Shown here: in pieces, positions 1 through 64,000 of the stretch
Layout of the letters: every line of letters begins with the position of its first letter
How positions within the stretch are numbered: the stretch's first letter is position 1
NCBI GenBank assembly: GCA_023213395.1
Contig: CM041465.1
Coordinates: 147,257,741-147,321,740 of the forward strand
DNA from: Cycas panzhihuaensis
Taxonomy: Eukaryota; Plantae; Cycadophyta
Direction of reading: 5' to 3'
Length of the DNA stretch: 64,000 nucleotides
Position numbers and translations under genes: made by a program
Notes under the pieces: generated by a model
Seen by the model: only the letters and a program-made list of their open reading frames with translations
The model's database searches: none
Told to the model about the DNA's origin: nothing

Positions 1-2474
1 TACGACTCTAATTTGTCCGTAGTGGATAAATTTGAGTTTCCCCTAGTGCAAAGAATAGACTACCCCTATTTGGTCTAGCCAAGGTTGACCCAAGAGAAGG
101 TTGTAATTGACAACAATGTCTAAGACTACAAGGTCAGTTTATATAGTCTCTTCTTCTAAAGTGAGAGGCAAGATGATTGTTCCAAGGGGCGCCTTCTTAC
201 TTTCGTCATACCCTTAACATTTCCAAGGGACATGCTCAAGAGCTTTGATGCCTAGCTTTTCTAGCATATATACTAGCATGGCATTTACAGAAGAACCATT
301 GTCCACAATGATCCTTTTCAAGGCAAATTTAGGTGTCTCATTATGGTAAAAGGATAGTGCTAATGAAGTTACTTATCCTTAGTAGAAGGGAGATCCCATG
401 GGTTGAATATGATGAGAGGTGACCCATATGAGGAGGTACCCACATCGTAAATAGGAGAGTCAGTTTACCGCAAGGTCTGTAGGAGAAAGGCTCTTTGGTT
501 AAGACAACTATGCAGAACATCTGTCATGGACATCCTTGTGGAGATGGTGTGGAGTTCCTCAATGATTAAGAAAGCCTTCCCTTTCCCTATGGATTAAGGG
601 ATGGATTGCCTAAAATTATAATGTTCCAGTCATATTGGTATGGTCTTGGGCACAACCAAGATCTTTGTTAGAGGATTCTCTAAGGAGTGTTATTATTGCA
701 AGGTGGAGGCTTCTCTGGGCTCCTTCACTACTTGTGAATGAGTGATAGGCATACTTGAGTAGTCTTAAGTAGCTGAATAATCCTCTTTACCTTAGTATTG
801 GGTTGCAAGGATGGTGTGGGTGCTATAGGTCTCGAAGGAGAAGATGAATCAATTGGGGCTTTGCCTGTGGGTTGATTTGAGGGAAGAGGAGGTGTCCCCT
901 TGCGAGGGAGTGGGCAAACCCTAACCTGTCGTTTTGTTGTTGGGGTACTTAATCCTGCTCTTCATGATTAGGAAATGGACCTTGGTGGATGGGTTGCTCC
1001 AAGTTAGATTTGGAAGGAGTTTGGGATGGAGGATCATGCGGCAAATCTAGCTCAAGGTGTTAGGTCCAACACCTTGAGTTATCATGAGTAAATTCACCAT
1101 AGATTGCATACCACTTCTTTTCAGGGAGAGGTCTTATCCTCTTCCCTTATTGAGTGGCTTCATTATTTAGCAATAAGGTTTGGTTAGTCTGGTGTACCTA
1201 ATGATAGCCTTATGAGGAATTATGTGACTCAGATATAGATTGAGCTTGTTACAACTTTAAATCTTTAATTATTCACTTGAAAGAGTGAACAATAGATGTA
1301 AGGGGATCTAAGGTCTTATCAGTAGTATTGACAAAGGGCCTAGATAGTTGTTGTTGCCTCTTTTAGTCACATGGGGGAGGTGGTTCCTCATGATATTATA
1401 TATTCCTATTAACCTTTTTGAGATCAACTTGGATCTCAATAGATTCAAGGTCCAAGCACTTGGCTATGGCCGAATCACATGTAGTCGCTCCTATTTTAAG
1501 GACTTCAAAGTGGACCTCAGGGCATAATGCATTCACAAATATGTCTCGCTTTAAATTCTCTAGCAACGTGGCCTTAGAAGAATTAAAGAGATCATGGAAC
1601 CTACAAACAAAGTCCTAGTTAAGCTTATCTTAGCCTTGATTGAGTGAGAGAAGGGCTTTAGCCCTGCTTTCAAATGGCTAAGCAACATCAAAGTAGTTGA
1701 TAAAGGAGTCAATTAATTGTTGGAAGGTCATGATAGAATGGGCAAGCAAATGATAAAACCACTTGAGAGCATCCTCTTGGAGAAACCTAGGAAATAGCTT
1801 CATCAAGATATGGTCATATGCCCAATAATCAATACACACCATGGCAAATGCCATAATGTGATCTGTCAGGTCCTAGGAAGAAGTTCCATCAAATTTAGGC
1901 ACTTATGGAGGGTGAGGTAGATTCATATGCAAACCCTCCATAAAAAGTGAGCTCAACCTATAATCAATAAAGGGCCATACCCTTGGTTGAATTAAAGGGT
2001 CAGAGGAAGGATAGGTGGGAGTTGGGTATGGGTACCTCGGTCTGACATATGGTGGGTAAGAAGGTGTTGTGTAAGGATTATATCCATGTTGATATGGAAC
2101 ATATGAGGGCATGGTATATAGGGTTCTTCCTAGTTGATAGGGAGGGATTGCTCCTAAGTGTGAGTATGTAGAATAGAAAGAATGAAGAGGGTGCCTTAAC
2201 CCTCCTTGTAGTTACATAACATAAGTGAGGAAACATGAGTTGATACTCCCTAAGGAATGGACATATAATAGGGTGGCACATAGGAAGCCATTGGTCCTCT
2301 TTAAGAGGGAACCAAGGGTGGAATTGATTGGTTCATATGGGTAATAAGATGTGGTAATGGGTTTTACCCAAATGCCCCCCCTAAAAGGGGAGCCACTCCA
2401 TAGGGGTGGAGTGGGTCCATCCCATAGGTAGGTAAGGGGTTGGAATCCCTATATTCCTATGATTGGGAAGTATA
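1..2474 (-). mobile_element. Ty3/gypsy (Tat/Ogre-like) retrotransposon remnant: degraded gag C-terminal part and aspartic protease; runs off the window start
   Basis: Minus strand ~1895-1690 reads FDGTSS*DLTDHIMAFAMVCIDYWAYDHILMKLFPRFLQEDALKWFYHLLAHSIMTFQQLIDSFINYF (Retrotrans_gag-like). ~330-250 reads FALKRIIVDNGSSVNAML..LEKLG (gypsy protease DxGSS motif). A Pro/Tyr-rich low-complexity gag segment is ORF 1903-2112. Confidence 0.8.
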
Positions 2475-2685
2475 TGAAAGAGGTTAATATATCAAGGTTA
2501 TTTGTGTAGATTAATTAAGTGGCATTAGGATATATTATTAACATAAAGATGAAATCTCAAGGAGGGAGTCATTATTCATTTTCACCTCTAAGGTTTGCTC
2601 TTATATCTTGTTTCATCTCTTTTTCATTCTCCATTACCATTGTGTGCATGTGAGTGATTTATTCCCTAAATCTATCATTCCTTCA
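2475..2685 (+). repeat. 5' LTR of element D (211 bp, internally deleted)
   Basis: TG...CA termini, followed by PBS; aligns to 16821-17131 apart from ~100 bp. Confidence 0.9.
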
Positions 2686-2687
2686 TG

Positions 2688-2699
2688 TGGTATCAGAGC
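2688..2699 (+). promoter_or_regulatory. Primer binding site (initiator tRNA-Met) of element D
   Basis: tggtatcagagc, 2 nt after the LTR end; canonical plant iMet PBS. Confidence 0.92.
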
Positions 2700-2999
2700 A
2701 AGCTTCCTTTATATTCCTCATTTACACTTACAATGGAGCCATCACTTCCTTTTCCCCCATAATCCATATGGTGAAGGAGATTGTAAAAGTGGATTTTTAA
2801 GTTTTTATCATAGTATATTTAGTATTGTTTGCTTTCCCTTTCTCTTTTGCAGGTTTAAAAGCACAATATAAGGAGTTATAAGGCCTGAGGATTCCAATAT
2901 TTTAGTAGCTATTTATGCTATCTCATTCTTCTTTTCTTTCCCCTCTTTCTGTCCATTTAATAAGGTAAAATTCTACCCAATTTTTTCTACCATTTAGAA

Positions 3000-4980
3000 G
3001 AATATTTATAAGGAGAGGTTCTATCCATTTCTTTTAAGAATTTAGAGCCCACTTGTAACCTACACCCATCATACCTGTAACAGCTACAACACTTGCTTCT
3101 GGTGGAACTGCTCTAATAGATCCTATAGGTGTTGTAACCAAACTACAATGGGAGATAGATGATAAAAAGATTCATATAGAAATTCTATTGGTTATTGATC
3201 ACTCCTTGTACAACTTAATTAATGAAGAGCAACATGATATAGCCTAGAAGGTCTTTGAAGTTCCTAAGAAGAACTTTTATACCAAGTCAGACTTAAAATG
3301 TGTTCATCTTATTTTGAAAATGAATAATTTAAAAATATAGAAGGGACAACCTCATGAGACAATAAATTTTCTTCAACCATAAAATAGGTAATTAACAAAT
3401 ATTTTAAGACTCAATGCATCACTTGGGCATTATTGATCAAATCATGTCTACATGACCTTGATTATAAAAACTTGCTTGGAAGCCTTCAATCTAGTGGAAC
3501 ATTGAAGTCACTCAACTTTGAAGCATTATCGAGGAGTTCATAGAATTTGATATGACTTTTCATACCAAATTTATAGCCTCTAACTCTCTTCCAGATGTAG
3601 CGTTTGAGGTATAAGAAAAAGCTTGCTACAAAAAAAATTAAGGTTCCTCTCATGGTAAAAGAAATGATCGAGTAAGAGGAAGAGGAAGAAATATGGGAAA
3701 CCATCCACAAGGTCAACCAAACCCTCGATCATAGCCTCGACAATTTCAAGGCCAAGGCCCACCTTAACAAAAAGTAAGACAGTCAGGCCAAACTAGTACT
3801 CCTTCAGGGATTGGTAATCAAATTATTATGTATAATCGATGTAACCATAAAGGACACTTTGCGAAATACTATAGAATTGCCACTTATAAGTTGGCTAAGT
3901 TCCAACCATAACATGGAGCTCATAATGTTGAAGAAACTTGTGAAGAATCCTTTAGTGGTGTAACATTTTCAAAGATTTGAAGGATCTTCAATATCAAATG
4001 CCATTAACCAAAAAGAGAGATACTTTGAAGCTCGATGTGGATATATCACTTGTGAATTCCCTTTACCAATGCCAAGTCCTATTGGAATTGCAAATAGTGT
4101 TGCTTCAATCAATGGATAATGAATCATGGACATAGAAGCAACTCAATATATGACATGCAATCGTAGTTTATATCAAATATTTGACTCAAATGTTTAAGGA
4201 GTTGTTCACATGGCTGACAAATCATAATAACCTATTAAAGGAATTATTAACATTTGCCTGAAACTCCCAGGCTTAAGAGATTTTATATTGCTTGATGTCT
4301 TATACATACTCAATATCAAATAAAACCTGCTCTCCTTATCCACACTTGTCTCTTATGTATTTAATCTAAGTATAACTGCAAATGACCAGACTCTCTAAGT
4401 CATTCACCCTCTAACTGATTAAGTGGTCTTGACTAGACATATCACTAACAAACTCTTTTGACTGAATAACTCTACAACTTCTGAAGCCCATTATGCCCAA
4501 AATTCTTGTGCTGATGAAGAATTTGCATTTAATACCATCCTAACCCCCCCAACATTGTCACTAGAAGCTCTTTGGCATGCTTACATGGGCCATGTTCACA
4601 GTGATAGACTTAGAGATCTTTGTAACATGCTTCCAAGTCTTCCAAAGTTCTCCTCTAAGCCCTTTAAATATAAAGCTTATATTATTGCCAAATTTCATTG
4701 ATAACCCTTTTCTAAAAATCAGTAGAAATTGAGCCATCTATTGCAACTGGTATACTTTGATTTGTATGGACCAATGCGCATTCCTTCACTAAAGGGTGAC
4801 TTATATTATATCTCTTTCATTAATGATTTCACTAAGAAAGTATGGGTAGCTTTTCTATATAAAAAAGATAAAGCCTTCTGTGTATTCAAAGAATTCAAAG
4901 CCTGCATTGAAAAAAAGTTAGATTATTAACTTAAATATCTTTAAACTGATAATGGTGGCAAATATACCTCACATGAGTAG
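3000..4980 (+). pseudogene. Element D gag / protease / integrase N-terminal half (many stops)
   Basis: Decayed zinc knuckle ~3830-3875 (..RCNHKGHFAKY); protease motif *IMDIEATQYMT ~4120; LWHAYMGH ~4570; ORF 4729-4929 LQLVYFDLYGPMRIPSLKGDLYYISFINDFTKKVWV. Confidence 0.85.
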
Positions 4981-6359
4981 CAATGATGCAAAAATAAATG
5001 TTGTGATGAGAAGGCAAATAATGATTAAGTATTTTCAACAACTATGAAGAATGAGTATAAGCAATGATTCAAGAATGAGGCCTAATGTGGAGCTAACAAA
5101 GAGTGGTGATGTATCATGCTGATAACTGCTAACTTATGTCTAAATATAGGTGAGGTTTTGATGTCTAAGGCTTCTAGTACATGATTAGGACCTTCACACG
5201 CAATACCTGCACCTACGATTTGTGATGAAATCCAAGTCACATTAGAGCCCAGGTACTCTCAGTCCTTACCTAATTCACCAATGAGTAGTTATATACCTCC
5301 TCTAAATAGTCAAATGGTACATGCGTATCCCACAGTTATGATGGATATTGGTCTAGGTTAATTTTAATCTTGCGTTAAGGTATTAGTTATCTTGGTCAGT
5401 TATTAAGATAATCCCTGAAGGGAGCCTATAGGTATGGCCGACCTATCGCTCCACTAATATTTTGGTTAAGACTAGGCGTAGTATGAAACTCACACCTCCC
5501 TTAGGGCCTAGACTTCGGCTAACTATAATCTATTTCAACTAAGGTAAGTGTGCACATAATTCAAGAATTTGTGGCATAAATCAAATGTAATGGATTCATT
5601 TTAGGAAATATAAAAATTTGTTCATGTTTATATTACTAAAATGAATTGCTAATGTGTTGATGCTTGCTTTTATGCTTTTGTCTATCAATGTGCATACATA
5701 TAAACAAATATACAAAGATGTTAAGTATAAACACCATACTTTGCTACGATCTAAGTGTTTTACTATTACAATAAGATTTTTTTTTTGCTTTGACTATTTG
5801 AAAAACACCTCCTTTTTTTTGTTAAAAAAATGAAAAAAGCAAAAAACTTAAAAATTTACTTCTAAACTTAAATTTTAACCAAGAGAAAAAGTACTAGGAA
5901 AAGTAAGAGGAATCTGAATCTTTTGTCAGAAACTTCTATATGGCCATGCAACTATATGAAATGACTGGAACATTTTGGTTCGAAACTTCACTCTCCCAAA
6001 TGATAGATCTTACTATGGTGAATTAAAAAGTCTTCTGGTAAAATTTCTGAAAATGAGTAGAAACAACCTAAAACTTGATGAAACTCCTATTAAACTTTTC
6101 TTGGCAGAAATCTAAATTTTAAAGAAATCTTTCCCTATGGTGTATCAAATCTAATAAAACTTGATTTGTTAGATTTCTTGATGTTAGATCTACTAAAGCC
6201 CTCAAGAAATTTTGACATGCATTAAAAATTTAGAGAAATTTCTCAAAAAAGTAGTTAGATTAAGGTTGACTAAACTTCTATTTTTTTAAGCCAATCGAGA
6301 CAGAATTTAGAGATAGTGTAGAAGACAAAGATGTTTATCTTGCTTGGGCGACTCTCCTT

Positions 6360-6733
6360 GAAATTTTTTTGCCAAAACAGACAAAGTCACTTATCTCATA
6401 ATCTTTGTGGATAGCATGCTAGTAATGGGTAACAGTGAACAGGTAATAAGCCAGCTTAAAAAGGACCTTGGCAAAATGTTCGAATTATTTGGCCTTGGTT
6501 TGGTAAAATATTACTTAGGAATTGAAGTAATACAAAAGAATGAAAATTTTTTCATCTCCTAAGAAAAATACAGCAACGATCTTCTAACTAAGTTTTAGTT
6601 AGAAGATGCTTGTCCAGTGGCTTTACCTATGGACCCTAATACTAAACTTTCAACTGATGGTGGCATTAGGGAGGCAGATGCAATACTCTATAGGAAACTT
6701 GTAAGTAGTCTTATCTACACTACCAATACAAGG
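6360..6733 (+). pseudogene. Element D reverse transcriptase, middle part
   Basis: TYLIIFVDSMLVMG (YVDD-equivalent), GLVKYYLGIEV, LYRKLVSSLIYTTNTR up to the insertion of C. Confidence 0.85.
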
Positions 6734-7099
6734 TGTTGTTTACGTAGAAGTAGAGTGAGACATTAGACTGAGCACATTTTAAGTTAACAAGATGTTTTCT
6801 AATGATGGCAGTGTTAATAAACACCAAGGAGGTATTCCCACCCCTTAAATAGATTTTTGGGGAGGCAACACGTGCCATCACCCGACTTGCATGTTAGCTG
6901 AAAAAATATTCAAACTATATTAAAAAAATAATATTTAATAAATAATGCACATACCTTAATAATATTTTGTCAGCTCTATGTCCCTTTAGCGGCTATTGGG
7001 AGGCTTTAGGTGCCCTAGGGGGCCTCAAAGGTGGCTTTAAGGGGTCCTAGGTGCACAGTTCTTCAAATACATTGGGGTTAATCTCAATATTCTCCCCCA

Positions 7100-10000
7100 T
7101 AAACCCAATGTAGACGACTCCCAAACTTTCTCTAAACTTCTAGAATTTGATATTTCCTAAAGCCTTTGTAAATTTTTTTGTTATCTGATCTTCGGTGTTG
7201 CAATAAGCTAACTCGATCTTGTCTACTTGTATAAGTTCCCGAATCAAGTGGTGTTGCATCTCAATGTATTTTATTCTACCATGGAATACTAGATTTTTAG
7301 TCATTTGGATAGTGCTTTAATTGTCATACCAAATTCTAATGGGACCTTGTTGTTTAATCTAAAAATCTTGTAAAAGTTTTCTTAGCCATATTGATTCACA
7401 AGCTTCTACAACTGCTGCTTTATATTCTACCTCGGTTGTAGATAAGGAGACAGTATTTTACTTCTTTATACTCTGAGCTACTGTTACTAATCCCATACTA
7501 AATACATAACCCATTGTAGACTTTCTATCAACAACATCACCTACCTAATCTGAATCTTTGTAGCAAATCAACTAAAATTTGGAGGTATTTTGTAATATAA
7601 CCCAAAATCTGGAGTCCCTTTAAGGTATCTAAGGATTCTCTTGGCAGCTTGCCAATGAGAGGTTTTTGGATCCTGCATAAACCTAGACACAGCATTAACT
7701 AAGTGTGTTATATCTGGTCGAATAGATATCAAATATATTAAGCTGTCAATGAGTTGTCTATAGAGAGTTGAACCAATCGAAGTTAAATCATCCGTCTTAG
7801 ATAGTTTGATTCTAGTTTCTTCTAGGGTTGCCAATGGTTTGTAGTCTATCATTATGAACCTTTGTAGTAGATCCAATATGTATTTGTATTGAGAGATGAA
7901 AATTCCCTATTTATCCTGCTTGACTTCTAATCCTAGGAAGTAATGCATAAGGCCTAAGTCAGACATCTTGAATTCCTTACACATAACATATTTAAATTGT
8001 TGTAAAAGATATGAGTCATTTCTGGTATAAACTAGGTCATCCACATAAAGACCTACAATCAAGATTGAACTTCCCTTGATTTGAGTGTATAAGTTTAGAT
8101 CTGCGTAAGATCTCTCAAATCCTTGATCTTTAAAATACTTGTATATGTAGGAATACCAAGCCCTAGGTGCTTGTTTTAGACTATATAATGTATTTTTTAA
8201 TTTATACACTTTGTTCTCTTCTCCCCTAACTTCAAAACCAAGGGATTGAGTGATATAGATGTCTTCTTTGATATATCCATTTAGGAAAGCACTTTTCGTA
8301 TCCATTTGATAAACTTTCCAACCCATTTGGGCTGCTAAACTCATCATCATTTGAACAAATTCTAACCTAACAACTGGGGCAAATGTTTCTGTATAGTCTA
8401 TGCCTTCTTTTTGAGTATATCCTATTGCAACCAATCTAGCTTTATATTTGTCGATAGAGCCCTCTGAGTGGAACTTGGTCTTATAGACATATTTTATGCT
8501 AATAATTTTTTTCTTTGGTGGTAAGTCAACGAGTTCCTATGTATCATTCTTAATAATGGACTTATACTCCTCTTCCATGGCTTTCTTCCAACATTCATGT
8601 TGATTAGCCTTAGTAAAGGTTTGAAGCTTATGAGTTTCTAGTACCTTGCTCATTAGGGAAAAGTTGACCCTATGTGAGCATGTGGATCTTTTATCGCTCT
8701 CCAAGATATCTCTCAAGTCATGGTTACGATGAACCCATTTAAGTAAGTATTGTGGTGGAGATTTGAGATGAAGTTTCCTCCTTACTCGATTCATGGATAC
8801 TTCTCCACATAAGAGGCACATATTTAGACTTATAAGATGTGCCAAACTTAATGACAATCTCCTTCTTCTTTTCTTGATTATCTTGGTAGTAGGTGTCTTC
8901 CTGAAATTTGACATCTCTACTCACTATAACTTTTCTTGATTTTGGATCATAAACCTTGTAGGATTTAGAAGATTTACTATAGCCAATGAAGATACATTTA
9001 ATACTATGGTCATCCAACTCGGTTCTTCTTTGATCAGGAATATGGACATATGCTAGACATCTAAATACCCTGAGATGATATATACTTGGTGTTTAACCAG
9101 TCCATGCTTCTTCTGGAGTTTTCCACCTAAGAGCTTTGGTGGAACATCTATTAAGTAAGTAGACAGTTGTATGAACTGATTCAACCCAAAATTATTGGCC
9201 CAAGTTCTTATCTTTAAGCATACATCTTTCCATTTCAACTATAGTTCGATTCTTCATTTCTGTTACACCATTTTATTGTGGGGTATAGGGGGTGGTGAAT
9301 TGTCTCTTGATCCTATTGTGGGTATAATCATCCTTAAAAGTATTGGATGTAAACTCTTCCCCATTATCTGATCTTAGAGATAGGATATGATATCCACTTT
9401 CTCGCTCTACAAAGGTTTTGAAGTCAACAAAGTGGTTGAAAACATCTAATTTATATCTTAGAAAGAAAATCCATATCTTCCTTATGAAGTTATCAATGAA
9501 GGTGAGGAAATATTTTGCACCTGCTAAGGAGAGAGTAGTCATAAGTCTAGAGATGTCTATGTATACTAATTGAAGAGGGGCAGATGCTTAATGGCTATAA
9601 TCTAGAAAGCTTTCTCTATGGTGTTTACCAAGAAGGCATCCCTCAAACAAGTTTTTTATTGACATCAATATGTGGTAAACTATTAACTGTGTCCATCCTT
9701 TTCGTAAGAGTCAAGTTGTTATAGTTAAGATGACCAAACCTTCTATGCTACAAGTCACTATCCATGGTAGTTTAGGTTCTGAGGGCATAGGTATCTGAAG
9801 GAGTGAGGATAAGCTTAAATAGACGATCCTTAGTCATTTTTCGTTTGGCAACAATAACTTTATTTTTCTTCTTATCTTTGATAAGATATTCACCATTGTC
9901 AAAAATCACATTGTAATCTTGTCCCATCATCTGTCCTACTAAGAGTAAGTTCTTCCTTAGGGAAGGGACATATAAGACATCATCTAAGTGTCTATATTCA

Positions 10001-11330
10001 CCTATATCAGTCATCAAAGCTATACTACCTTTCCTAACAGATTCATGGGAGATATTATCTCCAAGCATGATGGATCCTTTTATGTTTTTATCCAAGGTCT
10101 AAAATAAATATTCTTTGTTGGTTATGTGGGTTGAGCAACCTGAATTGATGTACTAGTTATCATCATCTTCTTCCTTACCAGAAAAACTAGATAGAAATAA
10201 TCTATTATTAACCTTTGATTCAAATGAATTTTGAGCATGTCCTCTAGATGGTGGTCCATATTTTGAGAAGCATTTATCTTCATTGTTACCACTTCTATGG
10301 CAATAAGTATAATACAATGGATCTTTTCTTCCATAGCTTAGGCTTCTACTCCTTGGATGAGAGTGATCAATATTGAAGGATCTTCCCCTTTCCTCATAAG
10401 ATTGATGAGGGTTGTCTCTTAGTCTATTGTCATGATATGCCTAATTTGACCTTGAATATTAAGAATTCCCTTGGCAATTTGGATAGCAAGTATGATTCTC
10501 AAATTATCTCCTTTGATTGATATTTCTTAGAGGGTCTTCATGTTGTTGGGGTCCTTCTTGCATCCTTTAGTGAGGGGCTTAATATCTTGGAGGGTCTTGT
10601 CTAGTATCCCTTTGAGGATTTCCACATTTTCTTCTTAGAGGTGATTCTTTTTGCCTTGAGGTTTCTACTTGAGAGTTAGATTGAATGTAGGCCTTTGTAG
10701 CAAAGGCATGTTCTAGAGATTCATTTATACTTTGTTATTCTTATATAGACACAAGCATCACACTAACTTGTTCTACTTTGAGAGTGCTTAGATCTTTTAA
10801 AATACTGATACTAGTAGCCACCATTTCAAAGCATCTGATAGCTACAACACATCTAAGGATCCTTTCAACTACCCTTTGTTCAGTTAAGGTATCTCTAAGA
10901 GACCTCATTTAGTTTACAATGTCTTAGATTTTGGTCATAAATTTTGTTATGGATTCATTGGGCATCATACGTAAATTTTTAAACTTACTTCTTAAGTTCT
11001 GTAGTTTAGAGGAGGATACTCCTTCATATATTAGCTATAAGATGTCACAAGCTTCTTTTGACTTAACTGATTCACTAACTCATAGAAAAACATTGTCTTC
11101 AAATGCATAGAAGACGAGGGCTAAGGCTTCATTGTCTTTCTTGACATTCTCCTTGTAGGTAGCATTTTCTACATCAGATAGATTTTATCCTAATTCGTTG
11201 TAGCCTGTCTTTACAATTTCCCACATGTCATTAGTTATGAGGATGGATCTCACCCTCCTACTCCAATTTAGAAAATTATTTTCCATCCAATTTAGGGATA
11301 ATCATGTTCCCAAAGCTAGAAGTCATATTG
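7100..11330 (-). pseudogene. Element C gag-pol (gag, zinc knuckle, PR, IN, RT, RH), fragmented
   Basis: ORFs 9772-10095 (PR-distal), 9273-9542 (IN, LRSDNGEEF), 8739-9017 (KCIFIGYS), 7907-8434 (RT: GIDYTETFAPV, QMDTKSAFLNG, YVDD), 7568-7876 (YRQLIDSLIYLISIRPDI); knuckle YCHRSGNNEDKC ~10270-10310. Confidence 0.93.
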
Positions 11331-12513
11331 AACTAAAGTTTTATTAATCAAAGGTGACAAATAATTTTGCAAAGTTAAATTTAAATATCAAAAAAAATAT
11401 TTGAATTAAAATTTTAAAAAAACGTTTTAAGTGTGAAATCTACTTCCAAATATAACCTAAGGTTTTACCCAAAGTTTTGAATAAATGAACTAGTACCTAT
11501 TAAGGCTACTAGGCTCTAAGTTCAAGTTTCTCATAGGGTAACCTTCAGTCATTATCCTATCTAGTGGTGCCTGCCCACAGATAGAAAAATAGGGACCCAA
11601 TATACTAGTACGTGAGCACTAAGCTCTATATACCTCAATACACAGACTACTAAGAAGGCTTTTACACCCCCCTAAATTATTTATCCACTTATGCCAGACT
11701 TATGACTAGCGACAAATCTAGCGGTGAAAGTTCTCGAACCAAGGCACTCACCCTCTCCAGGTATAGCCTTAGTCTCCAAACACCATAAATGAAATAGGTT
11801 CTTCACCTCAACCTAACACCAAATACACTTGATAGCTAATGACTATCATTAACTAATATGAGTAGGCTGATTAGCATATGTAGGGTGGTAACTTTAAGGG
11901 ACCTAACTGTTCCCCTTACTAGGTTGGAAAAAATGGTGGTTCAATTTGGGATTATCTTTTTAATATGAAAAATTTTAATTATTAGTGTGGTCTTGCTTAA
12001 GTTTTTGAATGATTCTTTTTATGCAAAAAAGAGAATAACTTGAATGAAATATAATGACCTCTAAGCAAGATGAAATAAACAATGGACTCATGAAAGAAAT
12101 ATGCAAGTAATTACTTTCCAAAAAAAATGTAATGCCCTTAAAAGTGAAATGTACCTATAGAAAGCAAAGCGTACTACCAACTAGATACAACCTTTATAAG
12201 TGCAACAAGTGTATGAACTTTTCAAGTGTATGCCTTTAAAATAAATTAATAAACTTATAATGTATAATTTCAAATACACTTTGAAATACAATGATTATAT
12301 GAGCAAATTTAGAAAGTAACTAAGATCCTTTAAATATGCAGATCTAAAATAAAACTTCTTGATGATGAAAAAATAAAAAAGATGTTAAGCTTTTGATTTT
12401 TCAAATGAATAAACACAAACTTGAGCAAGAGAATGACCTTCTTTTTTAATGCAAGATTAATAAGTATTCATTTTGTCTATGATGAAGATATATGATGCAG
12501 GAAATCTAACATT

Positions 12514-12567
12514 AATATATATATCTATATATCTATATATATATATATAGATATATATATACATACA

Positions 12568-12617
<50 letters not shown>

Positions 12618-12620
12618 CAC

Positions 12621-12651
<31 letters not shown>
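12514..12651. repeat. Compound (TA)n/(TACA)n microsatellite
   Basis: Direct reading. Confidence 0.95.
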
Positions 12652-12652
<1 letters not shown>

Positions 12653-15140
12653 TCTTTTTTTTTCTTTTTTTTCCTATTTAGAAAGATGAAAAATATGAAG
12701 AAGAAACTTCCAAAAAATGAATTGTACCCATTTTAGGATGCAAGACCACTTAGCTTGTCAATTACTTTAGATGTATGTGATCGATTTTTTGCTACAAATT
12801 AGCTTAAAAGAAACTATATAAAAGTCAAATGAAAGCCTCAAACATGTATCATGAGTGATCAGTAAGAAAAATAAAATAAAGAACTCCTTAAAAGTTTAAG
12901 AGGATAAGCATGTTAGGTTATATTGAATGCTCAGGTTGATTAGCTTCAAAGCTATACTAAACAATATCAAATTAAGATGAAATTATACCAATTTGAAAAT
13001 CAATAAAATATATATTTAACGGATTTGACCGTTTTGATAATGGGTTCCTACAAGTCAAAATTTTAATGTACAAATGATATGGTCCCCTTTTTGGGGCTTA
13101 ATGGGAGCTTGGGCCTCAAAAGATCATGAAATACTAGTAAAAAACTTATAAACAAATGTAAAATGATCAAATATAAATTAAAGAGCTACGTAATATGCTT
13201 TAAGTCAATAAACTTGACAAATAGTGTATAAAAATATGTAATAATGACAAACTAAAAGCTTTTATGTACCTCAAATTTGTTTGTTTTAAAAGTCTGCAAG
13301 AAAACTTTAAAACTTATAAATAAATATGTCAATTGGAAGAGAAATGAGTCTGCTTCTCAATGAAACTGATGGATCTGAAATCTGATATGAAAAAGAAAAG
13401 TTATAACGAAAATGGTGGAAGGTACTTTTTATATTAATAACTCAAAAAAGCTTTAATAAAAAGATTGACTTTAACTCATTAAAATTAGGTTAAATCGGTT
13501 CCAAAGGTAATAAATAGCTAGTCTAAACTATAGCTCACAAAGTTCTAGACTCAACGGGATAGGTTTCATCAGAAACGGATACCCTAGTGAAAAGATATCA
13601 CAAAAAAGAGCCAAGTACCCTATGTATTAAGGAAAATTTTAAAAAATATATATATAAAAGAAAATATTTATAAACTAAAGAAAGCCCCTTTAATAAAATA
13701 ACTAAAGGTCACATGAGCTTGATAGAACCAAGGGCTAACACTTGAGGGGGGCTATTATCAAATGGATTTAAAAACGTTATAAAATCAAATTAAATGTCTC
13801 TTAAACCTTGCTTTTAATATAATCAAAATATTAAAAATTGAATTAAAAAGTGGAAATGGCATCACAACCTATACAGAGGAACAGAGGAGCAGACAGATCA
13901 ATCAGATCAATTGATCTAAAGGCACAATAGAGAGACGTACCAAACCTCTATACTAATCTAGCCACAACATCTAGAAAAAAACACTAAATATTATACTTAT
14001 TAAGATGAAAGAAAAGATGATGGTGACTACACAGACTGAGAAATAGATCAAGTAACCTATTATAAATCAATCGAAAAAGAAATTGAATCACAACTAAATA
14101 GAGGATTACACTTACACGTACGCAACTAAAGAGGAGCATGCAGGTACCATAGAGGAACTACACAAGTTCTGCAGGGATGCCACGAGAGCTGAGAGGTGAG
14201 AGCGAATCATGAACATAGATCTCACACGGAGGACGGTCTTTGCGCATATGTCTGAGAGAACGCAGGCTCAAAAATATCACAAACTAGAGGATACTAGCAG
14301 ATAGAGCATGTGGCCAATCATAACTAAATAGAGACAACAGATCGACGTGTAGTCTTGTTCTTGAAAGAGAGGAGTAAATAGACTCAAACGTCGCTTGTTA
14401 ATAATGAAAAAATTGGAGTCAAGGAACGGTGAAGAACTGCATACGATTTTTAGAACTTGCTCTTCTGCCTGAGAGATATTATGCTGTTAATGAAGAACCA
14501 TTTTACTTTAGAGAGTCATAGGGAGAGCTGAAGTGTTTTCCTTGAGTGATTTGGTAAGGTTGAAGACACAAAAAATGAGTTTGTTACCCAAGCAACACAT
14601 GCGCAAGTCCAAGAATAAAATATTATGATGGGGAGATCATTGGTACTATACCTTCACAAAATGGATGAAGGGTAGTTAGAGTATACAGACGTCTATTTAA
14701 ATGAAGGTGAGAAGGATGCTTCAACATGGATATCTGATGCTATATAGGTTGAAGTGTAATGGTAACATGGACACAACAATGGCACTCAATCTTCCCTTCG
14801 CGCAACAGATCTTAATAACATAAAGATCACTCAACATAACAAATATGTACAAAAAAAAAGAAATCACAACTTGATGGAATGATTTAAAAAGAGTTATGTA
14901 ATAGAATGGTTTATAGAATTGTTGATATAATGGATTTCACCATTTTCACAAATGGGTTTCACAAATGAAACTCACAAATGATCTCCAAACAACCTAGAAA
15001 CGAGATGGCTTTCTTTCATAGACTTGTAAATCAAAGTTTCTTTTCACAATAAGTATATCACGGAAGAGTATAGTCACGCAATAGAGCCACAAATAAAACC
15101 AATTTTTTTAAATATAATGGAGAAAGTATATCAGAGAAAT

Positions 15141-15147
15141 ATCTATA

Positions 15148-15196
<49 letters not shown>
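15141..15196. repeat. (TA)n microsatellite
   Basis: Direct reading; generates the YIYIYI ORFs. Confidence 0.95.
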
Positions 15197-15203
<7 letters not shown>

Positions 15204-15779
15204 AAAACGTGAAGAACCTAATAATGCAGCTATAACCAGTTTGTAGAAGATTGACTTCAGAGAGCGAGATTTTCTTCCACAAAAGGTAAAACTTCGAATT
15301 GATTTCTCTAATAGACAGATGGGCTTTCCAGGAATCCAACAAGTAATCATATACTACACTTTCGTCAAGCAGATGAAGAGATAGATTAGTAAAATAAATA
15401 TCAACCTACACTCTAATACCAAATGTTGTTTGCAGAGGAGCAGAGTGGGATATTAGACTGAGCACATTTTGAATTAATAAGATGTTTTCTAATGATAGTG
15501 GTATTAAAAAATACCAGGGAGGTATTCCCACCCCTTAAATAGATTTTTGGGGAGGCATCATGTGCCATCACCTGACCTGCACATTAGCCAATAAAATATT
15601 CAAACTATATTTAAAAAATAACATTTAATAAATAATGCACATATCTTAATAATGTTTCATCAGTTGTGGGTCCCTTTAGCAGCTATTGGGAGGCTATAGG
15701 TGCCCTAAGGGGCCTCAAAGGTGGCTTTGAGGGGCACTAGGGCCACGGTTCTTCAAATACATTGGGGTTAATCCCAATA

Positions 15780-16374
15780 TAAGGCCAAATATTGCACACT
15801 CTATTAGCATTCTTGCATGATTCATAATAAATCCTAAGCAGAATCACTGGCACACTACAGTTCAAGTGTTAAAATACCTAAAGACAACCAACAAATTTGG
15901 TCTACTGTATATAGACTCAGACTTTACAGGAGATAAAGATATAAAATATCTACATCTAGGTATATAACATTTATTGGAATAGCACCAATATCATGGAGAT
16001 CCATATAGCATAAGATAGTTGCTAATTTAATTGCTAAAGCTAAATACATTACTACTTCTGAGATAAATAAAGAGGTGATATGGCTTAGAAAATTATTAGA
16101 AACTTTAAGCATCAACCAAACAAGTCCTACCGACCTTCGTGTCGATAATCAATCAGTAATCCATATGACAAAAAATTATATATTTTATGATCGTACCAAA
16201 CACATAAGTATAAAAGTCCACAAGATTAGAAAACTTATTCATGATGGCATAATTCAACTAGAATACTGCCCCATAGCTAATCAAGTGGACAATATCTTCA
16301 CCAAACTGCTACAAAGGGTGAAGTTTGAACAGTTCTTAAGGAAGCTTGACCTTATGGCCTTCATCTTCGACTGA
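15780..16374 (+). pseudogene. Element D RT end and RNase H
   Basis: Continues RPNIAHSISILA after the TSD of C; ORF 16075-16374 IWLRKLL..DNQSVI..RTKHISIKVHKIR..DNIFTKLL. Confidence 0.9.
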
Positions 16375-16820
16375 TCAAAGAAGATGGTAATAGGATCATC
16401 ATACTCTATTCTATTCGTGAAAACCCCTTGTGGCCGCGAAATAATAAGAGTAAGTCCCTACTCTATCCTATTTATGAAAATCCCATGTGGGCACAAAAGG
16501 ATAAGAGCTATATTAGTTTTAGAAAATCAGAACCTATGAAAACTCAAAAGGGCATAGGGGATGACCAAATAGTATATAGAGGCTCAGCAAATCAAGTTGC
16601 ACATTTAAGTTGGTTGGCTATCAAGCTAAATTAAGAGCCACCTTAGCTATTTTTATTTATAAAAGGGACTATAGATTTTAGAAAGTCTGTGGGTTTTTAT
16701 TCCCCATAAGGGTTTTTCCACAAAAGTATCATTTAGAATTTCAATATAATAATAAGGCTCAAATGAAGACCTCATAGTATAGATTTTCTCAAAATGACCT
16801 TCCACCATTAAAGGGGGGAT

Positions 16821-17131
16821 TGAAAGAGGTTAATGTATCAAGGTCATTTATGTAGATTAATTAATTAACCTTAAGATATATTGTTAGCATTAGTCTCTTA
16901 GTGAAATGCGCTTTATGTGAATTTAAATGTAATTTCAAGCTCATGTCATAGGCAGAAAAATCCTAACCCTAATACTCACCCTCAATAATAAAAGGTGAAA
17001 TCTCAAAGTGGGAGTCAGTATTCATTCTCACCTCTAAGCTTTGCTCTCATATCTTATTTCATCTCTTTTTCATTATCCATTGCCATTGTGTGCATGTAAG
17101 TGATTTATTTCCTAGATCTATCCTTCCTTTA
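16821..17131 (+). repeat. 3' LTR of element D (311 bp)
   Basis: Preceded by PPT, followed by TSD; terminal CA mutated to TA. Confidence 0.9.
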
Positions 17132-18100
17132 GTGTAGCCTAAGGGGATATAAAGTGAAGAGTCCCTATGCCTTGGACAAGGCTAAATAGGGATCAATCTT
17201 CCATGTACTCCATGTCTTGAGGGTCAAGGGCGTGGAGGAATAATGGTATAAAATAGGGGAACTAAAGCTATGCTCAGTTGAAGAATGGACATTTACAAAG
17301 GTGGCACACTTTTCATAACTTACATGCCTTGTGGGGCCTCTTCATTTGATGGAGTACTTGTAGAAGTAGGTATCGACATTGCATCCTAAAGAGGGGATGT
17401 AGTCACTTAGATGGAAGTGGGTGGAGGGAGTATGATAGAAGTTGTCGTCAAACTAAAGAGCAACTGATGTACCTAACTTAAGGCAGTTTGACTAACTACT
17501 AGTTTGAAATGGACCCTTAGGGCCTCCATCACATCTCTTAGTGGGGTATGAACTTGGTCAAGAGGGGAAGAGTACCCTCTCGATGACTTTAGTGGAAAGG
17601 AAAAGGGGTGTGGACTTGCTTGGAATGTTGAGCAAGATCATGAGGCTGAGACCCTTCTATAATATGGGTATGAGGGGACATTGGATTATGGTAAGTTTTG
17701 TTTAGGTCTGGGGTATAATAAGATGGCTCCCCACTAGCATGGGTAGAATCCTCATAAGGGTAAGGGCCCTCAGATAGAGGCCAATTTTGGGCATATGAAT
17801 CATATGTCCAATTAGAAGGATAACCCTACATCGATGACTCTTAATCACTAGTCTCAATGGGGGTGTAAGTTGGTTTTGTATCCAAGGGAGGGAAGGCCAT
17901 GCAAGTGATGGGAGAAGTATTGCATTCACGGGTCAACCTAGTCTACTTGGATGAACAAAAAGGAGGTAGGGGTTGATTATGTATGCAATGCTATCGAACA
18001 TCCTAAACAAAACTCAAGATAGAGGGGGAGGAAAAATGAATGCCTAAAAGTTTCGAAAAGTGTTCCTATTGGTGAGTCCTCAGTATGGTTGCTAGAGAAA
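17132..18100 (-). mobile_element. 5' part of the same gypsy element (Pro-rich gag N-terminus and degenerate PBS-like motif)
   Basis: Resumes after the TSD of element D with the same G-rich plus-strand composition; ORF 17702-17929; reverse complement of ~18072-18093 is tagcaaccatactgaggactca, resembling a decayed TGGCGACC..CTGGGGA Tat/Ogre-type PBS. Confidence 0.55.
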
Positions 18101-19480
18101 TACATTAAAAGGTCAATGAGATAAGATTACTACACTTTTAATTTATGTGTAAGACCCAAGGTGCGACAGCCTAGTAAGGATAGATAAATCATATGTCAAT
18201 GACTCGAGCTTCTATATGCTTCTTGAGTGTGATTGGAAAGGGACCTACGTGAATGATTTAGGAAGATAAACTAAGGGCAAATGGTATGTGTATATATGTA
18301 TTGGGATTTGTCTGTGGTGGTGTTGTAATAATTTTTTTTTATTTTTTTATCTTCTTATCAGAACCTAGGGCTGACTAAGGGAAAAATAACACATACATCT
18401 AATACAAACTATACACTTTTTTCCTTTTGAATGAAAATAATTGCTACCCTAATTCTAGATTCTAATGTATGTCCCCTTATGAATTTGAGACTCATGACAA
18501 CATTATCCCTTTTCTCATCTTAAGTTTGTACTTAAATGATATGCACCCAATTCAATTCCTTACTCCTACCATGGATGCAATGGATATACAAAATGATGAA
18601 AACATGTAAGTAAAAATGCTTCTCTTTTTTCTTTTTCTTTTTCTTTCAGGGGAAAGGAGGAAGAATCGAACATGCAAATCTTTTTTTTTTGTTTCTTCTC
18701 TTTTTTTGGTTGCTCTTCTTTTTTCTTCCTCTTTCTTTTTTTTTTTGCAAAAAGATATAAAAAAGGAAGAAGGGGGATTGAGAGTGGATGATTAAGCTAA
18801 TCTACTTCTCCTTTCTACCCTACCTTCTTATGCAAAAATCAATGTGATTCCTCCCCCTCCCCTCCTTTTTTTCCTTTTGTTTTCTTTTGTTTTCTTTTTT
18901 TTTACTTTTTTTTTTTTTATTTTAAATAAAGTAGATAGTGATAAATCAAGATTCAAAAGAGCATACCTAGATATATGAAGGTTGTAATTGCTCATGTCTC
19001 CCTCCAACATCTTAGAAGTGCCTGTAATAGATTAGAGAAAGAAATAAAGATGCTACTAAACTAATTTAAAGAAATTTTAGAAGCATTTATGCTTGCTAAG
19101 TAAATTATGATAAGAAAAAATAGTGTAATAAAAAGATGAAAAATGAAATAAAGGATAGAAATAAGGTGTTGACCTTGCTTCCTTAAAACAATAGTTGAAA
19201 TGTAGGGTTGCTTGGGATTTCTTGGAAAATAACGTATTGCTTGATGATCTTGTAGGTTTTTCTCCCTTCTTGCACATAAGTTGGTAACATGAAAGACAAG
19301 TGCTTTTACAAGGAATCCAACACTACAAGCATATGTATCTCTCAAATAATAATAAGCAAATTCTTTCAAAAGCCAATATGCTACCTCTAAGCTATGAAAC
19401 AAAATAAATGGCATTAGTGGTGGTGTCTTCGAATGGCTATTGTCACCCAATATAACAAGGGCTTCCTAAGTGTACTTAGG

Positions 19481-20433
19481 TGTTGTCTCCTATTTTGCAA
19501 CTTTCTGAAACAATGGATGAAGCAATAACTGGGGAAAAAGAGAAAGCATTCAACTATTGAATTAAAGAAGATTATGAAACATAAGAAAATTAACTAGCAT
19601 GTCCTACCATTCTATCATATAAGCATGGTATAAAGATGGAAACAAATGGAGTAGAAAAGAATACCTATAACAAAAAAGGAAGTGGATTACCTATACCTCT
19701 AGGAGAATAGATGGCCAATGGCTACTATTCTTCTTCTTCAAGGACCTCCAAGTTGACTTTGGTATTGTGCTTTCAGTCTCCAAATGGATGTCAGAAAAAT
19801 AAAATAAGTTACTAAGATTTTAGAGGAATTTTAACAACATAATAACAAGGCAGCATAATGTCAAAGTCTCCTCCTCTTCTAATGGAAAAATGAAGGGATT
19901 AAATAGAGGAAATCAAGGTAAGGGGTTGGTAGTTTTCTACTCATAATGTGGGAAAAACTATCAAGCCAAAACCATGAGTTTTGCTTATGTGTTAAAAAAT
20001 TTGACTTAGAGAAAGTAAGATTTGAGAAGGATTTAGGGCTCTTGGGCCTCCCAAATTTGACAAGGGTCGACTTGGGGCTAACACAATTTGTCTGTGTCTA
20101 ACAATAAGTCATTAATGAGCTGACTGTTACTAAAAATCCTAAATCTGAGTTGGTGATAGTTGTACTGTAAAAATATTTGCAATACTGTGAACATATTCAC
20201 GATACCACGAAGTACTTCTTGGTACTACTATTGTAGATAGAAATTAAGGTGGTATAGAAACAATTTAGCTTTTTGCACAAAATAAGCATGTAACTAAGCT
20301 ACAAACTCACTAAAGGCAAACCCTAGGGGTAGATATAGTTAATAACAAGTGGTAAAAAGGAAAGCACAAAGCTCGATGGGTTAGAATAAAATGAAAATAA
20401 AATGGAAACAAAGTTATGACTAGGGGGATAACA
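19481..20433. repeat. Putative LTR of another (gypsy-like) element
   Basis: Termini tgttgtctcc ... gggggataaca form an imperfect terminal inverted repeat; non-coding; no matching TSD or partner LTR seen. Confidence 0.3.
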
Positions 20434-21014
20434 TTGTCTCCAACCCAAGGAGCCATATGGGTAGACTAAATGGCCATGGACCGAAGTCATACTCATCATT
20501 AACAGAAAAAGAACATAGATAAATAGCTAAACAAGCTAACAAAGCATACATTAACTATCTAAAATTAAATAAAGACCAATAAGGTGTGAAAAGAGCTGAG
20601 AAGCATACCTATACTTACCTATTTATTACCATATTTAAGCCCATTCTTAGAAGCCAGAAAACACCACCTCCATTAGTTATTTTAAGTAGAAAGTAACAAA
20701 AAAAAGAATTAGAAAGTAGATAAACAAGTACAAAAATAAAGAGAGAAAGTTATGAGAGACTCTAGTTGATATGTAGGCAATTGGTATAAGTTATTTTCTT
20801 TCTCGATCTACTCACAAATACTTAAAATACTATAAAAAACATAAAAAATATTTTTTCACTAAAAATTTATAAAAAAGCATAGCATGTGACCACTACCAAT
20901 TCAAATATCTCAAAAAATTACGCATTGTAATAAATTTATTTTTACAAAATAGATATTTAATAGTTTAGAATTGGCCTTGACATCCAAAATACTATATGAC
21001 TAGGGGCTAGCTAA

Positions 21015-24000
21015 TGTTAATTTAATTCAAAAAAGTAGAAGGCTGATGAGTAGAATTGAACCATTTTTTGTTAAGGAGATGATCTCTTAAATATACAAGG
21101 AGACTTGTAACCATTATAATAAGTTTTGAAACTAACTTTTAAAGGCATGAAACCTGTCACATTCATATGTGTGAATTACATAATTAAGGGTTTATTAATG
21201 ACTCTTTGTAATGTCTACATAAAACATTACCTCTAGACCCCTCTCTTAATGTTTTATCTCTCTCAGTCCTACTTTGTCTCTTAGAAATTTCTTTTCCTAA
21301 TGACTTTGTCAATAGATCTGTAATTTGTTCTATAGGAGAATAGTACTCCAACTTGATTTCTTTATTGTGAGTGTTTTCCCTTATGAAGTAGTGATGAACT
21401 TATATGTGCTTGGTTCTCGTATGAAAAATTAGGTTATTGGTCAGTTTAATAGCACTCTGATTATCACAATATAAAGTTGTTGCTTGGCTCTGAGGCTAAT
21501 TCAAATCGATCAGAAATTGTCGAAGCCAAACTACTTCACAGGTTGCAGTTACAATTGCATTATATTCAACTTCAGTTGAGGAGAGTGTAACTGTATATTA
21601 TTTTTTGTTGTACCATGAGATTGCTATAGGTCCCAAGAAAAAATAGTAGCCACTAGTGGATTTTCTCTTCTCCTTGTCACCTGCCCAATGTAAGTCATAA
21701 TATCCTATAAGTTCTATTGATCCTTTTCGTGAGTAGATCAGTTTTAAATCGATTGTTCCCCATAGATATCTTAGGATCCTCCAAGCAGCTTTCCAGTGTC
21801 TTACTCTTAGTTCCTAGATATATTTGGAGATGACTCTGACTAAGTAGGATATATCAGGTCTGGTGGCTATGAGGTAAATCAGACTACCAATTAGTTGTCT
21901 ATATAGAGTGATGTCAATTGGTTGTTCTCCTTTATATGTTATCAAGTCGCATTTGATTTCCATCAGTATTGTGCATGGATTATAGTTTGTCATACCAAAT
22001 TTACTTAGTATGTCCTTTATGTACTTGCTTTGTGAGAGGGCAATATATTCTTGTTGCTTACTCACTTCTAATCCTAGATAATAGTTAAGAAGACCAAGAT
22101 ATGCCATTTTGAATTTTTTTTCTAATTGCCCTTTTATCTCCATAATTATTTTTTCATCATTCCCTATAAGGATCATATCATCTACATAAATGACAATTAT
22201 GGTAATTAAACCATCATTTTTCTTTGTGTATAAACTAGAATCTGAGATGCAGTATTGGAATCTGTTATAACACAAATGTTGATCTAGTTTGGCGTACCAT
22301 ACACGAGGGGCTTATTTTAGCCTATATAGAGCCCTTTTTAGTTTGCACACCAAGTGTTCTTGTCCTTTCTTAATATAACCTTTAAGCTATGCCATATATA
22401 CATCCTCTTCAAGATAGCCATTCAGGAATGCGCTCTTTATATCTAACTGCAAGATTTTCTAGTTGTGTAATGCAGCAAGTGCAATCATAGTTTTTACTAT
22501 GTCCAACTTTGCTACAGGAGAGAAGGTTTCTTCGAAGTCAATTCTAGATGTCTGGGTATACCCTTTTACAATAAGCCTTGCTTTGTATTTTTTTATTTTC
22601 CTATTGGCCCCTTCCTTTACTTTCTACACCTATTTGCAGTTAATTATCAGTTTCTCTAAAGGAAGTTCTACCATGTCCCATATTTGATTTCTAACAATTG
22701 AGTCCATCTTAGCATCCATAACTTCCTTCTATTTTGGTTGATCTTGAGCTTCATGAAAGGACTAAGGTTCAGTTCAGCTGAACAAAGCTTTTGGTTTTTG
22801 ACTTCTTATTTTATTATCAAGTACATTTCCCATGTCTTCAATTGTCTTAATGAACCATGTAGGTAACTTACTTTCCTTTGTCGAGTCTTCTCTTGCCTCT
22901 GAGTATTTCGAATAAGAATCTGTTGCCTATGTTGAACCTTCTTCTTTAGATGAGTGTATGTGAGACAAGGATGATTCCGGCGATGGAATCTCTTCTGTAG
23001 CAATGTCTGAAGTTTCTTCTGTGAAGTCTTCTCTACTTGAGTTTTTTATTTCTTCCTCAATTAATTTGATTTGAGTTTAAGAATCAAAACTTTCTTTATT
23101 AAAAACCACATCTTGGCTAGCATATATCTTGTTTATTTTTGGATCAATGTATTTATAATCTTTTAAATTCTTATTATACCCTATCATAATGTATTCTATG
23201 TTTTTCGCATCAATTTTTGATCTTTTCTTATGTGGTATATATACATAGACCTGACTACTAAATACTTTAAGTGAGTTGACATCAGGTTTCTTACCTATCC
23301 ATTCTTCTTCAGGTGTAATGTTCTCTAGGGATTTAGTTTGACTCCTATTTATTAGGTAGTAGGCTACATTAACTACTTTTGCCTAATATGATTTCAGAAC
23401 CTACTTTTCATGAACCATACTTTGAGCCATCTTTATCAAGGTTCTATTTTTTCTCTCAGCAACCCCATTGGATTGTGGGGTATAGGGTGTGGTGACTTTT
23501 CTTCGTATTACGTTTTGCTTGCAATAGGTTAGAAATTCATTGGAGATGTACTCCTCTCCTCCAATAGATCTTATGCACTTTATTTTGATTTCAGACTCTA
23601 GTTATACTTCTACTTTAAACTCCTTGAAGATTTCAAAGACTTCTAATTTATTATGCAAGAAGTGCACCCAAACTTTTCTAGTAAAATCATCAATAAAGGT
23701 TCATAAATACCTACAACCATTTATTGAAAGTGGGGTGAGTGGTCCACAAAGATTTGTGTAAATTAATTCCAATTTACTTTGTGTTCTCTATTTTCTTTCT
23801 TTGAATAGTAGTCTATGATGTCTTCCAAATTGGTATCCCTTGTAAACAAAATTTCCTGAAGAGATGTGAGGTAGTCCATGTACTACATTATATTTTTTCA
23901 TTTTCTTTAATGTTTCTATTAGTAGATGCCCATACTTCAAATGCCAAAATTTATTATTAGAATTCATAACAGTATAAAATTTTGGACCTAGACTTGGTAT

Positions 24001-26225
24001 TATAGGATCTGAGATCAATTTATATAGATCATTACTCCTAACACCTTTTGTTATTATTTCTCTATTATTTTTCATATCTAATATATGACAAAGACCTTCT
24101 TCATCAAACGCAGTTCTTAGCCTCTTTTTGCTAAGTTATAAAATAGATAAAATATTCATTTTAAGGTCAGGGACCAATAGGACATTTCCAACTTTCTTTA
24201 CATTACCTTGTATGTTGATAGAGATAGTACCTACTCCTTTAATTCTAAGTGGATACTTGTCTCCTAACTCTACTGACTTGTTAATGTCACAAGGTTTCAA
24301 AGTTTCAAACCAATCTTGGTGACTTGTCATATGTCGTGAGGCTTTAGAGTCAATGAACCATGCATCTGTTTCCTTCAATCCTATTAATAATGCAACCATA
24401 AATGTTGTTTCCTCCTCTTCTTCTTTAACTTGTTCTTTGTTATAGCTGCCCACTGGTATTTTCCCTCTATGAATATTTATTCTCATTTGAGGACACTAAT
24501 AAGGATAGTATCCTGACTGATCGCAATGCTAACACACATCAAATGCTCTGCAAGCATTGGTGAAATGTCCAGGTTTGCCACAATTGAAACATATTCTAGT
24601 GTCTCTACCTCATCTACGTCCTCCATTATCTTGATAACAGCCACGAGCATAACTCTTAGAATCTGAAGTTTGTCCCCTTCCACATGATTATCTTTGTCCT
24701 CAAGGTCCCAGATTTAGCCTGGAGGCAAAGACATCTTCTAATTCCACTGAATCTTCATATCACCTATTTCTTTGTTCTTGCCTTAGCAATATTCTAGTCA
24801 ACTCATCAAGTGTCATTACATCAATCTGATTACTATTTGTAATGGTATTAATGATTATATCAAAAGATTTGGGAAGTGTGCTAGCTACCATCTGAATAAG
24901 ATCTGGTTCAGGAAGAATTTCTCTAGTACTTAAGAGACCATTCCTAAGTGAAGTGACCTTGTATATGAAGTCGGTCACTACTTCATGTTCTTTCATATAT
25001 AACTTATATAACTCTTCTTTTAAGGAAAATATCTGTGATTTATTTTTCTGACCAAAAATATTTTTAAAACACTTCCAAATGTCTGAAGTGGAGTTCAGTT
25101 TTTTAGCATATACCAAGAGAGAGTTAGAAACAGATAGTTTGAGGATGATCACTCTCATATTATCTCTTTCAAGCCAATTAAGCAATGTTACACTTGTATC
25201 ATCTAGCTTGGTTTTTATGCCAAGAGCAATGTTCCAAGCATTTCTAGCCCAAAGAAGGGTTTCAACTTTTATTTTCCAAATATGATAATTAATGTCTATG
25301 AGTTTATCTTGTTCAGGCAATCCATAGGTTGGTGTAGCCATTATTAATAACAAAAAAAAAGACCCAAATAGGCTTGACTACATAGTTGTGCATATTTTTG
25401 TACAAAACCCTATATGTACAGACTTAGACAAATGATACCTCAAAAGTGAGGTCTTTTCACCACGAGTACAGATCTTGTATTAGTTTCTGGAAACAACCTC
25501 TCAAAACGAAGAAAATGGCCTCTAAAACTTAGATGGGCAATTAGGATTTAATCACATTTTGCTTAAATCTTTTAAAATACTCCACCAAACTAGATGAAAT
25601 TGGATTTAAACTCTTAATAACATAGAAACAAAGATTTTATGATAGTCTTTACCTGATTTCAGGTAAGATTTCGACTTAAATTCACCATACTTCCTTCAAA
25701 CATGTGCAGACTAGTTTTCCTTTAATTCTGACCTCAAAACAACTTCAAACGACTTTAAGCTAGTTGAGAATGTTGATGAGCATGTTTAGATCTATCTACC
25801 CACCAAATTTCATTGCATTCTGAGAAGTTTAAAATTGTGGCATCCGTATGATTTCTGTACAGTCCCATACATAGGCAATTAATGCAGTGCTTTTATAACA
25901 GAGAGCCTTTTAGACTTGCCTTCTTCTTGACCCCTTGAATTGGTCTTCAGTCAATTAAGTCTTCTTCCTTTGGATGAGTAGTTAGACCTACTCTAATACC
26001 ATGTTCATTTAATTCAAAGAAGCAGAAGGCTGGTGAGTAGAATTGAACCAATTCTTATTAAGGAGATGATCTCTTAAATATATAAGGAGACTTGCAATCA
26101 TTATAACAAGTTTTAAAACCAACTTCTAAAGACATGATACATGCCATATTCACATGTGTGAATTACATAATTAAGGGTTTATTAATGACCCTTTGTAATG
26201 TCTAGATAAAACATTACCTCTAACA
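21015..26225 (-). mobile_element. Ty1/copia element B, full length (~5.2 kb), decayed
   Basis: LTRs 21015-~21237 and 26002-26225 (~224 bp); PBS ctctaatacca (rc) 25991-26001; PPT cccctctctt (rc) ~21238-21247; degenerate TSD gctaa/actag. Confidence 0.93.
21246..25342 (-). pseudogene. Element B gag-pol
   Basis: ORFs 24760-25353 (gag, NYHIWKIKVETLL), 24136-24486 (PR, WFIDSKASRHMT), 23788-24075 (WHLKYGHL), 21814-22275 (RT, YVDD, TRPDISY). Confidence 0.93.
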
Positions 26226-27745
26226 ACTAGTAGGAGGCTTTATTCTATACTTTAAAATTAAACATAATTCATTCTAGTATAGCCCAAACTTTAGAAAATT
26301 AAAAATAAATTTTAACTATAGTTTTTTAGACTAATCTTCATTGAATATTCCTTAAATAGTATGTGTGACAATTAAACCCTCCTAAAAAATTAAGATTTTC
26401 TTAAAATTACAATTTTTTTTTTTAATAACTCAGCCACCTCATTGTTAGTCTATCAATGATTAAAATGATAGGTCAGTGTCAAGGGTTTCATGGCAACAAC
26501 ACTCAATGGGCATGCAAAAATCAACAATTCAACCACCTTCGTCCTCCTCAATTCTCATTTGACCTCCTTTGAGTTTTAGGTGATAGTTTGGGAGAAATTA
26601 CATAGAATATAACATTATTCATGCATCCTCATTTCTCCATAATGATTATTTTCATTCTTTATCAATTTCTTAGTTATTTATCTTCTACGTGTGTGTGTTT
26701 AGGTGGTGACAATTATTAATATGGTTCTCAAATAGGCATGCCAATCTCTTTATCTTCTTTGTTGTCTATTCGATGAATTTCATTGTGTATAGGATGGGTT
26801 TGTCTCTAATTAGGTACCCTTTATCCATTCCTTCACTATGCATTTTAGTAGGCATCTGTTTATTGGCATATTGAATGATGACCTTTTTGTGTGTTTACTA
26901 TTTGACAGTTTTTTTACATAGGCATCTGACTACTCTTGATATCCCTTATTCAGCTCTCAGTGTTTATCAGTCAATTTGGTCGATTAAATCTATGAGTGTA
27001 TGGTCACTGCAAAAGTTCATAGGTTACATAAGGACATTGTTGTAAAATATATATGAGATTTTACTATAGTTTGAAACTATAGCTTATGCCCTTTAGAATA
27101 TTCTTTATAAATATTCATCACCATATATTTCAGTTTCCCATTCACTTTAATAGTAATCAATAGAGGTTTTTCAGTGTTGATAGTGGTCCCTCACTTTAAT
27201 AGTAGTGAATAACAAAGGTCTTCATCACCCTTTAACATTTCATTTTGTCCCTACAACACTATCTTCATAGATTCATCACCATTAAATTTTCAATAGAGAC
27301 CCTCTTTTAATACAAATATTTAATCACTTTTCAACACTACTTAAAACATAGGTATTTTTCACAATGGCCTATTAATAATAATTCTCAGTAACATGTTTGT
27401 CAATAGGTGGTATATTACTGCCAACAACCTATTACCTTCAATATCTCTCTACTTACTTGTATGTGACATTTTCAGCTTGTATGTAGATCAATCTACATCC
27501 AATATGCTTGTATATATGTGTGCATGTCTCTTTCAGTTAGCATGTATATATCCAACTACCTATAAATTAAGTCTCTACAACATGCATATTAAATCTACCT
27601 AAAGGACTAAATATCTCACCTAATAAGTAGTATTTAATTATATGTATTAAAGTGTAAATCTTAACAATGATTAGAGCTAGTACAACAATCAACAATTATA
27701 ATTGATAATACATTATAAATCAACTCTGATACCACATGTTATAGT

Positions 27746-30700
27746 TGAAAGTTTAAAAGCATGGAGACAGAGCAGAACAATAACCAATCTTCAATCCATT
27801 GTAGAGTAAGAGCATAAACCAAATCATATTCATCAAGCCTTGTTTGAGAGCATCACAGATTTCCAAAATAGTGGTGGTGTCAAACAACACTAGGGTTTGT
27901 CACCCCATAAAATATATAGTTTGAGAGAGGAGAAAAACCTCCTCAACCTCTAAAATTTAAACAATATTAAAATAATGCTTAACTTAAGTGAATATTAAAC
28001 TTACCTAACTTACCTTCACATGTGTATACTCACATGTGCAAAAGGTAGGAGTGGGGTGATGAACATTAACCCCAACATTCTCCCCCTTAATAGTCATCAT
28101 GATCATCTTCACTTTTCTTTGAATTTATGGTACATGTATTTGAGGAAAATTTTAAGAGAGTGATTGATTATGTGTCCTTTAGCTTTGTCTTCATTAACTT
28201 TTTTCATTGTCCTTACAAAGTGGTTTCCTTCAATGTAGTATAGTTCAAGTGATCTCTAAGTAGGTGTGGTTTGCTTTGAATGGAGAAGAGTTGCTTCATC
28301 TTTTACTTTATCTTCTTGATCATTTGTCTTATGAGAATCAATCAAGTCATAGGTATATACAACATCACCAAGTGTAACATTGTGATCATCCATTTTATTT
28401 GAGTCATCAGCATTAGCCTTTTCAACATAAAATGCATGCTCTACCATTTGTCTCACATGTACAACATCATGAACATAGTTAATTTCATTTAAATCTAAGG
28501 TTTCTCTCCCATAAATTGATTCTAGAGTATCCTAAATAGATTTAGATATAATTAACTCACCAACATTAATGAATACATCATTATTTATTGTGCTAAAGAT
28601 TAATACTATGACTTCATTATCATTTTTTAAGTTTTCTTTAAAATTTTGTTCATCTTCTAAGTAACTATATGCAATAAATTTTTAAAAATTATTTACACTA
28701 AGATGTGTTTTTAACAAATCTTTCCAAACATGAAAATTAGTCCTATCAAATGTGGAAATTAACATATCATCAAGATAAGTTGCCATTTGTAAAAAATTTA
28801 GTTTATGAACTCAAATGAATAGATGAAGTCCTTTAATGAATTAATAACATAAAGTAGGGAATAAATGCTTTTTCACAAATATAAATCCCTTAAGATAAAT
28901 GCTTTCTGTTAGGATAGAACTAAATCAATCAATGATTTTATGTAAATCTTAAAGGTAAAGGGCTAAAATGAGCCAAAGATAATTTAAAATATATATACTA
29001 TCTTTTAGATGAATGCCTTCATAAAGCAATGAAAAGTAACTTGATAATTTATGATTCAAGAATATTGTTTGCAAGATAACTTTCATATGGGTTTAAATAA
29101 GCTTTTAAAAAAATGAAGTGCTTTGAATGCTTACATGCAATAGAATGCACCTTGAAAATACTTTGAAAGCTTGAAATATAATCCAATAAACCTTTAATAT
29201 ATAGATGAAATTATTAAGAGTAAATATGAGCTCTTTTAAATCAAAGAAATATGTATATATATACTTGAAATATGATTATGGAATAAACCTTAAATGAATG
29301 TCTTCAAAGAGACAACAATTGGCCTAAAATAAGCAATAAATAAGCTTTGGGAGAGCTTTGAATTAAATTTATAAGCTAAAAGATAAAATGAAAGCTTTAG
29401 AATAAGGTTAGAATGTAGTAGTTTAACGTTTATGATCCAAAGGGGGTTCCTTCTCTTTAAGAGACTGAAATAGAGCTTAATAGCTGTAAAAACTCAATTT
29501 GTAAGCTTTTAAGATAAGCAAGAGTTGCCAGCAACTGATTAGTTTCTCAATGATAAATAAATATGTTGAGTTAGAGAAAAAAAATTTACTTGAAATATTT
29601 AATAATATGTCCAATTAGGACCAAATAGGAGCCACAACTTTAACTACTTCAAAGAACTTCAAAATAATGACAAAATAAAGTAAAACTCATTCTAATATAA
29701 AGAATATTAAAAACCCTTTGCGACGAATCTAACTGTTTAGAAAATAGGCTCTTAGAGCTCAAGACATTAATGAATGAGTGGGAGGACCCTTTTAAGGGCT
29801 TAAAATAGAGCCACAAACTTAGATGCTATGAAATTTAAATTAAATCTTTGTAGAATGATGTGAAAATACTCATATACAAATTAGAGATCCCTTAGTATGT
29901 CTCAAGCTAAAGAAACTTATAAAATTTACTTTAATATTGTTGAAAATAATGAACTAAGCTAAATAAGTTACCTCAACTTCACTGGATTTGAAAACCTACA
30001 AAACAACTTCAAATCAGATAAAAAATTATACCATCATGTAGAGAATCAAAGCAGCTTTCCAACATATCCAGTCGTTTGAAGAAAAGACTCCTGAATCAAA
30101 AGTTATAAGTGAAATAGTCAAGATAACTTATTATGAAAAAAAAAAATTTAAAAAGAGTTTTAATAAGCCCCTTTTGAAAATGGCCCGATCACATGGAGAC
30201 CAATATGGCCACTAGTCAGTTGAAGAAGGGTGATAGGACTTCAAATATCATTAAAGTAAATTAAATCAAAGTTATAAAGTTTAACTTCATAAGAATTAAT
30301 CAAAATGTAAATAAATTTAAAAATAAAAAATATGCAAAGGTTGTGCACACAGATAAAACTTCGTGGAGCTCATTCTCTTCATACACAACTTAGATTAAGA
30401 CAAAATTTTAGACAACGCTAGATATCCCTACTAAAAAGTCACCTATAAAATTTCATAAAGATCTATTGAACATAAAGAGAGAACAAAATGATTGATCTCG
30501 GGAAGATCATGTAGGATGTATGGATTGCGTAGAGGTCGTATGGCTCAGTGAGAGCCCAAAATACTTCAAAGATTACTTAGTCTACTTTGTATTAGGTCTA
30601 CACCATAGTTACAAAAGAAACCAAATAAAAAACAAAGCCAAAATGAGTAAATAAAAAGTGGGGAAGAGAGATTTTACTCCCAAAATGAGTAACCAAGGTT

Positions 30701-31548
30701 CTAGGAGGGAGATCTCTTCATAGGAATGATGAAATTTGAAATTGCTGAATCTAGTATAAAGTTAACTCAAAGAGCTTCAAAATAGATGGTCACTTAATAG
30801 GGTTTTGATCACCATGGAGAGTGCACCAGGCTATAGAAGTTTAAGTTCCTTACAAAACCTTTAAAAAAATGAAAAAATAATAAAAACTTGTAAAATATCA
30901 AATGAAACCTTAGTATAATTTCTCCAAAGGATTATTGGATTGAATATACATACTATTACTACACATATATGAAGAAATACTGATTAAATAGAGTATATAT
31001 ACCAAAAAATAGCTAAATATTCAATAAAACTATACAAAACTTATTAATAAAACTTTATAAAGTGATGAAATATTGAACATTTTTACTTGCCGTGAGTAGC
31101 CTTGATAGATCTCCTTTTCAAAACACCAATGGATCTTTGCTTGATGCTAAATGAAACCAACTCAAGAAGCTTCGAATATAGTCCATGCTCTAAAATGCTA
31201 AATGAAACCAAGATCTAGCTCTGATATCAAATGAAGGTTTGAAAGCATAGAGATAGAGTGGAGCAGTAACCAATCTTCAATCCATTGTAGAGTTAGAGCA
31301 TAAACCAAATCATATTCATCAAGCCATATTTGAGAGCATTACAGATTTCCAAAATAGTGGTGGCATCAAAAGACACCGGGTTTTGTCACCCTAATAAATA
31401 TATAGTTTAAGGGAGGAGGGAAACCTCCTCAACCTCCAAAATTTAAACAATGTTAAAATAATGCTTAACTTAAGTTAACATTAACCTTACTTGACTTACC
31501 TTCATATGTATACACTCACATGTATAAAAGGTGGGAGTGGGGTGATGA
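27746..31548 (-). mobile_element. Non-autonomous copia-type element E (no pol; single gag-derived ORF; TR-GAG-like)
   Basis: LTRs 27746-28077 and 31232-31548 (last ~15 bp lost); PBS gctctgatatca (rc) 31218-31229; PPT ttctccccc (rc) 28078-28086; no PR/IN/RT motifs seen in the 3.15 kb interior. Confidence 0.88.
28080..28786 (-). pseudogene. Truncated gag-derived ORF of element E
   Basis: MATYLDDMLISTFDRTNFHVWKDLLKTHLSVNNF*..SKSI*DTLESIYG (copia gag N-terminus), then ORF 28256-28456 and continuation towards the PPT. Confidence 0.75.
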
Positions 31549-34256
31549 GATCATAATTGTATGGATTAACTATTAAGCATTAGAAAATTAATTTCAAATA
31601 TTTGATAAAATCTTATATCAATAAATATCCCACTAATCCCTACTTTTCACTTGCATTTTTACAAATAAACTATATGTAACTAAATACAATATTAGATAGA
31701 ATATTAATCTTAATCTAATATGATACATATGAGGTGAGAGTTGTAACCTCCATTGACTCATCACTCATATAACATTAAATAATTTTATATATAAGATAAT
31801 ACAAATATTAAGTGGAGGCTCATAACCTAATGTTATGAGCCCGAAATAAACATTAATATTTAACATAAATCTCACATCTAAAATGCATCCTAGTAAGCAA
31901 CAAGCACATTAATTGGTTGTCCATACATCTTAGTGATGGGTAAACTATAAGGATGTTGCATGCATAATTTATTATATGCAAAAAATGTTGATTAACTTTG
32001 ATGTATAGGTTGTGAAGGAGTATAATTGGGAAAAGCTCCAAAGTACATAAGGTGAAGGAGTTCAACGATCATTTGTACTTTTTCCTAAGGACATAAAGAT
32101 AAAACAAATAATTTATAGTATATTGGTGATCTTTGCTTATATGAAATAGAGCAAAATTACAAGTGACTTTTATTATATAAGTGGTAGTGTGTATTAGCAA
32201 CAAGGATAAATATGAGATATGTCCCATTAAAGCAAGATTGCATTTTATATTTATAGTTGCTTAAATTTTTTATTTGGTTATTACGGTTAAGATTTCACTT
32301 ACTAAAATTATGTAATGAATTTATGACTTGGATATTAACAAGATTATATCAACTCACCAAGGATATAATTTTAAGATTAATGTGCTTTATTAATAACATT
32401 GAGATGTAGGTAGACACCCAAGGTAACAACATTTTGTAAGGACATTGAAAATAGATTTCTTTTCAAGTGTTGAAGAAGAAGGACAAGCACAAGCAAAAAG
32501 CACACATGAAGTAGCTTAATATGAAACAAGTTGATGATGTTATAGGGAATATATAAATTAAATATTAAATAGGAGTGTTAGAAAGTAATGTTTAATCTAT
32601 GGTCAATCCATGGTATGGTAGTTTAATAATGTCTAGTGGTGACACTATTTGTGGTGGTCATAAGACATTATATATTCTTTCTCAAAGTTGTAATAAATAA
32701 AGGCAACGTTAAAAGTAGTGCAAACTCTTATTTGATTGGATGTTGCTAAGGCTTTCATGTATGATCTTATTGTAGAGAAATAGTATAACCCCATTAGGCA
32801 TTAATGGGGTGAGTAACTTCTGTATAATAGTATACTGTGTTTATTATAACTCATAAAGACACCTAGTGCTCCCCCAATGGAGCCTAGTATGGTCTTATCA
32901 TGCACTTTGTTGAATATTTTCAATAATAGAATTTCATACATTTTATGGTGGATGTTTTCTTATCTTAAGGTTTTATCATGTTAAACCATGTCTTAATATT
33001 AATTATTTGATCCTTATTTATTATCCATTATTGATGATTATATGCTCTTATGATAATCATATGTTATATATTAATTTTAATGATAAATACTTCATGTTGA
33101 TGTGATTGAATCATGCAGTATTCAAGAGGTGTTTGATAGTTGTCCTTATGATGATATCAAACTCAAAAAATCTAACATTCTATTTTTTATATCCATTCCA
33201 TTTTTCCTTTATTTTACTCTAACTCTAACCTAACTACATTAGATTATTTCTATAACACCATCCATTGGCCCAAAGATAGGGAGAAAATAGATAGCATAGT
33301 TATAATAAACTATAATAAGATCTACTAAAAGCAAAGAGAAACCCCTTAACAAAGTTGCAATGACATAAAGGTCTACTTGGAGATTTTTTGTGCTAATAAG
33401 GGAAAAGACATAAAAATATAGCTTACAAAGACAGAATCATATTTTGACATCCACCTTCATTTGATAATTGAGAAGATCTTATTTACATCTTGCCACCTAA
33501 GCAATAAGACCTTAAGTTGCTTTAGATTGTTTAGACAAGTCTATTGCAATACTGCCCATTTCAACTTTGGTATTTTTCTCTAAGGCTATATATGAAGAGT
33601 ATGGTAGGACCTGAAGTTAATGATTTTTTACTAGAATCCTATAGGCAAGGTCTATATGGAAGGCTAAAATGAGGAAATAAGGTGAAATCATAAGTGAAAG
33701 GCTTCTCAGACCAGAAAAATGATAATAATGGAGAAGAGAAGATATTAGCCCCCCACTTTAGTGGAGATGGAGCTCTTAATCCCAAGGTTTGGATTAAAAC
33801 AATATAGGATTATGTATTTTTTCACCCTTTACATGGCATAGAAAGCTTACAAATAATAGCTCAACATTTATAAGGAGATGTGTATCATTGGAATGAGGAA
33901 TGGAATATGAATGCTAGAGGTTTTTCATGAAATGGGTTTACTCTCAAATGTTGTTTTCTCATGAAATATAATGAGACATGGGGGCAAGGAGCATAACTAA
34001 AGGCTAAGCCAAGGAAAAGGGTTGAAATAAGAGTTGAAGAACATTTAGAGTAAGAAAATCAATGGATAATAAAGGAAGGTAAAGAAAAGGTAAAGGTGTT
34101 AAACTTGTGCTTTAACATGGAGAATAATAAGGAGAGAAACAAGTTGTAATTAGTAAACAAATTCTAGGATGGGTACCAAAAGAACATTGTAATGACATTG
34201 AGGATGTTATTATTCATGCAAGGTTAGGTTTTTGTTAGGTTATAATTGCATCTATT

Positions 34257-34257
<1 letters not shown>

Positions 34258-34305
<48 letters not shown>
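34258..34305. repeat. (GA)n microsatellite
   Basis: Direct reading. Confidence 0.95.
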
Positions 34306-34308
<3 letters not shown>

Positions 34309-34309
34309 T

Positions 34310-34564
34310 CAAGTCTAGAATAATGAAAGACAAAAGAGAAGAGAAAGATATTTTTTTAAATCTTTTTTTTGATTCATTATTCACTTATAATCTAGGCTAA
34401 TCTTCAATGTGAAGATAAGTATATTCAAATGAAAACAAGTCTAGAATAACATAAGACAAAAGAGAAGAGAAAGATATTTTTTTTAATCTTTTTTTTAATT
34501 CATTATTCACTTATGATCTAGGCTAATCTTCAATGTGAAGATAAGTATATTCAAATGAAAACAA
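34310..34564. repeat. Tandem duplication, 126 bp x2
   Basis: caagtctagaataa...ttcaaatgaaaa starts at 34310 and 34436; near-identical copies. Confidence 0.93.
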
Positions 34565-35055
34565 TATGTCATATGTGAAAAATAAGTACATAATAAGCAA
34601 AAAATATGATAAAATGGGTAAAAATAGGATGAAGATAATCATGAAAATAAAGGATATGTTCAACTTTTAGAAGCAAAATGCAACTAAATCACTCCTCAAC
34701 CCTACAAAACCATTCACATTATCTTATAAGATTAACTCACAAGAATGAAAAGTAAAGTTAATTGTTGTCAATCTAAAAGTTTTTTTTGTTTAAATTGAAT
34801 TTGACCCTTATTGAAATTTAGGCAAATAAGATTAGTTTTAGGTTTGATTTTCTTACCTTAAGAGTTACCCTAATCCCAACCTAAAAGTTATCCTAATGTT
34901 GATCCTTTTACAGAACAAATCATGTTATTTGTAAACTTTGTAAAATTAATTATAATGCAATAATATGTTATTTTAGATGTATTTTTAATTATGTAGTTAT
35001 AAATAAGTGCATGTTGGTCATGTAATTCATCCATTATATGTGTATTAAATGCATG

Positions 35056-35057
<2 letters not shown>

Positions 35058-35106
<49 letters not shown>
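35058..35106. repeat. (TG)n + (TATG)n microsatellite
   Basis: Direct reading. Confidence 0.95.
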
Positions 35107-35269
35107 TTATATATATGTATATGTAAGTGTAATTATATGTTAGTATAAATATATCTTAATATAAGTATATATATATATTATAAGTGTACATGTATATGTT
35201 AAATACAAGTGTGTATTATGTATGCATATAAGGGGGTGGAATTACTCTGGGAGTTGACTATAAAGATTG

Positions 35270-37990
35270 TGAATGGTTTGATATGCACAACATACATCTA
35301 GATCTTTAGCACACATAACAAACATCAAACAATAAGGAATGGTATATCGAATATACATGAGAGAACCCTTTTAAGAAAAAAACCCACCAAGCCAAATTAA
35401 TTATTATATTGATTATGCCATAATGAGATGATACATCCAACTTAAGGGCAGGGTATATATTCAAACATATATGTTGTGTTCATTTAAAGAGATTAAACTC
35501 TTCCTTTATCATGGCCATTTAATTAATCAACTCATTAATTAATGTCATTTATAACAATTAAATATGGTTAATACTTAGCCATATTGATCTTCCCCCACCC
35601 CCCCCCCCCCCACCCCGGCCTTAATGGAAATGTGGAGAATTAGGCTTTAGTCATAAATCTCTAAGTCAAGACAGGAATTATCCTTGTTGATACATCACCT
35701 CTCAAGGATAATTTCATTGAGTCCTAACTTGGCTCGAAGCTTTATAAATTAATCTTTAGTAAGTGCCTTTGTGAATATATCTACAAGTTGATCATTTTTT
35801 AGGTAATACTTAATCTACAACTTCCTTACCTAAATTTTCTCATAAATATAATGGGGTTGGATCTAAATATGCTTCATACAACCATGGAACTCTAAATTCT
35901 TCATCAAACAAATGGTACTTTGATTATCAATCAGTATAATTGACATGTCACTCTATATTGCTAGAACATGCAGTCCTCACAACTTCCCTTACATTAATAA
36001 ATAAGCCTTGTTACTTCACCTTAGTGAAAGATAATACAATTGTCTTCTATTTCTTAAAGTGCCAGGAAATAGGTCCATTGCCAACACTGAAAATATATTT
36101 AGAAGTGGACTTACAGTCACCAATGTCTCCACCCTAATCAACATTAATATATTTAACTAGTTGTGTCCCTCTATGTCGAAGGTACTCCAAGCCAACATGT
36201 AAAGTCTTATTCACATACCTTAGAATCCTCTTCACAATAACTCGGTATGGTTATTGGGTATTTTGTATGTAGCAAGAAATCAACCTAATAATGTATACAA
36301 TATCTAACATGATATGAGTCAAGTAGATGAGACTTCCTACCAATTATCTATATAGTGTTCTATCTACTATAGGGTTCATATCCTTCATCATCTTAATGCC
36401 TTTGGGGCACGGTGTTCTAACATGCTTGCAATCTAGATCTTAAAGTTCTCAAGCAGGCTCTCTTTATATTTTATTTGCAACATCAAATTTTTGTCTTCCA
36501 TCTACCTTACCTCAATGCCCAAGAAGTAGAATAGATCCCTAGGATCTATCATACCAAAGGTTGCTCCCAAATTAGATTTTATTCCTACAATTGTGTTGTT
36601 AGAGTTGCTAGTAATAAATAAATCATCAACATTTTACACATGGACTATTATTGAAGCTTTTCTCCTTTAAATATATTGATTTGGCTTTAGATCTATGGTG
36701 ATAAATCCCTCTTATTTCAATTTGATATTGATCTTAGGATACCAAGCATATGATGCTTGTTTGAGGCCATAGAGTGACTCTTTCAAATGGCACACAAGAT
36801 GTTTCTATTATTTCTTAATGAAACCAAGAGGTTGTGCCATATAAATCTTCTCCTTTAACTCTCTATTAAGGAATGTTAATTTCACATCCATCTGGTGTAG
36901 TTCCCAACTATATTTTTCTACCAATAAAATGATCAAATGGACTATTATTATCTTAGATACTAATGCAAATATCTCATCATAATTATTCATTTCTTTCTAC
37001 TTAAACCCCTATATAATAAGTCTTGCCTTATACTTATCCACCTCTCTATTAAAGTAGAACTTGGTTTTATTACCCTGATCATAATCAAAAAGGTTTTTCT
37101 TATGAGGTAATGGGACCAACTCCCACATGAAATTTTGATTAGAGAACCATATGCCTCCTTTATAGTAGCCCTCTAATGAGGACCATCTTTTACTTCATCA
37201 TATAAAATTAGGTGATAGGAGTTTATAGTGTTAACCACCAAAGTTTGACTAGCATGTTGGCTCATCATTCTTCATCTATTTATTAGATTTTGAAGTATCA
37301 CACATGAATCTTCAATGATCCTCTTGCCCCACAATGACATCAAAACACCTAATGTTATCAGTGCCTCCTTACGGGATGACTTCTCATTATCACCTTCTCT
37401 ATTTAGTCCTTCTTCCTTCTAAATCACAACATCTAGTACCCCAACCTCTATTATTGATAAAACACCAACAATAAATGGAAGTAGTGGGGGGTAAAAGGTT
37501 TCTTTAGATAATGTATTTTTAGTATGATATATTTAGACTCATCAAATTCTTCATCCTAATTAATCACAAGTTTTCTCCCTCATAGATTCTATAGTTTAAA
37601 AGCTTTACTTTGATTTGAATTCCCCATAAATATACACTTTTAACTATTGCAATTAAATGTTTTGTGATCTTCATTTGAAATGTATGCATATGCAATAAAC
37701 CCAAAGTTCTTTAAATGGTCAATCATGAGTTTATGATTAATCCATTTTTCTTTGGGGGTTATGCTACAAATTACTTTTGTCGATATATTATTAAGGATGT
37801 AAATGATAGTTCCAATAGTTTTTATCCAAATATAGGTGGCAAGTTCTTTGCATAAGCCATACACCTTACTATTTCTATTATGGTACAAATTTTTCTCTTA
37901 GTAACACTATTTTATTATGGGGTGCATGGGACAATTAATTCCCATTTAATACCATGATCCTAGTATAATTGATTAAATATATAATTATTA
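35270..37990 (-). mobile_element. 5'-truncated, heavily decayed Ty1/copia element I (IN C-terminal half, RT, RH, PPT, probable 3' LTR)
   Basis: ORFs 36808-36990 (WELHQMDVKLTFLN..IYMAQPLGF) and 37640-37888 (IN C-terminus); RH motifs ~35750-36140; C-run 35592-35616 at the PPT position; LTR boundaries approximate. Confidence 0.8.
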
Positions 37991-40900
37991 TACTCCTTTT
38001 GGCTCATTAAAACTCTCCTCAAGTTGGCTCTTATATACTAGCTCTATTAATAGTTGTATACTAGCTTAATTGCTAGTTCAACTAGCTTATATATAGGCTT
38101 CAACATGCTTCATAAGGTCTTTCACAATATGGCTAGCAACCAAGTTCTCACCATGGCTCCAATATTGTATTAGAATTTTTAATTCTTTAATATATCATAT
38201 TAGAATAAACTCATTATGCATAGTGAAAGCATATCAATAAGATATAATGTATCATAAGGAATGTACACAAATATAATGGAATATAAAGATATCAAATAAT
38301 AGCATGAACATAAAGTAATGAATATATCAACATAATGAAATAAGCATCATAAAGCATCACCACAAGAGATAACATATTTATATATAAGAAACCCAGTGTG
38401 GGAAAAAATATTAGAGAAGATTGAATTTGGGAGCTTCTCTTTATAATATCAAATAAATTACATCTCCAAATCAATCTTCCTTTCTCAAGTTATTAGGTGG
38501 TATGTATATATATTTATAAGTATGTCACTTCATGAATAACATATAATATCTCTTGAACCTTTCCATCATCTAATAAGATGTTTACATGAATATGAGTACA
38601 TGTCACACTTATGAATGCTTTTATTGAGTCAGGTTTTATGTGGATCTATAACCTTACATTAAATATTACATATGTGAAGATATCATATATTCTAAAAACA
38701 TTTACTTGTCATACCACCTTACACTACATTTTGACTAAGCATTTACTTGTATTTACACATGCATATTATATGCTACTTGTTAATGATGAAAATAGGATAT
38801 GTTCCCTTACAACATGAGTTATAGAGGTATAGCCTTGGAGGTTGATTTAATACCCATGATAGTGATTATGATATATTTCTTCCATGGTAACCCCTTATTT
38901 TTTATTTTAATTTACACTATTTTTTTGCTCTTTTGAGTGGCTTTATTAAATTGACAAGAGCAGGTACTCCCCTATACTAACTCCCACTTAGGTTAAATAC
39001 AAGTCTATGCCCCCCTAAGCAATTTGTTTAGGCCAATAAGAGTGTGTTTTACCATATTAATTACTTCTTTTACATTTTTTTACTATGAATTTGATAGAAA
39101 TTGTTTGTTCTATATAATCCATTATGTATATCTCTTTGGGTATAATATGAAATGAATGGTTCTAACTCAAAAATGAATACCATATGAGGAAGTTATGCTA
39201 ATTTTAAGTTTCTATCTTCTTCTGTGCCCTAATTTTATAACTCCTAAGGCTAACTTCATAATTAAAAGACTTAGAATAGCATATTTTTTCCATCTTTGTC
39301 TTTAAAATCAACTTTAAGATAAGTTTATAGATTTATTCTCCCTACATCCTTTTTATTTCACCATAAATATCTCTTATAATTTTTGTCTTTTTTATTCATG
39401 AGGTTTATTTACTTATTTATGCTTAAGTAAGATCTTTCATATATCCTTTATTTTCTTACACTCAAGTGAGGTGCCCTCACACATCTTTTCATCATCATTA
39501 TTGATCTACTTTTTCTTATAGCTAGATGATTTTTATATATCCCAACTATTCCCATGACAATTGTGGAGGTTGTTTATCATTTTGCTCTTAAAGTTTTATT
39601 ACCTATTTATTATATCATTGATTACTCCTAATACCATACATCACTTTATCTAATCTACAACCATACTACAGGTCTTCCTCATATATCAAGTAGTACTATT
39701 TTGGCTAAACCATAAATTTCCTTTAGTATGTGTTACAATACTATGAATCCTTTCTTGTTATTCTATGGTATTAATAATTTCATATCTCTAATTTACTATT
39801 ATTATCCTACAGTATTGTTAATTTGATACTACATACTATGTACACTATTTCTATGATATCAACCTAGTATTTATTTTAGTGATGATACTTTTCAATATCA
39901 ATTTATCATTTTCTCTCTTATACATGTTTATTTCATTTGTACGATTTTCTTCTTATTGCTCTTAATTGATTCTTCATTCACAATTATGTATTCCATTTTG
40001 TATTTCTCACCCTCTTGCATGATTTCACTTTTTATATTTTCTTTCTACTTCAAGGTTTGAATGACCTATTAAATGTTTATTAGCTATACTCACATATATC
40101 TTTGTCATTATCTTAAGACAAACCTTCTCTTACTATTATATATGCTTTATTTATAATTTCTCATAATAACAGTTAACAAGAGCTTGGTAATAGTTCTCTT
40201 ATGATATTATCTTATAGAAAGGAGATTAAAAAGGAGAAAATATTTTAGCCACTACACTAAAGAATGTGTATCAATGAAGATCCATCTTTGAGTAACAAAT
40301 TAGGTAAGATCCACTTATATATTTGGTCTGATTATTTTAGGAAAGGAAATAATAAGAAGAAATATACTAATTTATTTTTTAAAAATATACAAAGTAAATT
40401 AATATAATGAAAGAACCTAGAAATACTTATTGAAAGTTGTACTTCACTATAGCACATATGTTGGTGACCATACATACATAAATAAATTCATTATATATAA
40501 GGATATAAGTTCCTTATATAGTGAGTTACATTCCTCTCATTTAAGGTATATCTTGGCTTTAGGCATTTCCTTATATTAGAAGAGTGAAGCCCCTTACCTA
40601 TCAAATAATTTGGCAACCATGCTAGGAAATCACCCTATTATGATTGTTATAGAAATAATATTAGGAATTTACATTTTTAATCTTTCTTTATAATGGATAC
40701 TCTTTTGTTTCCTTTGCCTTTGGATTCTGGTTTTCTTTAATCTCTCTATTTAGATTTGTTTTACATAATCAACTTTCTTTTTTATGGTGTGATTATTACA
40801 AAAACCCAAAATTTCTCCTCAAATCCCTTATACTATAATAAATACCTTTGACCCTCTCATTAACAAAGTTACTACAAAATATATTCTTAAAGAAAAACAC

Positions 40901-41959
40901 AAACTTTCTCTTATTAATTTATCTTTACCAAAAGCTAAAGTTTATTTACTCTCTCCTCGAACTATCTCATGGTCTATAGATAAGAACTTGTATGATTCTC
41001 AAACTTTCACTTATAAATCACATTCTATTTCCTCCAAACAAGTTATTAGTTATATCCTTCTCATATAATCATTAAGAACTACCTCATCTAGCTCTCTTCC
41101 TCTCATACAATCATGCATACACGCTTTACCTTTCTCACTAAATATTTAGAACCCACTATAGGTCTCTCATAATCTTTTTTTATCTAATTTAACTTATCTT
41201 ATATCACTCCCATAGTGTAACCTTTGGAAATGACACTCTTGGTTCTACCAAGCTTAGTTAACCCTATTCCTATTCCCTTTTTATAAACAACTTTGTTTTC
41301 TTTTTCTTTTACTCCACAAGATCAAAGAATGAATGTAAATACTAATATTTAGCCTAGAATCTCACATAATTAAAATTTGGGAATCAATATTGATTACTTA
41401 AACAAGTGTTGTAATCAATATCAACTAATATTAATGTACTTACATAGATGTTATTATCATTTGGTACTTTGGAGACCCAAGCAAAACAAGTAATATGGGT
41501 AACCTAACCTATCTCATCAAATTCCATGGGGGCATCTACCATTTAATCTCTTTCTTATGTAAACCATTAATCCTATGTACAATCTTACCAACTCCTTCCA
41601 CCACAGTACTAAATTAGTCTTAGGTAATATTTAGAACCTCTTACAAAAGGTATTTCATAATATAAGATCCTTATATGTGGAAAAAAACTTTTATTTCCAC
41701 CATTGTAGTATTATCTCTATAATAAGTATAAATTATGACTAGTTGCATAATGAGCATAAGCTACAACTCTCTTTATAATTAGGATAACTATGGCTCTGAA
41801 AATTTAAAATACTAAAGAATATAAATAATAGTAAGACATATGCACACTCTAACACAAGTAAAATCTATCTCACAAGTATATAAATAAATTTAAAAGAAAA
41901 ACACACACACACACACATGTTTTAAAATAACTATTTTAGCAACCATATGGTAGCCACAC

Positions 41960-42245
41960 TCATATGAGTTGATATGAGCCTATACTCCTTTAAGTTAATA
42001 CTTATTTGAGTTAAACATGAGTCCGTGCCTCTTTAAGTAATTTGTTACACATATCTTCATGAAATTACATGGGCCCATACTCCTATGATTTAACTCTCAT
42101 TTAAGTTTAAAATAAGTTAGTGCTCCTCTAAGTAATTTATCGCACATATCCTCCTATTAACATAAGTATATATTACTCTAAGTCAACTCTTATTTAAGTT
42201 AAATATAAGTCAAAGCTCCTTTAAGTAATTCATCACATAAACCTA
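41960..42245. repeat. Degenerate tandem repeat, ~95 bp x3, inside H
   Basis: Recurring ..ttatttaagttaaa..taagt..gctcctttaagtaattt..cacatatc blocks near 42000, 42100 and 42190. Confidence 0.7.
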
Positions 42246-44201
42246 TTTTATAATGAATATAAATTGTGGCTCACATCACCATGAGTATAAACTAAGTGCC
42301 CCTGGACATATATTTTTCTTAAGCATAGAATTGCCTAAACTACTTAATTATGCCCTTCCCTCTCCACTCATACTCTATAGTATATATTTTGGTGATTTTG
42401 ATTCCCTTTATATATTATTTATGCATGGTATTATGCATGTTACTCATCTATATTACTTATATGCCATGCATACCACACATATTGCTCATATTAGTAATCA
42501 TAACTAAAGTTAGAAATTATAGCCTAATTGGCACATTCTTAATTTTCCTAAGGTTTAGCCTAATAATATAATACTTTGGTTGTGTTAAGCTTTGTGTTTT
42601 TTAAAATGAATACATAACTAGGTATCCATCTTAAAGCAGATTAATTTATTCTCATTTACACTCAAAGGCAACACTCATTTGGTGCTTTCATAATAAACTT
42701 GTCAATAATTCAATGGTGACTAGTTTTTAAGATTCATTTATTATTTATTAAATTGTAGAATTTATTTATCATATAAAAAATATTATAGACTAAAAAAATA
42801 TAGATCTTACGAATTCATCAATATTTCAACAAATTAATAGTGTCTAACTTATAAGTATCACATTTTTTTTTGTTGAATTACATACCCCTGATGAACTCAC
42901 ACATACATTGACATATTTGTAGGTTTAATAATGACCAGTTTATAAGTTTCACATTATTATTCATTAGAGTATAGACTTATTTAATCTCATATACATACAT
43001 ACATACATATATATATATATATCATCTTAACCAATAGGTTTAGTGGCAACTAGTCCATAAGCTTCACATTATCACCTCCTAAATTGTAGGTTTGATTGAT
43101 GTTCAGCAAAAAGAGATGTTAAGGTGTGAGATACTAAAATAACCATTCTTAGATGTTGTACCATTAGTTGATTTACACTATGACATAGAGATTTTACACT
43201 GCCCCATTGTTTCTTTTGCTACTTGATTTGTGTGTACTCTAATAGCCATTAGATTATATCTTCCAACTTGAGTCTCATATTATTATTACATTGTTGATGG
43301 CATTATTCATTCATGTAAACATGGAAATCTAAAGAAATTCTAGTCCATATGTAGCTACTTGGATTATTCAAGATAACACTTGTCATGTTATGTACAGTGT
43401 AAGGTTGTCCATTCTCAAACATACAACTAAGTTATTACTTACTCTTTTTCTTTTTTTACTTGTATTACATACCTCAAGAGTAAAATTTTAAGCAAATCTA
43501 TTAATTAAACTAATACTAGTATAATTCCTTTGACACAATCATAAATTGTAAAACGAAAGACTTTAGGTTTGATCCCTAGTATAAGATGCACTCATGTAGA
43601 TACTTGGCAAGATATAAAATATTAGCAATGTTGTTTGTATGGATATAGGATATGATATTAGTAATGTTTATTCTTTACTATGCAAGCTTGATAAAACTTA
43701 CTTGCCAAGGGGGGAAATGTTTTCTTGAATTTAGGCCTTTTGCCCTTACTCTTGGAATATTAGGTATGATTTCTCTCTCTTACATTAGGTATGCATAAGT
43801 TGCTTATCATTTATCTCATATTATATTTGAACATTTTTATTTACTTATCATTTTACCTTATATTATATTTTAACTGAGAATTTACTTGTGCTTAGTTGTG
43901 CATATTAAACCAACCACCTATCAATGATAAAAATAGGATTTATTCCTCTATAACTCATATTATGGAGATACAGCCTTAGAGGCTAAGTTAGCACCTACGA
44001 AAGTTACTATGATACCTTTATTCCATGGCAATTATTTCCTTTTACTTTGTTGTGCACTCTCTTTTAGCTACTTTGAGTGATCTTATGGAATTGACACAAG
44101 GCCATACTCCATTGTGTTAGCTCTCACTTGGGTTGAACATAAGTTAGTACCCCTCTAAGCATTTTATTTAGGTTAATAAGAGGGCATTTTACCACCTTAA
44201 T

Positions 44202-46167
44202 TGAAGGTTTTTAAAATGGAGACAGAGCTTGCTAGATATCAAAATAATCAATCTATTGTAGCATAAACACAAACATAATAATCTTTGTTTTCAATCCATT
44301 TTTGAGAGAGCATTACAAATATCAAAAAATAAAGGTGGTATTAAAAGACACCAAGGTTTATCACCCCAGTAAAGATATAGTTTGAGGGAGGAGTAAAACC
44401 TCCTCAACCTCTAAAATTTAAAATATAATAAAATAATGCTTAACTAAAGTAACTTTAACCCTACCTTACTTATCTTCATATGTGTGCACTCACATGTGTA
44501 AATAGTGGGAGTAGGGTGATGAATATTAACCCTAATATTCTCCCCCTTAATGGTCATCAGGAATATTTTTGTCTTCTCTTTAAACTTATGAAACTTGAAC
44601 TTGAAAAAAACTTTTTTTTTAAAATTAACTATTTATCCTTTAGGTTGATCATCATCAACTCACCTCATCCTTTCGATAATGTGTATCTCTTTAATATTAA
44701 GTGGTTTAAATGAAGTCCAAGTAGGTGTAGTTTGATTTGAATGAATATAAATGGTTGTAACTCTAATTATATCTCTTAGAACTTTAACTTTGTCTTCTGA
44801 AATCTTTGTTTTGTGAGTATGTCATATTATAAGGTTTCTCCCCTCAAATAAAGGATCACCTTCACGTGCAACAAGGTGGTCGTTCATTTGACTTGAATTC
44901 TCTTCCTTAGTCTTTTCGTCATAAATAACCTACTCAGACATCTGTCTCACATGCTCAACAACATTAATGTTAAATTCATTTATATTGAGGGTTTTTCCCC
45001 CATAAATAGAATCTAAGGTGTCCCATATGGATTTGGAGGTCATCATTTTACAAACTTTAGAAAAAACATTGCCATCTATAGTGCAAAATAATATAGTTAA
45101 GGCTTCACTATCTTTTTTTATGTCTTCTTTATTATTAAGGTCATATCCATCTTGTAGGTATCTCCAAAGATCATTTGTGATAAAGTAAGTTTACATTGTT
45201 TTATTCTATTGTGAAAAATCATGGCCATCAAATATAGGGAATCATATTTTATTTAGATTGATTACCATTTATATAGAAAACTTTTGTACATAATAAAAAA
45301 AATATGATTTTCAAGTAGACAAATCCTTAAATGATGTCAATACTAATGCAAGTAAATGATAAAGACATTCTAGAAAGAATGTAATCTAATATCAATAATT
45401 TACCAATGTTCATCACCCCACTCCCACCATTTATACATGTGAGTGCACACATGTGAAGGTTAGTAAGGTAATATTAAAGTTACTTTAGTTAAGTATTATT
45501 TTATTGTATTTAAAATTTTGGAGGTTGAAAGGGTTTCCCTCCTCTCTCAAACTATATCTTTACTGGGGTGATAAACCTTGATGTCTTTTGACACCACCTT
45601 CATTTTTGGATATTTGTAATACTCTCTCAAAGATGGATTGAATACAAAGATTATTATATTTATATGTTTATACTATAATAGATTGATTATTTTAATATCT
45701 ACTCTGCTCTGTCTCCATTTAAAAAACCTTCATTTGGTATTAAAGCTTTGATACCAAATGAGCGCAGAATCTAAGGTCTGATACTAAATGAAGGTTTTTA
45801 AAATAGAGACAGATCGAAGCAAATATCAAAATAATCAATCTATTATAGCATAAACACATAAACACAATAATCTTTATATTTAATCCATCTTTGAGAGAGT
45901 ATTACAAATGTCCAAAAATAAAGGTGGTGTCAAAGGATACTAGGATTTGTCACCACAGTAAAAATATAGTTTGAGGGAGAAGGGAAATCTCCTCAACTTC
46001 TAAAATTTAAAATATAATAAAATAATGTTTAACTAAAGTAACTTTAACCTTACCTTACTTACCTTCACATGTGTGCATTTTACTTTAACCCTACCTTACT
46101 TACCTTCACATGTGTGCACTCACATGTGTAAATGGTCGAAGTGGGGTGATGAACATTAACCTAAACA
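44202..46167 (-). mobile_element. Non-autonomous element G (E-related) with three LTRs, the middle one inverted
   Basis: Direct LTRs 44202-44537 and 45789-46167; perfect TSD ttaat (44197-44201 / 46168-46172); PPT (rc) 44538-44546; inverted LTR 45405-45732; PBS copies at 45735-45788. Confidence 0.93.
44540..45268 (-). pseudogene. Truncated gag-derived ORF of element G
   Basis: MVINLNKI*FPIFDGHDFSQ*NKTM*TYFITNDLWRYLQDG..SKSIWDTLDSIYG; collinear with the ORF of E. Confidence 0.72.
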
Positions 46168-49100
46168 TTAATTACTTGTTTTACATTTTTTTTACCTTGA
46201 GTTTGATACTCCAATATGTAGATCTCCCCAAGAACATATAAAACAAATGGTCATGGCTTGAAAGCAAATATTATATAAGGAAATTATGTCTATTTTAAAT
46301 TCTTGTCTTCTCCCATCCCTTAATTTTATGGATCTTTAGGTAGACTTGATAATTAAAAGTCATAAAATAGCACAATTCTTACCTATTAGTCTTTAAAGTT
46401 AACTTTAAGATAAGTTTGGAGATTTATTCTACCTACACACTCTTTATTTCACTATAAATATCTCCCATAACCTTAACATTCTGCTCATGAGGTTTGCTTG
46501 CTTATTTATGCTTAAGCAATACCCTTCACATATCCCTTGCTTACCTACACTTAAGTAAGGCATTGTCATATCTCTTTTGGCCATCATTATTGATCCATTT
46601 TTACCTATAGCTAGAGGATTTTTGTATGCCCCAACTATTTCCACCATAATTATGGAGGTTGTCATTCATTTCACTCATAAATATTTTATGTCCATTTGTT
46701 GTAGTATTGATTGTTATTGATACCGTACATCTCTCTGTCTTATCTTGTGACCATACCACGTCTCCTTCATATATTAACTAATATCATTTCAACTATATTG
46801 TAAATTTCCTTTAATACTACCATGACCACGTTGTGGATCCCTTACTGTTGTTCTTTAGTATCAATAATTCCATGCCACACATCTAATATTATTATCCTAC
46901 AATATTGTTCATATAATACTACATATTCTATACTCTATTTTTTCTCTCATACATGTTTATTTCATTTGTATGATTTTTTTTATCACTCTTATTTATTTCT
47001 TCTCTCACAATTATTTATTTGATTTTATATTACTCACTATCTCACATAAGTTTACTTTTTATATTTTCTTCTTACTTGGTTATCACCTTGAATGATTTTT
47101 AAGTTTCTATTAACCACACTCATATATAGCCTTATCCTTATCTTGAGGAAACCCTTCTTTCACTCTCATATATATTTTATTTAGGATTTCCCATGCTAAT
47201 GATTAATAAGCACTTAGTAGTAGTTCTCTTATGACATTATCTTGTTAGAAAGAGATTAGAAAGTAGAAAATATTTTAGCCATCACACTGGGGAATACATG
47301 TCAATGAAGATCCATCTTTGAGTAACAAACTAGGTAAGATCCTTTTATATATTTGGTTTCATTATTTTAGTAAAGGAAATAATGAGAAGAAACACATCAA
47401 TTTATTTTAGGGAAATACGCAAAGTAAATTAATATGATAAAAGAACTAAAAACCCTTACTAAAAGTTACAATTCACTATAGCATACATTTTAGTAACCTT
47501 ACACACACAAATACTTTCATTACATATAAGGACATTTGTTCCTTATGTAGTGAGATTTATTCCTCTCCTATAAGGTATATCTTGACTATAAGCATATCCT
47601 TAGATTAGAAGAATGAAGACCCTTACCCATTGAAATAAAATTTAACCAGGATTTATTCATATACTTGTGTGAATCTTTTATTGATAATTTACTTTACTTC
47701 TGGATTGATACTTTGTAATTTTTTTTTTAATATACTTTATTCATTTTAGCTTTTTGTATAATATCAAAACAACATTGATCTTTATGTCCATGTAGAGTGA
47801 GGCAAGAGTGTAACTTATTATTTGATATCAAGCAAGTTTCTTTCTTAATAAATCTAAGATAAGAGGATAAAAACATGGAAGTGTGGTGATCCTTTGGTAA
47901 GATTGTTGTTTTAACAATGTGTTTTTTTATAATGGCACACTATTAACAAGATGTATAATTTCATGTAATTCTCATGAGTTTCATTTCTTAGTTTTCGTCA
48001 TGTACAAAAGTTCTTAAAAGCCTAATTTGGTTTGTTATATTTTAAAGATAGATATGGAGTTCATAGGGGTGTTGTAGATCATTGTGCAAATTCTTTACAC
48101 ACTTTTTTAAAAGTTTTTCTTTGTTGGGCATTCAATTTTTGTTTCGAATTTTTAAAGAAGGAAGCATTATGTATGATTATTTCTCTACCCATTTCTCTTA
48201 TGTTTTACATATTCTAAAGTTGTGTATTAAATAAAAAATATTTGAGAATGTTGTAGAATAATTTTATAATTGCATTTGCTAATTTTCTTGAAGAAAAATT
48301 TAAGTGGGCTCTTGTTTTATGAATTGGACAACTATCATTAAAATAATATGTTGTTTAGGATATTGTTTACTCCTTTTTCACTAAAAATCTACATTTTAAA
48401 GTTGGGAATCAGCCCTAAACTATCTAAAAATGTTTCAAATTGATTTAGTAGCTTCATTTAATGATTTTTTTGAAGAAAAATGAGTTGTACAGTTACAAAA
48501 TGTTAGGCACTCTTTAAATCCCACATTGATGTTTGTTCAACTTGCAACACTTTATTTTCATTTATGTTTCATTAAATGGCTATCAAATTTAGTAGATAAT
48601 AGTCTTCTAATCATGTTTGTGGCTTTAGATTACTTCCTCAAGCTTTAAATTAATCAAATTAATTATTTTGAGATAAATCAATGGTGGTGGAGTGACAAGC
48701 ATGCTAAAAAATTGCAGGCCTTTAGTTCTTTTGTTTTTTTACTTTAGCTTATAAAGTTAAGTAAAATTAAAGTGTTCTTAATGAGTTTTGACATCCACCC
48801 CCTTTATTTCATTATCCCTTGATCTTTTAGCTCTCATGTGACTTAACTCTAAGATAGAAAAGGCCTTGACATTGTTTTCTTATTTTTTGATGCTTTTCCA
48901 ACTAACTAAAGGCTATGAATAGTTGTAAATAGTATTTTTGAAAATAAACTTCTTCATAAAGCACCTTATTTATGCTCTTTAAAGCCTTCTTTTATTTTAA
49001 AAAATATTAAAAGAATAAAAAAATCTAAAGATTTTTTAAAGATCTTTTTGCATGTTTCTTGTATTTTCTAGCTTTATATGTGGTGACCAACATAATTTCT

Positions 49101-49239
49101 CACTTTATTGGCTCCCTACATGGTGTCCATTATCAAATTTTAAATCCTTTTAATCTGAATACCTATATGGTGACCATGTTTTCATAATGGTGAGTGTAAA
49201 TATTTCTAAATTTTTATTACTTAATACACATAAGTTAAA

Positions 49240-52200
49240 TAGGAAGAATTACGTAATATGAAAATTTTAAGATTCCTACAATATTACCATTACAAAATTA
49301 ATTGAACTAGTTGATAGGTTAGAGAAAAGACCTAAAGGAAATGTTCTTGCTATAAGTTTTATGAAACTAATGGTGAGATGCTTATAATCATTAGCATGTC
49401 TATATGTAATGACTTAATTATGCATGTATAAGGGATGACTACAACCCATGGTGGATGGGTGATATTACAAGAGTTATACAAGTCTAAGAATGAGATTAGC
49501 ATTTTGTATCTAAGAAATCAATTATGCTTTCTTAGGATGTGGTCCTCCTTGTCTATAGCTTTGTATCTGTAAAAGGTAAAGAATATTAGAGACCAGGTGG
49601 TTGTTGTTGGAGAGGCCATTAATTATAAGGAATTAGTATTTATAACCCTAAATAGTTTCTATTAAGGGTTTCATGTGATTATAATAAGTATGAATCTAGG
49701 AGAGAGAACTCTATCATTGTATTTTAAGCATTTTTATAGGTTTTATTATATGAAGAGCAATGTTTGAGTGGATATAATAATCACGATGATGTGGCCCTTA
49801 AGATGAAAATTAAGGGCAAATGGATACCTAAATCCTACACATAGTACATGTCTCAATTTTAAAGTAGAGCACTAGGTAAAAATGATCTTAAGAAGCACTA
49901 CAACAATTAGCAACATGAACAACATCAATAATAACATGCATAAAAGTAATAACAACAACTACATGCATAACAAAAAAGATTGTCTTACTTTTATTGTGGA
50001 AAAGTTGGCCAGATAACTAAAAATAATTATAAGAAGGCATAAAATAAAGGTAAAAATAAGGTTAAAGGAAATTTAACTTTGAGGAAGTTAAAAAATAACA
50101 TACAATCTCCATGGCCGCTATGCTTGAAACTAGGCAGGAAGTAAGAACCTAATTAATTAATTCGAGAACAATCATGTATATTTCTTTTAAGAGGTAATGG
50201 TTTCAAGATTTAAACCATCATGATGGCATAATTTTATTAGGTGATAATAGTAAGCATAGAGTTACAAGACTTGTAAATATCCTAAAAACTAATGGTAGGC
50301 TTAACAAAATCTTTAATGCTCTGTATATATCCTTATTTAAAAATAATATATTATTTAGTAATCAAATATAGAAGCCGTGTTTAATGAGGACAATTATAAG
50401 ATTAAAGAAGGAGATGATATTATTGCTCAAGGGAGGTAAGAGAATGATTTATAAAAGTTTTCTCACATACTTAAGCATGGATTTATGAGTAAAGAAGTGA
50501 ATAACCACTTATGGCATGACTGATATGGTCACCTTAATTATCTTAACTTAAATTTCTAAATAGACTCAACATGGTGAGTAGCTTACCCCTTATACAAAAG
50601 GAGGATGAGGTTTGTAATATATGTGTATTAGGAAAATAACATAGGAAAAAGTTCATAGAGAATCACTCTAGAGCTAAGGAGAGGTTAGAGTTAATTCATA
50701 GTGATTTATATAAACTATTCTCCAAATAGTCCTTTAGAGGAGCATATTACTTAATGACTTTTATAAATGACTTTATGGGAAAGATATGAATTTATCTCCT
50801 TAAGTATAAGTCATAAGCATTTCATTTATTCAAGTAGTTTAAAGTAATGTGGATATCTTTCTTAGGTTTAAAAATTAAAACCTTAAGAAGTGATAGTAGT
50901 GGAAAGTATAAATCTGTTACATTCTTACAATTTTCCAAGGAAGAAGGAATCATAAGGTAGTTTACTATTACATATATACCATACCATAATGGAATTGAAG
51001 AGAGAGAATAGGGCTATTATAGAGATGGCTAGATGTATTATCAAAGCCAAAGATATTTCTCCTAGTTATTAGAGTGAAGCAGTCCCCATAGTAGTTTACC
51101 TCCAAAACAGATATTTCACCAAAGTAGTTAAGGATGTAATACATGAGGAAGAATGGACTAGATAAAAGCCATGTGTTAGTTACTTTAGATTTTTTTAGAG
51201 AATTTCATATGCTCATATTCCTGTAAAGAGAAGAAGTTAGATGACAAAAGTAGAAAATGTATACTTGTTAGATACATCTATGTATCTAAGGCTTACAAGT
51301 TAATAGACCTATCTAATAAGGAAATCATAATTAGTAGGGACGTCATCTTTGATTAACACAAAGATGATAAAGTTTAAGTTAAAATTAAAGATAAAAATAT
51401 AAGTACAAATATCAATATTAACATACCTAAATCTAGCTCAAGGGGACAAAGTGCAAGAACATAAAGTCTTATATCTCAAAGCTCACTACAGGGTAAAACT
51501 TTATAAGGGTCTTCACCTAATTTAACTAAGTGGTATAAGTAGATAATCAAAGACTCATGTATTAGGGAGATTAACATTAATTAGGTGGTGAAGACAAAGG
51601 TATAAAAAAGGTAAGAAATACACTGTGGCTTTATGTCTAATGTTTGAGCTCAAAAGAGACAAACTCCTTTGAAGAAGCAAAGGAGAAAGTTGAGTGGGAA
51701 AACATCATGGAAGAGAAGTATAACATCCATAATAAAAACTAATATATGGGACTTGGTTAAAATTCCCATTAGTAAAAGACTAATTGGATGTATATGAGTT
51801 TATAGATTTAAGTTTTTCTTAGATGGTTTCATAAGAAAGTACAAAGCTAAAGTTATCACTAAGACATATGCTCAAGTCAAAGGTATAAACTTTGAAGAAA
51901 CATTTACTCTAATAAGAAAGATGACTATGATTAGTATAGTAGAATAGTTTGGCTAGAAAATCCACCAAATAGATGTAAAAAGTGCTTTTCTAAATAACAT
52001 TCTAAAGTATGAGATCTATATGGATCAACCACAGGGATTTGGTCCATAGGCTAAAGAAAGCTTTACTTGGTATGCTTAAATCAATGAAGATTTCTTAATT
52101 CATGGTTTCATAGGCTATGAGTCAAATCACAATTTATATGTAAAGTTAGATGATGGACATGCACTTATAATTATGATTTATATTGATGATTTAATCATTA

Positions 52201-53420
52201 TTGGGAGTGACATCAAATAGATTAAAGATCTCAAAGAACACTTATTAAAAACAATTAAGATGACAGAGTTATGAATTCTACATTACTATCTTAAAATCAA
52301 GATATTACAAGAGCATGAAAGCATGTTCATATCATAATCTAAACATGCATGTAATTCATTGGAGACATTTCACATGGACAAGTTCAAATTGGTTGTTAAT
52401 CCCATATAAACAAGTATAAAGCTAATTAGGTAAACTAATGAAGAGAGCATAAATAAAACCTTATATAGATAGTTAGTGGACAGTTTGATCTATCTAACTA
52501 CCATGAGACCTAATATTAGTTATGATGTTAGCATGGCATCAAGATTTATGAGTAGTCCTTACATTTCATATTAGAAAGTTGCTAAACATATTCTGAGTTA
52601 AGTAAATAGGACTATTAGGATTGAGCTTGAGTTCTCCAAGTGTCTAGATTTTAGATTATAGGGGTATGTAAATTTAAATTGGGAAGGTGACAATGATGAT
52701 ATGAAGTGTATTTCTAGATATATCTTGATACTAGGATAGTTATCATTTCTTAAGATATATCATTATCATCGATAGAGGTAGAGTATAAAATAATAGTTAT
52801 AGATACTTATGAGGCAATTTGGCTGAGGGTGTTATAGTTATCACCACATTCAAATTTATTAGGAGGGTGTCATAGTTTTATTCTGTAATAACCACAATAC
52901 CATACAACTCTTAAAGAATCTAGTTTTTTATGCAATGATAAAGCGTATCAAGATCTATCAAAATTCCATTTGGAAATAGATATAAAATAATCTAGTATAG
53001 TTGGTATAATACCTAACTAAGGACTAGATTATAGATATATTGACTAAGGCACTAAGTAGGTAGAAGTTCAAGAAGTTTAGAGGAATTCTTAGGGTCAAAG
53101 ATAATAAAGTTAATATTATGGGGGAGTGTTAGGAATAATGTTAACTTTATAATTTTATGTTATTAAAGGTATTTTCTCACATATGTAAGAATGTAACTCC
53201 TTAGTTTAATATTATGTAACTCCCATATTATATTATAACTCATGTCTCTTTGTATCAATACTTTATACCCACCAATGAGATACATGTATAAGTATGAGAC
53301 ACTTTCTTCTATTATGTTAATGAGGATTTATCTAGGACTTGTTAGCATACTTATGTAAAGGTTTTATTAGTGTTTTTCTTTTCTTTTGCATTGTTACTCT
53401 GTAAAATTTTTCTCTTAATA
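49240..53420 (+). mobile_element. Heavily decayed Ty1/copia element J (gag-IN-RT-RH, PPT, 3' LTR; 5' LTR not found)
   Basis: Knuckle YFYCGKVGQITKN ~49990; LWHD*YGHLNY ~50510; LELIHSDL ~50685; LRSDSSGKY ~50885; IHQIDVKSAFLN ~51960; YIDD ~52180; TTMRPNISY ~52500; PPT gggggag 53120-53126; LTR from tgttagg 53127 to ~53420. Confidence 0.85.
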
Positions 53421-54163
53421 TGCTTTGTTCATTTTAGTTTTTTATGAAGGTACCTCTTGCCAAGAAAAAGAGAATAATAAGAGTTGTAATGGAAAATAAT
53501 AATACAACATCTATCATTTCTTATCAACTAGAAGTTTAGGTCATATACTCTAAATACACCATAATCTTAGGGTTAGATGCCCTAGAGATAAAAGCATATA
53601 GAGCTTATCAACCACTTAAAATAGAGTAATATGCTTAGAACTCAAGAGTTATAGGTAACTTTACTAAAGTTCCTCAAATAAAGGAAGGAGAAACACATCA
53701 ATAATCTAAAGAAAATAGTCAAGGTACTTATGAATAGAGGGATGATATCCCTCAAAATAATCAAGAGGAAGAATCAAGGCCAATAGTTGCTCTAGAGTCA
53801 AAGATTAATAAGGAAGGGTGATGACTAGCCTATCAACACTCAAAAGAATGCTAAACTCCATCAAGATGAAATGGTATCAATTCATAATCCTAATAATATT
53901 AAACATAATCCTTTTAAAGGTATACCCTCTAGGATAATTAGAGGAGGAAGAACATCCATAGATAAGGAATCAACAACATTTGTAGATGACCAATGTTCAC
54001 TATGGATCCCTAGGTACAACAAAAATAGGAAACTAGGCTGCAAGGAGGGTCACATAAAAAAGTGATAAGTGGTGAGGTGCCTATTAGTAACTTCTATAAA
54101 TAGAAGCTAGAAGAGAAATTCATTCATCTAATATGGGTGCAAGCTTAAGGACAAATACAGAAA

Positions 54164-54285
54164 GAGGACTTATCCTCAAAAGATCAATCTCCTTTAAAAG
54201 TTATCAACTCCCATCTTAGGGAAAAATATAGAGAGAGGACTTATCCTTAAAAGATCAAACTCCTTTAGAAGTTGTTAACTCCCAT
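54164..54285. repeat. Short direct repeat (~50 bp, period ~71)
   Basis: gaggacttatcct.aaaagatcaa.ctccttta.aagtt.t.aactcccat occurs twice. Confidence 0.8.
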
Positions 54286-56412
54286 ATAATAATTATAGAA
54301 ATGCTCAGAGAAGTTTAAAGGATTGCAAGAGTAAGCAAATGAAATAAGAGAAAAAAGTCTTAGGTTAAAAGTAAAAATACACCCCTAAAATAAAGCCTAA
54401 TGTACAATGTTATGGGAGCCTTTATAACAAGGTGCTTTTAATCAAGTTGAGCATCCCAATGAATAGCTAAAGTAGGCTTTAAGAGGGACATAGTTAATGT
54501 AGAGTTTAACAAATATAGGTTATGAGGATATGATCACTTTGGTTACAAACATTTAGGATTTTCTAGCTAAAGTACATAAATTACGAAAATTAGTAGATTC
54601 CTTGGTAAAGATATTGAATAATTATTACAATATGTTTGATGAGGTTATACAAGGAAAACTTTAGGAGTCACAATAAAGGGTTGCAAGTTTAACCTTTACA
54701 TCATCTCCTGATTAGTTATTTTATGCAAGATGGGAATAACTATTGATTGTAACATTCACCCATCTTAGAGAAGAAGCATATTCTCCACAAAAGCAATAGC
54801 TAAATCTACTTTTCCCTAAATTTATAACCCTTTGTCAAAGAAATGAACTTTCCTTTATAATAAGAGAGGAAGGTCACATAGAAAAATATCATTTTCTAAG
54901 AGAGATTAAAGAATATAATGTAAGGAGACTACAAGAAAATGTGACCCATGATGCTCTAAATTCTCAACAATGAGCCCAACATTTGTATGCTCAAATTGAG
55001 AGACAAGCATAGCTAAAATGTTTAACCCAAGTGGAGTCACCTAAACTAGAGTAGATAATGGCAAGATGTTACCAGCTCCAACTCTCCATAGAGTTGGCTA
55101 ATACTTCCTTAGCTCAATAAATTTTTTCTTAAGTTGGAGTAGTTATAATGGTCAAGCAATTAAATAGGAATTTTAACAATTAGAAGTAGCTATTATTTAG
55201 AATTAGTTTTAAAAGGAAGGTGGACAAAAGAAAAAGTATTATTATCACTTAGTCTACCCTATATAATTACCAACTTTTCTATTTTCTTTACTTTACTATT
55301 TTTCCAACGATGATACATACTTATGTCAATTTCACACCCTCAATTTTTAAATGCTTCTTTTGCTTGTTGTATTCTCTTCTTTTAAACTAAAATTTGGACA
55401 TGTACAAGATAGACCTACATGAAAATCTTGGTTCATGGGCAAGGACATAATAAGAGTCTAGGGCACCACTCTTATTAAATCATATACTATTATAATCTTA
55501 AGTTGCACTTCATGTTATTAGACTTATTGCATATCAAATTGATGAGTTAGTCTACTCTCTGATCCCTCATATGTAATTTGTTCTATAATTATTAAGTATC
55601 ATTTAGGTTTATTAAATCTACCTACTATACTTTGAGAATGTTCAATGATGATTCATAATTTCTATAATTTTCCAACTTAGTTCTTAGTTATCATGGAGAT
55701 TATATACTCATGTTTTTAATATTATAAATGTCTATTTAAGAAGTTGTTTTAGCACTATCTTATTTTACTTCTTTTGTGTTCTTATTTCACTTTATGTTAC
55801 CTTCTTAACACTATTTCTTGTCATTTATTTTTCTTGCACAAACACCATTAATTTACATCATCTATAAAAAATGTAGTTGCTCATTTTATATATTGTAAAT
55901 GCTATATGTGATGTATCACCAATTATAAATAATTAAGAAGTCATCCCTCATTAAGTGAAGGATTTTTACCTATTTATTACCATATCTTTTTACAATCTTA
56001 ATTTGAACATTATGTGGACCTTGTCACCATTGCCAAAAAATATTAGGAGATACAAAATTACAAGTCAATATGGACCATCTCTTACAACTAATCCAACTAG
56101 AGGAAAACACAAATATAGTAACATGATTATAGAATATAGAGAAGAATCATCAAAAGACATGGCATGGCTACCATATCAAAGCCCCTGTTGAAAAACATAG
56201 CATAATTTAAACAGAGAAGAGAAGAGTATGTATTTTATTAAGATTCAATCTCCTTAAATATACATCAATAATGTGATGGTTACAACCTCTAATGTAATCG
56301 ATCAGTCTGAGACTGCCAAGTGGCACAATCTTACATTATGACTACATTAAGGGTGGTCCTAACATGACCCCCGTTCTTACTTAGAGAAAACATTACATCT
56401 CAACACCCCCTC

Positions 56413-59400
56413 TTAATGTTTTATCTCTAATAATCTTATTTTGTCTCTTAAATATTTGAGCCTTTCTCTTCCAAGAGGCTTTGTCAGAAGATCTGTAACT
56501 TGTTCAGCTGTGGGACAATATTCCAAGTCAATCTCTTTATTATGCACATTTTCTCTTATGAAATGATGATGAACTTTAATATGCTTTGTTTTTGCATGTA
56601 GAATTAGATTTTTTGTTAGCTTGATGGCACTTTGATTGTCACATTTCAAGGAGGTTGCTCCTTTTTGCTGTTGATCTAAGTCAAGCAGAAGTTGTCTTAA
56701 CTAGATAGCTTCACAGGTTGCTAGCGTAGCTACTTTGTATTCTGCTTCTGTAGAGGAGAGAGCTACTGTAGCTTGTTTCTTACTACACCATGAGATTGAT
56801 GAAGATCCTGAGAAAAAATAATATCCACTAGTGGATTTCCTTTATTCTTTGTCACCAGCCCAGTCAGAGTCGCAATACCCTGATATTTCGATTGGGTACC
56901 CTTTTAAGTATACTAACTTAAGATCTGTTATTCCTTTAAGATATCTTAAAATTCTTTTTGTAGCTTGCTAATGTCTCAACTTTAGATTTTGCATGTATCT
57001 GGATATTAGTCCTACTGAGTAGGATATGTCAGGCCTGGCGGCTGTCAAATAAATCAGACTTCCAATCATTTGTCTATACAAGGTGACATCTACATCCTTT
57101 TCCATACTATCTGCTATTAAGTCACAGTTTGTTTCCATGGGTGTTGTACATGGATTACAGTTCTCCATCTGAAATTGAACAAGTAGATTTTTGATGTAGT
57201 TACTTTGGGACAAGGTTATATAGTTTTGATGCTGACCTACCTCCAATCCCAAGTAGTAATTTAGTGGACCCAAGTCTGTCATTTTAAATTTCTGCTGAAG
57301 TTGACTCTTGATGCCCTTAATTCCTCCTTCATCATTTCTAGTAAGAAGCATATCATCTACATAGACAACAATTATTGTTATCTTGTTGTTTATTTTCCTT
57401 ATGTAGAGACTGGAGTCAAAGTTACATCGATTGAACTTATTTTCTTCAAGGAAATGATCTAATTTGACATACCAAGCGCGTGGATCTTGTTTTAGACCAT
57501 ACAGAGCCTTTTTTAATCTGTAGACCAGATTCTCCTGTCCCTGTTCAGCGTATCCTTCTGGTTGTTGCATATAGACTTCTTCTTCTAGTTCACCATTTAA
57601 GAAGGTGCTTTTTACATCTAGTTGGGAGATTTTCCAATTTTTTGCTGCAGCCAAGGCTATTACTATTCTTACCGTGTTCATCTTTGCCACTAGAGAAAAG
57701 GTCTCATCAAAATCTACACCTACTGTTTGTGTGTACCCTTTCGCGACTAACCTTGCTTTGTATTTTTCTATTTTACCATCCATTCCCTTCTTTGTTTTGT
57801 AAACCCATTTGCAGCTTACAGTGGATATATTGGCTGGTAGTTCTACTAATTCCCACATTTGATTCTTCTTGATTGAGTTCATTTCATTGTCCATTGCCAC
57901 TTTCCATTCTTGACGATCTTTTACTTTTTGAAAGTTTTGAGGTTCGACTTTGCTTAGAAGAGCTCTTGAACTTTGTCCCTGTGTTTTCTGTTCTATTACA
58001 TTACTTTTTCCTTCTTCAATTATTTTAATATACCATTTTGGCAACTTTTTCTGTTTGTGTGAGTCTTCTTTCTCGATGGCATCTTCTGATACTTAACTGG
58101 TTTCATTTGATGATGGATCAGCTTGTCCTTCTTCTGAAGTGATTTCAGAATCATTTCCTTCCTCAGCTTCTTGTTCTTCTGAGGTAATTTCTGACTTATT
58201 CTCTTGCTCATCTTCATGTGTCTCTTCGTGTCTGATAGTTGCCTATTCACTTTCCTCCTCACCTTCTATTATTCTAATTTGTGAGGATTCAACAGAATTT
58301 TCTTCGTTAAAAATGACATCTCTTCTTACATAGATTTTGTTTGTTTTGGGATCTATGCATTTGTAGGCTTTTGAATTTTTACTGTAGCCTATCAAGATGC
58401 ATTATATGCTTTTTGCATCCAATTTGGACCTTTTTTTATCAAGAATATGCATAAATGCTTGACTACCAAAAACTTTGAGAAGACTTACATTGGGTTTTTG
58501 TCTTGTCCAAGCTTCTTCTGGGGTGACATCCTTCAATGCTTTTGTTGGGCTTCTATTTATTAGGTAGCATGATGTGTTAACTGCTTCTGCCCAATATGAC
58601 TTTGATATCTTTGTTCTATACATCATGCTTCGAGCCATTTCCATTAGAGTTATATTCTTTCTTTCGGCCACTCCATTCGACTGAGAAGTGTAAGGAGTTG
58701 TAATCTGTCTATGAATTCCTTGATCCCTGCAATAATTTAGAAACTCCTTTGATATATATTCTCCTCCTCCATCTGACCTGATGCATTTGATTTTCGTTCC
58801 TGACTCTAGCTCTGCTTCAGCTTTAAATTCTTTAAATGTTTCAAAAACTTCTAACTTATTATGTAGGAAATATACCCATATTTTCTGAGTGAAATCATCA
58901 ATGAAAGTTTAAAAATATCTGCATCCATTAATTGTGAGAGGTGTAATTGGACCACAAATATCTGTATATATCAATTCTAATTTTGACTGAGATCTCCAAG
59001 TGCTTTCTTTAAAAGGAAGTCTATGCCATTTGCCGAGTCGACAACCTTTACAAACAAATTTATCTAATGAAATGTTAGGTAGGCCATTTACCATTCCTAA
59101 TTTTTCCATTAGTTTAAGTATGTCAATTGAGAGATGCCCATACCTCAAATGCCAAGCTTTATTATTAGATTTAGAAGCAGCACAATCTTTTTCTTCCAAG
59201 TAAAGAAGTATAGGATCTAACAAGAGTTTGTAAAGATCATTATATCTAACTCCCTTTGCAACAATTTTCCCACCTCTCTTCATATCTAGAATATGACAAT
59301 TCCCTTCTTCATCGAAAATGGTTCTCAAACCCTTTTTGCTTAATTGAGAGACAGAGAGGAGATTTATTTTTAGATCTAGTACAAACAAAATATTTCCAAC

Positions 59401-60543
59401 CCTTTTTTCATTCCCATCTAGATTTACAGAGATAGTTCCAATCCCTTTTATATTAAGGGAATACTTGTCATCCAGTTCTACTGATTTGTCCATATTATAG
59501 GGTTTCATGGTTTCAAACCATTCTTCCCGACTTGTCATATGTTTGGAAGCTCCTGAATCTATGTACCATATGTCTTTGTCTTTCATATTGGTAACCAATG
59601 CTGTGATAAAGGCTGTCTCTTCTTCCTCCTCTTTGTCCTTCTCTTTGTTATAGCCTCTAATGGGTCATTTTCCTTTATGAATTTCACTTCATCTCTGTGG
59701 ACACTGATATGGATAGTGTCCACTTTGTCTGCAATAGCAGCATATATCAAAGATTCTACAACTGTTGGCGAAGTGTCCAGTTCTTCCATAGTTGTAATAG
59801 ACTTTATTTTCTCTACCATGTCCCCATCCTCTGGAGTTTTGCCAGCATCCTCACCCCTGAAAATTTGATGTTCCGCTTTGTCCTCGAAATTGATGTATTC
59901 CTCTTAGCTCGAGATTTAGTCTTGATGTAAATGCATCCTCCAATTCTGTCATATTTTCATATCTTTTGTTTCTCTGTTCTTGTCTTAGTAACAAACCTGT
60001 CAATTCATCAAGGATTAACTTGTCTAACCTATCACTGTCTATGATAGTGTTAACGATTGTGTTAAACGACTTTGGCAATCTTGCAGTCACAATTTCCACC
60101 ATGTCTTGTTCAAAAATTAGACCTCTGGCACTTAAGAGATTATTCCTGACAGTAATAATCTTATGCATAAATTCCTCTACATCTTTATTTTCTTTCATAT
60201 GAAGCTTGTACAATTCTTCTTTAAGTGTAATTATTCTTGCCTTATTCTTTTGTCCATACAAATTTTCCAAACATTTCCAAATTTCAAATGCCAAATTCAA
60301 TTTTTCGACATAAATCAAGACAGAATCAGAAATTGACATTTTCAATGTGAGACTGGCTATATTATTTCTTTCAACCCAATTTCCTAGTTTATCATCACCA
60401 ACTGGAGGACGTTTCTCTGTTCCTTCAGTAATTTCCCAGGCATTTTTCACCCTTAAAATGGTTTCTATCTCAATTTTTCACACATGATAGTTGGAACCAG
60501 TTAATTTTTCTGGTTTAGGCAGAGAAATGAGAGAGGAGGACAT
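56413..60543 (-). pseudogene. Element A gag-pol with several stops/frameshifts
   Basis: Start MSSSLISLPKPEKLTGSNYHV*KIE; ORFs 59851-60450 (gag), 58909-59598 (PR WYIDSGASKHMT, WHLRYGHL, IN DICGP), 58402-58671 (IN), 56968-58044 (RT, YVDD), 56413-56649 (RH, CDNQSAIKL..KTKHIKVHHHFIRE). Confidence 0.96.
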
Positions 60544-61207
60544 TATTCTTCAAGCTAAAGGACAAAGTTTGAAGCCTATCTGTACAGATGTACGGAATTC
60601 CGTACAAAACCCTAGGTGTACAGCTGGAAGAGAAAAGTACCTCAAAATCAAGGTTTCTCAGTCGCCTACCCAGATCTGAAGGCGATTTTATAAAAACGCT
60701 TCTTAAAAAAGAGAAATCTGCTCCGAAAGGAAAAACGGCGGCTAGGGCAGAAAATTAATTTTTGAAGAAATTACTAAGAAAATCTTGAAATAAATCTTCG
60801 AATTTGGATGCAAACTCAAGATATTATTACTGAGAAGGGTTTATGACTAGAAGTACCTGATATTATGAGCAAATCGAAAAGATTTCTAAGAAAGATCCTT
60901 CAAACCCACGCGGACTAGTTCGGGCTCTGTTTGGCCTCCAAAACGACCTCAAATGAATTAGCTCTAAAAGAGAAATATGTTCAGCGTCCTCTGATCTAGC
61001 TCCCCACCAAATTTTGCTTCGATTTGACACTTCAAAAAAACTGCATTCGTACACGTCCGTACAGATCCGTATAGTTCCGTACACCAGAGTAATAATGATC
61101 TTTGATTGACACAGAAGCCCTAACTGCCTTGTGTACTTCTTGCACCCTTGATTGAGTTGTCTTGACATAAGAGAATCATTTAAAAAATGATCAGTTTAAA
61201 TTGACCT

Positions 61208-61219
61208 GCTCTGATACCA
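61208..61219 (-). promoter_or_regulatory. Primer binding site (initiator tRNA-Met) of element A
   Basis: Reverse complement tggtatcagagc abutting the 5' LTR. Confidence 0.95.
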
Positions 61220-64000
61220 TGTTGAAAAACATAGCATAATTTAAACAGAGAAGAGAAGAGTATGTATTTTACTGAGATTCAATCTCCTTAAATATACATC
61301 AATAATGTGATGGTTATAACCTCTAATCTAACCGATCAGTCTGAGACTGCCAAGTGGCACAATCTTACATTATGACTGCATGGAGGGTGGTCCTAACATG
61401 ACCCCCTTTCTTACTTAGATAAAACATTACATCTCAACAGCCCCTTCATTTAAAAAAGATGATGAAGTCCTATTATATGATATTGAGTTCGAGATACTTC
61501 AAAGGAAATTAAAAATAAGATGGACTAGACTATATATTATTGAAGAAATATTAAAAAATAGTTTTGCCTAGCTAAAAGAGCTAGCAAAGTAGTTATTACC
61601 TAGAATAATGAATGGAAGTATATTAAAACCTTACCATAATTAGGGCAATGGATTTTCCCAAAATAAGTGAATGGTGGGTGCACTATAGTGGATTTAGAAG
61701 GTACTTGTCAATACCAAATCATGTTGAGAATACTAAAAGTTGTTCTAATATCAAGATCACATGATACAAAAACAAAAAAGACAAAATTTAAAAGAACAAT
61801 GAAACCCAAATATAACTCTATCATATGAGAAAATGATGACATGAGTACCTATAAGCTACCTCAACAACTAATGTTCTTAGAGTAATAAATGTTCCATAGA
61901 CAAGTGTTTCGAACACCATTTTAAGAACAAGTATACCATTATAGGAAGCATTCCTAGATACAACAATGTAGAAAACATCATTCTAAGAAGCATTCTTGAA
62001 TGTAGTAGTGTAAGGAACATCATTCTGAGAAGCACACTAAAATATAATAATATAAAGATGCATCATTCTAGGTCATATAATTGAATGTCATAAGCCATTA
62101 TTCTAGTATAAACCCACCATTCTAAAATGAAAAAGATAAAAAAAAACCATTATTCCAAAAAGACATTTTGTAATGTAGCCACTATTCCAAGCAGTGTTCC
62201 AAATTTAACACGTTGAAATATCACTATTCCAAGTCACCAATCCTCGTAAGGCTACCATTCCAAAGTCATTGTTCCTCAAGGAGCAGTTGAGAGGATGACA
62301 TAAAGGGAAATATAATATATAAAAGAGCAAGAAAATCAAATCTAAATTTTATAAAAATAAGTTAAAGGTGATAAAGAAGGATAATAGCTAGGGAAGTTGA
62401 AGATTAGCCATTCTAAAAACACTTTGAGATCATGCATTCATTAGTAAATAGTTCATTGTTTAGCATACCAACCCTAGCATTTTAATAGCTCACCATTTGG
62501 CATTCCAATTTTAATAGTCTAACAATCCATCAGTAGGCATTCTAGTAAGAATGATATTTAAAGGATTTTAGTTACTCCAATGATCTTATTCTAGCATTCC
62601 TACTCCAACATCTAATTCAAGCATTCCCTAGATAATTATGACAATAGAGAGAGAAATTTTCTTATGAATATGTAGGAAACTTCCATGTCAATACTAAAGA
62701 TAAACAAGAGGATGTGAATGATGGATTTAAATTCATATTGATATGTGCTATGTGGAGCAAGTCTATGTAGTTGACTCCACTCTATTAAGATAAAGACTTA
62801 ATGGTAGAATTAATAGGGAAAGTGACTTGAAATAATGCCCTAACTGAAATTTCAATGAAAATGATATGGAGATTGACAAAATTCCCTAAGTTGTGGGATG
62901 TTATCTATAGGGACAAGAATGTAGGCATTCATGAAGCTATATGTCTAGAGAAATTTGTTCACCCAATGCCTTTGTACTTTGAGGAGATATAGAGATTAAC
63001 ACAACCTAAGATCTTTAGTTATATTGGGTAGGAAAGGTGTTAGTTACCAAGATTATAGAGAAGAAAAATAATACATATATTACTTAAAAGGGGTGATTTC
63101 TATATCGCACTGAATAATGTAAGGGGAAGCCTTAAATTATAATAAGTATCCGGCAATGCTCATCTAACAACAACTATGGGAAATTAGGAAATGAGTACAG
63201 ATATTTTGATAACTTTTCCTACTTTTAGGAATTCTATTCCTATAGATTTTAGTCATATAGCCTTCAAGGGTAAACATATACCCTAACACATTATTATTAC
63301 AATAGTGAGTGGAATTATTCCTATTTAGCGTAATATAATATTAGCCAATATCATAGGAAAATTATCAACCACACTCCAATATATTATAGATTGGTTCAAA
63401 TAGTTAGCATCATCACCTATATAAGGACAAGCCAAATAAAAAGGAAAGAAACAAATCAAAATACTTAGGGTGTAGTAAGAAGAAGGTGAATCTTCCCAAC
63501 CAATAATGATAGCTAGTGAGTAATCATTACATACACCATCTCTATAACTAACACTCGACTAGGTGGACCTTGATGAGGGAACTACCAAAGTAGGGGGAAG
63601 AAAGATACATGATATGTTGAAGGAAATCTAAGAAGATTATAATAGGGTGAGTAAGTAGGGGTTATATTTTATGCTAGTAATAAAACCTATGCTACTACTA
63701 CCATAGGAGGAGGAAACATAGAAGAGGTATGTAGAATTCTTCACTAAGTTTATAGATCATTAGGTTGATGAATATAATTCTAGATTTAAGGAATACAAAA
63801 GTTTTGAACAGTAATTTAGGCAAAAAATATTGATGGATATTAAATACATGGTGTGTAAGTTAGGTATTTAGTTATTATCCTACAAGACTTGAAAAAGGAA
63901 ATTATTAAATTATGGCAAGAAAAAGTAGATATATTTAAGGAGAACTTGGAATTTTGTATGCAGTTAGATGTACTCCATAAGAAAGTAAAAGAAATGGAAA

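What the first reader, a model, noticed from the sequence alone, without database searches (positions are those of the whole stretch)
7068..56430. Conserved, covarying stem-loop that puts the PPT/3'LTR junction in a 15-19 nt loop in seven copia-type elements
Seen: in each element an 11-20 nt arm just upstream of the PPT is the reverse complement of an arm ~8-10 nt inside the 3' LTR. C: tacattggggtta 7068-7080 / taaacccaatgta 7100-7112. D: aaatgaccttccaccattaa 16792-16811 / ttaatgtatcaaggtcattt 16830-16849. B: ataaaacatta 21219-21229 / taatgttttat 21247-21257. E: tgatgaacattaa 28057-28069 / ttaatagtcatca 28087-28099. G: 44517-44529 / ttaatggtcatca 44547-44559. J: ataaagttaatattat 53104-53119 / ataatgttaactttat 53135-53150. 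A: ttagagaaaacatta 56381-56395 / taatgttttatctctaa 56414-56430. Arm sequences differ between families while pairing and loop size (15-19 nt) are kept, even where the arm also encodes the last codons of pol (LEIKH* in A). Known (from memory): inverted-repeat arms around this junction have been described for Sireviruses; I do not recall them as a general feature of short-LTR copia lineages. Inference: a selected RNA/ssDNA structure for plus-strand primer selection by RNase H, strand transfer, or integrase end formation.
Basis: partly seen in the sequence, partly recalled or inferred. Interest (0 to 1): 0.8.

Follow-up and report, generated by a model that had tools for sequence, protein, structure and literature searches.

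The report
Known hairpin around copia primer site
Seven decayed copia-type jumping genes in this plant-type DNA carry a real, family-specific inverted repeat around the site that primes second-strand DNA synthesis, but this feature was described in 2010 for about half of ordinary copia elements, and its likely role in shaping that primer remains untested.

Summary
All seven inverted repeats (IRs) are present as listed, with loops of 15-19 nt that hold the PPT and the first 7-10 nt of the 3' LTR. They exceed chance (0-9 of 2000 shuffles). The seven elements are only five families (A=B, E=G), and an eighth copia element (F) has no IR. Pairing is family-specific. In family A, listed variation among copies falls in the loop, not the left arm. 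The elements fail the Sirevirus sequence markers, yet the feature is known: Bousios et al. 2010 (PMC2829016) found it in almost half of 30 classic copia elements, partly inside pol, and proposed the RNase H role. An independent set here agrees: 25 of 58 copia junctions versus 8 of 267 control anchors, with 21 of 25 loops at 16-22 nt. What is added: statistics, tight loop size, clade-patterned presence, and no G·U excess, which weakly favours folding in minus-strand cDNA. The function is untested. The scan earlier noted a related U3 hairpin in another genome.

The parts
56414..56426 (-). Element A left arm, abutting the PPT; encodes the last pol codons E-I-K-H and most of the stop (extends to 56430 with a bulge)
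   Evidence: no variant listed at >=3% here among family contigs of 4 runs
56396..56413 (-). Element A loop (18 nt): PPT plus first 10 nt of the 3' LTR (LTR starts at 56405)
   Evidence: all 4 variants listed lie here
56383..56395 (-). Element A right arm in U3 of the 3' LTR
   Evidence: its one mismatch (56386) differs from the element's own 5' LTR and from nearly all family contigs
56186..61439 (-). Element A, full-length decayed copia: 3' LTR 56186-56405, 5' LTR 61220-61439 (95% identical), tRNA-Met-type PBS, identical 5-bp TSD, gag/PR/IN/RT domains
21219..21257 (-). Element B IR: right arm 21219-21229, loop 21230-21246, left arm 21247-21257; same family and arms as A (LTRs 21015-21238 and 26002-26225)
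7068..7112 (-). Element C IR: right arm 7068-7080, loop 7081-7099, left arm 7100-7112 inside the pol frame; LTRs 6734-7089 and 15424-15779; C is nested in D
16792..16849 (+). Element D IR: left arm 16792-16811, loop 16812-16829, right arm 16830-16849; 3' LTR starts at 16821 after a 449-nt linker; 5' LTR starts at 2475
28057..28099 (-). Element E IR: right arm 28057-28069, loop 28070-28086, left arm 28087-28099; no pol detected (likely non-autonomous)
44517..44559 (-). Element G IR: right arm 44517-44529, loop 44530-44546, left arm 44547-44559; same family as E
53104..53150 (+). Element J IR: left arm 53104-53119, loop 53120-53134, right arm 53135-53150; LTR starts at 53127; the pol frame runs through the PPT
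35590..35630 (-). Element F presumed PPT region (expanded G run): counter-example with no IR detected

Best explanation
[quoted passage not shown] Shown: the left arm abuts the PPT, the right arm starts 8-10 nt into U3, the two can pair only at the 3' end of the element, and each family's arms match each other better than another family's. Inferred: once reverse transcriptase has copied both arms and RNase H has nicked the RNA over them, the arms would snap together, more likely on the new minus-strand DNA than on the RNA. That would push off the RNA flanking the PPT and leave the short PPT RNA:DNA hybrid plus the first U3 bases in the loop for accurate trimming and priming. It would be an accessory aid, not a requirement, since whole copia clades lack it.
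For: Geometry and chance tests. Cross-pairing: in the window each of five families pairs best with its own LTR (own 8-14.5, others 3-8). Across 60 junctions, own score >=8 in 27 of 60 versus 48 of 3540 swapped pairs. Conservation: A and B 5' LTRs are 56% identical overall but share 15 consecutive identical bases over the right arm. Among 553-1092 family contigs per run in 4 runs, all 4 variants listed at >=3% are in the loop and none in 56414-56424, while the third codon positions 56431, 56434, 56437, 56440 and 56443 just outside the stem all vary. Many contigs stop matching at 56382-56383 and 56425-56426, the outer stem edges (table 7). Several mismatches look like later decay: A's differs from its own 5' LTR, and swapping E and G halves scores 10.5 versus 8. 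Generality: 25 of 58 unrelated junctions at p<=0.01 versus 8 of 267 shifted anchors; loop 15-22 nt in 21 of 25 against 27% of the search grid. Literature: same IR and same proposed role (PMC2829016). For DNA over RNA: no G·U excess in stems (G·T 6, A·C 8), and Pollom et al. argue RNA structure itself is unlikely to modulate a primer that works as a hybrid (PMC3616985 passage).
Against: No experiment shows folding or function. RNAalifold on the plain MAFFT alignment of the seven junctions found 0 pairs; the arms are out of register there, and my register table is fitted to the stems. RNA folding z-scores are weak (-4.2 to +0.5), and in E and G the lowest-energy fold pairs the PPT with a C-run in U3 instead. 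33 of 58 outside junctions show no significant ungapped IR, and two well-supported clades have 0 of 5 and 0 of 7. The DNA-versus-RNA call is weak: the C·T over A·G excess (13:1, Fisher p=0.004 against control stems) was noticed after the fact and is not repeated in the published arms (about 6:4 classic and 4:4 Sirevirus, my hand count). The lower loop limit could simply reflect the integrase motif at the LTR start.
Confidence: 0.55

Rival explanations
1. The stem acts in the genomic RNA for something other than primer definition: pausing reverse transcriptase, RNA stability or packaging, or control of pol translation termination (the stop codon often lies in or just after the left arm).
For: The stem is in the RNA minimum-energy fold of A, B, C and J, and partly D. 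The left arm is fully coding in 14 and partly coding in 5 of 25 significant outside junctions. Lavender et al. suggest structure-induced pausing as a first step near the HIV PPT (PMC4439019 passage).
Against: No G·U excess (6 G·T vs 8 A·C). The arm tracks the PPT rather than the stop codon: it is non-coding in D (449-nt linker) and in 6 of 25 outside junctions, and present in E and G, which lack pol.
Confidence: 0.2
2. The arms are a by-product. The nascent minus strand folds back and copies itself near the PPT pause (template-switch correction of a quasi-palindrome), which perfects the IR without selection for a function.
For: Whole clades lack it and loop length varies 16-30 nt within a clade. 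A fold-back rearrangement at a PBS palindrome is seen in element G.
Against: Copy-correction keeps arms matched to each other but does not by itself keep them constant. The arm is unchanged between A and B while the rest of the LTR fell to 56% identity, and synonymous positions within the arm list no variants.
Confidence: 0.13
3. The hairpin serves a later step: removal of the PPT primer, second strand transfer, or presenting the U3 end correctly for integrase.
For: The loop always includes the LTR terminus and attachment bases.
Against: The left arm is not at the end of the finished double-stranded cDNA, so it cannot be read by integrase there (established retroelement biology). No data here address primer removal.
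Confidence: 0.1
4. Chance inverted repeats in AT-rich DNA, picked out by eye.
Against: 0-9 of 2000 shuffles. A blind junction set gave 25 of 58 versus 8 of 267.
Confidence: 0.02

Closest known systems
[quoted passage not shown] 2010, PMC2829016; read: abstract, sections 5-8, Discussion part 1 of 2, supplementary file 2 text)
   Same: Left arm borders the PPT, PPT at the 5' side of the loop, right arm in U3, arms 12-29 nt and about 89% matched, left arm in pol when the linker is short, RNase H recognition proposed.
   Different: Right arm starts 8-10 nt into the LTR here versus 18 on average there. These families have Ginkgo/pine-like RT and were not in that set of 30. The paper sections read give no shuffle, cross-pairing or within-family test.
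Sirevirus (SIRE/Maximus) PPT-flanking IR (same paper)
   Same: Same topology.
   Different: Sirevirus arms are longer (about 28 nt), share a conserved sequence and start about 28 nt into the LTR, with multiple PPTs, an AT/TG site and long LTRs. None of these was found here.
PPT-containing hairpin of HIV-1/SIV RNA (PMC3601003 Discussion passage citing Watts 2009; PMC3616985 and PMC4439019 passages; Watts 2009 itself not read)
   Same: Conserved structure at the PPT; a link to RNase H processing is debated.
   Different: In lentiviruses the G-rich 3' part of the PPT is itself base-paired. In these copia elements the whole PPT is predicted to be in the loop.
Conserved Hairpin Site of fungal GalEa copia elements (PMC5445492 passages)
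   Same: Hairpin next to an LTR in copia elements, function inferred.
   Different: It lies at the 5' LTR in place of the PBS, not at the PPT.

Membership tests
Ty1/copia LTR retrotransposon | Copia-type RT (RVT_2) with gag-PR-IN-RT-RH order | tested here: met
   A: gag_2, Pol_BBD, gag_pre-integrase, rve and RVT_2 in that order; C RVT_2; B gag_2. IN, RT and RH homology in B, C, D, F, J. No pol found for E or G.
Ty1/copia LTR retrotransposon | Paired LTRs, PBS, PPT, 5-bp TSD | tested here: met
   LTR pairs for A, B, C, D, E; tRNA-Met-type PBS; TSD matches A 5/5, C 4/5, B 2/5. J 5' LTR only partly seen.
PPT/3'LTR IR of Bousios 2010 | Left arm borders the PPT; PPT at the 5' edge of the loop | tested here: met
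   7 of 7 listed elements; not met in F.
PPT/3'LTR IR of Bousios 2010 | [quoted passage not shown] | tested here: met
   Starts 8-10 nt in; 11-22 nt long, 80-100% paired.
PPT/3'LTR IR of Bousios 2010 | Functional role in RNase H primer formation | not testable with these tools
   A hypothesis in the paper too.
Sirevirus (SIRE) | Multiple AGGGGGAG PPT copies in a long linker | tested here: not met
   4 octamers in the whole window, none clustered; 0 in the D linker; A, B, C, J have almost no linker.
Sirevirus (SIRE) | PPT followed by the AT/TG attachment site; conserved Sirevirus arm sequence | tested here: not met
   0 exact matches to the 12-mer; arm motif found once, not at a junction. Exact matching is weakened by decay.
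Sirevirus (SIRE) | Long LTRs (0.54-1.68 kb), RM boxes, polyC integrase signal | tested here: not met
   LTRs 220-356 nt for A, B, C; 0 matches to RM-core or polyC patterns. The CG-rich RM test is weak in old methylated DNA.
Sirevirus (SIRE) / Gymco / other REXdb lineage | Placement by RT-RH-INT phylogeny against labelled references | not testable with these tools
   No labelled references held. A quick RH tree puts A, B, C, D, F in a group (SH-aLRT 94) with Ginkgo- and pine-labelled proteins; D and F are long branches and J was not placed. D has a 449-nt linker and an LTR start like PREM-2/OPIE-2, so its lineage is open.

The most novel reading that the evidence does not exclude
The IR is a widespread copia cis-element with a tight 16-22 nt loop, gained or lost by whole clades, that folds on the nascent minus-strand DNA rather than on the RNA and holds the PPT RNA:DNA hybrid in its loop as a structural gauge for RNase H. 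That would answer the objection that RNA structure cannot matter for a primer that works as a hybrid, and makes PPT selection testable with strand-specific wobble substitutions.
Probability: 0.3. Interest if true: 0.55.

Novelty: new member of a known kind. Interest (0 to 1): 0.25.

Why it matters
How short, poorly conserved PPTs are selected precisely is an open question. Benachenhou et al. 2013 wrote that a systematic search for PPT hairpins is warranted (PMC3601003), and my literature searches (open-licence library only) listed no later systematic or experimental study of the copia IR. The finding does not discover the feature. It adds further families, null-model statistics, evidence of constraint within a family, and a strand-specific test. 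The IR could also help annotate PPT/LTR boundaries in decayed elements.

Tried and rejected
No whole genome is held for this window, so no genome-wide census was possible. Viral contigs gave only 1 copia RH locus. Rfam: 0 matches at gathering thresholds; ARAGORN: 0 tRNAs. RNAalifold on the MAFFT alignment gave no consensus pairs; R-scape and structure-aware aligners were not available. My first junction regex mis-called many sites inside pol and was replaced by a stricter rule that is also blind to the IR. Of 80 loci, 12 had no junction called and 5 were too short, leaving 63 (29 at p<=0.01, 36 at p<=0.05). These collapsed to 58 by junction identity; only 9 of 63 had an exact 5' LTR match confirming the LTR start, and L038 is probably mis-called (kept in the 58, dropped along with L023 and L029 as kin of L019). 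The loci are the best 80 of 576 hits from 2 of 64 parts of the collection, ranked by likeness to one query, so they are not a random sample. Only ungapped stems were scored, so prevalence is a lower bound. The careful tree did not finish; the quick tree was used. Sequencing runs: no RNA holder listed, which says nothing on expression. Read laying seems not to list variants within about 30 nt of the ends of the stretch (my inference), and hid 19 of 59 rows, so constancy of the right arm across copies is only partly seen. The C·T over A·G asymmetry was considered as evidence for a DNA hairpin and downgraded because it did not repeat in the published arms (hand count). 'All are Sireviruses' was rejected on sequence markers. 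Figures 2c and 3 of PMC2829016 are not held, so per-element loop sizes of the classic set were not seen; supplements 1, 3 and 4 were not read.
Full report
Observation. All seven arm pairs are at the stated coordinates with loops of 15-19 nt. Self-BLAST, translation and motif scans map the elements: A (minus, 56186-61439), B (minus, 21015-26225), C (minus, 6734-15779, nested in D), D (plus, LTRs from 2475 and 16821), J (plus, pol 50368-53096), and E and G (minus, no pol found). In each listed element the left arm ends at the PPT, the loop holds the PPT and the first 7-10 LTR bases, and the right arm starts 8-10 nt into U3. Shuffling the upstream 40 nt gave an equal stem in 0-9 of 2000 trials, and 0.13-1.3% of 12,772 window positions score as high. 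F has no such stem. A and B are one family, and so are E and G, so there are five independent cases.

What the elements are. Pfam gives copia gag, protease barrel, integrase and RVT_2 for A. The best RT relatives among 3730 hits are Ginkgo- and pine-labelled proteins and unnamed ones at 46-52% identity, which suggests a gymnosperm host (inference). The Sirevirus markers described in PMC2829016 (sections 6 and 7) are not found: no PPT clusters, no AT/TG 12-mer, no RM or polyC motif, and LTRs of 220-356 nt in A, B and C. Formal lineage assignment was not possible without labelled references. The quick RH tree groups A, B, C, D and F with Ginkgo/pine proteins and some unnamed loci, with D and F on long branches.

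Is pairing conserved rather than sequence? Partly both. An inner ATTA/TAAT core is shared by four of five families, and outer positions show up to four different Watson-Crick pairs among five families in a stem-fitted register. RNAalifold on an unfitted alignment finds no pairs. An alignment-free test is cleaner: each family's upstream half pairs best with its own LTR (own 8-14.5, others 3-8), and over 60 junctions own scores reach 8 in 27 of 60 versus 48 of 3540 swaps. Within family A/B the right arm lies in 15 consecutive identical bases in LTRs that are 56% identical overall. Laying family contigs from four public runs on A lists four variants at >=3%, all in the loop and none in the left arm, whereas five consecutive third codon positions just outside the stem vary (19 of 59 rows hidden there). 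A's single mismatch differs from its own 5' LTR and from nearly all family depth, so it is likely post-insertion decay.

How general is it? An RNase H alignment fetched 80 copia loci. A rule blind to the IR called testable junctions in 63, with 29 at p<=0.01. After collapsing near-identical junctions this is 25 of 58, against 8 of 267 at shifted anchors. 21 of 25 loops are 16-22 nt and 13 of 25 are 15-19 nt, so the window's geometry is typical. The left arm is fully coding in 14, partly coding in 5 and non-coding in 6 of 25. Presence follows clades: 6 of 6, 3 of 3, 3 of 3 and 6 of 11 in four clades, 1 of 2 and 1 of 4 in two, and 0 of 5, 0 of 7 and 0 of 3 in three others. Loops of 16, 19 and 30 nt occur in one clade.

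What is known. Bousios et al. 2010 (PMC2829016, section 8) describe the IR in 18 of 21 Sireviruses and in almost half of 30 classic elements. The left arm always reaches the PPT, and it lies partly or wholly in pol in RIRE1, Tpv2, Mosqcopia and Art1. Fig. S3 lists 14 classic elements. Their Discussion proposes that the stem exposes the PPT to RNase H and may be universal. Benachenhou et al. 2013 repeat this, add HIV, and call for a systematic search. My hit rate (25 of 58, 43%) matches the published fraction.

Mechanism. Shown: position, family-specific pairing and constraint. Inferred: the role. A hairpin in the RNA is unwound before reverse transcriptase reaches the PPT. Pollom et al. doubt that RNA structure modulates a primer that acts as a hybrid, and Lavender et al. 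note that pausing would not explain the precise cut. The same arms can pair on the new minus-strand DNA. Stems show no G·U excess (6 G·T, 8 A·C among 41 mismatches; control stems 21:11, p=0.2; published arms about 4:4 and 9:15 by my hand count). Minus-strand DNA folds score z = -5.8 to -0.9 against -4.2 to +0.5 for RNA, although the two backgrounds are not comparable. This tilts weakly towards a DNA hairpin that strips flanking RNA and presents the PPT hybrid. Against: E and G prefer another fold, post-insertion deamination blurs the mismatch spectrum, the C·T excess did not replicate, and many clades do without the IR. I put selected aid to primer definition at 0.55, another RNA-level role at 0.2, by-product at 0.13, a later step at 0.1, and chance at 0.02.

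Verdict. Real and selected-looking, but a known kind of feature with an untested mechanism. Interest 0.25. The strand-specific reading would merit about 0.55 if shown. Earlier scan notes held no report of this copia IR on other DNA; one described a related hairpin wholly within U3 of microsporidian gypsy elements.

Noticed in passing
window 45405-46168: Element G has an inverted LTR copy (45405-45735) joined head-to-head to its 5' end through two PBS copies fused in a 22-nt near-palindrome around 45735-45756, giving a 634-nt inverted repeat at 84% identity; likely a fold-back accident during reverse transcription.
   Followed up: partly
window 6734-15779 within 2475-17129: Element C is inserted in the opposite orientation into the RT region of element D, with a 4/5 matching TSD.
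   Followed up: yes
window 28050-28090 and 44510-44550: In E and G the PPT can pair with a C-rich run just after the right arm in U3, an alternative fold that wins in the energy model; possibly a switch, possibly chance.
   Followed up: partly
window 53104-53134; L011, L020, L026, L079: In J and several outside loci the pol frame runs through the PPT and ends a few codons into the LTR (ending ...GEC...GEY or ...GGC), so arm, PPT and LTR start are all coding.
   Followed up: partly
window 35595-35625: Element F has an expanded G-run at its presumed PPT, which may have destroyed the usual geometry.
   Followed up: partly
window 38700-40608 and 43839-47638: A 1.9-kb segment is duplicated at about 71-72% identity; element G sits inside the second copy. 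A 93-95 nt tandem repeat related to it lies at 41969-42244.
   Followed up: no
L019, L023, L025, L027, L029, L035: One clade keeps nearly the same arms with loops of 16, 19 and 30 nt, a natural series for loop-length tolerance.
   Followed up: partly
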